The notes under the pieces: generated by a model
Told to the model about the DNA's origin: nothing
The model's input: only the letters and a program-made list of their open reading frames with translations
Database searches by the model: none
Position numbers and translations under genes: made by a program
Source: Ignavibacteriota bacterium
GTDB taxonomy: Bacteria; Bacteroidota; Ignavibacteria; Palsa-1295
Assembly (NCBI GenBank): GCA_003151825.1
Contig: PLYO01000031.1
Coordinates: 4,096-68,095 of the forward strand
Direction of reading: 5' to 3'
DNA: 64,000 nucleotides
In this document: in pieces, positions 1 through 64,000 of the stretch
How the letters are laid out: each line of letters opens with the position of its first letter
How positions within the stretch are numbered: position 1 is the stretch's first letter

Positions 1-558
1 GCTCAGCGCATTCTGACCGGAATAGCCATCGACGGCCAATGTCAACCAATCAGTGAGCGTAAGCTCCACGCTGCCCAGCGCGCCCAATTTATTTCCGGCG
101 CCGGTTACCGCGTCCGTCGCATAGTAAGCACCGCCATCCAGACGCAGGCTGCCAAAAAACTTATATCCTGTCATTGCGTATCCGAAAATTCCAGCACTCC
201 TGCCCGACGTGAGAGGAAGATAGGCATGGATTCCTTCCGTCAGCGTCCACGGAGCAGTAGTATCGAGGGATTGACTATGCTTAAAAGTTACTATTGCCGT
301 CCAGAGCTTATCACCCACGTTGATGTAACCGGGAAGATTTACGCCGCCCTCGAAATTATAGCCATAACCAATCACGACGCGTGGCGTGAGCGCGTAGTAT
401 TTCGGATCGGCCAGCCGGAACGGTGCATCCACTTCGCCATAGACCGTGCCCGGAGCGAGTACGTCCTGGCTCGGCACATTAAAGATGGTTTGCTGTGCAT
501 AGGCGTTTCCCGCCATGCAGGATACCGCCAAGAGGATAAAAAATACGCGAGATTTCAT
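1..558 (-). CDS. Secreted/outer-membrane protein, 5' part (runs off window edge)
   Basis: Manual translation: MKSRVFFILLAVSCMAGNAYAQQTIFNVPSQDVL... is open to position 1, with a signal peptide and beta-strand-like pattern. Not in the ORF track because it is truncated. Confidence 0.75.
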   Translation of the reverse strand, partial: MKSRVFFILLAVSCMAGNAYAQQTIFNVPSQDVLAPGTVYGEVDAPFRLADPKYYALTPRVVIGYGYNFEGGVNLPGYINVGDKLWTAIVTFKHSQSLDTTAPWTLTEGIHAYLPLTSGRSAGIFGYAMTGYKFFGSLRLDGGAYYATDAVTGAGNKLGALGSVELTLTDWLTLAVDGYSGQNALS

Positions 559-642
559 ATCTTCAATTGGTTATCAAAGAATTATGCCAACTTGCAAAAA
601 GGCGATTTTTTAACCAAATAGGTAAGCAACTCCTTTATTCAT

Positions 643-680
643 TATAGCATTTCGCTATGGAATCATAGCGAAATACCATA
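643..680. promoter_or_regulatory. Inverted repeat ATTTCGCTATG-gaat-CATAGCGAAAT (terminator or activator site)
   Basis: Perfect 11-bp arms at 649-659 and 664-674, between the regulator stop and the next gene. Confidence 0.45.
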
Positions 681-695
681 CTGTCGGACATTCCT

Positions 696-2048
696 TCACT
701 CGATCCCATACATCCTGAGCTTTCTGTAAAGCGTCGTCGTTGCAATGTTCAATTGCTTTGCGGTGAGTAGTTTGTTGCCGCCATTGCGTTCGAGCACTTC
801 GAGAATGTACTTCTTTTCTATTTCATCGAGCGGCGCGATTTCGCGTGGCTCGCGATTCGTGGAAAGCGCGGCGGGCCTTTTGAATAATTCCTCTGGTAAA
901 TGTTCGAGTTCAAGTGTGCCGTCGTCAGCAAAAATGAGCGCGCGCTCGATCACATTTTTCAGTTCCCGAACGTTGCCGGGCCAATCGTAGTCCACAAGGG
1001 CTTCGAGAGCATGCGGAGAAATAGTATGAACTTTACTTCCAATCTTCGGCGCAAGTTCCGCCAGCAATGCCTGCGCGAGGAGCGGAATATCTTCCTTGCG
1101 TTCGCGGAGTGGCGAAAGATGGATTGCAACAACTTTGAGACGGTAGTAGAGATCTTCACGGAACGAATGGTCCCGAATCGCCTCCGCGAGATCGCGATTG
1201 GTGGCAGCAATCACGCGAACGTTTACGCTTCGAGCGCGCGAGCTTCCAACCGGCAAGATTTCGCCTTTTTCGAAAAATCGGAGAAGTTTCACCTGCGTCT
1301 CCGGCGACATTTCTCCAACTTCATCTAAGAATACGGTTCCTCGATCCGCCGATTCGAGAAGCCCTTTCTTATCGCGATTGGCCCCGGTAAATGCGCCGCG
1401 AACATATCCGAAGAGTTCGCTCTCCTGAAGGTCGCGCGGAACGGCACCGCAATTGATTGCAATAAAAGAACCATTTCGCCTCGGGCTATTGGCATGAAGC
1501 ATTTCGGCGACCAATTCCTTTCCTGTACCGGATTCGCCGGTGATTAGCACACGGGCGTCCGTCGGAGCGACCCTGCGCAGCACTTCATGAAGTTGAGCAA
1601 TCGCGGGGCTTTTTCCAACAATGCGGCCAAACGCATATTCTTCTCGAGTTTGTTTTCGGAGCCGATCGATCTCGCGTTTCAGCGCGCGTTTCTCAAGCGA
1701 TTTTTCAACTACGAGCACGATCTCTTTATAGTCTGTATCTTTCGTGAGGTAATCGGCGGCGCCGAGCTTCATCGCTTCGACGGCATTTTCGATTTCCGCG
1801 TGAGCCGTGAGCACAATGACTTCCGAATCCGGCGTAAGCCTGCGCGCTTCGCGCAGCATATCGAGACCGCTTTTGCTGCCCATGCGCATGTCGGTAATGA
1901 TAAGATCGATTCCCTGATTTTCAGAAATGGCGCTCATCGCATCCTCTACGCCGGAAGCCAGCAGCACGTCATGCCCGTAGTGCTCCAAAATCGTTTTGTA
2001 GTTGCTGCGCGCGGCGGCTTCGTCGTCCACTAAAAGAATTAAGGACAT
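696..2048 (-). CDS. Sigma-54-dependent response regulator (NtrC family)
   Basis: Receiver domain, GESGTGKE Walker A, GAFTGA motif, C-terminal HTH. Confidence 0.95.
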   Translation of the reverse strand: MSLILLVDDEAAARSNYKTILEHYGHDVLLASGVEDAMSAISENQGIDLIITDMRMGSKSGLDMLREARRLTPDSEVIVLTAHAEIENAVEAMKLGAADYLTKDTDYKEIVLVVEKSLEKRALKREIDRLRKQTREEYAFGRIVGKSPAIAQLHEVLRRVAPTDARVLITGESGTGKELVAEMLHANSPRRNGSFIAINCGAVPRDLQESELFGYVRGAFTGANRDKKGLLESADRGTVFLDEVGEMSPETQVKLLRFFEKGEILPVGSSRARSVNVRVIAATNRDLAEAIRDHSFREDLYYRLKVVAIHLSPLRERKEDIPLLAQALLAELAPKIGSKVHTISPHALEALVDYDWPGNVRELKNVIERALIFADDGTLELEHLPEELFKRPAALSTNREPREIAPLDEIEKKYILEVLERNGGNKLLTAKQLNIATTTLYRKLRMYGIE

Positions 2049-2064
2049 TGCGGAATGGTATGGG

Positions 2065-3147
2065 CTAAAGAATCAGCATCGCATCGCCATAGCTAAAAAA
2101 GCGGTAATTATTTTCGATGGCGTGTTCGTAACATCGTAGCAGAAACTCTCGTCCCATGGATGATCGGTCATCCATAAATGCGGAGATCATCATGAGCAGC
2201 GTCGAGCGCGGAAAATGAAAGTTCGTAACGATGGCATCCGGCACTTTGAATTGGTATGGTGGATAAATAAAGATACCGCTCATGCCGGAACCAGCACGAA
2301 CTCCCCCACCTCTGGCAAGAGGAGGGGGCTGGGGGGTGGTGACCGCGAGTGTTTCCAATGCCCGGACGGTCGTAGTACCAACGGCAATGCACCGCTTCCC
2401 TTCCCGTTTCGCGTCATTGATGATTTCTGCATTCGCCTCATTCAGTTCGAAATATTCCTCGTGCATTTTATGCTGCGTAATGTCATCGGATTCAACCGGA
2501 CGAAAAGTTCCGAGACCGGTATGCAAGATCAGATATGCGATTTTTATTCCTTTCGCTTCGGTTCGTGCCAAAAGATCGGAAGTGAAATGGAGTCCCGCCG
2601 TAGGCGCGGCAACGGCGCCTGGCTGGGACGCATAAACCGTCTGGTATCGCTCCTTGTCCGATTCTTCCGTCTCGCGATGAAGATACGGCGGCAGCGGTAC
2701 ATGGCCAATCCGTTCTATTACCTGCCAAAACGCTGCTCCCATTTTATCGAAGCGAACAATTTTCTCGCCTTCGCCCAAATCAGATTCTACTTCGCATATA
2801 AGTCCATCGAATTCTATTCGATCCGCTATTCGCGCTTTCCGAGCGGGCGCGGCAAGCACCTTCCATCGCCCTTGATCTTCTTCTAATTGCTGATGAAGCA
2901 GAATTTCAATCCGTCCACCCGTCCCACGTTTTCCGATGAGGCGCGCGGGAATGACTTTTGTTTTATTGAGCACGAGCACATCGCCGGGATTCAGGTAGTC
3001 TAAAATATCCACAAACATTTTATCTTCCCACGTCTCGGAATCGCGGTGTACGACAAGCAGGCGCGAGTCTCCACGAATCATCGGTGGATATTTCGCGATT
3101 AAAAGTTCCGGCAGCGGATAATTGTAATCGGATAGACGGGTACTCAT
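2065..3147 (-). CDS. queA: S-adenosylmethionine:tRNA ribosyltransferase-isomerase
   Basis: VPLPPY, YQTVYA, AAPTAGLHF and YRFFSYGDAM motifs. Start moved to the ATG overlapping the upstream stop (ATGA). Confidence 0.95.
   Translation of the reverse strand: MSTRLSDYNYPLPELLIAKYPPMIRGDSRLLVVHRDSETWEDKMFVDILDYLNPGDVLVLNKTKVIPARLIGKRGTGGRIEILLHQQLEEDQGRWKVLAAPARKARIADRIEFDGLICEVESDLGEGEKIVRFDKMGAAFWQVIERIGHVPLPPYLHRETEESDKERYQTVYASQPGAVAAPTAGLHFTSDLLARTEAKGIKIAYLILHTGLGTFRPVESDDITQHKMHEEYFELNEANAEIINDAKREGKRCIAVGTTTVRALETLAVTTPQPPPLARGGGVRAGSGMSGIFIYPPYQFKVPDAIVTNFHFPRSTLLMMISAFMDDRSSMGREFLLRCYEHAIENNYRFFSYGDAMLIL
2301..2340. repeat. Short GC-rich hairpin element in frame inside queA
   Basis: CCCCCACCTCT-ggca-AGAGGAGGGGG hairpin, encoding TTPQPPPLARGGGV in the protein. 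Confidence 0.55.
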
Positions 3148-4661
3148 GCTTTTCGAAGCTTTGTGGCAACTTCGGAGAAGCGGGCCTTGAATAGCTGCGG
3201 ACGGATAAAATACTCGGTAAGGATGCAAGGAACGAAAATGACAAAAGCAAAAATGACAAGCCGCAACAGGGGGAGTTCAATGCCGATCGCGGGCGGCATT
3301 GCCAAGGAAAGTGCTGGCCCGACGCCAAAGCCGATCATCAGTGCAACGATTGCTCCGATGATTAGCGGCAATTGAAAATTCTCGCGCCAGCGAATGCCAA
3401 CAATGCGCTTCAGATAAACAAGCAATCCAGCATAACCCAATACATTCACCAAAGAAACGGCAAGCGCGATATAAAGAATGCCACCCCATTGGAAGGCAGC
3501 GATCAGGATTACGAGCAACACGAGTTGCAATCCGCGAACGACGGAAATTTCCGTGAGCTTCAGCGTAGCACCTAAAATCATTTTGGCATTCTCAAACAGC
3601 GGGACGGTCAGCACAAGCCCCGCAAGAGCTGTCAATGGTTCCGAAACACCTCCCCAATTCGAGGAAAGGAATACACGGACAATGTCTTTGCTTTCGAATG
3701 CCATAAAGATCGCCGCCGGGATCATCAGCCGCACGAGAAAGAAATTCGTGATTGCAAAGGCGCGCTCGAGCATCGCGCGGTCATGCTGGATGCCGGCATA
3801 CGTCGCAATCGAAACGCGCGCGACGATGGGCGCAACCGCAGTTGCCGGAAGCAATGCAATCGTAAATGCTTGCGCGTAATATCCAAGATAAAACGAGCCG
3901 AACAGAAACGCGACGAGGACATTGTCGATCTTAAAGAGCCAGCTTTCGAACACGCGGTTGAAGAGCACTTTCGTTCCGAATTTCCAAAGCCAGCGAGCAG
4001 TTCCCTTATCGTAATATTTCCAGGGATGTTTTTGGAGCGTCGCAAGTCCGGATTTTTTCACGTAATGCCGGTCGAGCCTGTACCCAAAAATCGTGGAAAG
4101 TATCGTCGCGAGAGGAATGGCCCACGCTCCCCCGCCCATCAGCGCAAACACGACGGACGAGGCATGAAGAATAACATTTACAATCAGCGTGACGCGCGAA
4201 ACTTTCGAATAGGATAGTTCCCGTTCGAGGATTTGGGTGTAAAACGTATCGAGCGAGGCAATAAAACGCTGCACGGCATAGACGCCAACGAGCGCGGCGA
4301 GAATCACTCCATGCGTCTTCGATAGCGAAAACAGGCCGAGCGCCATCGCAAGAATGGTGAAAAAACCATTTGTGCCTACCGTCAGGATAAAAACATTCTC
4401 TTTCAAATTCGGAAGCGGCTCGGTAACAAGATTATCGCGGACATTGATGATGGCGCTCGTAAACGAAAACGCGGCAAAGCTCACCACCAGATCGACAAAA
4501 CTCATCGCCGCCTGATACAATCCCACCTGCTCCGGCGTGAGCAGCAACGCCAGAGCTTTGCGCGCCGCGATGCCAAGTAATATCGAGAGATACGTCGCGC
4601 CGGTGAGCAACGCCGCCCCACGCACCGCCCTTCTTCCGATTGGAGAAGCAACTTCGCTCAT
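3144..4661 (-). CDS. Oligosaccharide flippase (Wzx/MOP family)
   Basis: Many TM segments, LLTPEQVGLY N-terminal motif, LGYYAQAF. Confidence 0.85.
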   Translation of the reverse strand: MSEVASPIGRRAVRGAALLTGATYLSILLGIAARKALALLLTPEQVGLYQAAMSFVDLVVSFAAFSFTSAIINVRDNLVTEPLPNLKENVFILTVGTNGFFTILAMALGLFSLSKTHGVILAALVGVYAVQRFIASLDTFYTQILERELSYSKVSRVTLIVNVILHASSVVFALMGGGAWAIPLATILSTIFGYRLDRHYVKKSGLATLQKHPWKYYDKGTARWLWKFGTKVLFNRVFESWLFKIDNVLVAFLFGSFYLGYYAQAFTIALLPATAVAPIVARVSIATYAGIQHDRAMLERAFAITNFFLVRLMIPAAIFMAFESKDIVRVFLSSNWGGVSEPLTALAGLVLTVPLFENAKMILGATLKLTEISVVRGLQLVLLVILIAAFQWGGILYIALAVSLVNVLGYAGLLVYLKRIVGIRWRENFQLPLIIGAIVALMIGFGVGPALSLAMPPAIGIELPLLRLVIFAFVIFVPCILTEYFIRPQLFKARFSEVATKLRKA

Positions 4662-5368
4662 GCGGTCCCTAAATACGCAAGTTTCACGTCCTCATTCTGA
4701 GCAAGCTCCTTCGCAGGGCCCGAAAGAACAATCGTTCCAGTTTCGAGCACGTACGCCCAGTGCGCGATGGTCAGTGCGAGATTAGCGTTTTGTTCTACCA
4801 GAAGAATCGTCACGCCAAGCTCGCTATTGATTTCGACAATTTTTTCGAAAATAGTTCGTACTAATTTCGGCGCGATACCGAGCGAGGGTTCGTCAAGCAA
4901 GAGCATCGTTGGTTTGGACATGAGCGCTCGCGCAATCGCCAGCATTTGCTGCTCGCCGCCGGAAAGCGTACCCCCTGGCTGCCAGAGGCGCTCCTGGAGA
5001 CGCGGAAAAATCGTAAAAACAAAATCGAGATCGCGCTTGATGCCTTCCGCATCCTTTCGGAGATAGGCGCCCATTCGCAAATTTTCCTGCACCGTGAGAT
5101 TAGCAAAAATCATCCGTCCCTCCGGCGCCTGCGCGATGCCGCATTTTACAATATCGTGCGGCTTTTTATGCGTAAGCTCGTTTCCATGCCAGCAAATCGA
5201 TCCGTGCCGCGCTTTGTGCAGGCCGGAGATTGTTCGCAGCAGCGTCGTCTTACCCGCGCCATTCGCGCCGATGAGCGTGACGATGCCTTTCTCCGCTACA
5301 TCGAGCGAAATTCCTTTCAGCGCTTTGATGCCGCCGTAGGAAACGTGGAGGTCGCGGATTTCAAGCAT
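4658..5368 (-). CDS. livF: Branched-chain amino acid ABC transporter ATPase (LivF-like)
   Basis: GANGAGKTT, LSGGEQQMLA, LLDEPSLG, LLVEQNA. Confidence 0.88.
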   Translation of the reverse strand: MLEIRDLHVSYGGIKALKGISLDVAEKGIVTLIGANGAGKTTLLRTISGLHKARHGSICWHGNELTHKKPHDIVKCGIAQAPEGRMIFANLTVQENLRMGAYLRKDAEGIKRDLDFVFTIFPRLQERLWQPGGTLSGGEQQMLAIARALMSKPTMLLLDEPSLGIAPKLVRTIFEKIVEINSELGVTILLVEQNANLALTIAHWAYVLETGTIVLSGPAKELAQNEDVKLAYLGTA

Positions 5369-5491
5369 TCGTTCGGGTGATGATTTTACATTGGACTTGG
5401 TCTGCCAATATCTGAACGCTGAATACGGGCGGCAAATTTCAAATTCAATGCAGATTCGAAACGATTAATGCAAAGTTACGTTTTTTGCTAC

Positions 5492-6262
5492 ATGCAAACC
5501 ATCGTCATTATCCCTGCGCGCTATGCATCCCAGCGGCTGCCCGCCAAACCGCTCGTCCTCATTCATGGCATGACGATGATCGAGCGCGTCTATCGACAAT
5601 GCCAGCACGCGGAGGAGATCGATGCCATTTATGTCGCGACCGATCACCCGGCAATCGTTCAGGAGGTCGAGCGATTCGGGGGCCGCGCCATTATGACTTC
5701 TCCGGATTGCCCATCCGGCACGGATCGTGTCGCCGAAGCTGCGGCGAAGCTAAATCTTGACAAAAATGATATTATCATCAATGTGCAGGGCGATGAGCCG
5801 CTGATCGATCCTGCGGTCATCACCGCGTTAGCGAGTCAGATGCGAGTGCATCCGGAAATACGGGTCGCTACTCCGGTCACGCCGCTTCGGCACGCGGAGG
5901 ATCTGACAAATCCGAACATTGTTTTTGCAGCGAAGAATAAGAACTGCGACGCGCTGTATTTTTCAAGACATCCTATTCCCTTCCTCAGGGAACTTGGCGC
6001 CGAGGCCGTTCTATCGTGGCCAAAACAGCATCTGTACTTTAAACATATTGGCGTGTATGCCTATCGCGCGGAAGTATTGCAACAATTCATCGCGCTTGGC
6101 GAAAGCCCGCTCGAACGCGCCGAACGCCTCGAACAACTGCGGTTATTAGAAGCAGGAATTCCGATTCGATGTATCGAAGTTCAGCACGAATCGGTCGCAG
6201 TGGATACCATCCAGGATGTGCGGGGAGTCGAACTGCTGATCGAGGAACGGGGACTCGCATGA
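5492..6262 (+). CDS. kdsB: 3-deoxy-manno-octulosonate cytidylyltransferase
   Basis: IPARYASQRLPAKPL, SGTDR, NVQGDEP, LEQLRLLE. Confidence 0.95.
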   Translation: MQTIVIIPARYASQRLPAKPLVLIHGMTMIERVYRQCQHAEEIDAIYVATDHPAIVQEVERFGGRAIMTSPDCPSGTDRVAEAAAKLNLDKNDIIINVQGDEPLIDPAVITALASQMRVHPEIRVATPVTPLRHAEDLTNPNIVFAAKNKNCDALYFSRHPIPFLRELGAEAVLSWPKQHLYFKHIGVYAYRAEVLQQFIALGESPLERAERLEQLRLLEAGIPIRCIEVQHESVAVDTIQDVRGVELLIEERGLA

Positions 6263-7380
6263 CCATCGAGCAAGCCCGACGCGAATTTCCGCACACCATG
6301 AGCGACATGGTGTATCTCAATCATGCCGCCGTCGCGCCGCTTTCGTTCCGCGTGCGTGACGCCGTCGATCGCTACCAAACGCGGCGCGCGCTGAAAGGCA
6401 TCGAACCGTATCCCTGGATCATGAAAACCGTGCAGGAAACGCGCGAGCTGCTCGCGCAAATGCTGCACGCCCGCGCCGATCAGATGGCGTTCGTGCTTAA
6501 TACCAGTGATGGATTGAATATCCTCGCGCAAGGCATCGCTTGGAAACCCGGCGACCGCGTTTTGCTCAATGATTTGGAATTTCCCGCGAATGTGTATCCG
6601 TTTTTGAATCTTCAGAGACAGGGCGTTGAGGTTGATGTTATTCGTACAAAGGACGCAAAGGTCACAAAGGACGAAATTGCTGAGAATTTGACGGAGAAAA
6701 CGAAACTTGTTTCACTCAGCCATGTGCAATTTGCTACGGGTGCGAAAGCCGATCTTACTGCTATCGGCAAACTTTGTAGAGAACGCGATATTCTCTTCGC
6801 TGTCGATGCGATACAATCGCTTCCCCACTCAGAAATTGATGTCCAGCGCGACAATATAGATTTTCTTTCATCGGGTTCCCACAAATGGATGATGGCCGAT
6901 ACCGGAGCTGCATTTATCTACGCCGGCGACCGCGCCCTCGAACGTATTCATCAAGCCTCGCTTGGATGGACGAGCATTGATGATCCCTTCGACTTTACAC
7001 TGCGTCCTGATGAACTCCGTACCGGCGCTGCGCGATTCGAAAACGGCACGCTGAATTTCGCCGGCATCACCGCGCTGAATGCCTCGCTAAAGTTCTTCTT
7101 TGAATTTGGACTAAAAGAAATAGAACGCAATGTGCTCGATCTTTCTGGCTATCTTATCAACCGCCTACAACAGCGCGGCGTGGAAGTAATTACGCCAAAA
7201 GACGAGCGTGAGCGCGCGGGAATCGTTTCCTTCAATTTTCCCGATGCAGAAAAAGTATTCGAGCGATTGCACAAGCAAAATATCATTATCTCGCTCCGCC
7301 AGGGCCGCCTCCGCGTTTCCCCCCATTTTTATAATACGGAGGAGGAGTTGAGGAAGCTGATGGTGGGGTTGTTTGAGTAA
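6259..7380 (+). CDS. Class V PLP-dependent aminotransferase / cysteine desulfurase-like
   Basis: YLNHAA, VDAIQS, SHKW and LRVSPHFYNT motifs. ATGA overlap with kdsB. Confidence 0.9.
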   Translation: MTIEQARREFPHTMSDMVYLNHAAVAPLSFRVRDAVDRYQTRRALKGIEPYPWIMKTVQETRELLAQMLHARADQMAFVLNTSDGLNILAQGIAWKPGDRVLLNDLEFPANVYPFLNLQRQGVEVDVIRTKDAKVTKDEIAENLTEKTKLVSLSHVQFATGAKADLTAIGKLCRERDILFAVDAIQSLPHSEIDVQRDNIDFLSSGSHKWMMADTGAAFIYAGDRALERIHQASLGWTSIDDPFDFTLRPDELRTGAARFENGTLNFAGITALNASLKFFFEFGLKEIERNVLDLSGYLINRLQQRGVEVITPKDERERAGIVSFNFPDAEKVFERLHKQNIIISLRQGRLRVSPHFYNTEEELRKLMVGLFE

Positions 7381-7551
7381 GAATGACGAGTTAGTGCCAC
7401 TCCTTGACTTGAAGCATTATCACTTGCACCGAGTCATAAACACGAATGCCTTTTTGCGGATTTAGAAGTTCGATGATCGCATTGTTCCGGTGCAAGGATG
7501 GATTTATACCGTAATGCTATGAGTTATGAGATTTAGTAAGGAACAAAAAAT

Positions 7552-8202
7552 ATGATCGAGACTCCTGAGGTTAAGCCTAATAAAAAAGGAAAGCGTGTAA
7601 TCATTATATTACTCGGCTTTTTTCTCTTTCTTTGCATTATTGTGATCTTTGCATCGAATCAGAGCGAAAAGCCTACTCAACCTAATTCTACCACTTCCGC
7701 ACCACACGCGTTCGTTCCCTACTCACCACCTCCTCCCTCCTCCGAACCAAATCCTACTCCTACGCCGGTTGTTGACGAAGGAAGATGGAGTTATAATGCG
7801 AGCTATGATCAGATGCGCCAGATAACGACTGTTTTCGCAACGCTCGAAAGTAGCTCAATCCTAAATTTTGATTTCCCTTATAATGGAGGAGCAACACCAT
7901 CAATACAGTTAAGGAAGGAAGGCAATGGCAGCAGCGAAGCTATGCTGAAGATTGATAAGGGTCAGTTTATGACGAGCTATGACGGAACTCGCATTGCTGC
8001 AAAGGGAGATAATGGGCCAGTTCAATATTTTGAAGGAGATGAGTCAGCTAACGGACGGAGCGACATTCTTTTCATCGAACCTGCATCCAGATTGATTGCG
8101 CTGCTCAAAAAAAGTGCCCATGTAACTTTAGAGGCTCCCTTTTATGAAGCTGGGCGCATCCAAATGGAATTTGAGACCACGGGTCTTGTGTGGCCTCCCT
8201 AG
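7552..8202 (+). CDS. Membrane-anchored hypothetical protein (cassette 1)
   Basis: N-terminal TM helix, Pro-rich linker, globular C-domain; more AT-rich than neighbours. Confidence 0.8.
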   Translation: MIETPEVKPNKKGKRVIIILLGFFLFLCIIVIFASNQSEKPTQPNSTTSAPHAFVPYSPPPPSSEPNPTPTPVVDEGRWSYNASYDQMRQITTVFATLESSSILNFDFPYNGGATPSIQLRKEGNGSSEAMLKIDKGQFMTSYDGTRIAAKGDNGPVQYFEGDESANGRSDILFIEPASRLIALLKKSAHVTLEAPFYEAGRIQMEFETTGLVWPP

Positions 8203-8225
8203 GCGACTCAATAGTAGAATATAGT

Positions 8226-8291
8226 TCACCCCATCCCCTGCCGCTTGTGCAGATATTCCAGCCCGCTGCGGCGGGCGCGGTGAAGCGGAAC
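8226..8291 (-). repeat. Copy R1 of the DUF58 gene 3' tail
   Basis: TCACCCCATCCCCTGCCGCTTGTGCAGATATTCCAGC versus 10828ff: 3 mismatches in 37 nt. Confidence 0.9.
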
Positions 8292-8320
8292 TGTTACGGC
8301 TGCTTAATTGCTAAACCATC

Positions 8321-8539
8321 ATGAGATTATCTGTTCAATACGTAAATGACGTGCAGGGAAACGTTCAGGCGGTGCAAGTGCCCGTCGGCGAATGGAAGCG
8401 GCTTTTAAAGTCGATGCGAGGTTTGGAGCAGCGGCTGAAGCTGAAATCAGACCTGACGGAGGCGCTTGCGGAGGTCGAACGAAAACGCGCCGGCAAACAG
8501 AAAATGGAGTCGCTGGACGAATTTCTCCGTGCCTTATAG
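8321..8539 (+). CDS. Putative antitoxin
   Basis: 72 aa, overlaps the toxin start, ends LDEFLRAL. Confidence 0.75.
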   Translation: MRLSVQYVNDVQGNVQAVQVPVGEWKRLLKSMRGLEQRLKLKSDLTEALAEVERKRAGKQKMESLDEFLRAL

Positions 8540-8861
8540 CCTTAGCCCGACGGAACGGTTCAAGCACGAAGCGAAGCGGCTGATCAAAAAATATCGGTCG
8601 CTGACTTCGGAGTTACAAGAACCCTCGGAATTGCTCAAAAGCGATCCCCATCTTGGGCAAGACCTCGGTGCTGGATTATTTAAGATCCGGCTCGCCATTC
8701 AAAGCAAAGGAAAAGGAAAAAGTGGAGGAGCGCGAGTTGTGACTTATGTGATTGATAAAGACAAGGTCGTGCATCTTCTCACAATTTATGATAAAACCGA
8801 GCTTGATACGATCAGCACCCAGATTTTACGAGAGATTGCTCACGAAATTACCGAAAAATAA
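8529..8861 (+). CDS. RelE/HigB-like type II toxin
   Basis: GTG start; KKYRSL, KIRLAIQSKGKGKSGGARV, LLTIYDK. Confidence 0.85.
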   Translation: MPYSLSPTERFKHEAKRLIKKYRSLTSELQEPSELLKSDPHLGQDLGAGLFKIRLAIQSKGKGKSGGARVVTYVIDKDKVVHLLTIYDKTELDTISTQILREIAHEITEK

Positions 8862-8921
8862 TAATTGTCCAATTCCCCAAAAATAAATTAGCGTAATCCA
8901 TACAATCCGCGTAATCCAGGT

Positions 8922-8988
8922 TCACCCCATCAACTGCCGCTTGTGGAGATATTCGAGCAGCGCCGCGACGGGCGCAGTGGAAGGAAAC
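8922..8988 (-). repeat. Copy R2 of the DUF58 gene 3' tail
   Basis: 38 of 39 nt identical to 10828-10866. Confidence 0.92.
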
Positions 8989-9008
8989 TAAGATTTTGCG
9001 TAAGTGTT
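8984..9008 (+). promoter_or_regulatory. ECF-type promoter-like motif GAAAC-N16-TGTT
   Basis: Starts at the end of R2 and ends 9 nt before ATG 9018. Confidence 0.45.
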
Positions 9009-9017
9009 ATAAACGGT

Positions 9018-9230
9018 ATGAGCACAAAGACGGTATCTAAAACACGCGGCTTAAAGGAGCGCTCGCGGAAATCTCCAAATGGCCGGAGTCCGCGTACCAC
9101 TGCCTCGCTATGGGAAAAAATTGACGAATTAATCGCTCCCATCCCCGCATCGGAATGGTCGAAACTCCCTAAGGATGGTTCCGTTAACGTTGACCATTAC
9201 CTCTATGGCGCTCCGAAGCATCAGCCTTGA
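9018..9230 (+). CDS. Putative antitoxin
   Basis: Small ORF ending LPKDGSVNVDHYLYG, overlapping the PIN gene. Confidence 0.75.
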   Translation: MSTKTVSKTRGLKERSRKSPNGRSPRTTASLWEKIDELIAPIPASEWSKLPKDGSVNVDHYLYGAPKHQP

Positions 9231-9643
9231 TGCAGTATTTTGAAGATACCGGCTTTTGGATCGCTCGGCTCTCACGCAGCGACCAATGGCATACACAAGC
9301 TGTAGCTATTAGCGGAAGCTTCCAGCCATCCGACCGATTCTTTACCTCGGATTTCGTTCTGCTTGAATTGTTAAATTATTTTTCAACAGCGGGTTCATTG
9401 CTTCGCTTGAAATCTTCTACTATCGTTGAGGAGATCGAGAATGATCCTCACCACCGCATTCTTTCTACTTCATCAGAACACTTTCGCGAGGCTCGAAAAA
9501 TGTATGAGCGTCATTCCGACAAAGCATGGAGCCTAACCGACTGCTCTTCTTTCCAGCTGATGCGCGAACTCGGCATTCAGAATGCTCTCACGTTCGATCA
9601 TCACTTCGAGCAAGCCGGATTCCGAACGATACCCGGAATATAG
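9227..9643 (+). CDS. VapC-type PIN-domain toxin
   Basis: F-E-D-T N-terminus, VLLE, SLTDCSSF, LTFDHHF. Confidence 0.9.
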   Translation: MMQYFEDTGFWIARLSRSDQWHTQAVAISGSFQPSDRFFTSDFVLLELLNYFSTAGSLLRLKSSTIVEEIENDPHHRILSTSSEHFREARKMYERHSDKAWSLTDCSSFQLMRELGIQNALTFDHHFEQAGFRTIPGI

Positions 9644-9648
9644 AGAGC

Positions 9649-9669
9649 TTATCCGTCAACACTGCTTGT
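9649..9669 (-). repeat. Degenerate copy R3 of the DUF58 tail
   Basis: TTATCC-GTCAAC-ACTGCTTGT versus TTATCCCATCAACTGCCGCTTGT, 5 nt after the PIN stop. Confidence 0.4.
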
Positions 9670-10071
9670 CCTACAGAAACATACTGCGCTTCTGCCTTCA
9701 GTGATTGAATAAACATGCCACTCTCAAGCTTTATGACAGGGTACTGAGGGATTTTATAGCTATTCTATGCGATTTCTGATAGAATAAGGGATTATTTAAT
9801 AAAAAAGCAAAATTTCTATAAGAAAGCGAAACATTTATCGTTTTTATGCGTATAACCCAATTGCGAGCGTTGAGAGTGTAAACAGACCGCTGCCAGTACA
9901 GGCATGTATGATCCCTGCACAATGAAATCAAATGGCGCACTGGGGGCAATTCAAAAAGTCCTGCGCGGGTCTACCCTTAGCTTAGGAGACATTAGTTGCC
10001 GTGTTCTTTGAAAATGTATTGTGGCCTGTTGTAGTGTACTTTACGACAGGACTAAAATGATTGGAACGGAC

Positions 10072-10141
10072 TTATCCCATCAACTGCCGCTTGTGGAGAT
10101 ATTCCAGCAGTGCGCGGCGGGCGCGGTCGAAGGGCGTGAAC
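10072..10141 (-). repeat. Copy R4 of the DUF58 gene 3' tail
   Basis: Minus strand reads TPFDRA-RRA-LLEYLHKRQLMG*; all 5 differences in the first 45 nt are synonymous or stop-preserving. Confidence 0.92.
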
Positions 10142-10175
10142 CCAATCCTTGCGCTCATTCGTTAAGTCAAACAGC

Positions 10176-10532
10176 ATGAAACAAGCTTATCGCCAAACGC
10201 CTGCGCCAACGCACTCGCCGAAGAATCCGCGAGTGCAAACAGCGCGCGCGGTAAAAGCGAGACGAAAGCAAACTGTTTCGACTCCGAACGGTTCTCTTGC
10301 CGTTGATTCCACTATCCCTCGTTCGTTCGTGCCGATCTGGGAGATAAGTGAACAGGAACGCGAGAAAATTCGCAAAGACCTTGTCATTGGCCTCAAGGAG
10401 ATGAATGACCTTTATCTTGAGGAATCAAAAGCTTGGTATCCACTCGAAGAAGAAGTGTATGAAAAGTCAATTCGAAACGCTGGGCCGGGGCGACCTCATA
10501 CGAGTCGTCCTCGATCCCGTAAGAGGGCATGA
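10176..10532 (+). CDS. Putative antitoxin partner of MazF
   Basis: Upstream of and overlapping the PemK/MazF gene; acidic C-terminal part. Confidence 0.65.
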   Translation: MKQAYRQTPAPTHSPKNPRVQTARAVKARRKQTVSTPNGSLAVDSTIPRSFVPIWEISEQEREKIRKDLVIGLKEMNDLYLEESKAWYPLEEEVYEKSIRNAGPGRPHTSRPRSRKRA

Positions 10533-10824
10533 ACAATCGGGAATCCGCCCCGCTGTTGTTCTCTCGCCACTACTGATCAATGAGTTTTCCAGTACGATCT
10601 TAGTTGCCGCTTTAACCAGCAAGCGGCTCGATCGAATTTTATCTGTTGAAGTTCTGATCGAAGCGCCGGAAGGTGGTTTAAGATCGGATTCCAAAGTGCT
10701 TCTTCTTCAAATTCGATCGATCGACAAGAGTCGAATCATCGGCACATACGGCTCCTTGACTCAAGACACCATGAACCGAGTCGATCAAGCCCTCGCCATT
10801 GCGACAGGATTGCTGAAGCTATAA
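10459..10824 (+). CDS. PemK/MazF family toxin
   Basis: RGD..V.LDPVRGHEQSGIRPAVVLS, QIRSIDKSRI. Confidence 0.92.
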   Translation: MKSQFETLGRGDLIRVVLDPVRGHEQSGIRPAVVLSPLLINEFSSTILVAALTSKRLDRILSVEVLIEAPEGGLRSDSKVLLLQIRSIDKSRIIGTYGSLTQDTMNRVDQALAIATGLLKL

Positions 10825-10827
10825 CTC

Positions 10828-11733
10828 TCACCCCATCAACTGCCGCTTGTGCAGATATTCGAGCAGAGCGCGATCGAATGGCGTGGTGGTTTCGAGAAGC
10901 AGGTAATCAATCCCTTCGGCGATGAGGGAATCTTTCAAAGTTCCGAGGAATGCTTCTACCGATTTCTGATAGCTTGCCTGCATCTGGTATGGCTGGGTGC
11001 GAATTTGCTCGCCGGTTTCAATATCAACAATCGTAGCGTCGGCGGTTTCCAGTTCTAAGGTTCGTTCGGCGGGATCGAGCACTTGAAATGCAATGACTTC
11101 ATGTCCGGCATGTTGCATGAGCGAAAGCGGGAGCTTTATTTGGTCCGGCTCGTCTAAAAAATCGCTGATTACGATGACAAGTCCACGCCGCGTAAGTCGT
11201 TCGGCCACGCGGCGGAGCGCGGTTTCGGTGCGCGTGGCGTGCGATGGTTCCGTCGTTTGCAGCACACGCAGCATCTCCCGCAAATAACTTTGCTTGAGCC
11301 GCGCCGGCATGAAGGTGCGAAGCTCCTCATCGAAAATCGCGAGGCCAACAGCGTCTTGCTGTCGCATGAGCAAATATGCAAGCGCGGCGGCGAGCATTGT
11401 CGCGTACTTATATTTTGTAATGCGTTTCGGATCGCTCGTGTAATTCATCGAGCGAGAAGCATCGACGATAATATGCGCCTTGAGATTCGTTTCCTCTTCG
11501 TATTGCTTGATGTAATGCCGGTCGGTACGCGCGAAAAGTTTCCAATCTATATTGCGGATGGCATCGCCCGGCAAATAGGGACGGTGCTCCGCAAACTCGA
11601 CGGAAAAACCATGATACGGCGATTTATGCAAACCCGTAATAAATCCCTCCACCACGAATTTCGCGACCAGCTCCATCGAGCCGAGATTGGATGCGATTTC
11701 GGGTCGGAGATATTCGGTGGATTCGTCGGCCAT
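10828..11733 (-). CDS. DUF58 (vWA-like, MoxR-associated) protein
   Basis: GLHKSPYHGFSVEFAEHRPY..GD..R.IDWK, IKQYEEE, ISDFL. Confidence 0.92.
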   Translation of the reverse strand: MADESTEYLRPEIASNLGSMELVAKFVVEGFITGLHKSPYHGFSVEFAEHRPYLPGDAIRNIDWKLFARTDRHYIKQYEEETNLKAHIIVDASRSMNYTSDPKRITKYKYATMLAAALAYLLMRQQDAVGLAIFDEELRTFMPARLKQSYLREMLRVLQTTEPSHATRTETALRRVAERLTRRGLVIVISDFLDEPDQIKLPLSLMQHAGHEVIAFQVLDPAERTLELETADATIVDIETGEQIRTQPYQMQASYQKSVEAFLGTLKDSLIAEGIDYLLLETTTPFDRALLEYLHKRQLMG

Positions 11734-11742
11734 GGGGAAAGC

Positions 11743-11770
11743 GCTAAGTGCTGAGTGCTGAGTGCTGAGG
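11743..11770. repeat. Heptamer tandem repeat (GCTGAGT)x4 forming the hisC 3' end
   Basis: gctaagt gctgagt gctgagt gctgagg. Confidence 0.7.
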
Positions 11771-12865
11771 AATTCGCGTCATAATTTCTTTCATTGCACG
11801 GATTGCCCGCTCATTTTCCTCCATTGTTCCGATGGAAACGCGGACGCAGTCCGGAAGTCCGGAGCCACCCAACGGACGCACGATGATGCCACGGCGTTCC
11901 ATCTCTGCTACGAATTCGTTCGCCGCTTCAACGGACGCGAATGGAAGCAAAAAGAAATTAGCCGCCGTATCGGCAAACGGAATACCAAGTTCGCGGAACG
12001 CCTGTTTAAGATACTCCTTGCCGATCTGATTTATTTCGATGGTCTTGGCAAGAAATTCGTCATCGTCCAGCGCAGCAATTCCTGCGGCTTGCGCGGGCGA
12101 GCTTGGTTCGAATGGCAGCTTCACTTTCAGCATCGGCACGATAATTTCCTCCGGCCCCGTTCCGAAACCAATGCGAAGCCCTGCCAGTCCATGCGATTTT
12201 GAAAAGGTGCGAAGCGTAAAAACATTCGGGCGAATATCGTCCATCAATGTAAAATAATCCGGCACATCTGAAATTGCGAAATCGTAATAGGCCTCATCGC
12301 AAAGAATGATAACGTCTTTAGGAACCTGATGATAAAATGCTTCGAACACCTTGCTGCCAAAAACGCTGCCCGTTGGATTGTTCGGATTTGCGAGATAGAT
12401 GAGCTTCGTGTTTTCTGAAATACAATTGACAATTGCATTTAAATCATAAGCAAAATCGCGCATGGGAACTGTAATGAGCTTGAGGCCAATCGCATGCGCA
12501 AGCACATAGAAACCAGTAAACGTCCCATCGCTCGTCAGGACTTCATCGCCTTTTTCGAGAAACGTCCGCATGAGCGTGTTCATCACGCCCTCGCTACCAG
12601 AACCGGCGATTACCTGATTGATGGAGAGCCGATACTTTTTCGCAATCGCTTCGCGCAACGATTTTCCACCGTTCGGATAATGATGGATTCCGGCAAGCGC
12701 GTGACTCACAGCTTCCATTGCCTTCGGCGATGGGCCGAGGGGATTCTCGTTCGAGGCGAGCTTAATCACATCGGCCAGACCGTGCTCGGCCATGACCTCT
12801 TCGATCGGTTTGCCAGGTTTATAGGCCTGAAGCGCTGCAATATGCGCGGGAGGGGTAATTTTCAT
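11744..12865 (-). CDS. hisC: Histidinol-phosphate aminotransferase
   Basis: KLASNENPLGPSP, NPNNPTG, DEAY, RTFSKSHGLAGLRIG. Confidence 0.93.
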   Translation of the reverse strand: MKITPPAHIAALQAYKPGKPIEEVMAEHGLADVIKLASNENPLGPSPKAMEAVSHALAGIHHYPNGGKSLREAIAKKYRLSINQVIAGSGSEGVMNTLMRTFLEKGDEVLTSDGTFTGFYVLAHAIGLKLITVPMRDFAYDLNAIVNCISENTKLIYLANPNNPTGSVFGSKVFEAFYHQVPKDVIILCDEAYYDFAISDVPDYFTLMDDIRPNVFTLRTFSKSHGLAGLRIGFGTGPEEIIVPMLKVKLPFEPSSPAQAAGIAALDDDEFLAKTIEINQIGKEYLKQAFRELGIPFADTAANFFLLPFASVEAANEFVAEMERRGIIVRPLGGSGLPDCVRVSIGTMEENERAIRAMKEIMTRIPQHSALST

Positions 12866-13013
12866 CTTTCGAGAACCGTGTTCGGCTCGGAAACGAAGAG
12901 CGCGGCGATTGTGTCTCACAAATCATCATACACTTGGCATAAAGAAAAGAAGTGGTATTTCTTGCATTTCCAACCATTATTTTGTATATTTGTGGGGCTT
13001 TAGGGATTATTAG

Positions 13014-13760
13014 ATGATTAATTTACGCCGGGCGACTTTTTTTGCCACCCTTTTTTTCATGGGCCTTCTGGCCCTGAGCGGGTGCCGTACCTCTCAGCAG
13101 CAAGCGCATCGCGCGAATGCAGGAAAGAATGCCTCGGGCGGTCCCGCGCTTTCGCGGCAAATGGATTCGCTGCTACTCATCGAGCAAAAGCTCATCGAGG
13201 TCATCGATTCTATGACGGATCTCGTCAAGGCCGACCATGCCCGCATCCGCGCGCTCGAAGAGCATACGCAGACGATGCAAACGTCCTCCGCCACGCCATT
13301 ACCCCCGAACGATCCTTACCCGTCCCCTGCAACCGAGGAGCCGCATGAGACTTACGTACCGCCAGCCGCTACCACTTCCGCAGCATTTCAGGAACGCTAC
13401 AATTCCGCACTTCATCTTTACAACGAAAATAATTTTAAAGAAGCGCTGGGAGAATTTAAATCCCTCGAGCAAGACGACCCTAACGGTACCTACGCCGGGA
13501 ATTATAAATATTGGGAAGGCGAATGTTATTACGCCGAAAAGCGCTATAACATGGCGGTGCAAACGTTCGGGAAGGTGCTCGAATCGTTTCCTAATTCTAT
13601 AAAGGTCGCGGCTGCCGAGTTCAAGATCGGAGAATGCTACGAACGGCTGAATTTACCGCAAAGCGCACGCGCGGCCTACGAGCACCTTATAGCCGATTAC
13701 CCAAGTTCGGAATACCGCGCCCGCGCCGAGGCACGACTAAAAGCTTTGAAAGATGAATAA
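13014..13760 (+). CDS. TPR lipoprotein, CpoB/YbgF-like
   Basis: Lipobox LSGC, coiled segment, YWEGECYY TPR repeats. Confidence 0.8.
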   Translation: MINLRRATFFATLFFMGLLALSGCRTSQQQAHRANAGKNASGGPALSRQMDSLLLIEQKLIEVIDSMTDLVKADHARIRALEEHTQTMQTSSATPLPPNDPYPSPATEEPHETYVPPAATTSAAFQERYNSALHLYNENNFKEALGEFKSLEQDDPNGTYAGNYKYWEGECYYAEKRYNMAVQTFGKVLESFPNSIKVAAAEFKIGECYERLNLPQSARAAYEHLIADYPSSEYRARAEARLKALKDE

Positions 13761-14604
13761 AAAAAATATGATACGACCCATTCGCCTTTTTTGCCGCATC
13801 GCCTTTCCTTTGGCGTTGGCTTTTAGCACAAGCGCGCGCGCGCAGGACGCCGATCAGCCATCCGGCGAGCTTCCGACGCTCTTTAGCGTCAAGGCCAGCG
13901 CCGGTTTTGGCCTGGGGCGCGCCACGCAGCTCTATGGCTACGATGGCAATTCCGAAGTATGGTGGAGCACCGGGCAAGGAGCGAAAATGAACATCGCGCT
14001 CGATCTACCCATTCTGCCCATCGACGTCGTCGATTCCGCGGGCAGCAATAGCGGAACCGTTCCCGTTGTGGGCTTGGAACTCGAAGCCGCTTCCGGTTAC
14101 GATCTCTCGACGGGTGGCACAACGAACGATCCCATTGGAGGCGGATCTATTCAAACGACCACACGCACCTCCTCTTACATCCCGGTCACGTTAGGCTTGA
14201 ACGCGCGCACTAATTTTGGCGGAGGCTTGCCTTCGGTTTATATTGGCGCGGGCGGCGGCGTATGGATCGTGGGAGATTACGAGGAGGACGTTAGCTTCTC
14301 GAACAATGCTTCCGGAAGCTTCACGCGCCAAATGCACCCGCCCATCCCCTTCGGGTTGTATGGCGCAATCGGATTTGAATTGCCGCTCGCATACGATCCC
14401 GACGCCGGCAACAGCATGTTCGATCTTTTCGCCGAAGTGCGCCTGACGGAAATGACCACGTATATTTATAGCTACGATGTAACCGGAGGGGGTCAGACCT
14501 CCACGCTAAGCACGCTTTCGGATCCGTATCTCTCTCTGAAGGACCAAGCGCGTTCGGCTTCGAATGTTTCGCTCTCACTCGGATTCAAATTCAATCTTTA
14601 TTAA
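13753..14604 (+). CDS. Outer-membrane beta-barrel protein
   Basis: Signal peptide, alternating strand pattern, C-terminal LGFKFNLY. Confidence 0.75.
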   Translation: MNKKNMIRPIRLFCRIAFPLALAFSTSARAQDADQPSGELPTLFSVKASAGFGLGRATQLYGYDGNSEVWWSTGQGAKMNIALDLPILPIDVVDSAGSNSGTVPVVGLELEAASGYDLSTGGTTNDPIGGGSIQTTTRTSSYIPVTLGLNARTNFGGGLPSVYIGAGGGVWIVGDYEEDVSFSNNASGSFTRQMHPPIPFGLYGAIGFELPLAYDPDAGNSMFDLFAEVRLTEMTTYIYSYDVTGGGQTSTLSTLSDPYLSLKDQARSASNVSLSLGFKFNLY

Positions 14605-14613
14605 GAGGCGCCC

Positions 14614-15285
14614 ATGCTACCACATAAATCACGCTTTATATTTTTTGGATTCCTCGCATTCTCTTTGGGCTTTGTCTCATGCCGTTCTTCAAGAACGAAC
14701 AAGACGAATGCGACGCATAATAAAACAACAGCGCCAGCAAATGATACTGGCACGCCGAGCGCACGAACCGTCCTAACTCGAGCCGATAGCGCCCTTGCCC
14801 GCGTGAATCAACTTTCGGATGAGGATCGCGAAGCCGCGCCGATGGCTGAGCCATCCGGCGAGCCTAATTTCGCACCACCCCGCACAGCCTGGGGCGCTCC
14901 TAACGTGCCGCAGCCAAATCTGACCGATTACGGTCTCTACGAAGCCGCGCTCGGCTCGTACAATGGCCGTAAGTACGACGAAGCCATCGCGCTGTTTTCT
15001 CAAATAGTTACCAAAGGGCGTCCGCCCGAACTTGTTCCGAACGCTTATTATTGGATGGGTGAAGCTTTCTATGCCGAAAGCCGCTACGCGGAATCCATCC
15101 CCTATTTCGAATACGTTACCCACGTCGGACCGCAATACAAACGCGAGATGGCGTTCTTCAAGCTTTCACGCGCCGCGCTGCATCTCGGCAACAAGCAGGA
15201 CGCCAATATGTATTACGAGCGGCTCCGCAACGAGTATCCGCGCAGCCAATATATTGCCACGCTGAAGAAACTCGGAGCGCGATAA
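14614..15285 (+). CDS. TPR lipoprotein, CpoB/YbgF-like
   Basis: Lipobox FVSC, NAYYWMGEAFY TPR. Confidence 0.8.
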   Translation: MLPHKSRFIFFGFLAFSLGFVSCRSSRTNKTNATHNKTTAPANDTGTPSARTVLTRADSALARVNQLSDEDREAAPMAEPSGEPNFAPPRTAWGAPNVPQPNLTDYGLYEAALGSYNGRKYDEAIALFSQIVTKGRPPELVPNAYYWMGEAFYAESRYAESIPYFEYVTHVGPQYKREMAFFKLSRAALHLGNKQDANMYYERLRNEYPRSQYIATLKKLGAR

Positions 15286-15348
15286 TCTACCCGAATTCTT
15301 TCGGGATGACTTCGGGTTGTGGATTAGCCCATTAGGGCTGGTCTTTCC

Positions 15349-17010
15349 ATGGTCTTACTTTTTCGCGAGCGGATCGTTTGCATTATTGCCTCGGCACTGA
15401 GCCTTGTGCTGGCTCTCACGCCCACCGTATTGCGTGCGCAACTTATTCCTCACATTGCATTCAACCACACTTATGGCGGCCTTCGGGAGGATGAAGGCTG
15501 CGGCACCATAGTCCAGACCGGCGATAGCGGCTTCGTCGTGGCGGGTTATACGGGCGATACTGTCGAACCGGGGCTTCCCGATTATCACGGCGGCTTCGAA
15601 GACGCATGGATAATCAAACTCGATAACGCCGGAAACATCGTCTGGCAAAAATGTCTCGGCGGGAGCAAGCAGGAAGAATGCAATTCGATGATCCAGACGA
15701 GGGACGGCGGATATTGCCTCGCTATTCGAACGGAATCATTCGACGGGGATGTCGTCGAAATCGACAGCGCTTACGGCGGTGGCAGTGATGGATGGATCGT
15801 CAAGCTGACGCCCGATCACCAAATCCAGTGGGCAACGGTCATCGGTGGCTCCAATTGGGACGACGTGCTCGGCATCATCCAGTCAGATGATGGTGGCTAT
15901 GCCGTTGCCGGGTACACCGAGTCAAACGACGGATGTGTTACAGGTCATTACGGCGGAGACAGTGTCCAAGACGATGACGCATGGATCACAAAACTCGATG
16001 ATTCCGGCAAAGTTCAGTGGTCGAAATGCTATGGCGGTTTGGAACAAGATTGGGCCGAATCCATCGTGCAAACTCCGGACCACGGCTACTGCTTTGCCGG
16101 CTTCACCTATTCGCATGACGGCGATGTTTCCGGTCTGCACGGCTACCCTTTGCATACAAGCTCCGATGCGTGGGTGGTAAAACTCGACTCCGCCGGCAAC
16201 ATCGAGTGGCAGAAATGCTTAGGCGGCGACAGCACCGACTGGGCCACGTCAATCGCGCTGACATCCGATAGCGGCTTCATCATTACAGGCGGCACCTATT
16301 CCAACGATGGCGACGTCACCGGAAACCACGGCGGCGGCGATGAGTGGGTCGTGAAACTTACCGCATCCGGAAAAATCCAATGGCAAAGATCTCTCGGAGG
16401 AGACACTACGGATAGAGGATGGTCCGTCAAGCAAACTTCCGATGGTGGTTACATCACGGCTGGCATGACCATGTCTAACAACGGCGATGTCTCCGGCAAT
16501 CATGACGGGGGCGACGCATGGATTGTCAAACTCGATGCGAATGGTACCACCGAGTGGCAGAAATGCCTCGGAGGTACCAAGCTCGATGTCGGCTATAACG
16601 TCATTCAGTTGACGAATGACGACTACGCCTTCACCGGCTGGACTGGGTCCTCGAACGGAGATATTCTGTTCAATCATGGGAATGTGGATATGTGGGTCGT
16701 AACATTAAGCAACAGCTCCTCTGTCACGAATGGGACCATCCCATTACCTGGCTCGATTTCGCTTTATCCTCAGCCCGCAACTAACTCAATTACAATAGAT
16801 TACAATATCCAATCGGCAACATCGAATTTACGGATTGAAGTACGTAACGTCCTCGGCATGATCGTCTCTCGCACTGACGAAAACCCAGGCCTATACGGCC
16901 CCCATGAAGCGCAGCTCGATCTCACCGGCCTCATGCCCGGCTGCTATTTCGTTTCGATTTCCGGGCCGGGATTTTCCGCGTCCGCGCCGTTTCAGGTTAT
17001 ACCGAGGTAA
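15349..17010 (+). CDS. Secreted beta-propeller repeat protein with T9SS-type C-terminal domain
   Basis: Repeats DAW(I/V)VKLD..G..WQKCLGG; C-terminal LYPQPA...GCYFV. Confidence 0.85.
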   Translation: MVLLFRERIVCIIASALSLVLALTPTVLRAQLIPHIAFNHTYGGLREDEGCGTIVQTGDSGFVVAGYTGDTVEPGLPDYHGGFEDAWIIKLDNAGNIVWQKCLGGSKQEECNSMIQTRDGGYCLAIRTESFDGDVVEIDSAYGGGSDGWIVKLTPDHQIQWATVIGGSNWDDVLGIIQSDDGGYAVAGYTESNDGCVTGHYGGDSVQDDDAWITKLDDSGKVQWSKCYGGLEQDWAESIVQTPDHGYCFAGFTYSHDGDVSGLHGYPLHTSSDAWVVKLDSAGNIEWQKCLGGDSTDWATSIALTSDSGFIITGGTYSNDGDVTGNHGGGDEWVVKLTASGKIQWQRSLGGDTTDRGWSVKQTSDGGYITAGMTMSNNGDVSGNHDGGDAWIVKLDANGTTEWQKCLGGTKLDVGYNVIQLTNDDYAFTGWTGSSNGDILFNHGNVDMWVVTLSNSSSVTNGTIPLPGSISLYPQPATNSITIDYNIQSATSNLRIEVRNVLGMIVSRTDENPGLYGPHEAQLDLTGLMPGCYFVSISGPGFSASAPFQVIPR

Positions 17011-17035
17011 TGCGCGTATTGTATTATAGAATGCG

Positions 17036-20000
17036 TCAGTGTTGAACTACGAATGAACGTGAAATCTCTTCGCGGGTTTGCTGGAACCCTCGTTCAAGAT
17101 ACAGGAAATATTCCCCGGATGCGAGCGAGCTTACCGAGAGACAGATGGGAGAGGATTGCGTGGCGCCCTGACTCGCTAAAGTACCCCTCGCATTGAATAC
17201 ATACCATCGCACGCTACGGTCGAGCGCGGTGGTATCGAGAGAATATCCTACTTCTATCGTTCTCGCCGCCGGGTTTGGGTCGATGCTTGAGATCGCAAGT
17301 ATATGAGTTGCCATGAACCTGCTCAAAAGCGAATCGCCACATCCGAGCGTAAGCGCGAAGCGGCTCGCGTTGGACGAAGAAAGAGAATAATCAAGACAGT
17401 CCGCAGTGAATGAAGAACTTGCCATCGAAGTGAGCGCAATATCCGTCGCGAGCGAATCCGAGACGAACGGCCTCGCAATAACCCGAAGCGCTTCGGACAT
17501 GTTGTTATCTTGCGAAGCGGCGAGGAATGTTGCAAGGTTGATCGAAATGTCTATCGTGATCGTGTCGGCAATCATGTTCCATTGCTTGACGTCGATCGCC
17601 TGGTCGGACACTTCGACATTAATAGGGGCAAGCACGTCCGTGTTACAAACGATTTTAAATTCCATCGGGAGCGTGCCTCTTTGCGGAGCTTGGGGTATGT
17701 TCGATACCGAAAGATCGAGCGGGATTGTCACCGTATCGAGCACACCGGCCGAAAGCGGAATTGGCGGAGCGATTTCCGCGCGGAATGCCGCGCGTGGCAG
17801 ACCATTCCCGTTCAATTGGATGGTGGTGTCGTGCTCATGACCATTTGCATCGGAATAAAAAATAGTGGCGCTGCCGCTTGCAGCACCGGAAGCAGCGGGA
17901 GAAAATGTAAACGGAAGCCTTGCGCTCGAATCATGCGAGAGCATTTGTGGAAGCGTTGCTTCGAGCGGCGAAAAAATGCCCGAGGGTCCTGATTTCATAG
18001 AATCGACACGAATCCACGCGCAACTCGAATTCGAGAATGCAACCGAGGAAGTGTCGAGTCCGCAATTTGCGACAGCGCCCTGGAATTCGATCGTCGTTGT
18101 AGCGAGCGCGACGCGTGGCGAATCGGGTATGCCGGTCGCGGTGAATTCGATTTGCGAACTGCCGCCATTCGTCGTGATTGCTAACGAAGCGAGATAATTA
18201 CGGAGCGAATCCGGCGCGCAGGTAAATCGCAAGACTTCCGAATCTCCTCTCGGAAGATTTTTTGGCAAAATCGTATCAAGTCCGAACACGCGTACGTCTC
18301 CATGGGGCTGGAACTTTAAGAAGCGAAGCGTATCGCACGCATCGTTGAAGATGGTAAGCTGCGCAGTGCTGTCCGCGCATAGAGCGACGTTGCCGAATGT
18401 GAGCGAGGAGTCGGAAAGTTTGAGGTGCGAAGGTATGCCGGTCCCCGAAAATGAGATTTGCGAACCGTTGGCATTGGTCGTGATTTTAAGCGAAGCCAGA
18501 TAATTTCGAAGGGAGTCCGGAGCGAAGGCGAAGTGGAGCACTTCCGAATCTCCAGGTGGCAGATTTTGTGGCAAAGTCGTACCCAGTCCAAATGCGCTTA
18601 CGTCTCCATTCGGCTGATACCGTACAAAGCGAAGTGTATCGCATCCATCGTTATAGATGGTAAGCTGCGTGGTACTGTCCGCGCAAACTGCGACGCTTCC
18701 GAATGCGAGCGAGGAATCGGATAGCTCGTAATGAGCTGGTCCGGGGCGAATGATACCCGAGATAGCGAGCGTCGTATCATAAGCAACGGTGTCGTTTAAT
18801 TCAAAAACGCGATAATAGAAATGCAGAACGCCCGATGCCGTGCCGGGAGCGTGCGCAGTAAGCCCTACGCCAACGTCCTTCGATTGAAATTGATCGAGTA
18901 TCGCTGGGAAACCGCCCGAACCTGACAATAAAAACGCGGAGCCGGAATCGAGCAATAACGAATCGAGGATGAGTGGGTTGCAACCAGGGTTGAGAATCCT
19001 GAGCAGCCCGATTCCCGTATCGCAAGCGGTTGCGAATACCGTGTCCATAATAAGGCCGAGGGCCGCTTTCGGCTCGATGGCTCTGGCCGAGATCGGAATC
19101 GTATCGTTTCCGTCATTGGTCTGAACGATCAGAATTGCGCTGTTGCCTCCGTTCGTAAGGGGTTGGTATCGTAAAATTATGAGTGCGGTGTCGCCAGCTA
19201 CCAGTATTTTGGGAGAAGCGTTTGCAAAGAATATAGAAGTGTCTCCGGCGAGGGCAACGCCGTCAAATTCCAGTTCATCGCATCCATCGTTGCGGAGCGT
19301 GAGCGTGTCGTAGCCGAGTGCGCCGGGGCATAGCGTTAGCGATCCAAAATCGAGCGAATTTGGAGAGATCGTGCGGCCATGCGGCCCGGGAAAAACAACG
19401 AACGTAACCGGAGCCGAATCGTCATAATCCAGCCCACCCCATCGCTGGCGTATATGTAGTAACTCGGTGAACGTTCCGGTTTCGAATGGCGATACCGATG
19501 CTTGAATTGTTAAACTGGAGTCACTCGATGTGAGGTTCGAGACCGAGAGGTGTACCCCGCCCGAGTCATTGCCCGTGAGATACATCGTGTCTAACAGATA
19601 CGCATAGCATGCCGCGGGAATGGTCGCGACCACGAACTTTGAAGAGTCGCAAAGCCCGATTTGAATGGTATCCGGCGATATAACCGGCGCGGGTATTTGA
19701 ATGTTTGCGATTGCGGTATCGTCGGAAAATTTCCACACATTCCCCAGCGAATCCGAGGCGATGATCGTCGTGTCATTAACGACGGTAAGCGTGCGTGAAT
19801 CCGCTACGCTCGAAGGCCCGCCAATGACGTTCCAAGTCGCGCCCTGGTCGGTTGAACGGATAACCCCCTCGGTCATCGTTTGGCAATAGATGCCGTGAGT
19901 TGAAACCACGATGCCGCCCGTGAGAAACCGTCTGGGAGCAGTGAAGACTGTGTCCCACGACACCCCCCCATCGGCTGACCTGAGAATATAACCATTGAAA

Positions 20001-20767
20001 AGGTTAAAGGCATAATAATTTTCGTTTGCTACATACAGGATGTTATCGTCACAGGAATCGACCGCCATCGTAAAACAATCGTTACCGAATTTACCGCCAG
20101 GTTCCCTCCAGGTTTGGCCGCGATCTGTCGTGAGCCACAGGTCATTTAATAATAATTCCTGTCCACCGGATCCGGTGGACACAAAAGTGTCCACCATATA
20201 GTAACACTTGTTTCGATCATGGTTTGTCCTCACGCAGAAAACAGCGTTCGTGGGCGAAACCTGCCATGAAGTGTCAACCGTCGCGCGTTCCGCTGCTCCA
20301 GCTCCACCCACCACGAACATCCCTGCATTCTCACTGTCGAGGAGAACGGCGGACCAACTCGGGCCTGCTCCCGGGACAGAGAGCCAATGCTGACCTCCGT
20401 CGGAAGTGAGAAAGACGCCGCCGCCATCGCTCACGATTCCATGATTGGTGTCGGAAAAGTCAATATCGGTGATCCCAAACCAGGGCGACGAGGAGTTGAT
20501 TGGGGGAAGTGAAAGCTGTGTTGTCCAGGTTTTTCCGGTATCCGTCGAAAGATAAAGTTTGTCCCTGCCAAACCACAATTTTCCATTGCGGAATGCGAGG
20601 GCTCCTGTCTCGGAAAGATAATTTCCCGGTCCGGCTCGGGCGAGCTGCGTCCATTGCGATGTTGCGTCTTGCGCAGAAATTTGCGTGAGCACGAGCAGTA
20701 CCATCAGTCGTATGAAATAACGCGCTCGGATAACGAAGCACGACCTGTGTAACTTATGGACTCTCAT
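17036..20767 (-). CDS. Large secreted protein: BNR/Asp-box propeller, Ig-like (ASH-type) repeats and T9SS-type CTD
   Basis: S.D.G.TW Asp boxes, LDFG..N.G repeats, IDPNPA...GEYFL. Start uncertain; the ORF-track start overlaps the next gene. Confidence 0.82.
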   Translation of the reverse strand: MRVHKLHRSCFVIRARYFIRLMVLLVLTQISAQDATSQWTQLARAGPGNYLSETGALAFRNGKLWFGRDKLYLSTDTGKTWTTQLSLPPINSSSPWFGITDIDFSDTNHGIVSDGGGVFLTSDGGQHWLSVPGAGPSWSAVLLDSENAGMFVVGGAGAAERATVDTSWQVSPTNAVFCVRTNHDRNKCYYMVDTFVSTGSGGQELLLNDLWLTTDRGQTWREPGGKFGNDCFTMAVDSCDDNILYVANENYYAFNLFNGYILRSADGGVSWDTVFTAPRRFLTGGIVVSTHGIYCQTMTEGVIRSTDQGATWNVIGGPSSVADSRTLTVVNDTTIIASDSLGNVWKFSDDTAIANIQIPAPVISPDTIQIGLCDSSKFVVATIPAACYAYLLDTMYLTGNDSGGVHLSVSNLTSSDSSLTIQASVSPFETGTFTELLHIRQRWGGLDYDDSAPVTFVVFPGPHGRTISPNSLDFGSLTLCPGALGYDTLTLRNDGCDELEFDGVALAGDTSIFFANASPKILVAGDTALIILRYQPLTNGGNSAILIVQTNDGNDTIPISARAIEPKAALGLIMDTVFATACDTGIGLLRILNPGCNPLILDSLLLDSGSAFLLSGSGGFPAILDQFQSKDVGVGLTAHAPGTASGVLHFYYRVFELNDTVAYDTTLAISGIIRPGPAHYELSDSSLAFGSVAVCADSTTQLTIYNDGCDTLRFVRYQPNGDVSAFGLGTTLPQNLPPGDSEVLHFAFAPDSLRNYLASLKITTNANGSQISFSGTGIPSHLKLSDSSLTFGNVALCADSTAQLTIFNDACDTLRFLKFQPHGDVRVFGLDTILPKNLPRGDSEVLRFTCAPDSLRNYLASLAITTNGGSSQIEFTATGIPDSPRVALATTTIEFQGAVANCGLDTSSVAFSNSSCAWIRVDSMKSGPSGIFSPLEATLPQMLSHDSSARLPFTFSPAASGAASGSATIFYSDANGHEHDTTIQLNGNGLPRAAFRAEIAPPIPLSAGVLDTVTIPLDLSVSNIPQAPQRGTLPMEFKIVCNTDVLAPINVEVSDQAIDVKQWNMIADTITIDISINLATFLAASQDNNMSEALRVIARPFVSDSLATDIALTSMASSSFTADCLDYSLSSSNASRFALTLGCGDSLLSRFMATHILAISSIDPNPAARTIEVGYSLDTTALDRSVRWYVFNARGTLASQGATQSSPICLSVSSLASGEYFLYLERGFQQTREEISRSFVVQH

Positions 20768-20838
20768 AACTTTATAGCAATGCAATGAAACCATCATGAA
20801 AAGGCAGTAGTAGGTGATAAGGTTGCACCCTATGAGCA

Positions 20839-21780
20839 TTAAAACGACACCAAATCCACCCCCGTCGTTCGGATGCCGAGCATGACATACTTCGCATTGC
20901 GAGGGATGGGCGTTTGGCCGTCGTCTTGCCACTGTTCCCACCCGGCGTAAAACTGCATCCGTCCCGCGCGGCCATGTAACTCATAGCCAAGTTCGGCATG
21001 GCTGTCGGCAGTGAGCTTTGCAATCGAAGAAAAACGGCTGACGAATCCGCTGTCGCGGCCAAAGGCGGTGAAATTTTCGTTTATCATAAGATAGAGCGAG
21101 CTGCGATCCCATTCCATGAGCTTCGATTGAAACGCCGGGCCAAGCGACCATGCGAGGTCCTGAAAATCGGTGCCGATATAATCGTCGCTCGTTGGAATGC
21201 GGTAATCCTCGCGGACGAGATAGGCGTCGGCATGCAGCCATGCAGTCGTTGGGCAATCTAATCCGAACAGTTTATCGCTTCGGAAAATGGCCTTGCCGGA
21301 AAGCGAGCAATAAATGAGCGTGCGCTGCTGATTAATATCCGAATAGCCGTTGGGATCGATGTTGTCGATGTCATGCCGGCAGCGATAAATGGTTCCGACC
21401 TGCCAATCGAATTGGGAATTTTCGTGAACGGCATAAACGAGTCCTTCTTCCCACATCGCTCCGCGCGGCTTGAAGTCGATGTCGTTATGGGTATTTGCAA
21501 GAAGTTCCATGCCGGTATATCCGAAAAGCGATTTATCGCCGCCCCACCGCGCAAATTCCCAAATGGCACCCATCGAAACCGACCATCCCCATCGGTCGCT
21601 GTCGCTGCCAAATCCGCGCTGGACTTCGGCCCAATAGCCGGCGTGGTCGAAGATGGAAGTGGTATCGGTTTTTCCCGTCCATTTCGGATCGAGCAGGAAT
21701 CCGCGCGTGGGAAAGATGGGGCCGGCAATCGCGGCATGGGAAAATGTTAGAAAAAGCGAGACGAGAATAATTTTTTTCAT
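20839..21780 (-). CDS. Secreted/outer-membrane hypothetical protein
   Basis: Signal peptide MKKIILVSLF...AIA; terminal Phe. Confidence 0.75.
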   Translation of the reverse strand: MKKIILVSLFLTFSHAAIAGPIFPTRGFLLDPKWTGKTDTTSIFDHAGYWAEVQRGFGSDSDRWGWSVSMGAIWEFARWGGDKSLFGYTGMELLANTHNDIDFKPRGAMWEEGLVYAVHENSQFDWQVGTIYRCRHDIDNIDPNGYSDINQQRTLIYCSLSGKAIFRSDKLFGLDCPTTAWLHADAYLVREDYRIPTSDDYIGTDFQDLAWSLGPAFQSKLMEWDRSSLYLMINENFTAFGRDSGFVSRFSSIAKLTADSHAELGYELHGRAGRMQFYAGWEQWQDDGQTPIPRNAKYVMLGIRTTGVDLVSF

Positions 21781-21824
21781 AAAAATTTATTTAGAATAGC
21801 AAAGCAGACTCCGATTAGAATAAC

Positions 21825-21965
21825 ATGTCATCCTGAGCGGAGCAAAACTCCGTCCGCCCCCAGCGGACGGAGTTTTGCGGAGTCGAAGGATCTCGTGTAT
21901 TACAAGAGATCCTTCGACTCCGTTCGTCCCTCGTTCCTCGGGACGAACTCCGCTCAGGATGACAT
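21825..21965. repeat. Multi-arm palindromic element, type A (ATGTCATCCTGAGCGGAG...CTCCGCTCAGGATGACAT)
   Basis: Terminal inverted repeats plus inner stem GGAGTCGAAGGATCT/AGATCCTTCGACTCC and two side hairpins. Confidence 0.9.
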
Positions 21966-22027
21966 ATTAAACTTAATGAGGGTGGGGTTTTAATATGCCA
22001 TTGCATACCATTGCATCAGTTCGTTCG

Positions 22028-22035
22028 TATTTTTG
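22028..22035 (+). promoter_or_regulatory. Bacteroidota-type -7 promoter box TAnnTTTG
   Basis: cgTATTTTTG upstream of sucD; same box at 12985, 50979 (+) and 5471, 41791, 47596, 58466 (-). Confidence 0.6.
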
Positions 22036-22076
22036 TAGAATAAACGGTGTTTGCTCGATTTACAATTTGAAATTAC

Positions 22077-23177
22077 ATGAGTGTTTTAGTAGATAAAAAG
22101 ACGCGGCTCGTCGTGCAGGGAATAACCGGAAGCGAAGGCTCTTTCCACACGCGGCAGATGATCGAATATGGCACGAAAGTCGTGGCCGGCGTAACGCCGG
22201 GCAAGGGCGGGACAGTGCATGAAGGTGTGCCCGTGTTCAATACCGTGGCTGATGCCGTGCGCGAAACAGGCGCGAACGCGGCCTGCATTTTTGTGCCGCC
22301 GCCGTTCGCTGCGGATGCCATTCTCGAATCGGCCGCGAGCGAACTCCCGCTTGTCGTCTGCATTACCGAGGGTATTCCGGTGCGGGACATGATTCAGGTT
22401 TACGATAAGATTCAGCATTCCAAAACGCGGCTGATCGGCCCCAATTGCCCGGGCGTCATTTCGCCGGGTAAAGCGAAGATCGGCATTATGCCCGGATTTA
22501 TCCATAAAGAGGGGCGCGTGGGAATTATCTCGCGCTCTGGTACCCTGACGTACGAAGCCGTGAAACAGCTGACGGACGCGGGGCTCGGACAATCGACGGC
22601 CATTGGCATTGGCGGCGATCCCATCGTCGGCACACGGTTTCTTGATGCGATAAAACTTTTCGCAAGCGACGATGAGACCGATGCTGTAGTGATGATCGGC
22701 GAAATCGGCGGCACGGCTGAAGAAGAAGCCGCCGCGTGGATCGGCAAGCATTTCGGGAAGCCGGTCGTTGGATTTATTGCCGGCCGCACTGCGCCGCCCG
22801 GTCGCCGCATGGGTCATGCCGGAGCAATTATCTCCGGCGGCAAAGGCACGGCGGATGAGAAGATAAAAGTCATGCGCGAAAACGGAATTACCGTTGTCGA
22901 TAGCCCCGCTCTAATGGGTGAAACGGTCGTGAAAGCGCTTGGCAGCAAAGCACGAAAATGGGTTGCAGTGAGAGGCTTGAAAATCGAGAAAATTGCCGTT
23001 TCTAAAGAAGGCAAAAAGGCGAATGTTATTATGCTGAAATCGCCTAAACCAAAGGTTTCTAAAAAAGCTGTAAAACCTTTGAGGAAGGCAGTTAAAAAAG
23101 CCGTGAAGCCTGCGAAACCAGCACCAAAAAAGAAAGCTACTCCACGCCCAAAACCGAAGAAGCGTATTGGGCGTTAA
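22077..23177 (+). CDS. sucD: Succinyl-CoA synthetase alpha subunit with Lys-rich C-terminal tail
   Basis: [28 protein letters not shown]. Confidence 0.96.
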
Positions 23178-23207
23178 AGCTGGCAAAGTATTAGAAACAT
23201 CACGGTA

Positions 23208-23801
23208 ATGCAAGCCCCCCTTCGTCGCTTCGTGGTCGCATTCGTCCTATTTGTCGCATTAGTCCCTTGTAAGAAATTATGCGCTCAGGACTCCGCAAAA
23301 TACCTCAGCAAAACCTGGCGCGATTCCGTGCTGAATTATCAGGGAAGACTTGATTCGTATCGCCAGGAATTGTACAGCTACGACCTGGGAATGACGTTCG
23401 GAATGTTGCCCATTATGGGAGAATCGTATGCCGGCAAAATGGGAACGGGCATTGCCTATTTCGCGGCACGGGTTGCAACGGTTGCGATCGGGGTGGTGGG
23501 CGCCGTGCGGCTCATTGAACGCAAACCGAGCTTCGGACTCGACATCGGAATGCTTGTCGGCGGAATTGCTGGATGGATAGGTCTTAAATTCTCAGAGCTT
23601 GCCGATATTCGGCATACCGTTTCCGAACGGAACGAGGATCTCGTCGATAAATGGCAAATCGCCACGCCGGACATCGAGCCGCATTCCATTCGCTATCCCG
23701 CGAAAGATTGGCCAACGTGGGTAACAAGCACGCCCGAAGCTCGACATCCTGAGAATGCACGAGAAGCGATAGATAAACCGCTCCCATCAAGTAACGAGTA
23801 A
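23208..23801 (+). CDS. Hypothetical membrane protein
   Basis: Signal-like N-terminus and two hydrophobic segments. Confidence 0.7.
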   Translation: MQAPLRRFVVAFVLFVALVPCKKLCAQDSAKYLSKTWRDSVLNYQGRLDSYRQELYSYDLGMTFGMLPIMGESYAGKMGTGIAYFAARVATVAIGVVGAVRLIERKPSFGLDIGMLVGGIAGWIGLKFSELADIRHTVSERNEDLVDKWQIATPDIEPHSIRYPAKDWPTWVTSTPEARHPENAREAIDKPLPSSNE

Positions 23802-23867
23802 CGGGTAACGAGTACCGAGCGAACGATGTTTAGTGACGCTCATCACTCATCACTCGGTACTCGGTAC
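23791..23867. repeat. Inverted pair of heptamer tandem arrays
   Basis: (GTAACGA)-type x4 at 23791-23818 and (CTCATCA/CTCGGTA) x4 at 23839-23867. Confidence 0.65.
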
Positions 23868-23882
23868 AATCCACTCAAAAAA

Positions 23883-24311
23883 ATGTCAATAGAAAAAACG
23901 CTCTGCATCATCAAGCCCGACGCAGTCACCGCAGGTAATTCCGGAAACATTATCGCGCATATTCAGAAAGAAGGCTTTCGCATTCTCGCCATGCGAATGA
24001 CGACGCTCTCGAATAAATCGGCATCGAAATTTTACGAAATTCACAAAGGCCGTCCATTTTATGAGGGATTAGTCGAATTCATGTCGAGCAGCGCCTGCGT
24101 GCCAATCGCGCTCGAAAAGGAGAATGCGATTGCCGAATGGCGACGCGTTATCGGCGCAACCGACCCCGCCGAAGCTGCGCCAGGCACCATCCGCAAGCTC
24201 TACGCCAAGAACAAAGGCGAAAACGCCGTGCATGGCTCGGACTCCGTCGAAAATGGACTGCGCGAGATCGCGTTCTTCTTTACCGAAGGCGAGTTGGAGG
24301 ATTTGAATTGA
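23883..24311 (+). CDS. ndk: Nucleoside diphosphate kinase
   Basis: KTLCIIKPDAV, GATDP, NAVHGSDS. Confidence 0.96.
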   Translation: MSIEKTLCIIKPDAVTAGNSGNIIAHIQKEGFRILAMRMTTLSNKSASKFYEIHKGRPFYEGLVEFMSSSACVPIALEKENAIAEWRRVIGATDPAEAAPGTIRKLYAKNKGENAVHGSDSVENGLREIAFFFTEGELEDLN

Positions 24312-24317
24312 TGTATG

Positions 24318-24337
24318 GACCGGGTTTTAACCCGGTC
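24318..24337. repeat. REP-like hairpin
   Basis: GACCGGGTT-tt-AACCCGGTC; same core at 55169-55188. Confidence 0.65.
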
Positions 24338-24403
24338 ATGTCCCTTGTAAAGGGCGCGGCGTCAAAGGGACGCATTCCCATCCCTCTCGCGTTTTCATTT
24401 CCG

Positions 24404-24937
24404 ATGCTCAAACGCCTACGCCGTCTCTCGACGGAAATCCTGCAAAAAAATCCGTGGTGGGAATACCGGCGGGATGAATATCTTCATCCCGATGATTCTC
24501 GCGGCGAATTTTTCTATGCCCACACACTTGGCGCCGTCTTCGTGATTCCGGAAATGGAGAAAGGGCGTTTATTTATGCTACAGCAGTTTCGGTATCTCAA
24601 TCAGAGGGAAAGTCTGGAGTTTGTGGGCGGCGGAATGAAGGATGGTCAAACGCCTGATGAGGCCGCGCAGGCAGAATTAGTCGAAGAGGCTGGTTTTCAG
24701 GCAAGCGAATTAATTCCGATTGGATGGTTCAATCCAATGAACGGAGCGACCGATGAGGTGTGTTACGTGTTTATTGCACGCGGGCTAACTGCGATGAACG
24801 CCCATCCCGAAGTGAGCGAGGAGTTCGAACTGGTTACGGTCACGCGGAACGAACTCGAAGCCATGATAGCCAATGGCAAAATCTGGGATGGAATGACGCT
24901 CGCGGCTTATGCGCTTTATCGAAATTACTCTGGTTGA
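24404..24937 (+). CDS. NUDIX hydrolase (ADP-ribose pyrophosphatase-like)
   Basis: GG.....TPDEAAQAELVEEAG Nudix box, QFRY. Confidence 0.88.
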   Translation: MLKRLRRLSTEILQKNPWWEYRRDEYLHPDDSRGEFFYAHTLGAVFVIPEMEKGRLFMLQQFRYLNQRESLEFVGGGMKDGQTPDEAAQAELVEEAGFQASELIPIGWFNPMNGATDEVCYVFIARGLTAMNAHPEVSEEFELVTVTRNELEAMIANGKIWDGMTLAAYALYRNYSG

Positions 24938-24949
24938 TCGGAAAATAAG

Positions 24950-26185
24950 ATGAATAATTTAGACTCAATAACATGTCATCCTGAGCGGAGCAGACCGACG
25001 CGACAGCGTCGGTCTGCGGAGTCGAAGGATCTTTCGTGGTGCGAGCAAAAGATCCTTCGACTCCGCAATGCTCGCTTCGCGAGCATTGCTCCGCTCAGGA
25101 TGACAGGGATGGTGATGCTTTCGCTGATGGGATTCATGGTTCCCGTTCACGCTCAAACTTCCGACCTTCGCTTGCACTTCCATGAAGGCGAACTGCACCG
25201 CGTGGTCACGACGGAAATTCTTCGGCTTGCAATGCACTTCCCGCAGGTGGATGAAGATGATGCGAAGCCCAGCATTCGGACATCTGTCTATTGCTTCACA
25301 GAGCGGGTCGATAGCGTCCTTCCCGATGGCTCCGCGGTTATCGCAGCCTCGCTCGATTCGTTCAAGACGGGTATTGATTTTGGCGAAGGGAAAAAAGCCG
25401 AAAATTTCTTTCGCTTCAATTCCGCCGGCGATTGGGACCTTACGCACGAACTGCACGACATCAAAGTCCTGCCACGCGCGCAATTCCTCGGCCAGACGAT
25501 TCGCTTTGTCATGCGGCCCGATGGGACCGTCGCGCGGTTCCTGAACCTGGATGACTTCCACGAAGCGGCGATCGGTCATGGCTATGATTACGATCTCGTT
25601 CATGCGATGCTCTCATTGAGCGATTCGTTGCGCATGGGGCAATTGCTCGAATATGGCTCTGGCGGGATTGCTGCCGCTCGAACGGCCTACACGTCACCAT
25701 CGACTACAGCCGAAATTCCGATTACACGAACCGTTTCAACGACGCGGTCGGGTTCCGAAACGCTCGATGTACATGTCCGGTATTTCGATCCGCCGCAACG
25801 CATCGAATATTTGGAGGGCATTGCGATGCCGCTCGGTATTCTCGATTATCACGGCGGCGGGTCGGGGAACGTAACGCTTTCAAAAGGCTATCTCAAGCAT
25901 TCGTTCTTCGAAGACACCGCGAAGGTGCGGCTACAGGTCGATATCGATACCATTCCAGAGGAGATTACCCGCGCGGTTACCACCGATGTGTTCCCAATCT
26001 CTGTCCTGCACGGCAGAGTTTCCATCAAGGAAATTAATATGCATAGCGGTGTCAATAATGACTCCTTGGAAAATGCTTTGAAGGGTGCCATTCCAAACAG
26101 CAATCGTAATAGCGATCGGGTCGCCCCGACCGCGAAGCCCGAAGCACCGCCAGCAAAAGACGATTCCAACTCCGGAGCGCACTAA
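24950..26185 (+). CDS. Secreted hypothetical protein with a palindromic element in its N-terminus
   Basis: 411-aa ORF with VHA-Q cleavage site; an alternative start is near 25100. Confidence 0.75.
   Translation: MNNLDSITCHPERSRPTRQRRSAESKDLSWCEQKILRLRNARFASIAPLRMTGMVMLSLMGFMVPVHAQTSDLRLHFHEGELHRVVTTEILRLAMHFPQVDEDDAKPSIRTSVYCFTERVDSVLPDGSAVIAASLDSFKTGIDFGEGKKAENFFRFNSAGDWDLTHELHDIKVLPRAQFLGQTIRFVMRPDGTVARFLNLDDFHEAAIGHGYDYDLVHAMLSLSDSLRMGQLLEYGSGGIAAARTAYTSPSTTAEIPITRTVSTTRSGSETLDVHVRYFDPPQRIEYLEGIAMPLGILDYHGGGSGNVTLSKGYLKHSFFEDTAKVRLQVDIDTIPEEITRAVTTDVFPISVLHGRVSIKEINMHSGVNNDSLENALKGAIPNSNRNSDRVAPTAKPEAPPAKDDSNSGAH
24974..25105. repeat. Multi-arm palindromic element, type A, 132 bp, in frame
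   Basis: Same terminal and inner stems as 21825-21965, with different side hairpins. Confidence 0.9.
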
Positions 26186-26238
26186 TCACCGCATTGAAAA
26201 TTCTTATTCGTTCACGTATTTTTCTTCCTCCTTTATCC

Positions 26239-27291
26239 ATGCAAACCCTTCGATTTTTCTTCGCGTGTCTGTTCCTGGCGGCGTTAGCCTCGTGCGGCAA
26301 AAAGGAAACGGCTCCGCAAACCGCAAGCAATATGTCCATCGATACGACGAAAAAGGCGCAAGCAGTCGCGATCACGGATACCAGCCACCATTTATTTTTT
26401 CGGCCCAAGGCGGGTTCCGTCCAGCGGTATCATATTGTGGATCGGCTCTCGATGAGTACGAGTGATTCCGAGCCGGGCGCTGCCGGTGCTGCAAAGCACA
26501 CGGCTTCGAGCACGACCGAAATTTACCTCCATCAGACGGTAAAAAACGTGCGCCGCGATAGCTCCGTCGAACTTGTCCTCCGTGTCGATTCTGTCCGCCT
26601 GACTTCCCAGCGTGACACAACGAAAACAGAGTATTCGAGCACTAATCCGAAAGACACGTCGGCTAACGAATTCGAGGAGTTCAAAATTTTGATGGGAAAG
26701 AACTTTTCCATCCTCACGAATAAGAATGGGGATTTGGATTCCATCACGGACGTGAGCAGCCTCACGAATGCGCTTCTTAAATCGGTTCCCGATTCGGAGC
26801 GAACCAATCCTCAGGTTCTTCGATATGCGACCGAGCAAGCCGAGCAGGTCGCCAGCGCTTATATCATGCGTGTGCTGGTACACAGTCCCACGCGGGCGCT
26901 GATCCAGGATACGACATGGCGCAGCGCTTCGGATGTGAATCTCGATGTCGCGCAGGGATTGTCGTTCCCAGTACATATCGATGCGACCGAGACGGTACGG
27001 GGCCTCGAAAAGCGCGATAATCTCGTCCTTGCCGTCTTAGAGGACTCGACGACGACAACGCCTCGAAAGCGCGTCTTCGATGAAGGGCCTACCACCGCGA
27101 CCATCAGCGATTTCCGAGCGACTTCGCGCAGCGTCGTCCGTATCGAAGACGCAACGGGACTGTTATATCACCGGGCCATGACGGAAATGCGGAATTTCAC
27201 CATCGTGGTCGAAAGCAAAGAGCACGCCGGCGAGAAGCGAACGGTAACGCAACACGGTTCGGAGGAATTAGTGACTGAACGCATCGAGTGA
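26239..27291 (+). CDS. Hypothetical lipoprotein
   Basis: Lipobox LASC; beta-rich, similar in style to the upstream gene. Confidence 0.78.
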   Translation: MQTLRFFFACLFLAALASCGKKETAPQTASNMSIDTTKKAQAVAITDTSHHLFFRPKAGSVQRYHIVDRLSMSTSDSEPGAAGAAKHTASSTTEIYLHQTVKNVRRDSSVELVLRVDSVRLTSQRDTTKTEYSSTNPKDTSANEFEEFKILMGKNFSILTNKNGDLDSITDVSSLTNALLKSVPDSERTNPQVLRYATEQAEQVASAYIMRVLVHSPTRALIQDTTWRSASDVNLDVAQGLSFPVHIDATETVRGLEKRDNLVLAVLEDSTTTTPRKRVFDEGPTTATISDFRATSRSVVRIEDATGLLYHRAMTEMRNFTIVVESKEHAGEKRTVTQHGSEELVTERIE

Positions 27292-27374
27292 ACGAAAACA
27301 AGAAATCGTCTACGGCGAGGAATTCCTTGAGCCTCCGCAAGGTTCGCATAACGGATACAGATAACGGAGTTGAA

Positions 27375-27448
27375 CACCAACGCCGCGCCGGTTGGCATTA
27401 GAGAAGCCGATGGCGCGGAAAAATGCTCTCTAATGTTTAGTCTTGGTG
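27375..27448 (+). promoter_or_regulatory. Candidate structured 5' leader (hairpin plus loop pseudoknot)
   Basis: Pairings 27383-96/27406-18, 27396-404/27427-35 and 27375-80/27443-48. Confidence 0.35.
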
Positions 27449-27452
27449 CAGC

Positions 27453-29756
27453 ATGAATACTAAGGAACGCGACGAACTCGAACGAGATGGCCCGGTTTCG
27501 GAACCCATTTCCGGAGAAGATGACGCTGCCAATGCGGGCCACGGTCCGCAGCGGCTGAAGAAGATTATTTTTGACGATTTTCAAATCTCTCGCGCCGAGC
27601 AGCAGGCTCAGGTAGATGAGGAACGCAAAGCGTGGCATGAACGTGAGGAACGATTGGAGAAGGAAAAGCCCGCGCTCCTCCGCTTCGCCGTCCCACGGCT
27701 TAAATCCCTGCGCGACGAGATGATCGGCGTACAGAACAAACTTCCTTTTTTTCGAAAACCGCAGCATGAGGAGGAAGTGTCGGCCAGTACCTCGGGTGAA
27801 CAACCAGACCTGAAGAGCGAACAACCGGAATCGAACGGCGTCTATTTTGCCGAGCACGAGCGCGCGGTCATCCGCGTGACTCGCATCCACCACGAAAAAG
27901 CCGAAGTGGCATCATCCCCTGAAGACACGATCGCTCCCCCATTTGATGGGGCGATGGAATTCAACTCGGATCTGCTGCAAAGCGAGTTCGTTCCCGAAGC
28001 CCTCGTCGAAGAGTATCGAGAGGAGACGATTGAACCAGAAGTGGATGAAATAGTGAGCGGATATTTCGAGAGATCGGATGTTGTGGTTGAAGAATTTCCT
28101 TCCGCTTCGGAAGCATCGGTTCACACTCGAGTGATCGCGCCAGAGATGGAAGAAGAGCTATCCCTCGACGCAAAGATCGAACCATCGCTTCTGTCGTTTC
28201 TCGATGCATTGCGGGCCTTCGATTCGTTTCCTCGCCGATCCTACGAATCGCGCGACCCCCGCGCGGATTTTGTTGCTCTCTTAGGGGAACTGCTCGATAT
28301 TCTTCGGGATGAGCTGAACGCGGCGAGCGCCATGTTCTTCTGGGTCAATGCGAAGAAGCAGCAGCTTGTACTCGAAAGCGCCGCGCTCGACGACCGCTCG
28401 TTCCAATTCCTGGCCTCCGGCAAGCGATTCCCCATCGAACTCGACGCCGTAAGCCGCATCGTGACGAAGCGCCGGCCCGAACTCCATGCTTCGATCTCTC
28501 CGCAAGCAGAACTCGATCTCATTCCGTACTATCGTGACGCCATCGGGACTGCATCCTTTGCCGGGATGCCCGTTTTATTTGGGGATGGTCTCGTGGCTGT
28601 GCTGACAGTCGATTCCACCGTGCCGGATCATTTCAGCGCCGAAACGCTTCGCATTTTAACGAATCATTCGAAGTTGATTTCGGGGCTGATTCGCTCCTAC
28701 ATCGAAAAATACGATCTGCTAGCTGCGGCGCGCACACTGGATGCAGCGCGTAAACTCCACGAGATGGTCAGCCCCGATGCATCGCTCCGTATGCTCCGTG
28801 ATCAGCGACGAAATCCGGAGTATGTGCTCCGCGCGCTCACGGAGGCAGCGGGAGAAATCATCGACTGGGATTGGCTGGCCGCCGCTTCCTTCGACGATGC
28901 GCGTCGGCTTTGGAATATTTCGAGCCTTCAGTCCAAGCGCGCCGGGGCATACGTCCCTCCGATGTCCGCCATTTCGATGGAAGAAAGTCTGGTTGGCAAA
29001 TGTCTGGCTTCGGGCCGGAGCTTGTGCATCGATGCGCTCGGCGCGCAGAGTATTCGATACAATGTCGAGGAGGACTCTCATGCTGCTGCCGGACATTCGT
29101 TTATGGTCATTCCGATACGGACCACGACAAAAAATTATGGTGCCCTTGCCATCGAGCACACCGATCGCGCGCGATATACGGACGCGGACGTGGAAACGCT
29201 TGAGCATCTCGCGCGTAGCGCAGCGGCGGCACTTGAAATTATCGTGCTCGGCGAAATGGTCGGCGAGCGAGCGCTCACGGATCTGCTCACGGGCGTGCTC
29301 AACAAACGCGGCTTGCTGGACCGCGCCAATCAAGAACTTTCGCGCGCCATGCAATTCGATGAGCCGCTCACGTTCGTGCTGTTCGAGATCGATGGCGCCT
29401 CGGAATTTCGTTCCAGATTTTCACAGGAGGATTCGGACACCATCGCTCTTGCGATTGCTCGATTGCTCCGGTTTGGCGTGCGGCCGTTCGATGTCGTGGC
29501 GCGCACGGACGAACATACCTTCGCCGTCATCCTCGTGAAAAGAACAGATGAAGAAGGCTATCTTTGGAGCGAAAAGATGCGCAAGATGATCGTGAGCGAA
29601 GTGATTGCGATCGGCAAGCGGAGTTACTCGGTGACGTCCTCGATCGGGGTTTCGGGCGCGCGGCGGGATGGTTCCGTTGAAGAATTGATCCAGGGCGCCG
29701 AGCTGGCGCTCGAACGCGCGCGTGAATTAGGTGGCAACAATGTTATTGTGTATTAA
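27453..29756 (+). CDS. Tandem-GAF protein with degenerate GGDEF domain
   Basis: Two GAF-like regions; TDLLTGVLNKRG; active site reads RTDEHTF. Confidence 0.85.
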   Translation: MNTKERDELERDGPVSEPISGEDDAANAGHGPQRLKKIIFDDFQISRAEQQAQVDEERKAWHEREERLEKEKPALLRFAVPRLKSLRDEMIGVQNKLPFFRKPQHEEEVSASTSGEQPDLKSEQPESNGVYFAEHERAVIRVTRIHHEKAEVASSPEDTIAPPFDGAMEFNSDLLQSEFVPEALVEEYREETIEPEVDEIVSGYFERSDVVVEEFPSASEASVHTRVIAPEMEEELSLDAKIEPSLLSFLDALRAFDSFPRRSYESRDPRADFVALLGELLDILRDELNAASAMFFWVNAKKQQLVLESAALDDRSFQFLASGKRFPIELDAVSRIVTKRRPELHASISPQAELDLIPYYRDAIGTASFAGMPVLFGDGLVAVLTVDSTVPDHFSAETLRILTNHSKLISGLIRSYIEKYDLLAAARTLDAARKLHEMVSPDASLRMLRDQRRNPEYVLRALTEAAGEIIDWDWLAAASFDDARRLWNISSLQSKRAGAYVPPMSAISMEESLVGKCLASGRSLCIDALGAQSIRYNVEEDSHAAAGHSFMVIPIRTTTKNYGALAIEHTDRARYTDADVETLEHLARSAAAALEIIVLGEMVGERALTDLLTGVLNKRGLLDRANQELSRAMQFDEPLTFVLFEIDGASEFRSRFSQEDSDTIALAIARLLRFGVRPFDVVARTDEHTFAVILVKRTDEEGYLWSEKMRKMIVSEVIAIGKRSYSVTSSIGVSGARRDGSVEELIQGAELALERARELGGNNVIVY

Positions 29757-29816
29757 CAGGCTAAAACATTGTTGCAACAATATACGACATTTTTCTTAAA
29801 AATCCAAATTTCACTC

Positions 29817-29842
29817 GGAACGAACGAAAATTACGGCTCGTT
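29817..29842 (+). promoter_or_regulatory. ECF-type promoter-like motif GGAAC-N17-CGTT upstream of rpoD
   Basis: Motif read directly in the intergenic DNA. Confidence 0.4.
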
Positions 29843-30121
29843 CACGGATACACTGTGGGAGAATGCTCCGGGTGGAGCGATTATTTCCACATGCCGAAAT
29901 GGTCATGCAGAGCTATGGAATCGAACGAGTGACCGCTCGGCGAAAATGGTAAAAGAAGGTTCAGAAAGAAACGAACAACCATAATTTTCCATTGATACCG
30001 CAACCAGATTTTATCCTCGTTTCCTGTCGATTCTGTCAATATCGCGGGTGGGCCAGCGCGCGCGCCCACTTCTCGGCTTCCTAACGCTTTAACGCTAATA
30101 ATTTTCCGAATCCGATTCATC

Positions 30122-30985
30122 ATGCGTATCTCAAAACAATACACGAACCGCGAAAGTCAATCGCTGGACATGTACCTTCAGGAGATCGGCCGGGTCGATC
30201 TTTTGAACTCCGAGACGGAAATCTCGCTGGCAAAGAAGATCAAGGAAGAAGCAGTCGATTCGCAGCGCGCGCTCGAAATCCTCGTCAAAGCAAATTTGCG
30301 CTTTGTCGTTTCCGTCGCAAAGCAATATCAGAACCAGGGGCTTTCCTTAGGCGACCTGATTAACGAAGGCAACCTCGGGCTTATCAAAGCCGCGCGCCGG
30401 TTCGATGAAACACGCGGGTTTAAGTTTATTTCGTATGCCGTATGGTGGATTCGGCAGTCGATTCTTCAGGCGCTCGCCGAGCAATCGCGTATCGTCCGGC
30501 TGCCGTTGAACCGCGTGGGCGCGTTGAACAAAATTTCGAGAAAGTTCTCGCAGCTCGAGCAAGAGTTCGAGCGGGAACCGACTGCCAATGAACTGGCTGA
30601 AAAGCTCGATATGTCCGCGACGGAAATCGCCGAGACGATGCGCATTTCGGGACGCCATCTCTCCGTCGATCAGCCGTTTGCCGTGGGTGAGGATAACCGG
30701 CTGCTCGACATCTTGCAGGACTTGCAGCAATCTCCGCCGGATTCCGTGCTCATGAGCGATTCGCTCAAGCTCGAAGTCTCCCGCGCGCTCACCGCGCTCA
30801 CGACGCGCGAGCGCGAAGTGATCGAGCTGTACTTTGGCTTGAATGGCGTTCGTCAACTCACGCTCGAAGAGATCGGCGATAAATTTGCGCTCACCCGCGA
30901 GCGCGTCCGCCAAATAAAAGAAAAAGCCATCCGCCGCCTGCGCCACACACCGAGAACCAAACCGCTGCAAAATTATTTGGGATAA
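30122..30985 (+). CDS. rpoD: RNA polymerase sigma-70 factor, short RpoD/SigA type
   Basis: [42 protein letters not shown]; no region 1.1. Confidence 0.92.
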
Positions 30986-31016
30986 ACGCTTGCAATCTTC
31001 TTATTGTATTAATCCC

Positions 31017-33641
31017 ATGAAAATAAGGGTTGCGCTTTTCATCGTCATTCTCCTGTTTGAAGGAACAAAGGTCAGCGCGCAGTGGCGGATCCTCACCCGG
31101 AACGTTGTCAGTGGTTATTCTTTCAGCCCTGAGCGCGGTGAAGTGGGTGCACTAACATTCAAGGATGGGGTTGTGTGGGGCGGCTTCGTTGGGCTTTCGT
31201 ATAGCCTTGACTCTGGCAGAAACTGGTACAGGTCAAGTCTTCCGGCGTATGCAATTCAGGATATTTCTTTTTTGAATAGGGATACCGGTATCGTTGCGAC
31301 CGATTCCGGTGAGTATCAGACGACGGACCAAGGAGCACATTGGCAGCGAGTTGCGCAGGAAGACCTCTGTTCGCGAGTCTTCTATGCTTCGCCATCCGAC
31401 ATTTATCTTAATTGGTCCTGTTCGCACGATGGGGGTAAAACATTCGAAGGTTATACATGGGAAGGAGACATGCCCTGGGCCGTACCGACTCTCGGAATGG
31501 CCATCGGGAAGCATGGTACGATCCTTCTATTGACGGCGGCGAATTCGGCGTCGATCGCGCCTTCGGACTTAACGTACAGCCCGGACGGTATCACCTCGTG
31601 GAATACCATGAACGGCATTGTTGGCCCCGATCATTACTCGCTCGATATCGATTCTTGCTATGGATCGACGTTATACGTAGTAAAAGAGAACTATTATGAT
31701 TCATGGCTCGATGATGAGGATCCACCGGAGGATAAGCTATCCGATATTTGTACAAGCACCGATGCGGGCGGGTCGTGGAATGTAACCTTCTCTCATTCGA
31801 TTCCATATCTTGCTGGATCGTTCACGGGTGCGAAGCATGCTCAATATGCAGCAACCCTCCACGATGGCACGCTTCGTTCGACCGATCATGGCCTTACCTG
31901 GGACAACATCGGCGGTCCGACGAATAAAGCAGACAGCCGCTGCCTATTCGCTGTAAACGATAATCTTGTCTTTGCTCTCGATTCCAACGGCGATTTTTGG
32001 GAGACCACGAACAGCGCAGGCGATCCTATTCCAGCGATTGACGACGAACGCCATCTTGCACAAGACACGCTGTTCGAGCAGGACACCGTTTCATGCGGAG
32101 GATACATTTGGAGGAAAATAAATTATCAAAGCACGGCGTGTAGCCCCCATGTTACTTCGGTCGATTTCGGTTCGGTTACCAATGATTACGGACTCGAAAC
32201 GGGCCCGGGCCCCGATTCCATTCATGTGGTCTTTCATCCAACGCGGGTGGGGACGATAAGAGCTTTCCTGCTTCTGGGACTCACGGACGGCAGTACCGAT
32301 ACGGTTTATCTGCAAGGGACGAACGTCGGAACGGTACCGTTTTATGCCAGTCCCGATACCTTGTTTGTTAACGATACGGTAGAATGCGGAGATTCTATTG
32401 AACACACGCTCCTCTTTCACTACACTAACTGCGGCTCCCCGGTTAACGTAGCGTCTCTATCGCTTATCGGCCCAGACGATCAACAGTACGAATTCCACGA
32501 ATTCGAACCGGACTCTGTGACCGTCAGCTTCCATCCATTCAATGCCGCTTCTTCACGAGCCGCGTTACTCATTCAATGCGACGATGGCCGCGTCGATACG
32601 GTCTTTCTTCGCGGTTACAACCGTGCGCGTCCGTTCCAATATTCCACATCCCGGTCGTCACTTTTTACCCAAGATACTCTCTCGCCTTGCGACAGCCCGA
32701 TAGTGGACACCATTGCATTTACCTTTTCTGGATGTATGGCTCAGATCGTATCGCAGCAAATTACTGGGGCTGCCTCGGCTGACTATTCCGCCATAAGGCT
32801 GCTTTCCTCTCCTCTCGTAACGAGCGATACGATTATTATCTCATTCAAGCCGGCTGCGGCAGGAGCGCGAGCCAGTGCGCTCGAACTGAGATTTGACGAT
32901 GGCACAATGGCTACGATCCCTCTGGAGGGTGCGGGTGCGGGAGGCCACTCGCTCTCGCTTTCGACAACGGACGTAGCAACCGATACTTTAGGCGCCATCG
33001 TAGCGGTTCCCATTGAAATCGAAGGACTCGATCAGCCGGAGGATGTCGATGTCACTCTTCACTATGCTGGAACTATCGAGTACGTCGGGTCCACTGAGTA
33101 CGTCGGGTCGGCCTCACCTACCAATCCATCTCTGGATATTCCCGGCGAAAAACAGTCCGGTCGTTCGAAGCTTCATATCATTCAGGCCTCGCCAAATACC
33201 ATTGCCGGATATTCAAATTTTATCGTCTTTAACGATTCGCTTGCGCTCGAATATGTAACCTTTGACTCGCTCCGTTTTTCGAGCGCGGTGACTCCCTGTG
33301 ATTATGCGCTTTCGCAAGACTCCGCCGTTTCGAATATTATTGCTCCGTCCGGTTGTGAGATTCCAATACTTTCAAACTATATTCACCTGGGCATAATGCC
33401 TCAACTAACGCTCGTTCCAAACCCAACGGCGGGAACCGTTTCCATTATCTCGGACCAAGACCAGGGATTGGCAACCGTTTCGGTCATTGACGGTCTGGGT
33501 TCGGTGCGGCTTAAAACGCAATGTATGCTTATGGCTCATACTCCTTCCTTCCTCACGCTCCCGCCCGTTGGTGGCGTTTATGAACTTCGGATCGAATCTG
33601 TTTCTGGCAACAGCAGTGCGCGCGTTGTGGTCATTCGATAG
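31017..33641 (+). CDS. Secreted Asp-box propeller and Ig-like protein with T9SS-type CTD
   Basis: S.D.G..W repeats, LVPNPT C-terminus; same architecture as 17036-20767. Confidence 0.82.
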   Translation: MKIRVALFIVILLFEGTKVSAQWRILTRNVVSGYSFSPERGEVGALTFKDGVVWGGFVGLSYSLDSGRNWYRSSLPAYAIQDISFLNRDTGIVATDSGEYQTTDQGAHWQRVAQEDLCSRVFYASPSDIYLNWSCSHDGGKTFEGYTWEGDMPWAVPTLGMAIGKHGTILLLTAANSASIAPSDLTYSPDGITSWNTMNGIVGPDHYSLDIDSCYGSTLYVVKENYYDSWLDDEDPPEDKLSDICTSTDAGGSWNVTFSHSIPYLAGSFTGAKHAQYAATLHDGTLRSTDHGLTWDNIGGPTNKADSRCLFAVNDNLVFALDSNGDFWETTNSAGDPIPAIDDERHLAQDTLFEQDTVSCGGYIWRKINYQSTACSPHVTSVDFGSVTNDYGLETGPGPDSIHVVFHPTRVGTIRAFLLLGLTDGSTDTVYLQGTNVGTVPFYASPDTLFVNDTVECGDSIEHTLLFHYTNCGSPVNVASLSLIGPDDQQYEFHEFEPDSVTVSFHPFNAASSRAALLIQCDDGRVDTVFLRGYNRARPFQYSTSRSSLFTQDTLSPCDSPIVDTIAFTFSGCMAQIVSQQITGAASADYSAIRLLSSPLVTSDTIIISFKPAAAGARASALELRFDDGTMATIPLEGAGAGGHSLSLSTTDVATDTLGAIVAVPIEIEGLDQPEDVDVTLHYAGTIEYVGSTEYVGSASPTNPSLDIPGEKQSGRSKLHIIQASPNTIAGYSNFIVFNDSLALEYVTFDSLRFSSAVTPCDYALSQDSAVSNIIAPSGCEIPILSNYIHLGIMPQLTLVPNPTAGTVSIISDQDQGLATVSVIDGLGSVRLKTQCMLMAHTPSFLTLPPVGGVYELRIESVSGNSSARVVVIR

Positions 33642-33656
33642 TCCGGAGAGAATATG

Positions 33657-34313
33657 TTATAAAGCGATAACGAGCAATTCCACCAAGTTGCGGATCGCAT
33701 AATCGGGCTGCAATTCGCGCAGTCGCTCGCCGCCAAAGCCATATAGTGCGGCCACGGTTTTCGTTCCGGCATTTTTCCCGGCCATAATATCCGCGGCGGT
33801 GTCACCGATCATGATTGCGCCAGAGGGAAGTATATTCAGGTTCTGGAGCGCCTTAAAGAGGGGTTCTGGATCGGGCTTATGGCGGACAACATCCTCCAAC
33901 GATACCACAACATCTAAATAATCGGCAATACCATTTTGCTCAAGCGAGAGAATGGATGTGCGATTAGACCGCGTAGTAATGGCAGCAAGTTTCAGGCCGT
34001 GATGTTTGAGCGCATCGAGAACGTTTCTCGTATCTGGAAAAAGTTTAGCGAGATGGATATTGTCTTCCTGAAATTGCCGGTGGGTTTCCGCAAGAGAGGC
34101 TGCAGTATAGCCGGGAGCCATCTTCGCGTACACCTCTTCGAGTGGCCCACCCATGAGTTGTGAGATTTCTTCACGAGGAAGCCGCGCAATGCCGTAAACG
34201 TCGAACGTATGCTCGAACGCGCCATAGATATAGTCGAACGTATCGAGCAGCGTGCCGTCAATGTCGAAGAGGACTGCACGTATCTCGGAAAACATGGTTT
34301 CGCGTTCACCCAT
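33657..34313 (-). CDS. HAD-family phosphatase (Gph/PpaX-like)
   Basis: FDIDGTLLDT, KPDPEP, IGDTAADI. Confidence 0.9.
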   Translation of the reverse strand: MGERETMFSEIRAVLFDIDGTLLDTFDYIYGAFEHTFDVYGIARLPREEISQLMGGPLEEVYAKMAPGYTAASLAETHRQFQEDNIHLAKLFPDTRNVLDALKHHGLKLAAITTRSNRTSILSLEQNGIADYLDVVVSLEDVVRHKPDPEPLFKALQNLNILPSGAIMIGDTAADIMAGKNAGTKTVAALYGFGGERLRELQPDYAIRNLVELLVIAL

Positions 34314-34779
34314 GATTGGTTGTTAGGTCACGCTCCATCGCAAAACATGGAATCATTCCCATGCCCATTACCGCGCCCGTCTCGACGAAGCCATTGCCAA
34401 GATAGAACCCTTTTGCTGTCCGAGTACTTTCGAGTACAACCTTCCGCAAACCAGACGCGCGAGCATGGTCCATCATATCATTTAACATTGCTTTGCCAAA
34501 ACCTCGGCCAAGATATTCGGGAAGCAGGTAACAAAGAAGAATTTCGCCTTCGATTGTCATGAGGGCCGTGCCTGCGGTAGTATCGCCATCGAGCGCGACG
34601 ATCCAATAATTGTTCGGGTTCTCGATTCCCCGCTGCATGTTTTCTGGCGTTTTGTTCGCGCACCACGCGGCAAGAACAGCATCATCGTTATTGTAATCCG
34701 GTCCACATACCTCGCGGATTGAGCGGACGAGAAGGGCCGCGACGGCTTCGGCGTCTTCGGGTATTGCTCGACGGATCAT
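34306..34779 (-). CDS. GNAT N-acetyltransferase
   Basis: MIRRAIPEDAEA start, PEYLGRGFGK, FYLGNGF. The ORF-track N-terminal extension overlaps the ccm genes. Confidence 0.88.
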   Translation of the reverse strand: MIRRAIPEDAEAVAALLVRSIREVCGPDYNNDDAVLAAWCANKTPENMQRGIENPNNYWIVALDGDTTAGTALMTIEGEILLCYLLPEYLGRGFGKAMLNDMMDHARASGLRKVVLESTRTAKGFYLGNGFVETGAVMGMGMIPCFAMERDLTTNHG

Positions 34780-34796
34780 CAGAAATCGATTCGCGA

Positions 34797-34922
34797 TTAG
34801 GAGTCTTTCTCCAATTTTCGCACTCGCCGCTCGATGCCAAACAGGAAGAGAAATAATCCCAGCCAAATGACCGAAGAAATTATTCCAACGACGTAGAGCG
34901 AGTTGTGTTCGAGAAAATCCAT
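34797..34922 (-). CDS. ccmD: CcmD-like small membrane protein (41 aa)
   Basis: Manual translation MDFLEHNSLYVVGIISSVIWLGLFLFLFGIERRVRKLEKDS; directly after ccmC. Confidence 0.75.
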   Translation of the reverse strand: MDFLEHNSLYVVGIISSVIWLGLFLFLFGIERRVRKLEKDS

Positions 34923-34933
34923 CGTATAATTTA

Positions 34934-35911
34934 TTAAGCTTGCTCCATTTTTTTATCTTGCAAGCGAAGAATGCGAGTGTAAAGATCTTTAATCCAGAGA
35001 AAAACCAACAGAAATAAGAGCACGGAAATCCAGTGCATGTCGAGGAGGGTGGGATCCGTGTGAGTTCTGCCCGAGAGATTAATAATTGGTGCGTCGGCAT
35101 TGATAATCCCACCTCCACCACCCGGGTGAAGGCTTTGAGTAATCCGCGGCAGAATGAACATTAGAAAAGGAACGGTCACAAATGCAATAATATTATAGAC
35201 CGCCGCAATGCGCGCCTTTTTATCCTCACTCTCTTCTAAAAGCGAGCGTAGCATGAAATACGCCCCATAAATCAAGAGTAAAATGAAGATGGAAGTCTCG
35301 CGCGGATCCCAATTCCAGAACGTGCCCCAGCTAAATCGCGCCCAGATCGAGCCAGTAACGGTCGCGAGCGCGGTGAACAGAAATCCTCCCGTGGAGGCCG
35401 CTCGCGCGCGCCGGTCGAAATCGAAATCTTTCTTTACGAGGTAGAGAATCGAATAGATCGTTCCCATGAGGAATGCGATAAACGCCACCATCGACATCGG
35501 AACATGAAACAGCATGTTGCGTCCAAGCTCGCCAAGCCCCTGAATCATGGGAAACGTCATGATGGGGTTCACCCGAATGATTTCAACAAGGTCAAAGGCT
35601 TTTGCGTGGCGATTATATGCAACGCTCATGACCAGCACATCGCCCACTTTATCAATCGCATACGTCCCATGGGATTTATCCGTCACACAAACGCGCCCGC
35701 GCTTCCCATAAAGATCATTAAACAAAGCTCCCGCAGAATCCGTGGAAACCAGCGTCGCCTTGACCGGCGTGACATCCTGCACGCCGTTCATGGAGAGCAT
35801 CGCCGCATCTTCGAAGCTGCCGCCGATTGGCGTTTCGAAAGCAACGAATACCTGCACCGTGAGCGCGATACCGAGGCACCAAAGAAAAATATTCGAGCGA
35901 AAGGTGTTCAA
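34934..35911 (-). CDS. ccmC: Heme exporter / cytochrome c biogenesis protein CcmC family
   Basis: FHVP, WGTFWNWDPRET (WWD domain), SLHP; probable TTG start after ccmB. Confidence 0.85.
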   Translation of the reverse strand: MNTFRSNIFLWCLGIALTVQVFVAFETPIGGSFEDAAMLSMNGVQDVTPVKATLVSTDSAGALFNDLYGKRGRVCVTDKSHGTYAIDKVGDVLVMSVAYNRHAKAFDLVEIIRVNPIMTFPMIQGLGELGRNMLFHVPMSMVAFIAFLMGTIYSILYLVKKDFDFDRRARAASTGGFLFTALATVTGSIWARFSWGTFWNWDPRETSIFILLLIYGAYFMLRSLLEESEDKKARIAAVYNIIAFVTVPFLMFILPRITQSLHPGGGGGIINADAPIINLSGRTHTDPTLLDMHWISVLLFLLVFLWIKDLYTRILRLQDKKMEQA

Positions 35912-35915
35912 TGTT

Positions 35916-36584
35916 TTAATCCCGCCAGATGACATCGAACAGCACATAGCTGACGAGTACCATCGCAACATCAAACGAAACAAGTATCAAAAGGTCTCCC
36001 TGAGTATTTTCGATGGCGTTCGATACTTCCAGCGCGATACGTGTTGCATCCGTCGTGGCAATGACGAGCGGCATGAGCACGGGCAGCGCAAGAATCGGCA
36101 GCAGCGCGCCTTTTTGTGAGGCACGGCTAATGAGCGCGGAGAGAATTGTCGATACCGCAGCGATGCCAATCGCGCCTAACGCGAGTTGCACACTAAAGGC
36201 CGGCCAGTCGCGAATATGAAAATCGCGCGTGAAGAAAAATTCGAAAAATAATACCGCCGAAATCGCAAGCGCCAGCATCAACGCCAGATTATACACGAGC
36301 TTGCCGATAAAGACACTTTCGCCGTTCGCGTAAATGCGAAGCAGCAGCGCAGTTCCACGTTCCTCTTCGGAAACGAACGAACGTGCCAAGCCCGTCATCG
36401 CGCCAAAAAATAGGGAAATCCAAAGCAAGGCGCTCAGAATACTTGGCTGAAGCTGCTCGCCCGGCGTCGAATAAAGTATGACGGCGACCGTAATCAGCAA
36501 GAACATGATGACCGCGCTCACGCCATAGCGCGTTCGGAACTCGACGCGCAAATCTTTGCGAAGAATGCCTTGCCACGACGACAT
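35916..36584 (-). CDS. ccmB: Heme exporter protein CcmB
   Basis: KDLRVEFR, F..EEERGT, LLPILALPVLMP. Confidence 0.9.
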   Translation of the reverse strand: MSSWQGILRKDLRVEFRTRYGVSAVIMFLLITVAVILYSTPGEQLQPSILSALLWISLFFGAMTGLARSFVSEEERGTALLLRIYANGESVFIGKLVYNLALMLALAISAVLFFEFFFTRDFHIRDWPAFSVQLALGAIGIAAVSTILSALISRASQKGALLPILALPVLMPLVIATTDATRIALEVSNAIENTQGDLLILVSFDVAMVLVSYVLFDVIWRD

Positions 36585-36585
36585 T

Positions 36586-38160
36586 TTATTTAATTCCCAA
36601 TGACTTGAATGCTTGCGGCAAGTGCGCGATCACATCCGTAGCGGTCATGGAATGCGTTGTTTTTTCTTTTGCGGCAAAATCGCCCGCAAGACCGTGCAGA
36701 TAAACAGCGGCCATTGTGGCTTCACCCGGGCTTTCGGGCATTTGCGCAAGAAGGCTTACAATCATTCCCGCGAGCACATCGCCCGTGCCGGCGGTAGCGA
36801 GGCCAACGTTACCGGTCGTATTGATATACGCTGTTTTGTCGGGTGTTACAATGTATGTTGGCGCACCCTTCATAACAACAATGCAGCCCGTCGTTTCAGC
36901 AACTTCACGCGCAACGGCAAGTCGATCGCGCACCACTTCGTTCAGGGGCCGATCAACAAGCCGCGCAATTTCACCCGCGTGAGGAGTGAGGATCGTTGGA
37001 GCTTTACGCTTTTTAAGAATATCGAGATGCCCCTCCAACGTACTCAGCGCGCCGGCGTCGATCACGATTGGCTTTTCTACTTCGGAAACGATTTTTAGAA
37101 TGAGTGCTGTCGTTCCCAAGATGACCGGCAAGCCGCAGCCGATGAGCACCACATCCGCACGTTTGAGTTGGCCTTGAAGCTCCTCCCACGCCGGAAGATC
37201 CGGGCTGCCGTTCGTTTCGCTTTGCAGACCGTGCGTCATTAGTTCCGGCATCGCCTGCGCAACAATAGGCCGCTCCGATTCGGGAATCGCGACGGTAACC
37301 ATTCCACAGCCAGATTTCAGCGCAGCCATTCCAGACATGATTGCCGCGCCCGTCATGCCACGCGAGCCGCAAATGGTAAGGACACGGCCTCGCGTCATCT
37401 TCGACGCCGTGTAAGGAAAGGTGCGAATGGCAAGCGCAACATCGCGCGCACCCATAAGGAATGCATTGGCTGGTATCGAAGACGATTCAGCGCCAAGCGA
37501 AGCAACGGATATATCCCCCGTAAAAATGCGCGACTCGGCCCGATAAAAACCTATCTTCGGCGCGCCCATGGTGACCGTCCTATCAGTGCGGACGATGAGT
37601 TGAGAGGATTCGTCCGCTTCGAACGCGCCGTGATCAGCATCGAGTCCGGAAGGAATATCCATCGCAAGCACTTTGGCGCCCAGCGCTTCTTTGAGCATTT
37701 GAATGGCTTTTATGCCTTCGGCAATCGCACCTCTTGCCGTGCCGCTTGAACCTGTTCCAAGCAAAGCATCTACGATAACATCAGGGCCATCAACTATCTC
37801 GATTATATCTTCGGCTTTTTCGAAGGAATAAATCTCGTCGGGATCGATCAGCTTCGAGAGTGCATCGTATTGCGCTTTTGCATTGGGCGAAAGCTTCGAT
37901 TCGTCGCCAGCAAGAAAGACCGTCACATTATACTCACGCTCGGTAAACAATCGCGCGAGGGCCATGCCATCGCCACCGTTATTGCCGGTACCACAGATGA
38001 TTACGATTTCACTCTCGCCCGGAACTTCAAGCCAATCGCTCATCGTATTTAGTGCAGCGCGTGCGGCATTCTCCATCAGCACCGGCGATGGAATGCCGAT
38101 GTCTTCAATCAGATATTTATCGAACGCACGGGATTGGGCGGCTGTAAAGACCGGTTGCAT
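36586..38160 (-). CDS. nnr: Bifunctional NAD(P)H-hydrate epimerase/dehydratase
   Basis: LMENAA, GNNGGDG, DIPSG, LTPHAGE, AGTGDVLAG. Confidence 0.93.
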   Translation of the reverse strand: MQPVFTAAQSRAFDKYLIEDIGIPSPVLMENAARAALNTMSDWLEVPGESEIVIICGTGNNGGDGMALARLFTEREYNVTVFLAGDESKLSPNAKAQYDALSKLIDPDEIYSFEKAEDIIEIVDGPDVIVDALLGTGSSGTARGAIAEGIKAIQMLKEALGAKVLAMDIPSGLDADHGAFEADESSQLIVRTDRTVTMGAPKIGFYRAESRIFTGDISVASLGAESSSIPANAFLMGARDVALAIRTFPYTASKMTRGRVLTICGSRGMTGAAIMSGMAALKSGCGMVTVAIPESERPIVAQAMPELMTHGLQSETNGSPDLPAWEELQGQLKRADVVLIGCGLPVILGTTALILKIVSEVEKPIVIDAGALSTLEGHLDILKKRKAPTILTPHAGEIARLVDRPLNEVVRDRLAVAREVAETTGCIVVMKGAPTYIVTPDKTAYINTTGNVGLATAGTGDVLAGMIVSLLAQMPESPGEATMAAVYLHGLAGDFAAKEKTTHSMTATDVIAHLPQAFKSLGIK

Positions 38161-38528
38161 TACACTATTGGCTGAATAAACTCCAAACGGTTGCCGAATG
38201 GATCGCGAGTTTCAAACCGTTCATACCCCGGAATCGGTTCGCCGGTCAAAATGGTGCATCCTGCAGAAGTGAGGATGTTTTGCCAAGCATCAAGGTCGTT
38301 CACTTGATAGGCAAGGTGAGTTTTCGTGATTGAGTCCGATTTTTTCTCTTCAACACCAACATGCACCTGCTGGTCCGCGAGCTGAAGCCAAAACCCGCCT
38401 CGCGACCGAAGGCTGTCCGGTTTCGGTATCTCTTTGAGTTTCAAGAGATCACAATAGAATGCTCTCGCCGAGGTCTCGGCACCAATCGGGATGGTTATCT
38501 GGGCATGATGAAGACGAACGATATGCAT
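38160..38528 (-). CDS. VOC/glyoxalase family protein
   Basis: LHHAQI, RAFY, HLAYQV, RDPFGNRLEF. Confidence 0.88.
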   Translation of the reverse strand: MHIVRLHHAQITIPIGAETSARAFYCDLLKLKEIPKPDSLRSRGGFWLQLADQQVHVGVEEKKSDSITKTHLAYQVNDLDAWQNILTSAGCTILTGEPIPGYERFETRDPFGNRLEFIQPIV

Positions 38529-38533
38529 GTCAA

Positions 38534-40042
38534 TCACTGCACATAGAACGTCTTGGCAATATTCGTCAAGATCATCGGAAAAATACCGAGAAAGAACAGT
38601 CCGACCGCAGCGAGGACAAGCGCAGCCCACGCGCTGATGGTATCGCCCTGAATAGCAACCGCTCCTCCCGGAGAAACAGCAAACTCTTCACCAGCTTCCG
38701 GTTCCCTAAAGTACATCACAACCATTACGCGAAGATAGAAATAAACCGAAATAAGCGTGGCGATCATGCCAAGAACGGCATAGACGGTTAGGCCGCTTCG
38801 AATGGCTGCAGCAAACACGTAATACTTAGCGAAGAAACCACCGAATGGAGGAATGCCGGTGAGCGAGAGCATCATGATCGACATGATAGATGCCATCCAG
38901 GGGCTGCGGCGCCCAAGTCCGGCGAGGTCACTAAGTTCCACCGCGCGGCCACTCTCTTTCTCAAGCATTGCAACCACGCCGAATGCGCCCATTTGCATGA
39001 GCGTATATACCGTGAGATAAATGGTAACTGCGGTTGCGCCTTCGCGGTCCATCGCAGCAACACCGAGCAGCATGTATCCCGCGTGCGCGATACTTGAATA
39101 CGCAAGCATACGCTTTAAATTCATTTGAGCAAGCGCGGTGATGTTACCATAGAACATCGAGGCAAGCGCGATGACCGCAAGGATGGTCTGCGTTTTGTGC
39201 ATGGCATCGGGATCCAATGCGATTGGCCCCATCGCAATGTTAAATATCAGAATGAGCGCCGCAAACGCACCGGCTTTTCCAGCCGTAGAGAAGAAACCAG
39301 CAACGACCGTTGGTGCACCCTCATAGACATCCGGCGCCCATTGATGGAACGGAAATGCCGCGATCTTAAAGCAAAATCCGACGAGCAGCATACCGGTCCC
39401 CATCCAGAACATGTGGCTGGCCAAGATGGCATGGGATGAAATGGGATTTTGAAGCGCCTTCGTAATTACATCGAGATTTGTGGTAGCAAACGTTCCATAG
39501 AATAATGCGATACCATAAAGGAAGAAACCTGTGGAGAACGCACCGAGCAAGAAATATTTAAGCGCGGCTTCATTCGACTCGCGGCGCTTGCGGAAAAGTC
39601 CTGCAAGCACATAAAAAGCGATAGACATCGTCTCCAATCCGAGAAACGTGACAATGAGATCGTTGCCGGAAGCAAGCATGATCATTCCACAAGCGGAAAA
39701 AAGCGTGAGTGCGCTGAACTCCCCGACCATCACTCCTTCATCTCTCAAATATCGCTCCGCAAGCAACACCGCGAGAATGACGCCAACCGAAAATAGGATC
39801 GCGTAAAAATTGGCAAAGCTATTATTGAGGATCATGCCGCTAAAAATGCGGCCTGTGTTATCAAGATTTAGATAGGCGGCAATAGCGGCGGCCAACGCGC
39901 CGAGCACGGTGAGAAACAGCGGAATGCGCAAGGGAATTTTTTCGAAGGCGTCCCACATCAGCACGACGACGCCCGTTCCCGCAAGAATGAGGAGAGGCAT
40001 GATGCCATAGATGTCGCGGGCGGTTACTTGAAAAGCGATCAT
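38534..40042 (-). CDS. nuoN: NADH-quinone oxidoreductase subunit N
   Basis: EAALKYF, PFHQWAPDVYEGAP, KRMLAYSSIAHAG. Confidence 0.95.
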   Translation of the reverse strand: MIAFQVTARDIYGIMPLLILAGTGVVVLMWDAFEKIPLRIPLFLTVLGALAAAIAAYLNLDNTGRIFSGMILNNSFANFYAILFSVGVILAVLLAERYLRDEGVMVGEFSALTLFSACGMIMLASGNDLIVTFLGLETMSIAFYVLAGLFRKRRESNEAALKYFLLGAFSTGFFLYGIALFYGTFATTNLDVITKALQNPISSHAILASHMFWMGTGMLLVGFCFKIAAFPFHQWAPDVYEGAPTVVAGFFSTAGKAGAFAALILIFNIAMGPIALDPDAMHKTQTILAVIALASMFYGNITALAQMNLKRMLAYSSIAHAGYMLLGVAAMDREGATAVTIYLTVYTLMQMGAFGVVAMLEKESGRAVELSDLAGLGRRSPWMASIMSIMMLSLTGIPPFGGFFAKYYVFAAAIRSGLTVYAVLGMIATLISVYFYLRVMVVMYFREPEAGEEFAVSPGGAVAIQGDTISAWAALVLAAVGLFFLGIFPMILTNIAKTFYVQ

Positions 40043-40053
40043 ATTATTCTTGT

Positions 40054-40199
40054 GTCATTGCGAGGAGAAAGAAGCGACCTCAGGAGCTTCTTTCGACGAA
40101 GCAATCTCGTGAGATGAACGAAGAGATTGCTTCGTCGGAATCACTGCCGCGCATGATCGGTCATGCGCGCTCCGCTCCGTGATTCCTTCTCGCAATGAC
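40054..40199. repeat. Multi-arm palindromic element, type B, forming the nuoM C-terminus and stop
   Basis: GTCATTGCGAG...CTCGCAATGAC ends; inner stem CGACGAAGCAATCTC/GAGATTGCTTCGTCG. Confidence 0.88.
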
Positions 40200-41785
40200 G
40201 TTCCAATGTGCGTTCGTTGGGCAGTCGATACCCCGCTCTGCTTCATCTTCAGCAAATCGTCCGACATCTGATACATCGTCCGTTCGCTCATCTTCATAAA
40301 ATTCATTGGCTGAATGCCAATCCAGATCATGAACACGACCATTGGCACAACGGCTACGAGTTCCCGCCAGTTTAGATCGGGGGTCGCGTGTCCGCCGTGG
40401 TCGGCTTCGGCGGCATGACCGTGGTCGTGTCCGGCGCTCGGCTTCGCGCCTTTCGGCAAACCGAAAACGAAACGCTGGTACATCCAAAGCAAATAAACAG
40501 CGGCGAGAATAACGCCTGTTGCGCTCCAAATTGCATAGGACCACGTATTCAGCACGGGAGAATAATACGCGCCCATCATTGTAAGATATTCGCCGATGAA
40601 ACCGTTAAGTCCCGGCAACCCAACGCTGGAAAAAACTGCAATGCCGAAAAATACTGAGAAGAGCGGCACCATCTTCGCAAGTCCGCCATATTCCGAAATT
40701 TCCCGCGTGTGACGGCGGTCGTACATCATGCCAAACATCATGAAGAGCATTCCGGTCGAAAGGCCGTGATTTATCATTTGAATGACCGCTCCCTGCAATC
40801 CCTCGCGCGTCATCGAAAAAATGCCGAGCACGATAAATCCCATGTGCGCAACCGACGAATACGCGATGAGCTTCTTCACATCCGTCTGCACCATCGAAAC
40901 GAGCGCACCGTATATAATGCCGATCACGCCGAGCACAGAAAACAGCGTGGAATAATCGAACGCCGCCTGCGGGAACATTTCGAGACAAAAGCGGATGAGG
41001 CCGTAGGTCCCCATCTTCAACAGTACGCCGGCAAGAATGACGGAACCAGCCGTTGGCGCTTCGGTATGAGCATCCGGCAGCCAGGTATGAAGCGGAAAGA
41101 TTGGAACTTTGATTGCAAAACTCAACGCGAATGCGAGGAATAGATAATGCTGAACGTCTATCGGAAGCTGACGCGAAACGACGAGCAGCTTTGTAATATC
41201 AGTCGTGAAATGCCCGGTGATATGCCCTGCTTCGATGCCCAGCCAGATAATGGCAACAAGCATTATCAGCGAACCCGCCATCGTATAGATGAAGAACTTT
41301 ATCGCCGCATAAATCCGCCGCTTGCCGCCCCACACGCCGATGATAAAATACATCGGAATGAGAATCACTTCCCAGAAAATGTAGAACAGGAAAAGATCGA
41401 GCGAGCAAAATACACCGATCATTCCTGCTTCCAGCAGCATGAGCAGCGCCATGAAAGCCGGTACGCTTTTCGTGATCGAATTCCACGTTCCGAAGATCGT
41501 CACGATCATGAGGAATGTCGTGAGCAGAATGAGCAGCATCGACATTCCATCCACGCCGACAAAATAGGTGAAGATTAGGCCCGGCAACGCAATCCAGGGC
41601 ATTTGCTCGGTGAGCTGATACCCGCCCAACGCAGAATTGAACTGCATGTAAACGACGAGCGAGATCACGAACGTGATGATGCTTGTCACGAGCGCGACCC
41701 ACTTCGCGGCTTCGGCCTTGCGCACCACCAGCGCGGCTAAAGCGCCCAAGAGCGGGAAAAAGATTAGTAGTGATAAAATACCCAT
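40055..41785 (-). CDS. nuoM: NADH-quinone oxidoreductase subunit M
   Basis: FYIFWE, KVPIFPLHTWLPDAHTEAP, KKLIAYSSVAHMG. Confidence 0.95.
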   Translation of the reverse strand: MGILSLLIFFPLLGALAALVVRKAEAAKWVALVTSIITFVISLVVYMQFNSALGGYQLTEQMPWIALPGLIFTYFVGVDGMSMLLILLTTFLMIVTIFGTWNSITKSVPAFMALLMLLEAGMIGVFCSLDLFLFYIFWEVILIPMYFIIGVWGGKRRIYAAIKFFIYTMAGSLIMLVAIIWLGIEAGHITGHFTTDITKLLVVSRQLPIDVQHYLFLAFALSFAIKVPIFPLHTWLPDAHTEAPTAGSVILAGVLLKMGTYGLIRFCLEMFPQAAFDYSTLFSVLGVIGIIYGALVSMVQTDVKKLIAYSSVAHMGFIVLGIFSMTREGLQGAVIQMINHGLSTGMLFMMFGMMYDRRHTREISEYGGLAKMVPLFSVFFGIAVFSSVGLPGLNGFIGEYLTMMGAYYSPVLNTWSYAIWSATGVILAAVYLLWMYQRFVFGLPKGAKPSAGHDHGHAAEADHGGHATPDLNWRELVAVVPMVVFMIWIGIQPMNFMKMSERTMYQMSDDLLKMKQSGVSTAQRTHIGTSLREGITERSAHDRSCAAVIPTKQSLRSSHEIASSKEAPEVASFSSQ

Positions 41786-41804
41786 TTATACAAAAATACG
41801 AAAT

Positions 41805-42131
41805 TTACTCTATACCCCTTAGTAATTCACGAAGTTCGGCATCCGAGATAGAGCTTTTCTCGGATTTATCGTAAATAGAGAGCAAATAGACGGTTGCACG
41901 TTCGACATAGATGTATGAAATTACTCGGCCGCCCGTAGATTTGCCCCGGCCTTTCGATTTTATCGCCAAACGGATTTTGTAGCAGTTGTGACCGATAGCT
42001 CTCCCAAGCTCCGGGTTTTCCTGCAACTCAGCGCCAAGGTCAAGAAGGTCTTGGCGAAGAGAGCGGTATTTTTTCGCTAATACTTTAGCTTCGCGATCAA
42101 AATGAGGGGTGGTTCGGACTGAATATGCCAC
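41805..42131 (-). CDS. RelE/HigB-like toxin
   Basis: KKYRSL, YKIRLAIKSKGRGKSTGGRVI, LLSIYDKS; same family as 8529-8861. Confidence 0.85.
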   Translation of the reverse strand: MAYSVRTTPHFDREAKVLAKKYRSLRQDLLDLGAELQENPELGRAIGHNCYKIRLAIKSKGRGKSTGGRVISYIYVERATVYLLSIYDKSEKSSISDAELRELLRGIE

Positions 42132-42133
42132 TG

Positions 42134-42337
42134 TTATAGCTTCTTCAAAAGCTCTTTCAATTCAGGAAGCTCTATCTCGCCACGTTTATGACGTTTCACG
42201 TCCTCAACAGCATTGCGTATTCCCTTGATGATCTCCGCTTTTTCAGGCGTCAGCCGAAGGGTTTTCGCGCGAATATTTCGCATCAGTTCAAAAAAGAACG
42301 GTGCCCGCTTATCGTCCACTTCTACGAGAACTTTCAT
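42134..42337 (-). CDS. Putative antitoxin
   Basis: MKVLVEVDDKRAPFFFELMRN..., directly upstream of the toxin. Confidence 0.78.
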   Translation of the reverse strand: MKVLVEVDDKRAPFFFELMRNIRAKTLRLTPEKAEIIKGIRNAVEDVKRHKRGEIELPELKELLKKL

Positions 42338-42346
42338 GCTACGAAT

Positions 42347-42371
42347 AACGCGAATGCAAATTGATGGTTCC
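42347..42371 (-). promoter_or_regulatory. ECF-type promoter-like motif GGAAC-N16-CGTT
   Basis: 9 nt before the ATG; identical spacing at 43199-43223 with a different spacer. Confidence 0.6.
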
Positions 42372-42425
42372 TGAATGACACAAAACAAGTAAAACCCGAA
42401 AACATCTTAAAATAAATTGTATCTA

Positions 42426-42816
42426 TCAAAGAAACGGATTTACAATGCGAACTCCTTCGATGATTTGATTATGCTGAAAATCTTCAGAGTAAAGCATAGA
42501 GCACTCCGCTTCGATGGCTGAGGCAAGGATGAGGCTGTCGTAATAGGAATAACGATAGCGAGCGGGCTTTTTTGATTGTTGCGATGGAGACGATTAAAAT
42601 ATCCACCGCGCTAACAACTTCATCGGCTATCGCGTCAATCTCTGGCCAGGAAAAACGGAATTTACCAGAGGAAAGCACATTCGAGAGTTCCGAAAGAACC
42701 TGAGTGCTACAAACTCTACCAACTCCTAAAAAAGCATCGCTCGCCTTCCGGTATTTATCCGGCTCAACTCTGGCGTAGTTATAGACGACAATGTTCGTAT
42801 CGACGAAACGTTTCAT
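42426..42816 (-). pseudogene. Frameshifted PIN/VapC toxin
   Basis: MKRFVDTNIV...IKKA, then in a shifted frame RYRYSYYDSLILASAIEAECSMLYSEDFQHNQIIEGVRIVNPFL*. Confidence 0.85.
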
Positions 42817-43046
42817 CGGCGGCGGTTCGCTTCCTCTCGATCGAACTTCCACCCGCGAGTGTCGATGCTAACTGCGTTGAAATGCGCATGAACCTCCTCG
42901 ACCGTCGAAAAAACGCGATTGCCGGGGCTTGTCTCGCCATTGGCTCCAAGATCGGATAATATCACTTCAACCGTGTGCCCGCGAAGCTCTTCGGGCACTT
43001 CGAGCACGATGGTTTCTTCCGTAGGTGTAATAATTTGCGTGAACAT
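42813..43046 (-). CDS. Putative antitoxin
   Basis: Ends WKFDREEANRR; ATGA overlap with the PIN gene; AGGAGG RBS. Confidence 0.8.
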   Translation of the reverse strand: MFTQIITPTEETIVLEVPEELRGHTVEVILSDLGANGETSPGNRVFSTVEEVHAHFNAVSIDTRGWKFDREEANRRR

Positions 43047-43078
43047 AATTCCTCCTGATACCCAGAACAGGGTTGTCT

Positions 43079-43189
43079 CTACTTAGTTTCACATCGCGTG
43101 CCAAGCAAACCCTTCGGAATGCGAATATTCCGCATCCGTTCAAAAAAGAACGGTGCCCGCTTATCGTCAACTTCTACAAGTATTTTCAT
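43079..43189 (-). pseudogene. 5' remnant of the 42134-42337 antitoxin
   Basis: 43121-43203 matches 42269-42351 at 75 of 83 nt; reads MKILVEVDDKRAPFFFERMRNIR and then diverges. Confidence 0.88.
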
Positions 43190-43224
43190 GCAAAGAATAA
43201 CGCCAGTACATTAAGCAAGTTCCT

Positions 43225-43299
43225 CTCGGACTTGCGCACAAGATGTGCAACAAGCGCGCCGAGGAACGGGAAAAATATGAGGAGTGAAAGTATGCCCAT
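43225..43299 (-). pseudogene. 5' remnant of a nuoM allele (25 codons)
   Basis: MGILSLLIFFPFLGALVAHLVRKSE versus NuoM MGILSLLIFFPLLGALAALVVRKAE: 20/25 aa, 53/75 nt. Confidence 0.88.
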
Positions 43300-43323
43300 T
43301 AAAGTCTATCTTTAACTTATTCG

Positions 43324-44694
43324 CTAACGATGTACGATGTGTCTATTTATCACATGCTCTCCGGCCCGGACGACAACGAAATAGTCTCCAGAAGGCAGTG
43401 AGCCATTGTCGAACAGAATAGGAATTTCATGGTCTCCAGCGGAATAATAACCATCAATCTGGGACAGAAGCGTTCTGCCCAGGAGATCGACCAATTCAAG
43501 CGAAACCTGTTCAGGCTGGCCCAAGGAAATGCGGATCGTTGTGACGTTATCGAAGGGATTCGGATAATTCTGGACATCAAAATCAGAAGACTCCGGGGCG
43601 GAAATGCTATTTACTTGCGAGTTCACTCGAATCTTGTACATAGATCCACCAGCGCAGTAGCCAAGCGTATCGCCAAAGAATCGAAAGCGATTGGCATACG
43701 TCGATTGATTGCCGAACGACCATGTTTCGCCGCCATTGGTCGTCGTGTAAACGCCGCCGACGGCCAAACCCCCTGCCCAGCCAATGCTATCCGTAATAAA
43801 TCCGATGCCCTGTAGATCAAAAAAGTTTGGTGTGATGACCTTTCTCACCCAGGTCAGACCGCCATCGGTCGTCTTCAAAAAGGTTGTATTCTCGGTCTCA
43901 TCTTCTGATTCGATGGAGACATATCCGACCGATCGAGATGGAAACGAAATCTTCCAGCACCAGCCATCCGAATCCGGGGACTGGTATCGCTGGCTCCAGC
44001 TCTCGCCGCCATCGGACGTGAAGAGCACGATCGCCGACGAATTCCATTCCGGGTATGATCCACCCACCACGATTCCGGAATCTCTCGACCAAAAATAAAT
44101 ATCAATGAGCCGCGTTGCGTAGGCGTTCATGTCGATTGATTCCCAACTTGTTCCGCGGTTTGTCGTCTTCAGAATGTAGGGTGGTCCATCCCATTTACCG
44201 CAGATGTACACCACGTCGGAATCGCAGGCCCACATGCCACAAAGACCGGCAGGCTTTTCGCCTTCGATCTTCGAATCGGCGACGGCCCACGTCGTTCCGC
44301 CGTCGGTCGTCTCGTAGAGGATCGCCGTATCGCTACTGGAGAACGCCGCTTCGAGGCCGAGTGTCCCGACCCAACCATGGAGCGAGTCCGAAAAACGAAT
44401 CGAACGAAGATAGCCTCCCATCGAATCGCGCACAACGGTCCACGTTGTTCCACCATTCGTCGTCTTGTAGATCTTTCCAAATTCAGTAATTGTATCGGAT
44501 GCGACGGAAAAAGCGTGGACCGCCCATCCGAGTTCGGGCGTGAGAAAGAAGACATCGTCGTACCGTTCACTCGACCAGGTGGTGCTCGGATGGGTAGCGG
44601 GCCATGAATCGGGATGAAGATCCTGCCATATAATCTGCTGCGCATGGGCACGATACGGTGAGAGTAGGAAAAGTAATGTAAGTAATCGTTTCAT
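43324..44694 (-). CDS. YCF48/Asp-box propeller protein with T9SS-type CTD
   Basis: KTT.GG.TW repeats, NYPNPF...GDYFV. Confidence 0.87.
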   Translation of the reverse strand: MKRLLTLLFLLSPYRAHAQQIIWQDLHPDSWPATHPSTTWSSERYDDVFFLTPELGWAVHAFSVASDTITEFGKIYKTTNGGTTWTVVRDSMGGYLRSIRFSDSLHGWVGTLGLEAAFSSSDTAILYETTDGGTTWAVADSKIEGEKPAGLCGMWACDSDVVYICGKWDGPPYILKTTNRGTSWESIDMNAYATRLIDIYFWSRDSGIVVGGSYPEWNSSAIVLFTSDGGESWSQRYQSPDSDGWCWKISFPSRSVGYVSIESEDETENTTFLKTTDGGLTWVRKVITPNFFDLQGIGFITDSIGWAGGLAVGGVYTTTNGGETWSFGNQSTYANRFRFFGDTLGYCAGGSMYKIRVNSQVNSISAPESSDFDVQNYPNPFDNVTTIRISLGQPEQVSLELVDLLGRTLLSQIDGYYSAGDHEIPILFDNGSLPSGDYFVVVRAGEHVINRHIVHR

Positions 44695-44707
44695 CCACTA
44701 TCAAATC

Positions 44708-46663
44708 TTAAAACATCACCAAATACCCCACTACCGCTAAAAGCCCGACGACGATCAGCACTGCGTAATTCTGCGCGATGCCGGTTTGAATGCGGCGAAT
44801 CGTTCCGGAGCCGATCTCCGTGATATGCGCCAGGCCGTTTACAAAACCATCGATGATCTTCACATCAACGATCTTCCATAAAAAGCTATTGCTGAAATTG
44901 AACATCGGCTGAACGATGGCCTTATCGTACATTTCATCGACGTAAAATTTATTATGCAAAAGCTGGTATCCACCGCCGAGCTGCGCTTCGTCCTTCGCAA
45001 GCGTCAGGCGCTTTTTGTAAAAACGAACCGCGAAACCTATGCCTAATACAGCGATGCCAACGGAGACAGCCATCAGTCCCCATTCGAGTCCGGCGCTATC
45101 TGCTGCACCTGCGACAAGCGAAATTTGCTCGCCGCGTTCGAGCACGGGACTCAGCCAGCTTTCGAACGCATTTCCGGCATGGAAAACGGAGGGCATTGCG
45201 AGAAATCCGCTAACCGTTGCAAGCGCGGCAAGCACGACGAGTGGCAGCCACATTTTCCAATCCACTTCGTGAGGCGGATGATGCTCGGCATCGAAGCGTG
45301 GCTTACCATAGAATGTCAGAAAAACGAGGCGGAACATGTAGAATGCTGTCATCAGCGCAGCAATTGCACTGATAAGCCATAGCACAATCGAACCACGGCT
45401 AAATGCTTGCCATAAAATTTCGTCCTTCGAGAAAAATCCGGCGAATGGCGGAATGCCTGCAATAGCAAGCGTGGCGAGGAAGAATGTCCAGAATGTGATG
45501 GGGAGATATTTTTTCAGTCCACCCATTTTCTGCATATCCTGCTCGTGGTGCATCGCATGAATGACCGCGCCAGAGCCTAAGAATAAACATGCTTTGAAGA
45601 ATGCGTGTGTCACGACATGAAAAACTCCAGCCGTGAACGCACCCACTCCAAGCGCGAGGAACATATATCCCAACTGCGAGACGGTCGAATACGCGAGAAC
45701 TTTTTTAATATCATTCTGGAAAATACCGATCATCGCGGCGAAAATGGCGGTCACCGCTCCAATGGCCGCCACCACGCCAAGTGTTGTTGGTGAAAGCGCG
45801 AAGAGGATATTCGATCTTGCAACGAGGAAAATACCACTCGTTACCATCGTCGCCGCATGGATAAGCGCGGAAACGGGCGTTGGGCCGGCCATGGCATCCG
45901 GTAGCCAAACATACAGAGGAATTTGCGCGCTCTTGCCGCAGCAGCCTAAAAACAACATTAGTGTTATTAATGTGACGTATGGGTCGCCATTGGACACATG
46001 GCTGGCTGCGCCAGCTGTTTTTACACCATCAATGATATTGCCGCCAGAGCCGAGGACATCAAGATAATTTAGTGACTGAAACAGCCACAGCATAATACCC
46101 ATCGCTACCAAAAATCCGAAATCGCCAATGCGGTTTACGATAAATGCTTTTTTTGCGGCATCGTTATTTTTATCTTCATCGTACCAGAATCCGATAAGGA
46201 GATAGCTGCAAAGGCCGACTCCCTCCCATCCTAAGAACGTCCACAAATAGTTATCGGCCATGACAAGCTGGAGCATCATGACGATAAAAAGATTCATATA
46301 GACGAAGAAGCGCCAGTAACCACGGTCGCCCTTCATATAGCTGATGCTGTACAGATGGATGAGCGCGCCTACACCCGTAATAACCAGCATAAACACGATC
46401 GAAAGCTGATCGATGAGATACGCGATATTCACCTGCACGCGCCCGACGTGAATCCAATCCAGCATCGTGTAATGGATCGCGCGCTGATCGGCGGGACGGG
46501 AGAGCATGTCGAGGAACAGCCCCGCCGTGATGATAAAGCTGATAAAAACAGCAATGGTAGCAATCCAGCCCGCCATCTGGCCCTTCATCCGAGAGCCAAA
46601 AAGCGTATTGATCACGAACGCCGCGAGCGGAACGAGAACGATATATGGAATTAGGTCAGTCAC
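44708..46663 (-). CDS. nuoL: NADH-quinone oxidoreductase subunit L
   Basis: GWEGVGLCSYLLIGFW, WLPDAMAGPTPVSALIHAATMV. Confidence 0.96.
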   Translation of the reverse strand: MTDLIPYIVLVPLAAFVINTLFGSRMKGQMAGWIATIAVFISFIITAGLFLDMLSRPADQRAIHYTMLDWIHVGRVQVNIAYLIDQLSIVFMLVITGVGALIHLYSISYMKGDRGYWRFFVYMNLFIVMMLQLVMADNYLWTFLGWEGVGLCSYLLIGFWYDEDKNNDAAKKAFIVNRIGDFGFLVAMGIMLWLFQSLNYLDVLGSGGNIIDGVKTAGAASHVSNGDPYVTLITLMLFLGCCGKSAQIPLYVWLPDAMAGPTPVSALIHAATMVTSGIFLVARSNILFALSPTTLGVVAAIGAVTAIFAAMIGIFQNDIKKVLAYSTVSQLGYMFLALGVGAFTAGVFHVVTHAFFKACLFLGSGAVIHAMHHEQDMQKMGGLKKYLPITFWTFFLATLAIAGIPPFAGFFSKDEILWQAFSRGSIVLWLISAIAALMTAFYMFRLVFLTFYGKPRFDAEHHPPHEVDWKMWLPLVVLAALATVSGFLAMPSVFHAGNAFESWLSPVLERGEQISLVAGAADSAGLEWGLMAVSVGIAVLGIGFAVRFYKKRLTLAKDEAQLGGGYQLLHNKFYVDEMYDKAIVQPMFNFSNSFLWKIVDVKIIDGFVNGLAHITEIGSGTIRRIQTGIAQNYAVLIVVGLLAVVGYLVMF

Positions 46664-46666
46664 GAA

Positions 46667-46969
46667 TTACCACTTCAAAATATTAACTTTCGTTACATCC
46701 ACGGTCTGCTTATTGCGGAAGAGCGAAATAATTATTGCAAGGCCGACCGCTGCCTCCGCTGCTGCAACGGTCATTACAAAAAAGACGAGAATCTGTCCGG
46801 TTTGATCACCTAAAAATTGGGAGAACGCGATGAGCGTGAGGTTAACGGCGTTCAGCATCAGCTCCACGCTCATAAAAACGACGATCGCGTTGCGCCGAAA
46901 AAGCACGCCCGCCGTACCGATCACAAAGAGGATCGCCGAAACCGCAAGATAATGACTTAGAGGCGCCAT
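46667..46969 (-). CDS. nuoK: NADH-quinone oxidoreductase subunit K
   Basis: [23 protein letters not shown]. Confidence 0.96.
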
Positions 46970-46975
46970 TTAATA

Positions 46976-47014
<39 letters not shown>

Positions 47015-47059
47015 CTTTGGCCCATTTGTCCCAAAAGTCCCATCCGGCTCACTGAAAAG

Positions 47060-47569
47060 TTAAACAAGTTTTTTCTTCGCCAAAATAATAGCCCCCACCG
47101 CTGCCGAAATAAGTATCAACGAAGCCATCTCGAATGGAAACGAATATCCGGTATAAAGCGCGCGACCAATGGATTCCGTAGTGCCAAGCACACCGGCCAT
47201 CGGACTGATGGATTTCGGCAGCTTATCCTCCGACATGAAGATCATCGCAAGAATTTGAGCGAGCACGCCGAGCACTGCCAGAATGCCGACCATTGCCTTC
47301 CAATTATTAGTGATTCGAATATCCTCGCTCTCGAGATTGAGCAGCATGATAACGAAAAGCACCAGCACCATAATTGCGCCGGCATAGACCGCAACTTGAA
47401 CAACAGCAAGGAATTGCGCCGATAAGGTCAAGTAAATTGCAGCAAGGAAGCAAAACGTGAGTACGAGCATCAGCGCGCTGACCACGGCGGATCGGCGCGT
47501 AATCGTAAGCAGCGCGAAGATAATCGCGCCCGCGCTCAAGACATAAAATGCAATTTCAGGCAGTGGCAT
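47060..47569 (-). CDS. nuoJ: NADH-quinone oxidoreductase subunit J
   Basis: QVAVYAGAIMVL, PFEMAS. Confidence 0.95.
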   Translation of the reverse strand: MPLPEIAFYVLSAGAIIFALLTITRRSAVVSALMLVLTFCFLAAIYLTLSAQFLAVVQVAVYAGAIMVLVLFVIMLLNLESEDIRITNNWKAMVGILAVLGVLAQILAMIFMSEDKLPKSISPMAGVLGTTESIGRALYTGYSFPFEMASLILISAAVGAIILAKKKLV

Positions 47570-47647
47570 TCGGAAATTTGTAGAACGAAGTCTTACAAAT
47601 TTACGAACAATTAGGACGAGATGCGAAGATTAAGGACTTTTTTCAGA

Positions 47648-47780
47648 CGTCATTGCGAGAAGTCCCGGAGGGACGACGAAGCAATCCATTGAGATTACGC
47701 TTGCTCTCACGAGATTGCTTCCCTCGTTCCTCGGGACCGCTTCTTCGCATCGCCGACGATGCACGCTCCTCGCAATGACG
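47648..47780. repeat. Multi-arm palindromic element, type B, intergenic
   Basis: CGTCATTGCGAG...CTCGCAATGACG; inner stem GAAGCAATC/GATTGCTTC. Confidence 0.88.
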
Positions 47781-47807
47781 TTCTTGAAAATCTTAATGAG
47801 GTGCTCT

Positions 47808-48428
47808 CTACCTAAAATACCCCACAAACCCGATCGAAGGTGTGGGAAGTATGTCGCCTGATGGCATGAAGGCGGTGAACATGAGGTTCAACGTCATCCC
47901 GACATTACGTCCATAAGGAATTTCATATCCTAAGCCAAATCCGAGACGGTACGGCGAATTAAGCTCATTCCCGCTCGCATTATTGGTATTCGAATTATTA
48001 CTATTCGAGCCATAACGATTCGAGTTATCTTCATTCGAGCCATCGTTGTAATAATAATACCCTCCGCCGGCGACGAGATAAAGACGAGTCACTCCTAAAA
48101 ATAGATCGTACTGAAGTTCCGCGCCGATGTCGTACATCCCGACATTGCCATCTTTGAATGGCATCCCGGTGATCTGAATTGCAATCGGGCTGTATGGGAG
48201 ATGATCTTTCAGCGTCAGCCCCACGCCGGAGACAAAGCTCGCGCCGAAACCGACGCCATAATAATTATCCGCAAAGACGTGCTGAACGCCGGCCTCGCCT
48301 GCGGTGATCGTCGTTTGACCGAACGCCGGACCGCTCGAAAGCGAGATGACGAGAATGGGAATTAATAATGCACCGAACCTGAATGACTTAACAGTATGCG
48401 ATTGTTTTTTTATGTTCATCATGGCCAT
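47808..48428 (-). CDS. Small outer-membrane beta-barrel-like protein with Asn-rich loop
   Basis: Signal peptide, alternating strand pattern, NSNNNSNTNN loop. Confidence 0.7.
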   Translation of the reverse strand: MAMMNIKKQSHTVKSFRFGALLIPILVISLSSGPAFGQTTITAGEAGVQHVFADNYYGVGFGASFVSGVGLTLKDHLPYSPIAIQITGMPFKDGNVGMYDIGAELQYDLFLGVTRLYLVAGGGYYYYNDGSNEDNSNRYGSNSNNSNTNNASGNELNSPYRLGFGLGYEIPYGRNVGMTLNLMFTAFMPSGDILPTPSIGFVGYFR

Positions 48429-49771
48429 ATTCTTGTTAGCGTCCTCGGAAATGGAATCGCTTCACGAATATGCTCCAGATCGCAGACCCACATGACTAAT
48501 CGTTCGAGTCCGAGTCCAAAACCGGCGTGCGGAACGCTTCCATATCTCCGAAGATCGAGATACCATTCAAAGACGGATTCCGGAAGGCGATGTTCCACTA
48601 ATCGGGCCTGCAACTGGGTTAAATCGTCTTCACGCTGGGAACCGCCGATAATCTCGCCAAATTCGGGGAAAAGTACGTCCATTGCAAGCGCCTTATCCGG
48701 CTCGTTCGGATCGCGCTTCATGTAAAACGCTTTTACAGCGGCGGGATAGTGGTGAACTATTACCGGCACATCGTAGAGTGAAGTAAGTGCGATTTCATCA
48801 TACGCGCCGAAATCATCGCCGTATTCGAATCGCTTGAAGGTTGGCGGTAATGGGTCGCCGGACGCAAGTTTTTCATCCCAATATGTGTCGAGAATTTTTG
48901 CGGCCTCATCGTAATGCATTCGGACGAATGGTTTTAGAATACTTCTGCATCGCGCTTCGAGCCGGCCTGAGTTTTCATCTAAAGTTCCAAGCTCGGCAAG
49001 GCGCTCTGCGAGAACTTTACCTATGACATAATGAATGAACTGTTCCGCAAGCTCCATGTCGCCTTCTAAATCCATGAACGCAACTTCCGGCTCGACCATC
49101 CAGAATTCGTTGATGTGACGCTTCGTCTTCGACCGCTCTGCGCGGAAGGTTGGGCCGAATACATAAACCTTCCCGAACGCCATCGCGCCGGCCTCGCCAT
49201 AAAGCTGACCGGATTGCGAGAGATAGGCCATCCCTTCATCGAAATATTTGGTTTCGAAAAGCGTGCTGGTTCCCTCGGCAGCATTTGGTGTGAGAATCGG
49301 TGAGTCAAAGCAAATAAAATCCCGCTCATGAAAGAATTCCCGAATCGCCCAAATGATGGTATCACGAATTTTCATCGTTGCCCACGGACGCGAATGCCGT
49401 AGCCACAGATGCCGATGCTGCATCAGATATTCGATCCCATGCTCTTTCGGCGTAATGGGATAATCGGTTGCGATTGAGATCGTTTCGAGCTTGGAAACGA
49501 ACAGCTCGACATCGCCGGGAGCCTTCCCTTTCGCTTCCTGCACTTTACCGGTCACGGCAAAAGTCGATTCCTGCGTCAGCTCATTGGCAAGAGCGTAACT
49601 GGCTTCGTCCACCGCGTTCTTCATTACGACGCACTGGCACACGCCGGTGCCGTCGCGGAGCATCAAAAATTGTATTTTCCCGCTCGATCGCTTATGCGAA
49701 AGCCACCCGCGCAGGGTTACTTCTTCGCCAACTTGCTTGCTAAGATCGCCGATATAATCCGTTTGTATCAT
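48419..49771 (-). CDS. asnS: Asparagine--tRNA ligase
   Basis: LRDGTG, YLSQSGQLY, GPTFRAE, EIIGGSQRE, PHAGFGLGLER. Confidence 0.95.
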   Translation of the reverse strand: MIQTDYIGDLSKQVGEEVTLRGWLSHKRSSGKIQFLMLRDGTGVCQCVVMKNAVDEASYALANELTQESTFAVTGKVQEAKGKAPGDVELFVSKLETISIATDYPITPKEHGIEYLMQHRHLWLRHSRPWATMKIRDTIIWAIREFFHERDFICFDSPILTPNAAEGTSTLFETKYFDEGMAYLSQSGQLYGEAGAMAFGKVYVFGPTFRAERSKTKRHINEFWMVEPEVAFMDLEGDMELAEQFIHYVIGKVLAERLAELGTLDENSGRLEARCRSILKPFVRMHYDEAAKILDTYWDEKLASGDPLPPTFKRFEYGDDFGAYDEIALTSLYDVPVIVHHYPAAVKAFYMKRDPNEPDKALAMDVLFPEFGEIIGGSQREDDLTQLQARLVEHRLPESVFEWYLDLRRYGSVPHAGFGLGLERLVMWVCDLEHIREAIPFPRTLTRIWP

Positions 49772-49888
49772 GCCCGTTAAACCCTGATTCGCGCAAAATC
49801 CGTTCAAATAAAGAATGTCTGAACCATGATTTATGAGATTTAAGGGATTTTTGAGAGAAGAATCACGTTTCGGTGCCGCTTGGCAGTA

Positions 49889-49927
49889 CGAATTTTCATA
49901 ATTCATAATTCATCATTCATCATTGCC
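49889..49927 (-). repeat. Inverted copy of the 39-bp heptamer element
   Basis: Reverse complement is GGCAATGATGAATGATGAATTATGAATTATGAAAATTCG. Confidence 0.8.
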
Positions 49928-49931
49928 ATCA

Positions 49932-50003
49932 GATCCCGTAGCTCAGTGGTAGAGCATCTGACTTTTAATCAGAGGGTCGTCGGTTCGAGCCCGCCCGGGG
50001 TCA
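49932..50003 (+). tRNA. tRNA-Lys (anticodon TTT)
   Basis: Acceptor GATCCCG/CGGGGTC, D arm GCTC/GAGC, anticodon arm TCTGA-CTTTTAA-TCAGA, GGTTCGAGCC T loop; no encoded CCA. Confidence 0.93.
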
Positions 50004-50014
50004 CAAAAATTTGT

Positions 50015-50040
50015 GGAATTCACCATGAGATTAGACCGTT
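50015..50040 (+). promoter_or_regulatory. ECF-type promoter-like motif GGAAT-N17-CGTT
   Basis: 3 nt after the duplicated tRNA end and 9 nt before ATG 50050. Confidence 0.55.
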
Positions 50041-50049
50041 CTATCGAAT

Positions 50050-50331
50050 ATGATAAGTGATAAAGAAGCCATTGAAAAAGCTGCCGATTATTTGAAATCG
50101 CTGTCATCAGAGTTGCCAGGTGGTTTGTTAGACCGTCCCGAACGTGTTAGGCTTGAATCCATCAAGCAAAATAATGGGGGATGGGAAATTGTTTTAAGCT
50201 ATTTTACCAAAGCTACCAAACGAAAGCCGGAATGGGTTAATGTGCTTGAAGGCGTTAGACGATTTAAAGAATTTACCGTTAATGCTAAGGGTCAGATCGT
50301 TGCAATGCAAGATCCGACATTAGTCGCATGA
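50050..50331 (+). CDS. Small hypothetical protein, probable PIN partner
   Basis: 93 aa, ATGA overlap with the PIN-like gene. Confidence 0.7.
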   Translation: MISDKEAIEKAADYLKSLSSELPGGLLDRPERVRLESIKQNNGGWEIVLSYFTKATKRKPEWVNVLEGVRRFKEFTVNAKGQIVAMQDPTLVA

Positions 50332-50828
50332 ATTACGATATTCGTTTTGGGGGACGCGATATTCTTCTCGATACCAATCTTTTGGTGATCCTCGTCGTTG
50401 GTTATACTCATCCGTTATTACTACAAAAAGCTCGATTTTCTGGATATACTATTCTTGATTTTGAATTGCTTCACTCGATTGTGAGTGCATGCCGTAAATG
50501 CGTTACTACCCCTCATATCATTGCTGAAGCAAGCAATATTCTTAAAAAAGCTGGAGGGCACGCAGACGATTGCCGGGAAACGCTCGGAAGAATTCTTGGG
50601 TCATGGAAAGAACGTTATTTTGCCAGCGAGTCGTTATTAATGGGGTCTGATAATAAGATTTCGCTCAGACTTGGAGTCGCCGATGGAAGTACCTTGCAGG
50701 TCGCAAAAAAAGGAACTATCATTTTAACGGCTGATGCACCACTTGCTGCGTGGCTCAAGCACAGCGGGCACACCGTTTACGAATATTCCATTCTTCGACA
50801 ACTTCAAGATAAGCTAATTAGATCATAG
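50328..50828 (+). CDS. PIN-domain protein
   Basis: ILLDTNLLV, TTPHIIAEASN, GVAD, ILTAD. Confidence 0.82.
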   Translation: MNYDIRFGGRDILLDTNLLVILVVGYTHPLLLQKARFSGYTILDFELLHSIVSACRKCVTTPHIIAEASNILKKAGGHADDCRETLGRILGSWKERYFASESLLMGSDNKISLRLGVADGSTLQVAKKGTIILTADAPLAAWLKHSGHTVYEYSILRQLQDKLIRS

Positions 50829-50835
50829 CCAAAGA

Positions 50836-50910
50836 ATGATCGTTACCGTCGATAAAAATTCGGGATTTTGCTGGGTCGTCGGTTCGAGCCCGCCCGGGGT
50901 CACAAAAATT
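50836..50910 (+). repeat. Chimeric junction: ispH first 40 nt fused to the tRNA-Lys 3' end (38 nt)
   Basis: 50836-50875 matches 54210-54249 at 39/40; 50873-50910 matches 49974-50011 at 38/38; GGG is shared. Confidence 0.95.
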
Positions 50911-50990
50911 GGCTTTTTAGAAGCTTACGGTATTATTGTGTTTTTATTTGATTTTGCTGGCGGAACCCATTTCCTTCGTATTTTTGTATC

Positions 50991-51821
50991 ATGGTGAACC
51001 AATTAACCGCGAAGTACCTAATGAAAATAATCGTCATTCTCCTGCTCATCGTTGCGACGGCATCATCCGCCTCCGCTCAATCTTCGACCCCGGAGACTAA
51101 GATTCTTGGCCCTTACGTGCTCAAGCAGCAAAAATCTACACACCTGTACTCCGGTCTTACGAATACGTTGTTTGTGTCGGTAACTAAATTCGTCGGAGAT
51201 TATCGCTTGGATTTCTTCGTCGGCGGCGAGAAAACTAATTTTTCCGAGAATGATCCGACGATTAAGGTCACACCCGTGCTCGGTAAAGATGAAGGCAAAA
51301 CAGGAATACTCAAGGTAAGCGTTAAGAAACCCGGTCAACATTCATTTGCGGTTATTCGTGAGGACACTTTCAAAATTGAACCACCTCCATTATTTGCTGT
51401 TGCTGAAGGCGACCTCGAAGAGGGTGATCCACTTCTTATTAAGGCATGGCTTGGTACTATGGACAATCCGATCGAACTTCCAAAAGGACTACAAATGGAA
51501 GCCGTTCCGGGCTTCTTCGATGGAGGTGTCGCCAATATTACCGACAAAGGAACTATGGAAAATGGGGGCGATTCCTTCTTTGGAGGGGATAAAAGGAATG
51601 ATTCCCATCACACGATTGCAACAGGTGCCGAGCCAGCAACAACTGGACATCATTTCTTCTTTGATTTTATGCCATCGCAACAGCAAACAAAAGTAGTTCA
51701 AAAGATGGGAAAGGAGCTTAACGTCACTGTGATTGATCCCCTCACCGGCCAAGCACGCACATTCCAAGTTGCAGTATACCCGAAGAGAATGGGCGTGGAA
51801 TCGGATGCGCCTGAGAAGTGA
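50991..51821 (+). CDS. Secreted hypothetical protein
   Basis: Signal peptide MKIIVILLLIVATASSASA (start may be 51021). Confidence 0.75.
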   Translation: MVNQLTAKYLMKIIVILLLIVATASSASAQSSTPETKILGPYVLKQQKSTHLYSGLTNTLFVSVTKFVGDYRLDFFVGGEKTNFSENDPTIKVTPVLGKDEGKTGILKVSVKKPGQHSFAVIREDTFKIEPPPLFAVAEGDLEEGDPLLIKAWLGTMDNPIELPKGLQMEAVPGFFDGGVANITDKGTMENGGDSFFGGDKRNDSHHTIATGAEPATTGHHFFFDFMPSQQQTKVVQKMGKELNVTVIDPLTGQARTFQVAVYPKRMGVESDAPEK

Positions 51822-51832
51822 ATTGGGGCGTA

Positions 51833-51858
51833 GGAACGGCTGAGACTTGCTGCTCGTT
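51833..51858 (+). promoter_or_regulatory. ECF-type promoter-like motif GGAAC-N17-CGTT
   Basis: 12 nt before ATG 51871. Confidence 0.55.
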
Positions 51859-51870
51859 CGTCACGATGTC

Positions 51871-52107
51871 ATGAATAAAAAGAATGTTCAAGCCTTTGCA
51901 AAATGGTTTTCGGCGAAAGGAATTCGTCCCGATTGTCCCCAATGCGGATGGACTAACGTTAACTTTGATCTTCTAACTGTAATAGCCCATGAGCCTTCAC
52001 ATGAAGAGAATACGCATCACCACCATTTGCTCGCACTTAGGTGTCCAAATTGTGCAGCAGTGCGACTCTTTGATGCTGAGACGATGGGGATAGTTGTACC
52101 GGGTTAA
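51871..52107 (+). CDS. Small zinc-ribbon protein
   Basis: CPQCG and CPNCA pairs. Confidence 0.7.
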   Translation: MNKKNVQAFAKWFSAKGIRPDCPQCGWTNVNFDLLTVIAHEPSHEENTHHHHLLALRCPNCAAVRLFDAETMGIVVPG

Positions 52108-52124
52108 GATTGAGCTCTTCAATC

Positions 52125-52472
52125 TTACGACATACGTACGGGAGGCCTGCGAGCAAGCCCAATTTTCAAGGCTCTAAAAAATCGCGTATAGCCACAGGCG
52201 GCACAACTAACGGCAATAAAATCGCTGTCAGGAAATTGCATTTCTCCTCGCGCATAATCAATTGCGGGAATAGAAAACCTCGCTGATTCCGTACCCGCTT
52301 CTTTGCCACACTGCGAACAAACTCGCGGTACGGTTGAAAGGAACTTCCCTAAGATTTCATGCTCTTTTTGAGTAAGAATGAAATCGGGCTGCGCCTCATT
52401 CTCTCCGTAGGGTTCTCGTGTGCCAAAATTATTCATAATCATCAAACGAAATAGAGAGTTCTTAGCCCTCAT
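52125..52472 (-). CDS. Small zinc-ribbon protein
   Basis: CSQCG and CAACGYTRFF; start uncertain. Confidence 0.65.
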   Translation of the reverse strand: MRAKNSLFRLMIMNNFGTREPYGENEAQPDFILTQKEHEILGKFLSTVPRVCSQCGKEAGTESARFSIPAIDYARGEMQFPDSDFIAVSCAACGYTRFFRALKIGLARRPPVRMS

Positions 52473-52571
52473 TTCAAAAATAATCCGATAACAGTTTCCA
52501 ACTCCGAAATTGAAAAATTTGGTTCAGAGTCAATGCGAAGGATGAGTTCCCATCGGCCCTGAACCAATTGG

Positions 52572-52805
52572 TTAGTGTTTCCCATAAGTTTCCGTCTGCT
52601 CGTGGCAGGGGATACAAAGAGCCTCACAATTAGAAAGCCCATCATGCCCCAAAGAAGCTTGAGCAGTCTTATGATGAGCGTGCCAGTTTGTTCCATACAA
52701 CTGAGTGTTGCAGCGCCCAGAATGTACGTGTCCCAAACGTGTGCATTCGCAACGATTGCCAGCCCTCTGTAGAGCTTGCATTCTTACACTTTCACTAAAA
52801 GCCAT
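52572..52805 (-). CDS. Small HNH endonuclease-like protein
   Basis: RCEC...RC...HAHH...G.DGLSNCEALCIPCH. Confidence 0.8.
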   Translation of the reverse strand: MAFSESVRMQALQRAGNRCECTRLGHVHSGRCNTQLYGTNWHAHHKTAQASLGHDGLSNCEALCIPCHEQTETYGKH

Positions 52806-52957
52806 GTTTTTATGGTTTACCCATTCACTCTCGGTGTAGATCGGTGTTTCCGATTCACCCCAATATGCCGCGGGTCACAGCACACAGTGCAATATAAAAC
52901 ACTGGATTGTGACATAAGTTCATGCTTCCTGCCATTTTGGCATGAAAAATTCCACCC

Positions 52958-53326
52958 TCATTTCGGCTCCCATAACTCGATGGGATTGCCCTCCGGATCG
53001 TTCAAACGAGCGAACCGTCCGTAGGGAGTCATCTCCGGATCGAACGTGACTTCGATCTTGGAAGCGCGAAGCTGATCTACCAGCGTGCCGAGATCGCGGA
53101 CACGAAAATTGATCATCCACTGCTTTTCGGCATTCCCAAAATACTTGGTATCCTCCGGGAACGGTGAGAAGACGGTTGTCCCTGCCTCCTGCGTCCACGG
53201 CTCCTGGCCTTCCCCTGTCGGAACAGGATCGATACCGAGATGTTCCTTATACCACTGAGCGAGTGCGGGTGCATCCTTCGCACGGAAGAACAGCCCACCA
53301 ATTCCAGTAACATGTTTATTTGCCAT
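52958..53326 (-). CDS. VOC/glyoxalase family protein
   Basis: VTGIGGLFFRAKD, MINFRV, DPEGNPIELWEP. Confidence 0.9.
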   Translation of the reverse strand: MANKHVTGIGGLFFRAKDAPALAQWYKEHLGIDPVPTGEGQEPWTQEAGTTVFSPFPEDTKYFGNAEKQWMINFRVRDLGTLVDQLRASKIEVTFDPEMTPYGRFARLNDPEGNPIELWEPK

Positions 53327-53428
53327 ATTTTGGAAACCAGTTTGTCAAAATAAAAAGTTGCTTTATTTCGGTAATGGTGTCATAATTGGCGTGGATGCCG
53401 CAATTTCGCATGTCGTTGGCCCCTAACC

Positions 53429-53548
53429 ATTTCACATCTCTTAAAGGCTGAGGATGCTGTTGAACTTGATCCTACGAAATTGACGATTGATGGGCACGTT
53501 GAGCGAGTGTACGAGTTGGCAAAAGCCATGCTGGAATTATTGAAATAG
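53429..53548 (+). pseudogene. Probable 3' remnant of cytidylate kinase (cmk)
   Basis: ISHLLKAEDAVELDPTKLTIDGHVERVYELAKAMLELLK* resembles the Cmk C-terminus (SPL.KA.DA...DTT..TI...V). Confidence 0.6.
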
Positions 53549-53566
53549 CATAATGCTTATTAGACT

Positions 53567-54157
53567 ATGAGCAAAACTGCGGTCGCACTGTTTTTTCTGA
53601 CTATTGCAGTTCCGACAATGAGTCAGACTGTCTCGCGAACACCGGTCGCTTCAAAGGATAGCGCGATAATAGCCACTGAAGATTCGCTTGCAATAGTTGA
53701 AATGTTTGCTCGGCGGCATCCAGAATCACCGTTTCTCAAAAGAGATATTGCAATCGGTGGGTCGCTTGGAACTCCTGGCATTGTGAATTTTATTGCTGAA
53801 GGATATTATGACCGCGTGGGTCTGCGCATTGAAGGAGGAGCTATGTTAGTATTACTTGCATTTGGCGCTGGATGGCAAGCCGATGTTAGCTATGTGCTGT
53901 TGAGAGGCTCCGATTACCTTCTGGAATGCTCGGCAATATATTTCAAAAGCATTTTTACAAGCTTCGATGCCGGCGAGACAACATGGTACAACGGAATAGG
54001 CGTAGGCATGGGAGTAACTTCAGGACCTATTTTTCTCCAATTGGGAATCGGGCATACTCGTTCGGGAGACCAGTACACCGCGGAGAATCCCAATAAGATA
54101 CTTATCAATGGATTGCCAATGAGTGGGCAAGTTGGCCTTATACTTCCATTGCATTAG
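53567..54157 (+). CDS. Secreted/outer-membrane hypothetical protein
   Basis: Signal peptide and Gly-rich beta strands. Confidence 0.7.
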   Translation: MSKTAVALFFLTIAVPTMSQTVSRTPVASKDSAIIATEDSLAIVEMFARRHPESPFLKRDIAIGGSLGTPGIVNFIAEGYYDRVGLRIEGGAMLVLLAFGAGWQADVSYVLLRGSDYLLECSAIYFKSIFTSFDAGETTWYNGIGVGMGVTSGPIFLQLGIGHTRSGDQYTAENPNKILINGLPMSGQVGLILPLH

Positions 54158-54209
54158 CTGACAGGTGACACCTTAACGATTTTACAGCTGTGCTTGTTTA
54201 GATTTATTA

Positions 54210-55169
54210 ATGATCGTAACCGTCGATAAAAATTCGGGATTTTGCTGGGGCGTGGTTCGCGCGGTGAACTTCGCCGAGGCGGAGCTTGCCGGACAGTCCG
54301 GCAACGGGCGCGCGCCTCGGCTGTATTCACTTGGCGATATTATCCATAATCCGGTGGAAGTGGATCGTTTGCGTTCGGAGGGCCTCGAAACGATCACGCA
54401 CTCCGATTTCGAGCGCATTGCTGAAGAGAACCGCGCGCTTGGTATCGAATCCAAAATTCTCATTCGCGCGCATGGCGAACCGCCGTCAACCTTTGCAAAG
54501 ATGCGAGAACTTGGGCTTGGTATGGTGGATGCTACCTGTCCCGTCGTGGCCAAAGTGCAGGAGCGCATTTATAAATTCTACGAAAAAGGTTACCAGATCG
54601 TTATCTTCGGGAAAAAAGATCATGCGGAAGTGATCGGACTTCGCGGCGTAGTCAATGACGAAGCCATCGTCATTAAATCTGTCGAAGAAGCATTGGCGAA
54701 AATTAAATTCGACCGGCCAACCGTCGTGTTCTCGCAAACGACGATGGATCGCCCCACTTTCCGCGAAATCCGCGACCGATTGAAAGAACGCATCGCCGAT
54801 CTCGTTGTCGATACGATGGAAGAAACCGCCATCGAATTTCAAGCGAAAGATACCATCTGCGGACAAGTATCGGGGCGCGAAACGAAGCTCGTCGAGCTTG
54901 TGCGAACGCAGGATGTAATCGTCTTCGTCGCCGGACGGAACAGCTCGAACGGCGTTGTGCTCTTCAACATCGCGCGCGAAGCCAACCCGCGCACGCATTT
55001 CATCGAAGACGAGCGGGAACTGGATATGGCGTGGTTCGATAATGCAGAAACGGTTGCCATCACCGGTGCAACGAGCACCCCGCAATGGCTGATGCAGCGC
55101 GTCGCCGATGCGATCTACAAAATGTGCGGCGAACCGGAGAAAGCGGAATTGCTACCTATCCTCGTGTAA
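54210..55169 (+). CDS. ispH: 4-hydroxy-3-methylbut-2-enyl diphosphate reductase
   Basis: GFCWGVVRA, IIHN, RAHG, DATCP, DTIC, SSN, TGATSTP. Confidence 0.96.
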   Translation: MIVTVDKNSGFCWGVVRAVNFAEAELAGQSGNGRAPRLYSLGDIIHNPVEVDRLRSEGLETITHSDFERIAEENRALGIESKILIRAHGEPPSTFAKMRELGLGMVDATCPVVAKVQERIYKFYEKGYQIVIFGKKDHAEVIGLRGVVNDEAIVIKSVEEALAKIKFDRPTVVFSQTTMDRPTFREIRDRLKERIADLVVDTMEETAIEFQAKDTICGQVSGRETKLVELVRTQDVIVFVAGRNSSNGVVLFNIAREANPRTHFIEDERELDMAWFDNAETVAITGATSTPQWLMQRVADAIYKMCGEPEKAELLPILV

Positions 55170-55220
55170 ACCGGGTTTTAACCCGGTTCAGAAATGCCCG
55201 AGTTGAAACCCGGGCTACAC
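55169..55220 (-). repeat. REP-like doublet between convergent ispH and ruvA
   Basis: GTAGCCCGGGTTTCAACTCGGGC...AACCGGGTTAAAACCCGGTT; GTAG overlaps the ruvA stop. Confidence 0.7.
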
Positions 55221-55811
55221 CGCACTTGCTTCTTTCAACGCCGTCTTAATCAACTTCTCGACGTTCGCAGCCATTTCCGGCTGGTCGCGCACCACATCTC
55301 GAATTGCTTTCTCTGCCGCGTTGCGTTGATAGCCTAAGGCAAGCAGTGCTTGCAGCGCATCGTTGCGAACTTTACCGCCACCTTCGGATGGCGCAGAATA
55401 AATTTCTTCTTTCAATAATTTATCACGTAATTCTACAATAAGCCGTTCGGCGGTTTTGCGGCCAATGCCGGGAATTCCGATGAGACGGTGAACATCGCTT
55501 GCGCGGATAGCTTCGCGCAGCGGAGCTTCGCCGATTCCGGAAAGAATCGCGATCGCGCTCTTCGGGCCAATGCCGCTAATGGCCACCAGCTGATCGAATA
55601 GCGCGCGCTCGGCGAGCGAGGCAAAGCCGAAGAGCGTCATCGAGTCCTCGCGAACGACAAGGCGCGTCCAAATTTCGTATTCCTTGCCGATTATCACGGC
55701 ACGGTCGTATGCTTCCTGCGTGCAGAGCACCTCATAGCCCACTCCACCCGCCTCGATAACAAGCGTGTAGGGAGTACGAAAACGCAGCTTTCCGCGAAGA
55801 AGGGCGATCAT
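55215..55811 (-). CDS. ruvA: Holliday junction branch migration protein RuvA
   Basis: GVGYEV, VRED...LFGF, ISGIGPKSA, IPGIGRKTAER, ALLALGY. Confidence 0.96.
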   Translation of the reverse strand: MIALLRGKLRFRTPYTLVIEAGGVGYEVLCTQEAYDRAVIIGKEYEIWTRLVVREDSMTLFGFASLAERALFDQLVAISGIGPKSAIAILSGIGEAPLREAIRASDVHRLIGIPGIGRKTAERLIVELRDKLLKEEIYSAPSEGGGKVRNDALQALLALGYQRNAAEKAIRDVVRDQPEMAANVEKLIKTALKEASAV

Positions 55812-55879
55812 TTCAGTATATTTGTAGTGTCAATGATAAGCTCCAACAATTGCTAATAAATAAGAGTTAAGGTGAGGCG

Positions 55880-56018
55880 GTCATACTGAGCGGGGTTCGG
55901 CGCAACGAGCATCGTGGCCAATACGGCGGAGCCGAACGAAGCCGAAAAAGCTCATGCGTTAAACAAAAGACCGCTTGACTCCGCAAGACTGCGCTTTGCC
56001 CCGGTTTGCTCCGCTCAG
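55880..56018. repeat. Degenerate type A palindromic element
   Basis: GTCATACTGAGCGG...GACTCCGCAA...TTGCTCCGCTCAG. Confidence 0.6.
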
Positions 56019-56059
56019 AGGGTATGAAATGCAATTGCACCAAATCGGTATCATCCTAC

Positions 56060-56722
56060 TCATGGAAATTCGGCTAGGATGGTCTCACCTGCGCGGACTT
56101 TATCGCCATTTTTAACGGAAATCGATGCTTCGAGCGGAGTAAACACATCCACGCGCGAGCCAAATTTTATCATTCCGAAACGTTCGCCGGCCTCAATACG
56201 ATCTCCCACCTTCGCTTCGCAGACAATCCTTCTGGCAATATAACCCGCGACTTGAGCAAAAAGAATTTTGCGGCCATTCATTGCAAGACCGATAAGCGCC
56301 CGTTCGTTACGGCGCGTTGCTTCGGAATCGCTCGCGACGAGAAATTCGCCTTTGACGTAACGGAAATACTCCACGATCCCGGTCATTGGCGAACGATTGA
56401 CATGCACATCGAGCGGCGACATAAAAATCGAGATGAGTGTTGCCCTCGCCTTCAGGAATTCCGGCTCCTCCACTTCGCTGATGCCCACGATTACTCCATC
56501 CGCCGGAGACACAACCAATTTACTAACATCGATCCCATCCGTCCTAATAGTCCTATCCGGGTCACGAAAGAAGTTTAAGGAAAAAATAGAAAGAAATAAT
56601 GCTACAGCGATGAGGACGACCTGCAGCCACGCTTCATCCGTCCACACCGCAAGGCCGATCAGCAGGAGTGCGATGACGAAGATGGCGACTAATACGTCCC
56701 TACCGTAGCGTGTGAGTGACAC
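56060..56722 (-). CDS. psd: Phosphatidylserine decarboxylase (short type)
   Basis: FFRDPDR, SPADG, SIFMSPLDVHVNRSP, FGMIKFGSRVD. Confidence 0.93.
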   Translation of the reverse strand: MSLTRYGRDVLVAIFVIALLLIGLAVWTDEAWLQVVLIAVALFLSIFSLNFFRDPDRTIRTDGIDVSKLVVSPADGVIVGISEVEEPEFLKARATLISIFMSPLDVHVNRSPMTGIVEYFRYVKGEFLVASDSEATRRNERALIGLAMNGRKILFAQVAGYIARRIVCEAKVGDRIEAGERFGMIKFGSRVDVFTPLEASISVKNGDKVRAGETILAEFP

Positions 56723-56741
56723 AATGTGTGTAAATAATCAC

Positions 56742-56800
56742 GGTGTGGCGCGGGCTTCAGCCCGCAGCCAAAAGCACCGGGCTAAAGCCCGGGCTACACC
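56742..56800 (-). repeat. REP-like inverted doublet
   Basis: GGTGTAGCCCGGGCTTTAGCCCGG...GCGGGCTGAAGCCCGCGCCACACC; GTAG overlaps the purC stop. Confidence 0.75.
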
Positions 56801-57510
56801 ATTTCCGTTACCCTTCTGAGCATCTCGGCATAAGCTTCTTCCACCCCACCTAAATCTTGCCGAAAGCGGTCCTTGTCGAGCTTCTTGCGCGTCACGGCAT
56901 CCCAGAAACGGCAGGTATCCGGCGAGATTTCGTCCCCTAAAAGTATTTCTCCCTTATGCCTGCCAAATTCGAGCTTAAAATCGACCAAAATAATCCCCCG
57001 ATCACGGAAAAAAGCTTTTAGAATATCGTTGATTTTTAGCGCCGAATGGCGGATGAAGTCGATCTCGTCTTCGGTTGCAAGGCCCATCGCAAGGGCGTGG
57101 CTGTCGTTGATGAGCGGATCGCCGAGCGCGTCATCCTTATACGAGAATTCGAATGTGGGATGCTTGAATTCAAGACCCTCCTGTACGCCATACCGCTTCA
57201 CGAACGAACCAGCAGCGATATTGCGGACGATCACTTCCAGCGGAACGATTTCGAGGCGCTTTACGAGCATATCGACGGGCGTTTGCTGCTCGACGAAATG
57301 TGTGCGGATGCCGCTTGCTTCGAGCATTTGAAAGAGAGCGCTCGACATCGCGCAATTGACTTCGCCCTTGTGCGCCCAGCTACCCCGCTTGAGCGCGTTG
57401 AAGGCCGTCGCATCGTCCTTGAATTCCTGAATAACGGTGTCCGGCGAGCCTTTTACCGTAAAGAGTTTCTTCGCTTTGCCTTCGTAAAATTGTGTTTCTT
57501 TTTCTGCCAT
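56794..57510 (-). CDS. purC: SAICAR synthetase
   Basis: YEGKAKK, FKDDATAFN, LVDFKLEFG, DEISPDTCRFWD. Confidence 0.96.
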   Translation of the reverse strand: MAEKETQFYEGKAKKLFTVKGSPDTVIQEFKDDATAFNALKRGSWAHKGEVNCAMSSALFQMLEASGIRTHFVEQQTPVDMLVKRLEIVPLEVIVRNIAAGSFVKRYGVQEGLEFKHPTFEFSYKDDALGDPLINDSHALAMGLATEDEIDFIRHSALKINDILKAFFRDRGIILVDFKLEFGRHKGEILLGDEISPDTCRFWDAVTRKKLDKDRFRQDLGGVEEAYAEMLRRVTEMV

Positions 57511-57523
57511 GATTAATGATTGT

Positions 57524-57613
57524 CTGAACCTTGATTTGGGGCGGTTTTTAAGATTAATTAGATTTGGATTCCCATCTCCGAAATCTCCTTAATCGCCCCA
57601 AATCATGGTTCGG
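57524..57613. repeat. Inverted repeat with 9-nt periodic GATT units
   Basis: GAACCTTGATTTGGGGCG...CGCCCCAAATCATGGTTC; related half-copies near 8894-8924 and 49819-49850. Confidence 0.55.
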
Positions 57614-57614
57614 C

Positions 57615-58457
57615 TTATTGAAATAACCCTAAAAACGCGCCGAGACTGACGACGAGTCCCGAGCCATTGATGCCGGTAAGTCCGGTTGAACTACCAAGGG
57701 TAATGCCCTGGTCTTTTGTCCAGGTTCCCATCGAAGTTCCCTGATACGCGGCCGTAAGCCGGAACATCAGGTACCCCACCGGTGAGTACTCGAATTGCAA
57801 CTGCGGCATGTAAAGGAAAAAATTCGAGGAATAGGTATGCGTGGTATATGGCGAGGAGCCGTTAAACTCTTGAGCTATATCGAAATCAACTCCATTGACG
57901 TCTTGCCGGGCGTAGATGTTGACCGCGCCATATCCGAGCGCGATGCCCGGAACGATGTGGAAGCGGCCCGTGCGAAGCGGCAAAACATAATCGATCGTCA
58001 GTGCGGCGTACCCAATTTGATACGTCAGATAGCGGTTCACCGAAGTGCTGTCTGCCCCGACCGTGGTATTGGTGCATCCGCAATCGACGCTCGTGCCGCT
58101 ATAGCCCATGCCGCCAATTCGGAGATTTTTGACCCACGGAAGCGTAATAAATCCTTGTCCGCCAATCATCCACACTTCCTGACGATAATTCTTTTCGACG
58201 AACGGCTGCGCGACGTTCGCGTTGAAGACCGTGAGGTTCGGAGTAAAATACGCCCCCAGGATTCCTCCACCCACCGAAAAGAACGATGGAGCGCCCTTAT
58301 CTTCGTCCTGATACAGCTCTTCGTCGTTCCAGTGCGTGGTATCGCGCTGAATTTGAGCAAGCAGGATTCGGGGGAATGTCATGCTGGCCCCGAAAAATAT
58401 CAGCAAAATCAAAAAATTATATCGTTTTCTGAGAATCATGGTGTGTGGTCTATTCAT
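57615..58457 (-). CDS. Outer-membrane beta-barrel hypothetical protein
   Basis: Signal peptide and alternating Gly/aromatic strands. Confidence 0.72.
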   Translation of the reverse strand: MNRPHTMILRKRYNFLILLIFFGASMTFPRILLAQIQRDTTHWNDEELYQDEDKGAPSFFSVGGGILGAYFTPNLTVFNANVAQPFVEKNYRQEVWMIGGQGFITLPWVKNLRIGGMGYSGTSVDCGCTNTTVGADSTSVNRYLTYQIGYAALTIDYVLPLRTGRFHIVPGIALGYGAVNIYARQDVNGVDFDIAQEFNGSSPYTTHTYSSNFFLYMPQLQFEYSPVGYLMFRLTAAYQGTSMGTWTKDQGITLGSSTGLTGINGSGLVVSLGAFLGLFQ

Positions 58458-58460
58458 TTA

Positions 58461-58613
58461 TTAGACAAAATTACGAACTTTCGGAGCGTGGGGCGGTGAT
58501 TCCTTCTCGGCCAGCTTCACAAGACCGAGAAGTAGTGCGTTTTTTTTGAGGAGCCAGATGCTTTCTTCGCTTGCCAGACGCATAGCGCTATCAATTTTGA
58601 TCTGATCCAGCAT
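58461..58613 (-). pseudogene. Possible 5' remnant of an MqnC/CofH-family gene
   Basis: MLDQIKIDSAMRLASEESIWLLKKNALLLGLVKLAE resembles the RL..EE...L...LL.LG..A N-terminus of the family; follows mqnE-mqnA. Confidence 0.4.
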
Positions 58614-58642
58614 CTTCTATTGAATATTGAAAAACTCACGGG

Positions 58643-60574
58643 TTAAAAGCCCTCGGACAGGCTAAAAGCCTGTTCTACACGGTCGGTTGAATTCAGGTTT
58701 GCATATTCCATCTCGAACTCCGCCATTGCCGCGTACTCTTCGAGCGTGAAGCGGTAGCGGAATTGCGAGAGATAATCGGATACTTCGGCTTCGCTCATGC
58801 CAAGGCGCGCGCCGTGCTCGCGGCCAATTTTGCCGAAACGATTTGCGGGTTCCGCAAGCGAATGCTCCAGCGACTGCAAAATTTCTTTCCTTGCGTTTTC
58901 CGTCGTGCCTTTGCGAATCGCCCAGACTGCAAAAACAAACGGCATTTCTTTCCACGCGTACCACTCTTCCGCAAGATCGAACACTTTGCCGAATCCAGGA
59001 ATGCCGCCGCCGTAAGCGCGGCGAAGGGCTTCATCGCCAATGAGAAGGATGGCGTCAAAGTTTGAATAGTCATGTGACCCATCGGTCGGATGAGTCCTAT
59101 GAAAAACAAAATTGTTAATTCCAAAGCGATTCTCAAGGAGCACACGAAGCAATTCAACGCTCGTGGAAGTTTCAGCGGTAATGCTAATTTTTTTGCCCGA
59201 AAGTTCTGGCCAATCGTACTTGCTGAACAGCAGCACGGAATTCGCTTTGCCCTTCACGGCCACGCCATAATCGAGTCTTTCGAACTCATCGCTCATGGAC
59301 ATATAATCTCGGAGCGACATCGGGCCGGCAGCCACGCTCCCCTGCTCCGAGAGTTTGCCAAATACTCGCGGAGCAAGCGGAGCCAGCTTTACAATTGTTG
59401 AGTATTCCGGGAATGAATTATAAAACGGCACGGAATTAAGATACGGCATTTTGCTAACCACTGACCATTCCGGTTTCGGATAAACCGCAATGGGATTATA
59501 CCAGACATCGCGCTCGACGGGAAGCTTTCCGGCATCGTGGATGATCGAGATAAGCTTGCCTTTCGCAAGCTCCATTGGGCTGATCGCGCCGGCATCGTGC
59601 GCGATGCGCTCTTCGCCGACGGTACCGTCCATATCGTCCGCGCCGAAACTTAGCGCGATCGTCGCGACTTCCGCCGTGAGCATCACCCAATAGGCTTTGA
59701 TGTGCGGCACATTATCGAGCATGAGCCGCGAGACAGCAATGGTTTTAAGATCATCTACAGCGCTCGTAAAATCATTCCGGGTTTTGATGCCCGTGTCGCC
59801 CGGTTGGAACGCGAGTGGAATAAACGAGAGAAATCCATTGGTCTCGTCCTGACATTCACGAACACGGAGCATGTGTTCGACGCGCTCTTCAATCGTCTCG
59901 ATGTGACCGTAAAGCATCGTCACATTCGATTGAATGCCAAGGCGATGTGCGGTGCGGTGAACATCAAACCACGTTTTCGCGCCGATTTTTTGATGGAAAA
60001 GATGTTTGCGAACGCGCTCAGAAAAAACTTCCGCGCCCCCGCCGGGCATGGTGCGAAGTCCTGCTTCTTGAAGCTCGCGCAACACTTGTTCATGCGATTT
60101 CTTGAACTTCTTGGAAAAAAAATCTATCTCGACTGCGGTGAATGCTTTTACATCGACATTCGGAAATTGCGTTTTGATTTGGCGCACCATGTCGATATAA
60201 AACTCCCACGGCCATTTGGGATGTAGGCCGCCGGTAATGTGAACTTCGTGCAAATCCGGGCGCAGCTTGGAAAGCATTTCGGCAATCGTCATTTCATACG
60301 CTTCCGGCGAATCGGGCTTGACAGCGAAATCGCAAAACTTGCACGAGAGCACACAGATATTCGTCGGTTCGAGTTTGCGGTTGAGAACGAAATAAACGCT
60401 GTCGCCCGATTTCGCGCGCGCGACGGCGTTGGCCATGCGGCCAACTCCGATGAGATCGTCAGAGGCGAAAAGCCCGAGGCCATCCTCTTTCGAGAGCCGC
60501 TCGCCCACACGGATTTTATCCCAGAGGGGATAAAGTGATTTATCGCGGAAGGTAAAATTATGGGGAAAAGTCAT
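58643..60574 (-). CDS. mqnE: Aminofutalosine synthase MqnE fused to chorismate dehydratase MqnA
   Basis: CVLSCKFC radical SAM motif, PGGGAE, HIKAYWVM; C-terminal PYLNSVP, SVLLFSK, TSVEL, LLIGDEAL, PFVFAVW. Confidence 0.88.
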   Translation of the reverse strand: MTFPHNFTFRDKSLYPLWDKIRVGERLSKEDGLGLFASDDLIGVGRMANAVARAKSGDSVYFVLNRKLEPTNICVLSCKFCDFAVKPDSPEAYEMTIAEMLSKLRPDLHEVHITGGLHPKWPWEFYIDMVRQIKTQFPNVDVKAFTAVEIDFFSKKFKKSHEQVLRELQEAGLRTMPGGGAEVFSERVRKHLFHQKIGAKTWFDVHRTAHRLGIQSNVTMLYGHIETIEERVEHMLRVRECQDETNGFLSFIPLAFQPGDTGIKTRNDFTSAVDDLKTIAVSRLMLDNVPHIKAYWVMLTAEVATIALSFGADDMDGTVGEERIAHDAGAISPMELAKGKLISIIHDAGKLPVERDVWYNPIAVYPKPEWSVVSKMPYLNSVPFYNSFPEYSTIVKLAPLAPRVFGKLSEQGSVAAGPMSLRDYMSMSDEFERLDYGVAVKGKANSVLLFSKYDWPELSGKKISITAETSTSVELLRVLLENRFGINNFVFHRTHPTDGSHDYSNFDAILLIGDEALRRAYGGGIPGFGKVFDLAEEWYAWKEMPFVFAVWAIRKGTTENARKEILQSLEHSLAEPANRFGKIGREHGARLGMSEAEVSDYLSQFRYRFTLEEYAAMAEFEMEYANLNSTDRVEQAFSLSEGF

Positions 60575-60703
60575 TAGGCCAGTCTGAAAAGTAAGTCGGC
60601 AATACTAAACACGCGCTTGGTAGATTATGCTCCATGCAGCAAATGAAACTCCTCGGCGCATGATCGTCGTTCCAGCAAACAATTCCTCTCTTTTCATCAT
60701 CTC

Positions 60704-62587
60704 ATGCGCTATTTCTTTTTCTCTGGGCTGTTATTGCTGAGCCTTACACCACATGCACGGTGCCAGACCACCGCCGGCAAGGATTTCTGGCTCGGCTTCA
60801 TGTATAACGATTCGGGCATTCGCAATCCGATCGAACTGACCGTCTATCTTAGCTCTCCGCTCCATACGAGCGGCACTATTTCCATGCCCTCGACACATTG
60901 GGAACAACCGTTCGAAGTTGAGCCGGGTAAAGGAACTTCGATTCGAATCCCATCGGATATTGGCATGGCTCGCGTTTCGGAAATTTCCGAACCGAAGGCC
61001 ATTCATATCGAATCGCTCGACACCATTGCTTGCTTTGCGTTAAATTACAGCGCGCAGACCTCGGATGCCTCGGTCATCCTGCCGTCCAAAGCGCTTGGAA
61101 GAGAATACCGTGTCATGGCTTACACTCCCGCCGGGTATCCAAGCGAGAGTATGATCGTGCCTGCATGGGACTCAACTTCGGTCGAAATCACTCCATCGGC
61201 GGAGACATTGAGTGGAAAAAAAGCACAGATTCCTTTCACGGTCACGCTTTCACGCGGAGAAGTGTATCAAATTCAATCGACCGGCGATCTGACCGGCTCG
61301 CGAGTTATTTCCACGAAACCGGTCGCGGTGTTTGGAGGATCAGCATGTGCGTCCGTCCCAGCCGGCTCGGATTTTTCCAATCATCTCTTCGAGGAAATGT
61401 ATCCGCTCCCCGCATGGGGAAAACAATTTGTAACAATTCCCCTAAAAAGCCGCAAGGGAGATACATACCGGTTCCTCGCCTCAGAAGACAGCACGACGGT
61501 CGAGATTGGAGAGAAGCAAGTTCATCTGAACTCTGGGCAATTTTTCGAATGCATGCTGAAAGCGCCCACGTCCGTTTTTGCCTCGAAGCCAATCTCGATC
61601 GCGCAGTTCAGCAATAGCTCCTCCTTCGATAAGAATGAGAATTCCGACCCCTTTATGATCATGCTCAGCCCAAACGAGCAAATGCTGCATAGCGTCACGT
61701 TCAATGCGTTTCAATCCAAAGTCATTACGGCTTATTATTTAAATGTGCTTATCCCATTCGCCGGCCACACGCTCCTTCAGCTTGATGGAAAAGTTGTCAC
61801 GACAAAGGCTGTCCCTGGCGACACGGAATACAATTTCGCACAGCTTGCGATCGGCGCGGGCGATCATACTCTTTCCTGCGATAGCGGCTTTATCGCTTAT
61901 GTCTATGGCTATGGCGTTGCCGAGTCCTACGGCTATTCGGCGGGTGCATCGATCAAAGCTATTCAGCATTTCGTGCTTATTCATGGCCGTGCCATCGATA
62001 AAAAGACTGGTAATCCCGTGGCGGCGCGAATCGTCTATCAAACACTTCCCGAGGGCCGTGAAGCTGGAACCGTCAATGCAAATCCGACAACGGGAGACTA
62101 CACCGCTGTCCTCCCGACGGGATTTACGTATGGAATCCGCGCGGAAGCTCAAAATTATTATGCAATCAGCGATCACCTGGAAGCACTCGACACCACAAAC
62201 GATATGCGTGTTTCCCGCGATTTAGAACTCGCGCCGATCGAAGTCGGGCAAGTCATTCGGCTCAATAACGTGTTTTTCGATCTCAATCAAACGGTACTCC
62301 GTCCCGAATCGTATCCCGAATTGGATCGCGTGGTTAAATTGCTCAAAGAGAATAAAGATATTTCCATTGCCATTAGTGGCCACACAGATAATATCGGATC
62401 GGACGAAGATAATATGAGGCTTTCGATTGGCCGCGCGGCCGCCGTTCAGGATTATATCACTCACTCTGGCATCGATTCGAATCGTGTGACCGCCAAAGGA
62501 TTTGGCAAAACCCAACCCATCGCTACCAACGACACCGAGGAAGGACGGCAGCAAAACCGGCGGGTGGAATTTGCGATTGTGAAATAA
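60704..62587 (+). CDS. IgGFc-binding-like N-terminal domain fused to an OmpA peptidoglycan-binding domain
   Basis: GKDFWLGF, KPVAVFGG, DPFM, FIAYVYGY; GHTDNIG...NRRVEF. Confidence 0.87.
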   Translation: MRYFFFSGLLLLSLTPHARCQTTAGKDFWLGFMYNDSGIRNPIELTVYLSSPLHTSGTISMPSTHWEQPFEVEPGKGTSIRIPSDIGMARVSEISEPKAIHIESLDTIACFALNYSAQTSDASVILPSKALGREYRVMAYTPAGYPSESMIVPAWDSTSVEITPSAETLSGKKAQIPFTVTLSRGEVYQIQSTGDLTGSRVISTKPVAVFGGSACASVPAGSDFSNHLFEEMYPLPAWGKQFVTIPLKSRKGDTYRFLASEDSTTVEIGEKQVHLNSGQFFECMLKAPTSVFASKPISIAQFSNSSSFDKNENSDPFMIMLSPNEQMLHSVTFNAFQSKVITAYYLNVLIPFAGHTLLQLDGKVVTTKAVPGDTEYNFAQLAIGAGDHTLSCDSGFIAYVYGYGVAESYGYSAGASIKAIQHFVLIHGRAIDKKTGNPVAARIVYQTLPEGREAGTVNANPTTGDYTAVLPTGFTYGIRAEAQNYYAISDHLEALDTTNDMRVSRDLELAPIEVGQVIRLNNVFFDLNQTVLRPESYPELDRVVKLLKENKDISIAISGHTDNIGSDEDNMRLSIGRAAAVQDYITHSGIDSNRVTAKGFGKTQPIATNDTEEGRQQNRRVEFAIVK

Positions 62588-62614
62588 TTCGCATCTACTC
62601 GCTCCTTTACTTCC

Positions 62615-63808
62615 TTATGACTCTTGAATTGAGAGATCGGGCGGAACTAAAACATCTCGTCCAGTCCTGAAATACCGTTTTAGCCTGAGAAAATGCTTCT
62701 CATAGAGATGCCAGCTTAAGAAGGCCGCGAGAGAACACGTTCCAAAATAGAGAAAGAATAATTCCACCTCGGCAACGATGCGATGGCTTGAAATCCAGCC
62801 GGGCGGCGAAATGAGAACGAAAAATGCCAGCGGAACATGAAGTATATACAGCGCATAACTATATTTCCCAAACCACCTCAGGACGCGATGAGAAAAAAAT
62901 CGGACAATGCGTGTTTTCCGGTTCCCAATTGCCGCGTAAATCAGCCACATAAAAAGGATGGCAAGTAGTGGAAGCGCGATAAAATTTCTTCCGATTGACA
63001 CAATGGAACTTTGCTCCCATTGCGCGCCGAAACCATCGTAATTCGTAAGCAGATACGCCGCAACGATAAGAATTGCCGCAAGAAAGCGCGGCGGCCGTAA
63101 CCCTTTCCATGCGCCCGAAGAAGTACTCCGAATCGACAACGCCAAATACCCTCCCAGAAGAAGCCCATCGCAGTGCGTGGCCGAGCTGAAAAAGAGCGCG
63201 CTATAGCTCATCCCGCAAAAATGAAGGATGATTCTCAACATCGAAACGCCAACGAAAGCCCAAAGCAACCCTTTTCGAAATCCTTCTAACGTTCGGGCAA
63301 AATAAAGAATCAGCGGCCAGAGAAAATAAAATTGCTCCTCGATCGCAAGCGTCCAGAGATGGGAGAGAAAATTCACTCCCCAGCCATAGCGCGCGAAATA
63401 AAAATTACTGGCATAGACCCAAAAATAGGGTCCGGAATCCGGAATGCCCGTTTGAATTCCCATGCGGGGCAGAATGAGCAGCACCACAACAAGCACAGCA
63501 TAGTACAAGGGGAAAATGCGCAACACGCGCCTTGCATAAAAAGAAGAAAAATAATGCTTGTGAAATTTTGCATCGGCAAGGATGCCCGTAATCAGAAATC
63601 CCGAAAGGACAAAAAAAAGATCGACGCCAACCCACGCGAATCCCCACAATGCCGCGATATGCGTAAGCCACCGTTCGCGGATGGGAGCGAGCTGCAAGAA
63701 ATGATGCAGAACGATGAGCAGCGCCGCTGTACCGCGCAATCCATCGAGGGCGGGATAATGGCGAGGCGTCGATTGCGAGTTCGACCAATCCGTCATAACA
63801 TCATTCAT
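62615..63808 (-). CDS. Acyltransferase 3 (OafA-like)
   Basis: LDGLRG, GVDLFFVLSGFLIT, HLWTLAIEEQFY, SYALYILH; start moved downstream of the map stop. Confidence 0.9.
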   Translation of the reverse strand: MNDVMTDWSNSQSTPRHYPALDGLRGTAALLIVLHHFLQLAPIRERWLTHIAALWGFAWVGVDLFFVLSGFLITGILADAKFHKHYFSSFYARRVLRIFPLYYAVLVVVLLILPRMGIQTGIPDSGPYFWVYASNFYFARYGWGVNFLSHLWTLAIEEQFYFLWPLILYFARTLEGFRKGLLWAFVGVSMLRIILHFCGMSYSALFFSSATHCDGLLLGGYLALSIRSTSSGAWKGLRPPRFLAAILIVAAYLLTNYDGFGAQWEQSSIVSIGRNFIALPLLAILFMWLIYAAIGNRKTRIVRFFSHRVLRWFGKYSYALYILHVPLAFFVLISPPGWISSHRIVAEVELFFLYFGTCSLAAFLSWHLYEKHFLRLKRYFRTGRDVLVPPDLSIQES

Positions 63809-63825
63809 GACTTGGTCGCAAACGT

Positions 63826-64000
63826 CTATTTCGTTAATATCTCTCCACCACCGCGCCGCACGACAACCGTATGCTCGAAATGCGCGCTCGGCTTGCCGTC
63901 GGCGGTCAGTACGGTCCATTTATCTTTCGCGGTTCGTACTTTCTCGGTTCCCATGTTTATCATCGGCTCGATGGCGAACGTCATGCCTTCTAAGAGTTCG
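63826..64000 (-). CDS. map: Methionine aminopeptidase, 3' part
   Basis: Manual translation GMTFAIEPMINMG...DKWTVLTADGKPSAHFEHTVVV...EILTK*. Confidence 0.92.
   Translation of the reverse strand, partial: ELLEGMTFAIEPMINMGTEKVRTAKDKWTVLTADGKPSAHFEHTVVVRRGGGEILTK

Follow-up and report, generated by a model that had tools for sequence, protein, structure and literature searches.

[quoted passage not shown] Furuta, Abe and Kobayashi (2010; PMC2853133) describe restriction-modification modules lying between direct repeats of variable length, above 30 bp, without transposase or integrase. The repeats often cover a translation start or stop, so that the neighbouring gene stays intact; related genomes have empty sites, and the species are mostly naturally competent. 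Kirchberger et al. (2017; PMC5361080) propose that T6SS effector-immunity arrays arise by homology-facilitated illegitimate recombination and then spread by homologous recombination: incoming DNA pairs via an upstream region that is conserved and supplies a new end with cargo, moving the former end or immunity gene further downstream.

Here we analyse 64,000 nucleotides (the window) from the genome of a soil bacterium, in which toxin-antitoxin cassettes appear to have been inserted repeatedly at housekeeping gene ends, a copy of about 60 bases of the gene end being left each time. The original prediction did not name these two analogues. Like long target duplication, the arrays hold small addictive modules between direct repeats, with no transposase or integrase, an intact neighbouring gene and empty sites in relatives. 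Unlike it, the cargo is toxin-antitoxin instead of restriction-modification, the copies appear to be diverged alleles with a third-position bias where long target duplication gives in-situ duplicates, and up to three fragments are stacked per gene, at 23-30 genes in one 3.6-Mb genome. In two papers that pair "long target duplication" with "toxin-antitoxin", the former term occurs only in the reference list. With Rhs/T6SS arrays they share the arrival of a new end with cargo, the old end pushed outward, and growth at the proximal side. There, however, the anchors are polymorphic toxin genes in which the variable end itself forms the selected payload, whereas here they are housekeeping genes (nuoM, ispH, accC-like, engA-like, tRNA-Lys), the replaced end would be equivalent in function, and an unrelated toxin-antitoxin pair is carried as payload. 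By this comparison these two appear to be the closest known systems.

Integrases also insert elements at gene 3' ends and tRNA genes while supplying a replacement end, as do phage 21 and e14 in icd, tRNA-targeting islands and tycheposons; the target end is duplicated, the functional replacement end carries synonymous differences, and elements accumulate in tandem at tRNA genes. These traits recur here, but no integrase is encoded within the cassettes or next to them, the targets are many and unrelated, and breakpoints are not fixed. Integron cassettes measure about 0.5-1 kb, stand in arrays and often carry toxin-antitoxin pairs. As in integrons, small arrayed cassettes are added proximally with a short recombination sequence between them; unlike in integrons, there is no adjacent intI, and the inter-cassette sequence is the neighbouring gene's end, different at each locus.

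The DUF58 array

The gene-end copies named in the original prediction (DUF58, nuoM, ispH/tRNA-Lys and cmk) were all recovered in place. The first array (6169-11733) is anchored on an intact DUF58/VWA gene (10828..11733, - strand; Pfam DUF58, E 5e-53), found in 40 of the 41 genomes searched. Its far flank is a convergent class-V aminotransferase gene (6169..7380, +; Pfam Aminotran_5, E 9.8e-56), which is conserved: of 15 loci in relatives, 9 have it at a distance of 674 nt to 2.8 kb from the DUF58 stop. Between the two, cassettes on the + strand alternate with copies of the DUF58 3' end on the - strand, found by repeat search; DUF58 fragments range from 42 to 66 nt in length.

Outermost is cassette c1 (7381..8225), whose 216-aa ORF (7552-8202) has a hydrophobic N-terminal segment and matched no Pfam family. 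It is followed by the outermost copy, f1 (8226..8281), which ends in RARRSGLEYLHKRQGMG and a stop and has orthologous fragments in relatives G006 (49/51 identical) and G009. Cassette c2 (8282..8921) holds a RelB-like (8321-8539) and RelE-like (ORF 8466-8861) toxin-antitoxin pair (Pfam RelE, E 4.7e-6; RelB-like, E 1.3e-3, under its cut-off), and its terminus bears the motif GGATTACGCGGATT, which in other genomes stands after the resident DUF58 stop. Fragment f2 (8922..8977) thus retains an ancestral downstream motif, the same as that after the resident DUF58 stops in L179, L034, L035, L038 and L043; the block f2-c2-f1 is 82.6% identical to a resident end-c2-fragment block of metagenome contig L185. 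Cassette c3 (8978..10071) comprises a VapB-like ORF (within 8943-9230), a PIN toxin (9227-9643; Pfam PIN, E 1.1e-11) and a copy of about 400 nt (9650-10068, -) of a noncoding repeat present in 15 copies. G014 has this repeat and c3 immediately after its resident DUF58 end, matching the f3, repeat and c3 of the window. From G014 and L185, an end with its cargo appears to recur as a unit across genomes.

Fragment f3 (10072..10140), by repeat search and allele comparison, is composite. Its inner 20 nt or so carry a 9-nt insertion common only to other fragments, being present in fragments of several genomes and in none of the 19 resident ends listed. Identity to a resident allele begins directly beyond the insertion: the outer 46 nt match the resident end of L179 at 46/46 positions and that of L255 at 44/45, versus 38/41 for the gene's own resident end. 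We therefore regard the DUF58 fragments as mosaics. The gene-proximal cassette, c4 (10141..10827), would be the most recent of the array; it carries an antitoxin-like ORF (10149-10532) and a MazF/PemK toxin (10405-10824; Pfam PemK_toxin, E 1.2e-26), and c4 with f3 is common to G003 (78.7% over about 860 nt).

Reads across the junctions had been proposed as a check, and at the DUF58 array only this was borne out by independent Logan contigs. Contigs without mismatches, from four peat-metagenome runs of three studies, one run of which may be the source sample, bridge c1-f1-c2, c2-f2-c3 and c4-DUF58; the bridge of MITE-f3-c4 has just 28 nt on one side.

The nuoM locus

At 40055-44694, on the - strand throughout, the anchor is the 5' end of an intact nuoM (40055..41785; Pfam Proton_antipo_M, E 8e-80). 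Beside it lie a RelE-like toxin (41805-42131) with its antitoxin (start 42337; pair 41805..42388; Pfam RelE, E 4.5e-5, under cut-off), and a VapB-like (42813-43046) and PIN-like (42484-42852) pair (42484..43046; Pfam PIN, E 5.9e-3, under cut-off). A homologous VapB-like/PIN-like pair is found at C50:144381-144962 of this genome and at other loci in relatives, and G005 has the same RelE-like cassette with a nuoM 5' fragment. A repeat search also found, at 43121..43210, a 90-nt copy of the antitoxin gene's 5' end and upstream region, 88% identical to 42269-42358 and present in G014 too. It is probably the displaced end of a cargo gene, and the VapB-like/PIN-like pair appears to sit inside an earlier copy of the RelE-type cassette.

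The displaced nuoM 5' end itself (43226..43300; repeat search and translation) spans the start codon and 24 codons. It has 72% nucleotide identity to nuoM, with mismatches at codon positions 6/2/13 and about 20/25 residues identical in translations compared by eye. Between it and nuoL lies a gene for a 456-aa BNR-repeat protein (43324..44694), without a match at the nuoL/nuoM locus in 14 congeners; a paralogue's Pfam matches and the C-terminus, judged by eye, suggest a T9SS-like C-terminal tail. The site is empty in 7 of 14 congeners, nuoL directly adjoining nuoM (overlap or up to about 45 nt).

The tRNA-Lys, ispH and cmk locus

The third locus (49932-55169) lies between a tRNA-Lys (UUU; 49932..50004, +; ARAGORN; Rfam tRNA, 67.4 bits) and an intact ispH (54210..55169, +; Pfam LYTB, E 1.3e-80). 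Cassette cA (50012..50834, +) has overlapping ORFs of 93 aa (50050-50331) and 166 aa (50328-50828), which matched no Pfam family and are laid out like a toxin-antitoxin pair. It is followed by a hybrid scar (50835..50910, +) in which 38 nt from the start of ispH run directly into the final 38 nt of the tRNA-Lys region: the last 31 nt of tRNA-Lys and 7 nt beyond recur with 100% identity at 50873-50910, abutted by an ispH-start copy (50835-50879, 96% identical). The ispH part matches the resident ispH of G009 and G014 at 37/37 positions, versus 36/37 for its own. The joint falls within GGG[T/G]CGT[C/-]GGTTCG, where 15/17 bases are common to both parents, and is best read as a microhomology joint, seen among the junctions at 50835-50910 only. 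A homology anchor with a microhomology second joint, one of the routes foreseen originally, fits this hybrid exactly.

Cargo block cB (50911..54208, no strand assigned) contains a secreted 276-aa ORF, zinc-ribbon ORFs, a weak HNH ORF, a putative glyoxalase-like ORF of 122 aa (52958-53326, -), a cmk tail and a 196-aa ORF; the 122-aa gene region alone is in common with G014. The orphan cmk 3' tail, 40 codons and a stop (53426..53548, +), has 68.6% identity over 35 residues to the resident cmk, which stands on another contig (C30:14589-15257). Since cmk sits next to ispH, on its upstream side, at 4 of the 8 loci examined in relatives (G003, G004, G008, G010), with 38 nt between them at the empty site of G008, the tail is probably a relic of an ancestral cmk-ispH neighbourhood. 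That the resident gene stays intact beside its copy holds for DUF58, nuoM, ispH and tRNA-Lys, and not for the cmk tail, which has no adjacent intact gene here.

In three species ispH is broken at different points, codon 13 in this genome, about 26 in G014 and about 30 in G004. Independent events at one gene thus break differently, and the system that had been proposed is not shown to be a dedicated one. Cassette content varies among relatives as anticipated, with other cassettes or empty sites at the same genes; together with the differing breakpoints, this argues against one site-specific recombinase.

Gene-end fragments and cargo across the genome

The genome is a 51-contig MAG of 3.59 Mb (CheckM contamination 6.57%). 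A nucleotide scan of the whole of it gave 51 gene-end fragments: 36 lay downstream on the gene's own strand (3'-end fragments of 30 genes), 11 upstream on that strand and 4 on the other one, a bias in direction and strand that indicates more than chance. A protein-based scan gave 26, 5 and 1, and its repetition against intergenic DNA 25, 5 and 2, in the same order. The curated set comprises 27 fragments at 23 genes, of median length 60 nt (interquartile range 42-68), with compact, uniform cassettes at a median spacing of 708 nt. The phenomenon is therefore real and, with 27-36 fragments at 23-30 genes, larger than the three loci first noticed. The same scan of 400 kb each of congeners G001 and G009 and of G033, from another family, found no true fragment, versus 1-6 per 400 kb in all chunks of this genome, so scar density here appears unusual among the sampled congeners.

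By sequence similarity, the cargo seems overwhelmingly to consist of type II toxin-antitoxin pairs of about 0.7 kb. Outside the window, 16 of 30 cargo ORFs scanned match toxin-antitoxin-type families: PIN (four), PemK (two), HepT with nucleotidyltransferase, BrnT with CopG, YoeB, DUF4258 with DUF2283, DUF3368 with UPF0175, and HTH_3. Where the same cassette occurs at different loci, homology stops at the coding region and no terminal repeats were seen.

Origin of the fragments

Mismatches between fragments and resident ends fall at first, second and third codon positions in 57, 58 and 151 of 266 cases in the nucleotide scan, and in 36, 21 and 117 of 174 in the curated set (p = 7e-20). The protein-based pN/pS is about 0.2, a value biased by detection through protein similarity and including one misframed row. 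The synonymous-type bias expected genome-wide is thus present (117/174 at third positions) and, with the last 46 nt of f3 being 100% identical to the L179 resident DUF58 end, upholds the view that the fragments were once functional alleles. Eight fragments were compared with resident ends of relatives, and for 5 of them such an end is a better or longer match than the genome's own; the C38 fragment matches G006 at 51/54 positions versus 49/56 for its own resident end. That some fragments are closer to another lineage's gene end points to displaced alleles rather than in-situ duplications. Fragment fb of C47 with 190 nt downstream is 80% identical over 252 nt to the resident end and flank of G006, an empty site. 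The outermost fragment thus appears to keep the ancestral downstream flank, which bears out the claim that a displaced end is left as an outward scar.

Proposed mechanism and alternatives

Judging from these end products, we put at roughly 60% the probability that the scars arose by homology-facilitated illegitimate recombination followed by homologous spread, without a dedicated integrase. DNA of a related lineage, carrying a diverged core-gene end and an adjacent cassette, would pair through the homologous gene, and its non-homologous far end would join the recipient's gene end illegitimately, at a microhomology lying a few dozen bases within it. The incoming end would keep the gene intact, and the native end, now a fragment of about 30-100 nt, would be displaced outward. 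Once between two gene-end copies, a cassette could move by ordinary homologous recombination into any genome with the gene, through a double crossover (left in the gene, right between the donor fragment and the recipient's resident end) or, with the same outcome, a looped-out circle and a single crossover. Since each event would make the current resident end the next fragment, arrays would grow gene-proximally. Only events sparing the whole core gene would be seen. Toxin-antitoxin cargo would survive and resist deletion because its loss is costly, and repeats of about 60 nt would be the ones to persist, being long enough to recombine and too short to loop out quickly.

Against this proposal, homologous recombination is expected to work poorly over about 60 nt that include several mismatches, and MutS and MutL are encoded in the genome. 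Nucleotide divergence between species of this genus is roughly 20-25% (closest metagenome match, 86%), so donors must have been much closer, unsampled strains. Reliance on universal recombination alone also seems to leave this genome's scar richness unaccounted for.

That richness, compared with two sampled congeners, would be expected if an extra factor were present, such as a recombinase or other dedicated machinery that inserts small circular cassettes in trans, from genes at another place in the genome or on a plasmid or phage outside the bin, with the gene-end mimic as attachment site, as for integron attC/attI. The uniform cassettes, the fairly tight fragment lengths, the tRNA 3'-end repeat from the T-arm (a classic integrase signature), the derived 9-nt insertion common to DUF58-locus fragments, as if travelling with the cassettes, and one integrase-bearing island at C27:155-175 kb also fit. 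We nevertheless hold it unlikely: at least 23 anchor genes have no common junction motif (27 junctions inspected by eye), breakpoints vary between events at the same gene, and cassette homology between loci ends at the coding region. Profile searches (PF00589, PF00239, PF00665, PF01609, PF01548, PF00078, PF07282) found no match on the window's contig, in agreement with the original reading of the window. In the genome, rve, DDE_Tnp_1, IS110, RVT_1 and TnpB were absent and mobile-element enzymes scarce: three tyrosine recombinases, two of them high-scoring and presumably Xer-like, and one serine recombinase, none beside a cassette. This scarcity and the presence of ComEC and DprA count in favour of the recombination proposal.

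In-situ target duplication, the copies diverging later or the gene copy being replaced via other alleles, has the anatomy of the published class, direct repeats above 30 bp often over a start or stop codon without a mobility gene, as PMC2853133 describes it. It would account for near-identical pairs (C4, 45/45; tRNA-Lys, 38/38; C21:964, 90/95), but most pairs differ mainly at third codon positions, which is not the pattern of a non-coding copy in decay; some fragments are nearer to other lineages' resident alleles than to their own gene, and fragments also carry the downstream flank of the other lineage. We consider it quite improbable, and favour recombination with displaced alleles. Finally, mixed-strain variant paths stitched in tandem in a short-read MAG, a reading to which the 51 contigs, the 6.57% contamination and a scar density outlying against long-read congeners lend some colour, are scarcely credible given the mismatch-free per-run contigs from three studies across junctions of the DUF58 array, and comparable fragments in metagenome contigs L181, L184, L185 and L255 and in G009, G006 and G014, MFD-prefixed MAGs that we take to be long-read assemblies.

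Copies of gene ends between the cassettes

The window corresponds to C12:4096-68095 of the source genome (G000), a metagenome-assembled genome of 3.59 Mb in 51 contigs, with a completeness of 98.4% and a contamination of 6.6%. All the repeats listed in the original prediction were confirmed in the window. The DUF58 gene (10828-11733, minus strand) is the intact gene, or anchor, beside an array holding three copies of its 3' end, at 8226 (f1), 8922 (f2) and 10072 (f3), each made of the last 14-22 codons and the stop. Beside the intact nuoM gene (40055-41785, minus strand), the first 25 codons are repeated at 43226-43300. Further on, 50835-50910 is a fusion in which 38 nt from the start of ispH run into 38 nt that reproduce the end of the tRNA-Lys region perfectly, and 40 codons of a cmk tail lie at 53426-53548. 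The units between copies measure 0.6-1.1 kb in the window and consist mostly of two small overlapping ORFs of the toxin-antitoxin type: RelBE-like, VapB/PIN and MazEF in the DUF58 array, RelE-like and PIN-like upstream of nuoM. At 43324-44694, nuoL and nuoM are separated by a gene whose 456-aa product has BNR repeats and a T9SS-type tail; it splits the nuo operon, and at this locus it was matched in none of 14 congeners.

The junctions of the DUF58 array, the sole locus checked on reads, were bridged in public runs. Positions 7300-11900 were compared with Logan contigs from four peat-metagenome runs belonging to three studies, one run being possibly the source of the assembly itself. Naming the cassettes of the array c1 to c4, contigs with zero mismatches bridged the c1-f1-c2 junction in all four runs, c4-DUF58 in three of four and c2-f2-c3 in one of four. 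The junction of repeat, f3 and c4 was bridged in one run of four, with one side reaching just 28 nt. Raised depth and loose ends were confined to a 15-copy repeat inside c3. Similar fragments also occur in assemblies from other groups and in metagenome contigs.

This noncoding repeat of approximately 370 nt starts with TTAGTCCTGTCGTAGAGTACACTACAACAGG; the window copy lies at 9650-10068 on the minus strand, and the 14 others (for example C21:1-198, C12:70887-end, C39:16791-end and C45:78671-end) are frequently at contig ends or beside runs of N. Some copies carry an extra hairpin insert, depth in the public runs is 3 to 10 times that of the flanks, and in two cases the repeat begins 12-15 nt past the stop codon of a fragment. 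It has no Rfam match (the whole window gave tRNA-Lys alone, and region 9500-10200 nothing), and it could represent either a MITE-like element or a structured RNA of unknown kind.

Promoters in this phylum deviate from the sigma-70 consensus. A regulatory role for f1-f3 was set aside after a scan of 7300-11000 for sigma-70 promoters and intrinsic terminators found none on them, a weak test given that this consensus may not fit the phylum.

Gene-end fragments across the genome

ORFs of at least 100 aa were called in G000 (2,790, covering 88% of the genome), and their termini were searched against the genome. At the protein level, once paralogues were removed, 32 intergenic matches to C-terminal peptides were obtained: 26 (at 22 genes) lay past the 3' end in the orientation of the gene, 5 had that orientation but lay on the wrong side, and 1 was on the opposite strand. 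Repeating the scan on intergenic DNA alone gave 25, 5 and 2. The genome-wide search that the original prediction had proposed was also run with nucleotide sequences, which gives no preference to conserved protein sequence, and bore the pattern out: 36 fragments of 3' ends (30 genes) lay downstream on the same strand, versus 11 upstream on the same strand and 4 on the opposite strand.

Curation excluded 9 fragments belonging to 7 genes, which were judged from repeat families and mismatch pattern to be likely repeats or false ORFs, and left 27 fragments at 23 genes. Their median length is 60 nt (range 32-103, interquartile range 42-68), their median identity 90% (73-100%) and their median spacing 708 nt; 20 genes have one fragment, two genes have two, and DUF58 has three. 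Mismatches at codon positions 1, 2 and 3 numbered 36, 21 and 117 of 174 (p = 7×10−20) in the curated set, and 57, 58 and 151 (p = 4×10−15) before curation. A pN/pS of 0.22 for the protein-detected fragments was given less weight, because of ascertainment bias and because one misframed row is included.

Six anchors scanned outside the window belong to families of the housekeeping type (biotin carboxylase, EngA-type GTPase, AAA_2 ATPase, exonuclease III-like, radical-SAM protein and DUF455). There, 16 of the 30 cargo ORFs scanned matched toxin-antitoxin families; among the bigger cargo are an AAA_21 ATPase and a BNR protein with a T9SS tail. Genes have left fewer fragments of their 5' ends than of their 3' ends. 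The 5' scan gave 54 matches upstream on the same strand versus 96 downstream, and was noisy because ORF starts were set to the longest ORF and upstream repeats intruded; only some 8-10 fragments anchored on a start codon seemed genuine.

The raw output was dominated by C5:7050-25154, where about ten paralogues of approximately 590 aa, with termini 60-98% identical, stand in tandem; this array is unrelated to the scars, as we call the displaced short copies. The C49 locus was discarded as evidence, its anchor belonging to a multi-copy family of T9SS-tail paralogues.

Fragments are displaced alleles

The proposal that the fragments were once functional alleles was upheld both by the bias towards third positions (117 of 174 mismatches) and by matches to resident ends, that is, the ends of intact genes, in relatives. 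In five of the eight fragments compared, the resident end of a relative matched as well as or better than the resident end of G000. Over its last 46 nt, f3 agrees at every position with the resident DUF58 end in metagenome contig L179; this part matches the resident end in contig L255 at 44 of 45 nt, versus 38 of 41 in its own genome. A fragment on C38 matches the resident end of the relative G006 at 51 of 54 positions, versus 49 of 56 for its own; elsewhere, this anchor gene is about 79% identical between the two species. The direction of transfer at C38 was not retained as a conclusion, since over its full length the gene shares just 69-79% identity between species and no recombination breakpoint could be called.

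The matches extend into the flanks. After f2 comes the motif GGATTACGCGGATT, which also trails the resident stop codon in five other genomes, and after f3 come the same repeat and VapBC cassette that directly trail the resident end of G014. The f2-c2-f1 block is 82.6% identical to a stretch of contig L185 in which a resident end, c2 and a fragment follow one another, and at C47:53145-53927 the outer fragment with 190 nt downstream aligns with the resident end and flank of the cassette-free G006. At DUF58 (compared with G014, G003, L185 and L179) and at C47, the order is a conserved anchor, then a new end with its cargo, then older ends downstream by age. These allele and flank matches indicate that the arrays record successive replacements of a gene end, the newest unit being beside the gene.

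A 9-nt insertion, read as RARR, is common to f1, f3 and the DUF58 fragments of L181, L185, G006 and G009, and is absent from all 19 resident DUF58 ends compared. In f3, the perfect match to a resident allele starts just outside this insertion. At C30:37187-37663 and C4:4078-5241, the resident end and each fragment are all trailed by their own terminator-like hairpin, and the C30 stems differ through compensatory changes; the displaced unit can therefore include a terminator.

Cassette content varies among relatives

As had been anticipated, cassette content was found to vary among relatives at the DUF58, nuoL-nuoM and ispH loci. The aminotransferase flanking DUF58 lies within 12 kb in 9 of 15 relatives' loci, with a spacer of 674 nt to 2.8 kb versus 3.45 kb in the window; the spacers hold differing cassettes and zero to two fragments. 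In 7 of 14 congeners, nuoL and nuoM overlap or lie almost end to end, an empty site; in G011, G012 and G014 they are 1.7-2.6 kb apart. The gap is wider in G005, in which the same RelE-type cassette stands behind a longer nuoM fragment. Further empty sites are the C47 locus in G006 and cmk-ispH in G008; none was assigned at the C4 locus, where the flank past the fragment is conserved in no congener.

Two relatives carry 5' fragments of ispH, a decayed one of 78 nt in G014 and one of 88 nt in G004, right after cmk, which is the ancestral position. The ispH fragments end at codon 13 in G000 and at about codons 26 and 30 in the other two species; within a single gene, this variation speaks against a recombinase that uses a fixed core.

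In G006, the beginning of the aminoacyl-tRNA synthetase gene that precedes tRNA-Lys appears twice (G006:C1:88000-90534; query positions 393-473, 78% identity), and the copies enclose a PIN gene (88519-88890): another 5'-end scar, in a different assembly.

A microhomology joint in the tRNA-Lys/ispH scar

The hybrid scar separates two cargo blocks, cA and cB, lying between tRNA-Lys and ispH. Its two parents share GGG[T/G]CGT[C/-]GGTTCG, located in the T-arm of the tRNA and in codons 12-17 of ispH, so that 15 of 17 bases at 50866-50882 are common to both; such microhomology was visible at this one junction. A single event could have yielded the order tRNA-Lys, cA, ispH 5' end joined to tRNA 3' end, cB, ispH. 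A donor with the order tRNA-Lys, cA, ispH would have paired with the recipient on the synthetase/tRNA side, and its ispH end would then have been joined through the microhomology to the T-arm of the recipient tRNA. The homology anchor with a microhomology second joint that the original prediction offered as one route fits this scar, and corresponds to homology-facilitated illegitimate recombination (HFIR). The event must be recent, as the tRNA copy is identical at 38 of 38 positions and the ispH piece differs from the resident at 1 of 37, being identical to G009 and G014.

Just upstream of tRNA-Lys, 39-nt arms of AATGATG-type heptamer repeats (46976-47014 and 49889-49927), 95% complementary and 2.9 kb apart, flank a segment containing a class-II aminoacyl-tRNA synthetase gene.

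A recombination model and its known counterparts

The pattern is real, recurrent and well resolved, and homology-anchored recombination, rather than a dedicated system, most likely produced it. Under the recombination model, cassettes that arose by a rare illegitimate event could then have spread repeatedly by legitimate recombination. Within a fragment, the inner part would move with the cassette and the outer part would derive from the displaced resident end. A double crossover, on the left in the gene and on the right between the donor fragment and the recipient's resident end, would give this mosaic, as would a looped-out circle integrating by a single crossover. The size of about 60 nt may balance the ability to recombine against the risk of loop-out; the abundance of toxin-antitoxin genes may come from the cost of losing them, and selection would explain that only events preserving the core gene are seen.

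Among known processes, the nearest to this one is the insertion of restriction-modification genes with long target duplication, for which Nobusato et al. 2000 is reportedly the source. In a later account, the class lacks a mobility gene, is found mostly in competent species and has direct repeats that exceed 30 bp, vary in length and often cover a start or stop codon (PMC2853133). Our case is alike in its repeats (32-103 nt, single copy at empty sites) and in inserts devoid of a mobility gene, but differs in cargo, stacking and density; the decisive difference is that its copies are alleles that have diverged (5 of 8 match relatives, 117 of 174 mismatches at third positions). HFIR has been proposed for displacement arrays of T6SS effector-immunity modules and Rhs/CDI toxins (PMC5361080). 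Those arrays share with ours a new end and cargo beside the anchor and older ends outward, whereas the anchors here are housekeeping genes. A literature search lying outside most subscription journals returned no account of toxin-antitoxin cassettes with copies of gene ends at their borders; in the texts consulted, "long target duplication" together with toxin-antitoxin genes appeared only in reference lists.

How small modules such as toxin-antitoxin pairs enter chromosomes without transposases or integrases is poorly documented. G000 supplies about 27 clean end products; arrays are stacked, relatives have empty sites, and one microhomology joint can be read. These cases suggest that the end of a core gene, in a short copy, can act as a portable homology arm, which would be a recombinase-free counterpart of the integron attachment site. 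If so, long target duplication would be widened from restriction-modification to toxin-antitoxin genes, and what is called a duplication could in fact be the displacement of an allele. By their simple sequence signature, the scars also allow gene flow to be traced between closely related lineages of uncultured bacteria.

Enrichment in one genome and candidate enzymes

The same nucleotide scan was applied to samples of 400 kb from three other genomes: G001 and G009, both of the same genus (G001 being a complete chromosome), and G033, from another family. No true fragment was found in these samples, G009 giving just a tandem repeat of 20-22 nt, versus 1-6 fragments in each 400-kb chunk of G000. 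The process is not unique to G000, congeners being scarred at the loci examined, but its frequency there is. The toxin-antitoxin load is only moderately higher than in the 14 congeners (27 PIN matches versus 0-22, 8 MazF matches versus 0-15). It is chiefly this frequency that speaks against a purely generic mechanism, and it turns a rate-controlling factor into a testable question.

One could propose that the Kapaibacterium lineage has an integron-like cassette economy without an integron, based on gene-end mimics and a lineage-specific factor. The mimic, the last or first 20 or so codons of a housekeeping gene, may serve as attachment sequence, and the factor, an enzyme or a property of the cassette, may catalyse insertion and excision. 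Such a scheme would account for the narrow size around 60 nt, and for the 23-30 scarred genes here versus none in the 400-kb samples of two congeners. We nevertheless regard it as improbable. Unlike a site-specific element or an integron, the arrays have no cognate integrase in or beside them and no fixed crossover point at ispH. The sequence between cassettes consists of copies of gene ends, and a shared junction motif was discarded after inspection by eye of the 27 distal and proximal junctions revealed none. Loss of mismatch repair as the cause of the enrichment was rejected, MutS, MutS2 and MutL all being present.

Of the enzymes proposed as worth seeking, recombinases (three PF00589 matches and one PF00239) and competence genes (ComEC, DprA) were found, and reverse transcriptases were not. 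The PF00589 matches of G000 are C42:33209, C33:86259 and C27:173184, the two high-scoring ones being presumably Xer-like, and the PF00239 match is C27:166475; none represents an integrase in or beside the arrays. Seven recombinase and transposase families searched genome-wide had no match inside any cassette. Searches for rve, DDE_Tnp_1, IS110, reverse transcriptase, TnpB and Ku were negative in G000, an assembly type that may miss plasmids, phages and repeats. The presence of ComEC and DprA is uninformative about DNA uptake by natural transformation, because the same searches match 10-11 of 14 control genomes.

The only tyrosine integrase that is not Xer-like (173067-174173) and the only serine recombinase (166160-166933) both lie in a low-GC island at C27:155000-175000 (0.44-0.50 versus about 0.52). 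An excisionase-like and a DUF262-like ORF, read from their N-termini by inspection, are also present, and the region looks like an ordinary integrative defence island.

Follow-up and report, generated by a model that had tools for sequence, protein, structure and literature searches.

The convergent aminotransferase and DUF58 genes of a soil bacterium (genome G000, a 3.59-Mb assembly of 51 contigs with 6.6% contamination) enclose RelBE-, VapBC- and MazEF-like cassettes, each preceded on its 5′ side by a displaced copy of the DUF58 gene tail (R1, R2 and R4, respectively). Analysis of a 64,000-nt stretch of this genome (the window), of the genome as a whole and of its relatives established this anatomy, its genome-wide recurrence, the allelic character of the copies (seen in their synonymous changes), the existence of hybrid tails and the absence of a dedicated recombinase. 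The best reading, to which we give a probability of roughly 45%, is displacement of gene tails by homologous recombination, a reading that leaves the first duplication at each gene unaccounted for. The features of the locus are as follows (window coordinates):

6169-7380, + strand: class V aminotransferase gene forming the conserved left flank (Pfam Aminotran_5, E 1e-55), convergent with DUF58
7552-8202, + strand: u0, hypothetical 216-aa protein, variable cargo, with no tail copy on its left side
8226-8290, + strand: R1, displaced DUF58 tail copy (stop complement at 8226-8228; right arm with a 9-nt insertion)
8321-8861, + strand: RelB-like antitoxin (8321-8539) and RelE-family toxin (Pfam)
8886-8918, + strand: dispersed REP-like motif of 13 nt, present twice where the RelBE unit ends
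8922-8985, + strand: R2, displaced DUF58 tail copy
9018-9643, + strand: putative antitoxin of no family (9018-9230) and PIN-domain VapC toxin (9230-9643; Pfam PIN, E 1e-11)
about 9649-9690, + strand: R3, degenerate tail remnant, matching in position the tail after VapC in a relative (L035)
about 9766-10062, + strand: copy of a dispersed repeat of ~300 nt, MITE-like or a multi-copy structured RNA
10072-10147, + strand: R4, displaced DUF58 tail copy (TAA stop, 9-nt insertion, reaching ~19 codons into the gene sequence)
10176-10824, + strand: MazE-like antitoxin of no family (10176-10532), overlapping a MazF/PemK toxin (10459-10824; Pfam PemK_toxin, E 1e-26)
10828-11733, − strand: DUF58 (vWA-like) gene (Pfam DUF58, E 5e-53), with its working tail at 10828-10890

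Each of the three cassettes is a small two-gene operon with a toxin of known family (RelE, PIN or PemK), as in type II toxin-antitoxin (TA) systems, and they are putative modules of this type in which the family match of the antitoxin is weak or absent. The RelB-like Pfam match (E 0.0013) lies under the cut-off and the RelE score is 27.3 bits against a cut-off of 27; the RelE ORF opens at 8466, the GTG at 8529 being the likely start. Every cargo gene in the window lies on the + strand, in keeping with the co-orientation remarked on in an earlier note on this DNA. The same note had counted five cassettes, but the array actually consists of three TA cassettes, one unit made up of a dispersed repeat only and one gene (u0) without a left tail. 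Searches of u0 against Pfam and NCBIfam gave no match, the content at its position is non-homologous in every relative, and no tail-like sequence was found after the aminotransferase stop. The repeat-only unit, formerly described as an ORF-poor unit like the other cassettes, is a copy of the ~300-nt repeat (15 copies aligned; no Rfam match), which has 48 matches in G000, 22 in G014 and 12 in G002. The 13-nt REP-like motif has 131 matches in the genome at no more than one mismatch, and it also occurs directly downstream of DUF58 in several relatives.

That copies of the DUF58 3′ tail stand between the cassettes is real: besides the real tail at 10832, the tail core occurs at 8230, 8926 and 10076, with 0-2 mismatches in 29 nt; these four sites are the only ones in the whole genome, and none is expected from shuffled sequences. 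Tail-like sites were not found outside the DUF58 locus in 15 genomes, nor was a carrier of the site found among the viral contigs searched. On codon comparison with the real tail, R4 differs within the last 13 codons by TGA>TAA, GGG>GGA, CTG>CTC and CTC>CTG and just upstream by GCT>GCA, and R2 differs by CTG>CTC and GCT>GCG; all of these changes are synonymous, which bears out their description as silent. R3 is a less certain copy. It lies directly 3′ of the VapC stop, at the very place of a recognisable tail in L035. Of its first ~30 bases, some three quarters can be aligned to the tail if one gap is allowed (judged by eye, not computed). Its score against the tail is no better than that of shuffles and is not significant by itself; the proposed degenerate repeat is thus borne out in part.

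Copies at the DUF58 locus vary in length from 36 to 58 nt at this one gene. Most of them have the 9-nt insertion in the right arm that is absent from every working tail, and to explain this sharing one must suppose that the copies descend from one ancestral copy or that the insertion has a function. Codon changes at DUF58 loci overall comprise 29 synonymous vs 22 non-synonymous ones, and the five little-changed copies 14 vs 0, with stops exchanged for other stops. Right arms move together with their cargo. In G000, G009, G006 and G014 the left-most copies are orthologues of one another. The left flank and TAA stop of R4 are those of the working DUF58 end of G014, and one copy in G009 joins the left half of R1 to the right arm of the VapC cassette; these hybrids (the G009 copy and the G014 working tail) testify to tail-to-tail crossovers. 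By eye, the tail core has a weak dyad symmetry.

DUF58 orthologues are present in 41 of 41 related genomes, and the aminotransferase flank is syntenic in 9 of 13 genus genomes. The two genes abut in three other genera of the family (gap of -4 to 27 nt); within this genus they are separated by 667-3447 bp, and the cargo of the gap, across genomes, includes RelE, PIN, MazF, ParE and YoeB toxins together with GmrSD and Mrr nucleases. The DUF58 locus is a hot spot, as its earlier description as a single site of repeated acquisition had implied. Comparable arrays occur in six other genus genomes and three further metagenome contigs, with RelBE, VapBC and two types of MazEF cassette recurring in differing array contexts. 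The RelBE cassette adjoins DUF58 in metagenome locus L065 (85.5% identity, flanks 83%), L035 has a homologous VapBC cassette with the same left arm, and the MazEF cassette of type 1 also adjoins DUF58 in G003, where both the cassette and DUF58 itself are 78.7% identical to those of G000. Cassette order is colinear at every locus, with MazEF nearest to DUF58 wherever it is present; a YefM-YoeB cassette in a relative (L064) is inverted, and ParE, YoeB and other cargo are each confined to single lineages. Gathering the regions downstream of DUF58 orthologues yielded further arrays, and the expectation that the newest cassette lies beside DUF58 is not borne out, since MazEF is always proximal and as diverged as DUF58, and array position does not order repeat decay. 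Two lineages whose flanking genes are 76-87% identical share one MazEF cassette at ~95-97% identity. Identity falls at the tail, the right arm of the copy lies outside the near-identical tract, and the event was one of exchange inside a resident cassette, not a tail-mediated insertion.

This anatomy is found throughout G000, where 25 of 5693 ORF tails have a tail-only downstream copy, 17 of them within 1 kb; two sets of internal control segments gave 4 and 3 such copies, of which 1 and 2, respectively, lay within 1 kb. TA-type genes (HigB, ParE, HicA, HepT/MNT, PIN, MazF, DUF3368/UPF0175 and DUF2283) are enclosed in 11 of the 17 cases, and the genes that they follow include dnaK-, rpoN- and enolase-like ones. 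An attachment site specific to DUF58 was considered as the general cause, and is excluded by the occurrence of this anatomy behind many other genes. Duplicated lengths at these other genes are 31-77 nt. Cassettes are compact, the cargo beginning 3-70 nt past the gene stop and finishing 3-13 nt before the copy; inserts start at -7 to +3 nt relative to the stop, and comparison of cassette ends revealed no shared end motifs. Tail and copy are identical at dnaK (45/45), where the cargo differs between G000 and G005. Among the 60 changed codons at 14 non-DUF58 loci, 41 are synonymous vs 19 non-synonymous; about three-quarters of random changes would be non-synonymous. As changes between tail and copy are mostly synonymous, both served at one time as functional gene ends in different lineages, and the copies are alleles and not new duplications of the target.

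Recombinases are few. No integron integrase was found in G000. Its three tyrosine recombinases are XerC-like, XerD and one other integrase; the highest of their TIGR02249 scores is 123 bits, the other two being 71 and 45, where the cut-off is 265. The array contig carries none of the three, and one serine recombinase is found on another contig. Of the six array-bearing relatives, five (G009, G014, G005, G003 and G007) have no close homologue of the other integrase, and G006 has one at 45% identity. The arrays at 13 genus loci and 3 metagenome loci contain no recombinase ORFs, nor does a recombinase lie beside any array, and TnpB is not present. Eight folds (four repeats, both strands) gave z-scores of -0.96 to +0.38 and thus were no better than shuffles as attC-like structures, and inspection of the repeats by eye found no attC R''/R' consensus. 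The former likening of the locus to an integron is accordingly apt for its layout, but not for an integrase, an attC-like fold or, given the inverted YefM-YoeB cassette, uniform orientation. ComEC and DprA are present, and being nearly universal they do not discriminate between explanations.

Several other explanations have to be considered. The continuity of the array, for which the earlier note looked to spanning sequence, is supported by Logan contigs that bridge R1 (runs X1, X3 and X6), R2 (run X3), the R4 core (run X6) and the MazF/DUF58 junction (runs X1 and X3), all with 0 differences; the runs represent three samples from three studies, one run possibly being the source sample of the G000 assembly. 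The fragmentation and contamination of this assembly, and the dispersed repeat within the array, would favor a spurious tail-cassette-tail path put together from strain variants by a metagenome assembler, but such an artefact is highly improbable in view of these bridging contigs, the like arrays in other genomes and metagenomes, and the conserved synteny of both flanks. The array may instead be old and decaying, the genus ancestor having had it in full and the genomes of today holding subsets left by tail-to-tail deletion, with no ongoing gain. Colinear order with MazEF always proximal, cassettes about as divergent as their flanks (RelBE, MazEF type 1) and the orthologous left-most copies agree with this; we nevertheless consider it rather improbable, since the origin of the array and the other dozen loci would be left unexplained, and since cargo confined to single lineages, the unlike dnaK cargo, the synonymous-only differences among tail alleles and the one cassette far closer than its flanks all speak against it.

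Sequence-independent insertion could also have produced target duplications of 30-80 bp, through staggered breaks or template switching in repair or replication, with cassettes landing at gene ends, if survivors were those keeping both neighbours intact and later allelic recombination supplied the synonymous differences. The geometry (copy, insert, copy, native continuation, with inserts starting close to the stop), the identical dnaK pair, the many unrelated genes affected and the compact cassettes without common end motifs are all as expected of such a process. To our knowledge, however, no prokaryotic element makes duplications of this length with such variability, and there is no candidate enzyme, with TnpB absent and recombinases few. 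A silent copy would moreover be expected to decay mainly non-synonymously, contrary to the 41 of 60 synonymous changes, and of 22 copies of the ~300-nt repeat, whose mobility here is clear, 21 have no such duplication; this explanation is thus conceivable but unlikely. Distinctly improbable is site-specific integration and accretion at an attachment site mimicking the gene tail, by a tyrosine recombinase acting in trans (a helper or XerCD), with cassettes as CIME-like remnants or integron-like units. Tandem accretion at 3′ ends is well documented for the elements treated in PMC5704250, and right arms that accompany their cargo, mostly with the 9-nt insertion, and the weak core symmetry could be read in the same way. 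Yet at least a dozen duplicated gene tails stand against three tyrosine and one serine recombinases, about 16 loci examined hold no integrase, integron integrase and attC-like fold were not found, neither were secondary sites or a viral site carrier, and the extent of the copy varies at a single gene. A helper present only for a time is still conceivable.

Under tail displacement, a TA cassette and a duplicate of the final ~10-25 codons of the core gene that it follows would travel as one. Having entered a related cell in the form of a small circle or of a fragment flanked by tails, this DNA would recombine with the resident gene tail, so that the incoming tail completes the gene and the resident one, shoved downstream, persists as a silent copy. 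Repeated events of this kind, together with tail-to-tail deletions and exchanges, would have built and reshuffled the DUF58 array, while the TA pair would resist its own loss. The joining is inferred to be the work of RecA-type recombination by the host, with circles or tail-flanked fragments as intermediates. In favor of displacement we count the many target genes, the allelic copies and hybrid tails, the variable duplicated length, the recurring cassettes, the ~95-97% identical MazEF pair, the absence of recombinases in or beside the arrays and the confinement of tail-like sites to the DUF58 locus in the genus. Against it we count the shared 9-nt insertion, the same MazEF pair in so far as it was not tail-mediated, and the failure to find excision joints or circles among low-depth contigs. 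Cassette compactness also counts against displacement, as it looks designed rather than accidental, and some repeats, at 31-33 nt, are close to the lower limit of RecA recombination.

Related arrangements are known in several systems. In the minimal mobile elements of Neisseria, variable cassettes devoid of mobility genes lie between conserved genes and are swapped through homologous recombination; the variable aminotransferase-proximal unit fits this description, although the arms there are two different flanking genes, with no duplicated gene end. Integrase-less IMEX accumulate at dif, a functional site being restored beside the chromosome and degenerate sites remaining between elements. Their pile-up at one site resembles the present arrays, whose targets are many and not dif-like. 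Integrative elements and CIMEs, as described in PMC5704250, accrete in tandem at the 3′ end of a target gene and commonly carry TA modules; the direct repeats flanking units, the intact gene and the TA cargo are similar here, but our units are of 0.4-0.8 kb, contain no integrase, relaxase or decayed remnant, and lie at many target genes in a genome with very few recombinases. TA cassettes are also known in chromosomal integrons (PMC13108822). By comparison with integrons and CALINs, we likewise see compact, mostly co-oriented single-operon cassettes, repeats of ~60 nt, one per cassette, TA cargo and the same cassette in varied contexts; differently, there is no IntI or attC hairpin, the repeat copies neighbouring coding sequence, and arrays occur at many genes, one each, instead of on one platform.

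The closest likeness is to Rhs loci and their arrays of dissociated tips, where, in the account of Jackson et al. (2009, PMC2935791), variable-length fragments from the 3′ end of an intact gene come after that gene, with other genes between them. In the model proposed there, a new end completes the gene and the former end is moved downstream, by homologous recombination via circular intermediates, with exchange confined to close relatives. As in this C-terminal displacement (also of MafB and CdiA), our fragments of the gene's own 3′ end are of variable length (DUF58 and other genes alike) and have intervening genes; the Rhs circle model predicts variable duplicated length. Unlike the Rhs case as described, the displaced ends encode the same residues and not differing toxin tips, the cargo is an autonomous and often convergent TA pair, the targets are ordinary core genes, many per genome, and the repeats are merely 31-77 nt. 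A displaced end that is functionally the same serves here only as a handle, not as a new toxin tip. The locus would thus resemble the Rhs model in mechanism without being a member of the Rhs family.

How chromosomal TA and defence genes move without a nearby transposase or integrase is an open question, and many core-gene hot spots lack a known insertion mechanism. The anatomy described here points to a route of gene insertion without a dedicated integrase, with unusually legible scars: a silent allele of the neighbour's end after each cassette, seen in one genome at a dozen loci or more and, across the genus, at several genes. A cassette carrying the last 10-25 codons of a core gene could, by host recombination alone, "home" to the site following that gene in whichever related genome it enters, regardless of the downstream sequence. 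We tentatively suggest that such TA cassettes may be distinct integrase-free selfish elements with a portable homology arm taken from a core-gene tail, or else products of an unknown process duplicating 30-80 bp of target precisely at stop codons; either way, core-gene tails would be landing pads at which repeated hits give rise to arrays. The gene tail as a homology handle is a testable model, and any genome can be searched for its signature, a tail-only copy at most 1 kb downstream. Displaced tails, through their order, their decay and the identity of their alleles, would then constitute a natural archive of past transfers.

The class V aminotransferase and DUF58 genes converge on a gap of 3447 bp, in which displaced copies of the 3′ tail of DUF58 (R1 to R4) are interspersed with three toxin-antitoxin (TA) operons. 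A 29-nt core taken from the DUF58 end has four matches on the + strand, at 8230 (two mismatches), 8926, 10076 and 10832 (none in each case), and at no other position of the whole 3.59-Mb assembly (G000); shuffled sequence gave zero matches. On the strand of DUF58, the three additional copies preserve the last 12-19 codons of the protein, followed by a stop codon. The features of the region are as follows.

6169-7380, + strand: class V aminotransferase gene, left flank of the gap
7552-8202: hypothetical gene, with a tail copy on its right side only
8321-8861: RelB-like/RelE pair
8886-8918: REP-like 13-mer ATCCGCGTAATCC, often followed by AGGTTC
9018-9643: unnamed small gene and PIN toxin (VapBC-like)
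about 9766-10062: copy of a dispersed repeat of about 230-300 nt
10176-10824: unnamed small gene overlapping a PemK/MazF toxin (MazEF-like)
10828-11733, - strand: DUF58/vWA gene, right flank of the gap

The earlier note had read this region as five cassettes separated by tail copies, a layout that is largely right, except that its "ORF-poor unit" is the dispersed repeat copy and that its first cassette, the hypothetical gene, has no tail on the left. R3, described there as a degenerate repeat, lies directly after the VapC stop and is too decayed to be scored on its own; its position is that of a clear tail copy in a relative. The silent differences listed for R4 and R2 proved correct. The array is real: R1, R2, the R4 core and the MazF/DUF58 junction are bridged without a single difference by metagenome contigs from three samples of three studies, labelled peat metagenome, one of which may be the source of the G000 assembly. 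The contig pieces listed leave the junction between R3 and the repeat (9625-9765) uncovered, and the dispersed repeat draws contig pieces from its other copies. Excision joints were absent from the contigs of four runs; since contigs drop rare variants, this counts neither for nor against excision. Note also that the MazE-like and MazF ORFs overlap by 74 nt in different frames (10459-10532), an overlap found as well in the related genome G003 (locus L047).

Two genome-wide repeats lie within the array. The dispersed repeat recurs in G000 at C41:33631-33946, C23:3947-4235 and about 45 more places, and its matches number 48 in G000, 22 in G014 and 12 in G002, with none or weak ones in the other 11 genomes of the genus. 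It has a highly conserved core, one helix with apparent compensatory changes and, in some copies, an optional insert of about 55 nt, and resembles a MITE or a structured RNA present in many copies. Its window copy has no Rfam match, and no Rfam family was found between 7000 and 11500 at E values up to 1. A TnpB/IS605 origin was rejected, as the genome has no PF07282 match, and so were long flanking target duplications, seen at 1 of 22 copies. The REP-like 13-mer is present at 131 places in G000, usually as pairs about 19 nt apart, with inverted pairs 110-180 nt apart, and also just downstream of DUF58 in several relatives; it was rejected as a cassette arm because it is a genome-wide repeat.

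Each of the 14 remaining genomes of the genus has DUF58. The flanking genes abut in three further genera of the family (gaps of -4, 9 and 27 nt), an empty site; the gap measures 667-2760 bp in nine genomes of the genus, and in four the synteny is broken or the contig ends. Extra tail copies were found in 6 of 13 genomes (two in G009; one each in G006, G014, G005, G007 and G003) and on three more metagenome contigs (two in L064; one each in L065 and L135). The cargo bounded by tails includes VapBC, two MazEF types, RelBE, a ParE pair and an inverted YefM-YoeB pair. The aminotransferase-proximal unit differs in nearly every genome and includes GmrSD, Mrr-like nucleases, ankyrin-repeat proteins and secreted proteins. 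The type IV restriction-like genes of this unit (GmrSD at L038:9304-11277; Mrr_cat at L065:1286-2464) make the DUF58 site a defence-gene hot spot as well. No tail remnant follows the aminotransferase stop in the window or in 11 of 12 other loci; a degenerate tail there was dismissed, being seen in 1 of 13 loci only (L044). The sequence immediately right of a copy is linked to the cargo that follows it on that side, and RelBE, VapBC and MazEF cassettes each retain their own arm across genomes and array positions. Most right arms have in common a 9-nt in-frame insertion that occurs in no working DUF58 tail (the intact gene's own end) and may either derive from one ancestral copy shared by them or belong to the antitoxin promoter region.

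Tail copies are also found at other genes. For each of the 5693 ORFs of at least 120 aa in G000, the terminal 45 nt together with the stop were used to screen for a same-strand copy 20-8000 nt downstream with dissimilar flanks; the controls were segments whose ends lie 150 or 300 nt before the stop. Tails gave 25 such copies, 17 of them within 1 kb, against 4 and 3 (1 and 2 within 1 kb) for the respective controls. TA-type genes are enclosed at 11 of the 17 loci, namely the DUF58 array, a second array of two cassettes (MazF plus DUF3368/UPF0175), three loci with PIN, and one each with HigB/HTH, ParE, HicA, nucleotidyltransferase/HepT, DUF4258/DUF2283 and DUF2283 alone; the other six include a 259-aa ORF, a dispersed-repeat copy and small unnamed ORFs. 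The host genes include what we take, from recognised termini, to be dnaK-like, rpoN-like and enolase-like genes. The loci share one geometry: the duplication spans 31-77 nt, its right edge falls between -7 and +3 nt from the stop (with one exception), the cargo starts 3-70 nt past the stop and it ends 3-13 nt short of the copy, and no end motifs are common to the cassettes. The pattern is patchy in relatives, with the rpoN-like tail duplicated in 2 of 14 genomes, that of a 481-aa gene in 3 of 13 and the dnaK-like tail in 2 of 13; the two genomes with the duplicated dnaK-like tail carry different cargo there. The strict screen involves a minority of the G000 toxins (about 2 of 8 PemK matches and 3-4 of 27 PIN matches).

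The second multi-cassette array (G000 C47:51394-53344, L242) runs from a 261-aa gene through the MazF pair, a tail copy and the DUF3368/UPF0175 pair to a second tail copy. At G005 C29:63168-64642 (L245) the rpoN-like gene is followed by a unit of about 600 nt, a tail copy and then the HicAB-like cassette of G000, making this an array of two units behind another core gene. Other ORFs, followed by two or three tail-only copies spaced 230-3400 nt apart, lie at G000 C30:33612-37386, C50:162332-164169 (where the locus contains a PIN gene) and C40 (63071-63455, counted on the reverse strand). At G000 C20:67134-69296 the insert between the tail of a 249-aa gene and its copy ends in the dispersed 300-nt repeat, and since a PIN gene follows the copy, the array there may continue.

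A silent copy born in place is expected to show mostly non-synonymous changes. Away from the DUF58 locus, 14 pairs that align without gaps have 41 synonymous and 19 non-synonymous changed codons; the ratio is 6:0, 6:0, 3:0 and 2:0 in four of them, and one stop codon often replaces another. At the dnaK-like locus, tail and copy are 100% identical. For 14 copies at the DUF58 loci the ratio is 29:22, with R3 and the copy of G014 excluded because of indels; five well-kept copies give 14:0. Set against the expectation for a silent copy born in place, this synonymous excess argues that both members of a pair were once working gene ends in different lineages; judging from these substitutions, one tail per pair must have arrived from outside, with the cassette or by later allelic exchange. 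For the 481-aa gene, the working tail and the copy both fall inside the allele range of the genus.

It had been proposed that the newest cassette lies next to DUF58. Wherever MazEF occurs, it is the cassette nearest to DUF58, and between G000 and G003 its identity (78.7%) equals that of DUF58 (78.7%) and exceeds that of the aminotransferase gene (74.2%), so that it is probably old; copy decay is unordered along the array (R3 worst, R2 best), and the proposed polarity is thus unsupported. The left-most copies of G000, G009, G006 and G014 have orthologous left halves with different right arms and cargo, and the working tail of G014 matches R4 of the window in its flank and TAA stop; such hybrid tails show recombination between tails, each case being either a gain or a loss. 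Lineages do exchange DNA here: two contigs with an identity of 76-87% in the flanking genes share one MazEF cassette at about 95-97%, and identity falls at the tail. This near-identical tract leaves out the right arm of the copy, so the event looks more like an exchange inside a cassette already present than like an insertion mediated by the tail.

The integron analogy drawn in the earlier note is not supported. G000 has three tyrosine recombinases (XerD, above the equivalog cut-off; an XerC-like protein; a 368-aa integrase on contig C27) and one serine recombinase, all on contigs other than that of the array, and none reaches the integron-integrase cut-off. The C27 integrase was rejected as the array recombinase, five of six array-bearing relatives having no close homologue and the sixth, G006, having one at 45% identity. 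Folded as DNA on either strand, the four repeats did no better than shuffles, giving no attC-like structure. Across 15 genomes there are no tail-like sites elsewhere except two 2-mismatch matches, which look like chance, and one in a fragmented assembly. A viral carrier was likewise discarded: IMG/VR holds two exact pattern matches, neither near a DUF58 gene, and no viral contig with a tail-like site beside a recombinase. With a dozen different target sequences and few recombinases, a single site-specific recombinase cannot account for the pattern.

By analogy, the anatomy of the tail copies is that of the Rhs C-terminal displacement model. In that model, as proposed for Rhs genes, homologous recombination between repeated gene-end fragments frees a circle with one fragment and the intervening genes, and the circle enters the genome of another cell by recombining with the intact gene there; this gene then takes the incoming end as its own while its former end is pushed downstream, fragment length being variable and exchange confined to close relatives (PMC2935791). 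Here, tail-to-tail homologous recombination would yield a circle carrying one tail copy and a cassette, which would recombine with the intact gene in another cell, so that the incoming tail would complete the gene and the resident tail would be displaced downstream. The displacement model explains neither the first duplication at each gene nor the tight packing of the cassettes, and two rivals are serious: insertion by a process in which 30-80 bp of the target become duplicated, and a purely historical reading in which an old array is now only losing units.

Among known kinds, the array comes closest to Rhs-type tip displacement and to tandem accretion at gene 3′ ends (PMC5704250); it belongs to neither, since for each of them a defining feature was looked for and not found. 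In full-text searches of openly available articles, we found no description of TA cassettes flanked by a copy of the adjoining core gene's end. The likeness to the Rhs model (PMC2935791) lies in gene-end fragments of varying length with the old end downstream and other genes in between, and in exchange confined to close relatives. Unlike in Rhs, the displaced end is here functionally identical, and the tail would thus be only a handle.

Follow-up and report, generated by a model that had tools for sequence, protein, structure and literature searches.

Small toxin-antitoxin cassettes stacked between nuoL and nuoM of an Ignavibacteriota genome, with diverged gene-end copies that suggest insertion without a dedicated recombinase

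Introduction

Campbell-type single-crossover (insertion-duplication) integration of a circle with one homology arm leaves a simple scar of arm, insert and arm. It is known as a laboratory tool and from plasmids, and we know of no demonstration that it serves chromosomal toxin-antitoxin cassettes as a natural route. The element SXT supplies a new promoter and new 5′ coding sequence to its target gene. For restriction-modification gene complexes, insertion with long target duplication was reportedly described by Nobusato et al. in 2000. In the portions drawn on here, a later study describes insertions with target duplications of more than 30 bp and without mobility genes, in which a translation start or stop is often contained in the repeats (Furuta et al. 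2010, PMC2853133). SXT, as its report describes it in the passages used here, inserts at the 5′ end of prfC, a conserved housekeeping gene whose function is preserved (PMC2791158). Tycheposons stack behind tRNA genes and carry tyrosine recombinases, according to the sections considered (bioRxiv 10.1101/2020.12.28.424599). The movement of chromosomal toxin-antitoxin modules between genomes is poorly understood. A review calls toxin-antitoxin systems highly mobile and the fixation of acquired systems poorly understood; in the part of it considered here, the term "long target duplication" occurs only within the reference list (PMC2654758).

Here we describe a stack of small cassettes inside a nuo operon. 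The window, that is, the whole stretch of DNA that was analysed, has 64,000 nucleotides, and all positions refer to it. It comes from the metagenome-assembled genome of a peat bacterium (3.59 Mb, 98% complete, estimated contamination 6.6%), called G000 where a label is needed. We compared it with 29 relatives, 12 of them genus genomes with the orthologous locus and 17 more distant.

Results

Two intact genes bound the interval on the minus strand. The left anchor, nuoL (44708..46663, 651 aa), scores above the cut-offs of PF00361, PF00662 and PF01010. The right anchor, nuoM (40055..41785, 576 aa), has the Proton_antipo_M domain (PF00361, E 8e-80), is 83-92% identical to its genus orthologues and lies between nuoL and nuoN; the latter, a 502-aa ORF at 38534-40042 downstream of nuoM, was assigned by position and by similarity to relatives, whose nuoN-position genes it matches at 85-91%. 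Separating the anchors are 2922 nt with ORFs for a propeller gene, two antitoxins, a PIN pseudogene and a RelE-like toxin. An earlier note on this DNA had proposed an order of genes and fragments for the minus strand, and every structural detail of it was reproduced from the ORFs: nuoL, a T9SS propeller gene, a 25-codon nuoM stub, a 23-codon antitoxin-A stub, antitoxin B with a frameshifted PIN gene, antitoxin A with a RelE/HigB-2-like toxin, a promoter box and intact nuoM. The sole Rfam match is a tRNA at 49932-50003, and none falls inside the nuoL-nuoM interval. Between 39900 and 47100, counts of sigma-70-type promoters and intrinsic terminators equalled those in shuffled sequence.

The propeller gene (43324..44694, minus strand) is an accessory cassette that starts 13 nt past the nuoL stop. 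It encodes a secreted BNR/Ycf48-like beta-propeller (PF14870, 53.2 bits) with the C-terminal sorting domain of T9SS cargo (TIGR04183, 33.8 bits against a cut-off of 23), and homologues at E<=1e-40 are absent from all 14 other genus genomes. Import of this block through a crossover in nuoL was considered and rejected, since nuoL is nearest to the congener G014 right to its end, without a break (88-94% in the final 300 nt).

The remaining cargo, all on the minus strand, is of the toxin-antitoxin kind. The antitoxin-A stub unit (43121..43224) consists of an AGGAAC box (43219-43224), a 29-nt leader and the first 23 codons (43121-43189, ATG at 43187-43189), and is identical at 86 of 104 bases to 42269-42372 in the full copy, with a longest identical run of 31 nt. 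Antitoxin B (42813..43046, 77 aa) ends in a TGA that overlaps the ATG of the PIN gene (ATGA); a 64% identical paralogue adjoins a PIN gene on contig C50. The VapC-like PIN toxin gene (42426..42816) is a pseudogene. Alignment with the C50 copy and with G014, together with three-frame translation, revealed 11 missing nucleotides and a change of frame past about residue 85. The G014 orthologue reaches 43.6 bits on PF01850 (cut-off 23.6), whereas the local copy stays at 17.6 bits; with that score and the frameshift, it does not have the intact PIN domain of a VapBC system. The full antitoxin-A unit (42134..42372) has its own AGGAAC box (42367-42372), a leader and a 66-aa antitoxin (42134-42334). 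Neither antitoxin A nor antitoxin B matches a Pfam or NCBIfam family. The toxin (41805..42131, 108 aa), which starts 2 nt past the antitoxin-A stop, is homologous to RelE/HigB: it matches solved HigB-2 chains over residues 31-104 (E 1.3e-9) and reaches 24.1 bits on PF06296, under the cut-off of 27. With a small adjacent partner in one operon, the pair is a predicted type II toxin-antitoxin system of the RelE/HigB superfamily. It is conserved in the congener G005, and a scan of the genome collection for a wider spread of antitoxin A found only the two loci in G014 and G005.

The nuoM stub (43225..43299, minus strand), found by repeat detection and alignment to the live start, comprises an ATG and 24 codons of what appears to be a second nuoM allele. 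Nine codons are identical to the live start, 11 are synonymous and five non-synonymous, so that 20 of 25 residues and 53 of 75 bases (about 71-72%) agree, which bears out the 80% protein and 71% DNA identity given earlier. The longest identical run of the two arms is 9 nt, GTGCGCAAG, and lies 6 nt ahead of the stub end. The fragment had been called easy to miss by blastn; indeed, a DNA search with the live start returned only one match in the genome, and the stub is thus missed by nucleotide search. When its 25 residues were compared with six frames of the 3.59-Mb genome, the only matches were itself and the live nuoM start (E 2e-7); neither the second nuoM paralogue nor other hydrophobic N-termini matched. 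TTTAATG precedes the stub, the same as at uninterrupted nuoL-nuoM junctions. At its other side, the stub does stop 1 nt ahead of GGAAC: it ends at 43225, a single A follows at 43224, and GGAAC occupies 43219-43223. The open frame continues as far as the TGA at 43186-43188, which shares bases with the ATG of the antitoxin stub.

This overlap, the retained ATG and the small number of private changes would fit a stub with a use of its own: it could be translated into a hydrophobic peptide of 37 residues, serve to couple the antitoxin stub downstream, or be kept as a silent start that can be swapped in. Such a use is very improbable, as the frame past codon 25 runs through cassette DNA, the nuoM stub of G005 has lost its start codon (ATC), and four of the six insert-bearing genomes have no nuoM stub at all. 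Swapping-in of the stub is unlikely because the longest identical run is 9 nt. With at most nine identical bases in a row, the nuoM arms offer too few for efficient RecA recombination, so the stack is probably frozen.

Could the stub be an artefact, either of a chimeric two-strain metagenome assembly or of a chance match between hydrophobic N-termini? The genome is a metagenome bin with some estimated contamination (6.6%), and the public contigs available for comparison are short and of low depth, about 3-4. These contigs, independent peat metagenome sequences from three studies, show no differences to the stretch; the public runs listed as containing it included no RNA data set. A 276-nt piece from X1 (43139-43414) and a 234-nt piece from X3, both of one sample that may be the genome's own source sample, bridge the propeller end, the stub, AGGAAC and the antitoxin stub without a difference, and pieces from two further studies match both sides. 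The junction has no long repeat able to mislead an assembler, the stub matches only nuoM within the genome, and the same architecture occurs in other genomes. We therefore find an artefact hardly credible. Pieces of run X2 end within 5 nt of both AGGAAC boxes; because pieces break everywhere at depth 3-4, these ends carry no meaning.

We then surveyed nuoL-nuoM intervals among the relatives. In 24 of 29 the two genes abut, with gaps ranging from a TAATG overlap to about 165 nt; the 2922-nt interval is absent there, and the other five, all congeners, hold other small cassettes instead. This supports the earlier reading of the interval as a cassette stack. An uninterrupted junction with a single-copy nuoM start was found in seven of the 12 genus genomes and in all 17 more distant relatives, and the inserts of the five congeners differ and measure 1.7-2.6 kb. 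One of these five has a nuoM stub and two have nuoL-end stubs. In G005, antitoxin A and RelE come after a 30-codon nuoM stub with its own promoter box; this stub ends at codon 32, compared with codon 25 in G000, and its differences at codon positions 1, 2 and 3 number 5, 0 and 13. The nuoL-end stubs lie 3′ of HicAB in G012 and 3′ of a PIN-like pair in G013. That of G012 differs at 2, 1 and 11 bases by codon position, and against other genus ends, over what is a short stretch, the live arm reaches 72-84% identity and the stub 67-72% (57-67% against the out-of-genus G021). G014 shares the antitoxin-A stub and its junction, and its two antitoxin-A arms differ at one of 69 coding bases; upstream of AGGAAC in this genome, a search for the nuoM stub gave no similarity beyond shuffles (P 0.19). 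In the nuoM tree, the six insert-bearing genomes (G000 included) and three uninterrupted ones form one clade (support 81/88), a pattern compatible either with repeated gain or with a gain that was later lost cleanly in some genomes. Two of the relatives have names, an Ignavibacteriota MAG and a Candidatus Kapaibacterium MAG.

The idea that arms travelled with antitoxin A and RelE between G000 and G005 was also considered and rejected. The arms beside the pair are 77% alike and the stubs 64%, no more than the gene bodies, and hence the cassette is not seen carrying its arm between genomes.

Insertion at this junction goes together with a promoter. The box TTCGTATTTTTG (41791..41802, minus strand) lies 5 nt 5′ of the nuoM ATG, and nuoM does have its own TAnnTTTG box as claimed (TATTTTTG, 5 nt ahead of the ATG). 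It occurs 46 times genome-wide, nearly always ahead of genes and often 4-8 nt from an ATG; nuoM may have a leaderless or near-leaderless start. At the nuoL-nuoM junction of the genus, the box precedes nuoM in all six insert-bearing genomes and in none of the uninterrupted ones.

To what allele does the stub belong? According to the earlier note, it must derive from a long-diverged allele under selection. Its 22 differences from the live start are distributed as 6, 2 and 14 over codon positions 1, 2 and 3, and all but two of its bases recur in at least one of the 15 other genus starts, the two exceptions being non-synonymous. Judged from these sequences, origin from a diverged allele under selection is supported but not proven. 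Taken alone, this stub gives a marginal result against an in-place duplication that has decayed (P about 0.07), and the 26 stubs of the genome described below give a strong one. The live start agrees in phylogeny with the gene body (nearest to G014, at 90% for the start and 86% for the body). The stub is 62-75% identical to every nuoM start in the genus and fits no sampled genome, and two degenerate patterns coding its own residues, used as probes for a donor allele, had no matches in the metagenome contig collection.

Similar scars occur elsewhere in the genome, where about 20 genes are followed by small cassettes, mostly of the toxin-antitoxin type, and beyond these by orphan copies of their own final 15-40 codons. 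Orphan gene 3′ ends lie downstream on the same strand in 24 cases (20 genes), upstream in four and on the opposite strand in none. The nuoM stub had been described as the 5′-end mirror of a DUF58 array, and that array is as described: the gene is DUF58, followed by three 3′-end stubs with toxin-antitoxin pairs between them. Extra copies of the DUF58 end number three in G000, two in G009 and one each in G005 and G006. Over 26 ungapped stubs (612 codons), differences at codon positions 1, 2 and 3 total 48, 36 and 156; third positions thus account for 156 of 240 (65%), against a rough expectation of 46% for in-place duplication with a neutrally decaying stub (P 2e-9), where it should be kept in mind that detection by protein similarity favours conserved stubs and that loci of one genome are not independent.

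These numbers bear on another explanation, in which a staggered break or replication error duplicates the gene end in place. The arms would be identical at birth, the live gene would later be repeatedly overwritten by related alleles, and the stub would be a fossil. Published long target duplications of restriction-modification inserts are near-identical in the examples drawn on here, such as 44/46 and 417/423 (PMC2853133), and so are the antitoxin-A arms of G014. The nuoM stub retains the TTTAATG of the uninterrupted junction, and its five non-synonymous changes would fit about 10% neutral decay. Without later allele replacement, however, in-place duplication predicts mostly non-synonymous differences, and the third-position excess was observed instead. 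With replacement added it is hard to tell apart from our best explanation, and we consider it quite unlikely.

We next turn to recombinases. The genome, at 98% completeness, encodes three tyrosine recombinases, one of which passes the XerD model, one is XerC-like and the third, on contig C27, is non-Xer and of unassigned type; there are also one serine recombinase and no IS110-type genes. On the integron integrase model TIGR02249 (cut-off 265), the three tyrosine recombinases score 123, 72 and 45 bits, and none qualifies as IntI. No recombinase gene was found on contig C12, which holds the stack, or in any of the six nuoL-nuoM intervals, places where a site-specific element would have its own or a nearby integrase. 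An inverted-repeat search for attC-like hairpins at the junction zones returned no inverted repeat within 150 nt, except for one 72% match with one arm inside the PIN gene, and 7-mers were common to the junctions no more than expected from random windows. ComEC and DprA are present; because they are also common in control genomes (10-11 of 14), they are only permissive.

The AGGAAC box ahead of the antitoxin-A stub and of full antitoxin A seems to be the point at which conservation begins in the 5′ region of this antitoxin family. An antitoxin-A paralogue on contig C34, 49% identical, retains it in register, and it is not a general cassette delimiter because the junctions of other loci share no motif. 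The antitoxin-A unit starts at the identical AGGAAC in four different upstream contexts. This sharp edge could alternatively mark a defined element end, which counts against our best explanation and favours site-specific integration by a recombinase acting in trans. The units would then be integrase-less satellites, the attachment site a copy of the target gene end, and the stubs attL/attR remnants of serial integrations. The anatomy, a unit with a replacement gene end, older ends displaced and stubs in tandem, is as expected from serial site-specific integration in the sources as far as drawn on here (PMC2791158, bioRxiv 10.1101/2020.12.28.424599), and the C27 gene supplies one further tyrosine recombinase. 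We nevertheless regard integration in trans as unlikely. In a genome that is 98% complete, a single non-Xer tyrosine recombinase and a single serine recombinase would have to serve 20 or more unrelated target genes; the junctions have no common motif and the six intervals no recombinase gene; arm lengths and end points vary at the same gene, as nuoM illustrates; and AGGAAC is kept at the distant paralogue too, as expected of a regulatory element.

Discussion

What we observed is how the stack is built, that relatives have empty sites, that such scars recur, how the alleles differ, and that an integrase, attC-like hairpins and a junction motif are absent. The reading of this that we favour, with a probability of roughly 55%, is that the cassettes insert without a recombinase and with long target duplication, that homologous recombination spreads them among diverged congeners, and that addiction modules are the preferred cargo. 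How the recombination proceeds, in which direction DNA was transferred and what part addiction plays are our inferences. The nuoL-nuoM junction would be a hot spot for small cassettes without a recombinase of their own. A cassette would enter at the extreme end of a conserved gene, and a short gene-end stretch would then flank the insert on both sides: 75 nt of the nuoM start, 104 nt of the antitoxin-A start and, in relatives, 55-69 nt of the nuoL end. One copy would remain attached, leaving the gene intact, and the second would be left behind as a stub. In a start-side insertion the attached copy would arrive with a consensus promoter, so that nuoM would no longer depend on read-through from nuoL. 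Since the two copies appear to be different functional alleles, the events would involve DNA of diverged genus members; either the insert brings its own gene end, or allelic recombination may later overwrite the live copy. The most likely route would be homologous recombination anchored in the conserved gene, through a Campbell-type single crossover of a circularised one-arm piece or through one-sided homology with an illegitimate join. Toxin-antitoxin pairs dominate the cargo probably because they penalise their own loss. No circular form, empty-site haplotype of the source species or fresh insertion was seen, and the route is accordingly read from scars.

A broader proposal, which we put forward tentatively, is that conserved gene ends serve as portable homology arms of a general recombinase-free cassette system, an integron-like platform without an integrase. 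Having gained 50-100 nt from the end of a housekeeping gene, a small unit could leave as a loop and enter that gene again in a related species. Arrays of such units would build up, with every arm kept working since part of the population uses it as the live gene end. If true, this would be a long-sought route for the movement of chromosomal toxin-antitoxin modules, in a lineage dense enough in such loci (about 20, one even in the nuo operon) for direct study.

The roughly 20 scars, with empty sites and alternative cassettes in sister species, point to a route without a dedicated enzyme. Selfish cassettes can apparently split a core respiratory operon, provided that the gene end is restored and a promoter supplied at every insertion. 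Such a split bears on operon prediction and on what is called "pseudogene fragments" in metagenome genomes. The stubs would also keep alleles of unsampled relatives, a record of past recombination.

How does this locus compare with known systems? Integrons and integrase-less attC clusters likewise consist of small cassettes that share an orientation, mostly have no promoter, are rich in toxin-antitoxin pairs and adjoin a promoter. Unlike integrons, the present loci have no IntI, no attC-like imperfect palindromes and no conserved core sites, and their delimiters are copies of neighbouring gene ends. Campbell-type integration leaves the same arm-insert-arm scar, although here the route is only inferred. 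Tycheposons, as described in the sections used here, resemble the stack in that new arrivals displace older elements inward and partial target-gene copies lie scattered in the island; they integrate beside tRNA genes, whereas the targets here are the ends of many protein-coding genes and there is no integrase (bioRxiv 10.1101/2020.12.28.424599). Like SXT, the start-side unit sits at the 5′ end of a conserved housekeeping gene that is still functional; but by the account drawn on, SXT is about 100 kb long, with its own tyrosine recombinase Int and near-identical attP/attB, and the local units measure 0.6-1.5 kb and have no recombinase (PMC2791158).

Another known system of this kind is that of the restriction-modification inserts with long target duplication. 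In the portions of that work considered here, these are also addiction-type units without mobility genes, their direct repeats of more than 30 bp exist as a single copy at the empty site of a relative, and a translation start or stop commonly falls within the repeats, which leaves the target gene intact (PMC2853133). The present insert falls under the published limit of 20 kb (2922 nt, with no recombinase match on contig C12), and its 75-nt nuoM arms exceed 30 bp with one copy at the empty site. Differences are that the arms are 70-95% identical with mainly synonymous differences, whereas the published repeats are near-identical in the examples drawn on here, and that a single genome has about 20 such loci, tandem stacks among them, and a start-side version that has a promoter. 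The cargo consists of toxin-antitoxin pairs and a secreted protein, with no restriction-modification genes, which makes the stack a variant of these inserts rather than a member in the strict published sense.

Gene order and a second nuoM start between nuoL and nuoM

In the genome under study (G000; the window is C12:4096-68095), a metagenome genome of 3.59 Mb in 51 contigs (98.4% complete, 6.6% contamination), 2,922 nt separate the nuoL stop (44708) from the nuoM ATG (41785) on the minus strand. The open reading frames of this interval follow the order of the earlier note, from nuoL through the cassettes to nuoM. A 456-aa propeller gene begins 13 nt past nuoL. After it, all on the minus strand, lie an orphan copy of the nuoM start of 25 codons (the nuoM stub, 43225-43299) and an AGGAAC box with a 29-nt leader and codons 1-23 of a cassette antitoxin, antitoxin A (43121-43224). 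A second antitoxin, B (42813-43046), shares an ATGA overlap with a PIN gene (42426-42816) and is followed by another AGGAAC box with the complete antitoxin A (42134-42372). The 108-aa toxin (41805-42131) begins 2 nt past antitoxin A, and the 19 nt between it and nuoM contain TTCGTATTTTTG.

Both nuoL and nuoM passed Pfam models. The 456-aa propeller protein is BNR/Ycf48-like and carries a T9SS sorting domain above cut-off, and a homologue at E<=1e-40 was found in none of the 14 other genus genomes. The toxin matched solved HigB-2 chains (E 1.3e-9) and fell slightly below the Pfam RelE cut-off; family-model scans gave a named family for neither antitoxin. The PIN gene lacks 11 nt present in copies on G000 contig C50 and in the relative G014, which changes its frame, and it appears to be undergoing decay; the G014 orthologue passed PF01850. 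Cassettes are common to G000 and two relatives, an Ignavibacteriota MAG and a Candidatus Kapaibacterium MAG.

We also observed that the PIN gene is a mosaic (42560-42816, compared with the G014 locus L034 and G000:C50:144381-145013). Its first two thirds have only about 50% protein identity to the G014 orthologue and its C terminus 73%, while antitoxin B, at 92%, is far closer to its G014 counterpart than those first two thirds. The propeller cassette is flanked by TTTTAA at the nuoL stop (44705-44712) and TTTAATG before the nuoM stub (43297-43306); the shared TTTAA could be a 5-nt target duplication or chance. At its other end, nuoM (576 aa) continues beyond about residue 520-557, where the alignment of relatives ends, and the extra residues run through nested inverted repeats (40091-40108/40123-40140 and 40054-40070/40183-40199, within 40054-40199). 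This extension looks like a REP-type element inserted at the gene end.

The stub resembles a working allele of another lineage

Compared with the start of the intact gene (the live start), the stub has 9 identical codons, 11 synonymous differences, and 5 residue changes; identity is 53/75 bases, with no identical run longer than 9 nt. As the earlier note had expected, a nucleotide search misses the stub: the live start as query gave one match in G000. Chance resemblance to unrelated hydrophobic N termini had been a concern there. When the whole genome was searched in six frames, the 25-residue stub peptide matched only itself and the live nuoM start (E 2e-7); the second nuoM paralogue was not matched. 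A chimeric assembly had been a second concern. Contigs that were assembled independently from public peat metagenomes (runs of three studies) show 0 differences where they match the stretch, and two pieces from one sample bridge the propeller end, stub, box, and antitoxin stub. These bridging contigs rule out a scaffolding error, with the reservation that the sample may be the assembly's own source and thus not fully independent.

We then compared the stub with nuoM starts of the genus. Starts of different species are 62-90% identical, and the stub is 62-75% identical to every one of them. The live start agrees with its gene body, being nearest to G014 in both (90% in the start, 86% in the body). 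Against 15 other genus starts, the stub has two private bases, both residue-changing; working starts have 0-5. Given these counts and the between-species range, the stub looks like a copy of a functional allele with little decay, diverged to the level seen between species. It retains the TTTAATG found at uninterrupted junctions of nuoL and nuoM, and the promoter box is absent before it.

The junction has been entered from both sides in relatives

We looked for NuoM in 40 relatives and inspected the best 29 loci outside G000. Twelve genus genomes yielded the orthologous gene; G006 and G007 matched the paralogue only. The nuoL end meets the nuoM start in 17/17 loci outside the genus and in 7/12 genus genomes, so that 24/29 relatives are uninterrupted, with gaps from a TAATG overlap to about 165 nt. 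The other five genus genomes carry inserts.

In G014, the antitoxin-A stub, antitoxin B, PIN, and antitoxin A stand as in G000, with different upstream genes. The toxin slot there (L034 2727-3308) holds a REP-associated tyrosine transposase-like gene (62.7 bits, model cut-off 80) surrounded by REP-like sequences, and the last residues of antitoxin A are altered at the join. The G014 nuoL (L034 5245-7204) aligns in four overlapping frames, which points to frameshifts, perhaps sequencing errors in that assembly. The G005 insert runs from a lipoprotein gene through a two-gene pair, which looks like nucleotidyltransferase-HEPN by motifs in the translations, to a nuoM stub, antitoxin A, and toxin. 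Its stub, of 30 codons, comes with a promoter box of its own, and its start codon is dead (ATC). G011 carries a 322-aa gene and a PIN-like pair. The G012 insert (L038) comprises a HicA/HicB-reading pair, a 23-codon nuoL-end stub with stop, a lipoprotein gene, and a PIN-like pair; that of G013 (L037), on a short contig that ends before nuoL itself, has a PIN-like pair, a nuoL-end stub (about 18 codons with stop), and more genes. This PIN-like pair belongs to one family with the cassette that lies behind the gene G000:C21:964-2310.

Since relatives hold stubs of both the nuoM start and the nuoL end, the junction is entered from both sides. The promoter box T(T/C)CGTA(T/A)TTTTG precedes nuoM in 6/6 insert-bearing genomes and in no uninterrupted one. 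In the nuoM tree, these six and three uninterrupted genomes form one clade of nine (support 81/88), a grouping compatible with a single gain and clean losses or with more than one gain.

The same scar occurs at other genes of the genome

To find orphan copies of gene ends, we searched near each of the 2431 long G000 ORFs with its 40 N-terminal and its 40 C-terminal residues. For 3'-end copies we required at least 70% identity over 15 residues or more, a position outside other long ORFs, and a distance within 8 kb. Twenty-four such copies (20 genes) lie downstream on the same strand, 4 upstream, and 0 on the opposite strand. Among 5' ends, the count is 12 upstream same-strand copies (9 genes), several of which are repeat elements and not true stubs. 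By our own reading of their C-terminal sequences, the target genes look like housekeeping genes. The inserts that separate a gene from its stub are mostly made up of gene pairs resembling toxin-antitoxin modules in sequence.

The array behind the DUF58 gene (10828-11733, minus strand; array 8226-10830) had been proposed as the 3'-end counterpart of the nuoM stack, and it has that form. Three stubs repeat the last 12-20 codons of DUF58 (about 10075-10137, 8925-8981, and 8226-8262), and they are separated by a MazF/PemK pair, a PIN pair, and a RelE-like pair, the last of these in opposite orientation; Pfam confirmed DUF58, MazF/PemK, PIN, and RelE. Extra copies of the DUF58 end occur in G009 (2), G005 (1), and G006 (1). 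A second start-side case, G000:C23:3321-6210, is a 185-aa gene with two upstream orphan copies of codons 1-22/25. Its live ATG is preceded at 5 nt by the promoter box also seen before nuoM, and a copy of the repeat of about 300 nt described below adjoins.

The box before nuoM (41791-41802) has 46 copies in G000, nearly all before genes and many 4-8 nt from an ATG. It looks like a general promoter element of the organism, resembling an extended -7 box, with many messages leaderless.

Separately, a repeat family of about 270-330 nt has 15 genome copies, among them window about 9790-10062, C27:27732, C33:20085, and C50:60588. It opens with a conserved hairpin-like segment, several copies lie at contig ends, and it probably breaks the assembly. 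One copy directly follows a DUF58 stub and one the stub of the C21:964-2310 gene; Rfam gave no family match for it in the window.

The arms differ mainly at silent positions

We compared 26 ungapped stubs (612 codons) with their live ends. Differences at codon positions 1, 2, and 3 number 48, 36, and 156. If a gene end were duplicated in place, with the stub decaying neutrally and the live copy changing only silently, about 46% would fall at third positions by our own rough estimate. The observed share is 65% (P 2e-9 against this rough expectation; 3'-end stubs alone, P 3e-9). Taken singly, the G012 nuoL stub (2, 1, 11) gives P 0.01, the G005 nuoM stub (5, 0, 13) P 0.02, and the nuoM stub of G000 (6, 2, 14) a marginal P 0.07. 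The earlier proposal of a long-diverged allele under selection is thus supported for the stubs as a set, and for this nuoM stub by itself the test is marginal. Finding stubs by protein similarity biases the sample toward conserved ones; that bias cannot account for cases such as 40 codons with 9 silent changes and no replacement. The synonymous divergence of the arms, the two copies of a gene end flanking an insert, indicates that alleles of different lineages came together. Duplication in place followed by allele replacement would also join two alleles, and we consider it quite improbable.

Homologous recombination and a recombinase acting in trans as candidate routes

We favor homologous recombination as the origin of the cassette scars, with a probability of about 0.55. 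By a single crossover, a circular piece carrying one arm would leave the scar arm-insert-arm. This route would require host recombination only, would account for tandem stacks, and would permit clean loss by arm-arm recombination. The cassette could have imported its own arm allele, or the live end could have been overwritten afterwards. Several points count against homologous recombination. The nuoM arms have by now diverged too far to recombine, and next to antitoxin A and toxin, the arms of G000 and G005 resemble each other no more closely than the gene bodies do. Nor was a circle or an empty haplotype seen in the species of G000.

The antitoxin-A unit begins at an identical AGGAAC in four contexts, which speaks for a site-specific recombinase acting in trans and against homologous recombination. 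We think such an enzyme unlikely. G000 has three tyrosine recombinases, one passing the XerD model and one XerC-like, and none approached the integron-integrase cut-off. It also has one serine recombinase and six Y1 transposase-like matches, and no IS110-type gene; none of these recombinases or Y1 matches is on the contig of the window. Inverted repeats of the attC type are absent at the junctions, and no 7-mer is common to them above random expectation. Integrase-based readings therefore do not fit well.

An antitoxin A paralogue (49% identical) with a decayed toxin remnant lies at G000:C34:12200-12530. It keeps GAAACCATC about 36 nt before its ATG, in the same register as the AGGAACCATC box of the window, which suggests that AGGAAC is a regulatory element of the antitoxin A family. 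G014 has the same block, antitoxin-A stub through antitoxin A, so the block appears to predate the G000/G014 split. Its arms share a 31-nt identical run, so they could still recombine, deleting antitoxin B and PIN.

Comparison with known systems

With neither an integron integrase nor attC-like repeats, the nuoL-nuoM stack fails the tests for an integron. SXT at prfC (PMC2791158) likewise sits at the 5' end of a housekeeping gene; its integrase is missing here. Tycheposon accretion is similar in anatomy, and the tycheposon integrase is again missing. Among known patterns, insertion with long target duplication comes closest. Furuta et al. (2010, PMC2853133) describe an equivalent scar for restriction-modification units without mobility genes, which are flanked by repeats of >30 bp; a start or stop codon often falls within these repeats. 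Our cassettes differ in cargo, arm divergence, density, and stacking, and they also include a promoter-bearing start-side form.
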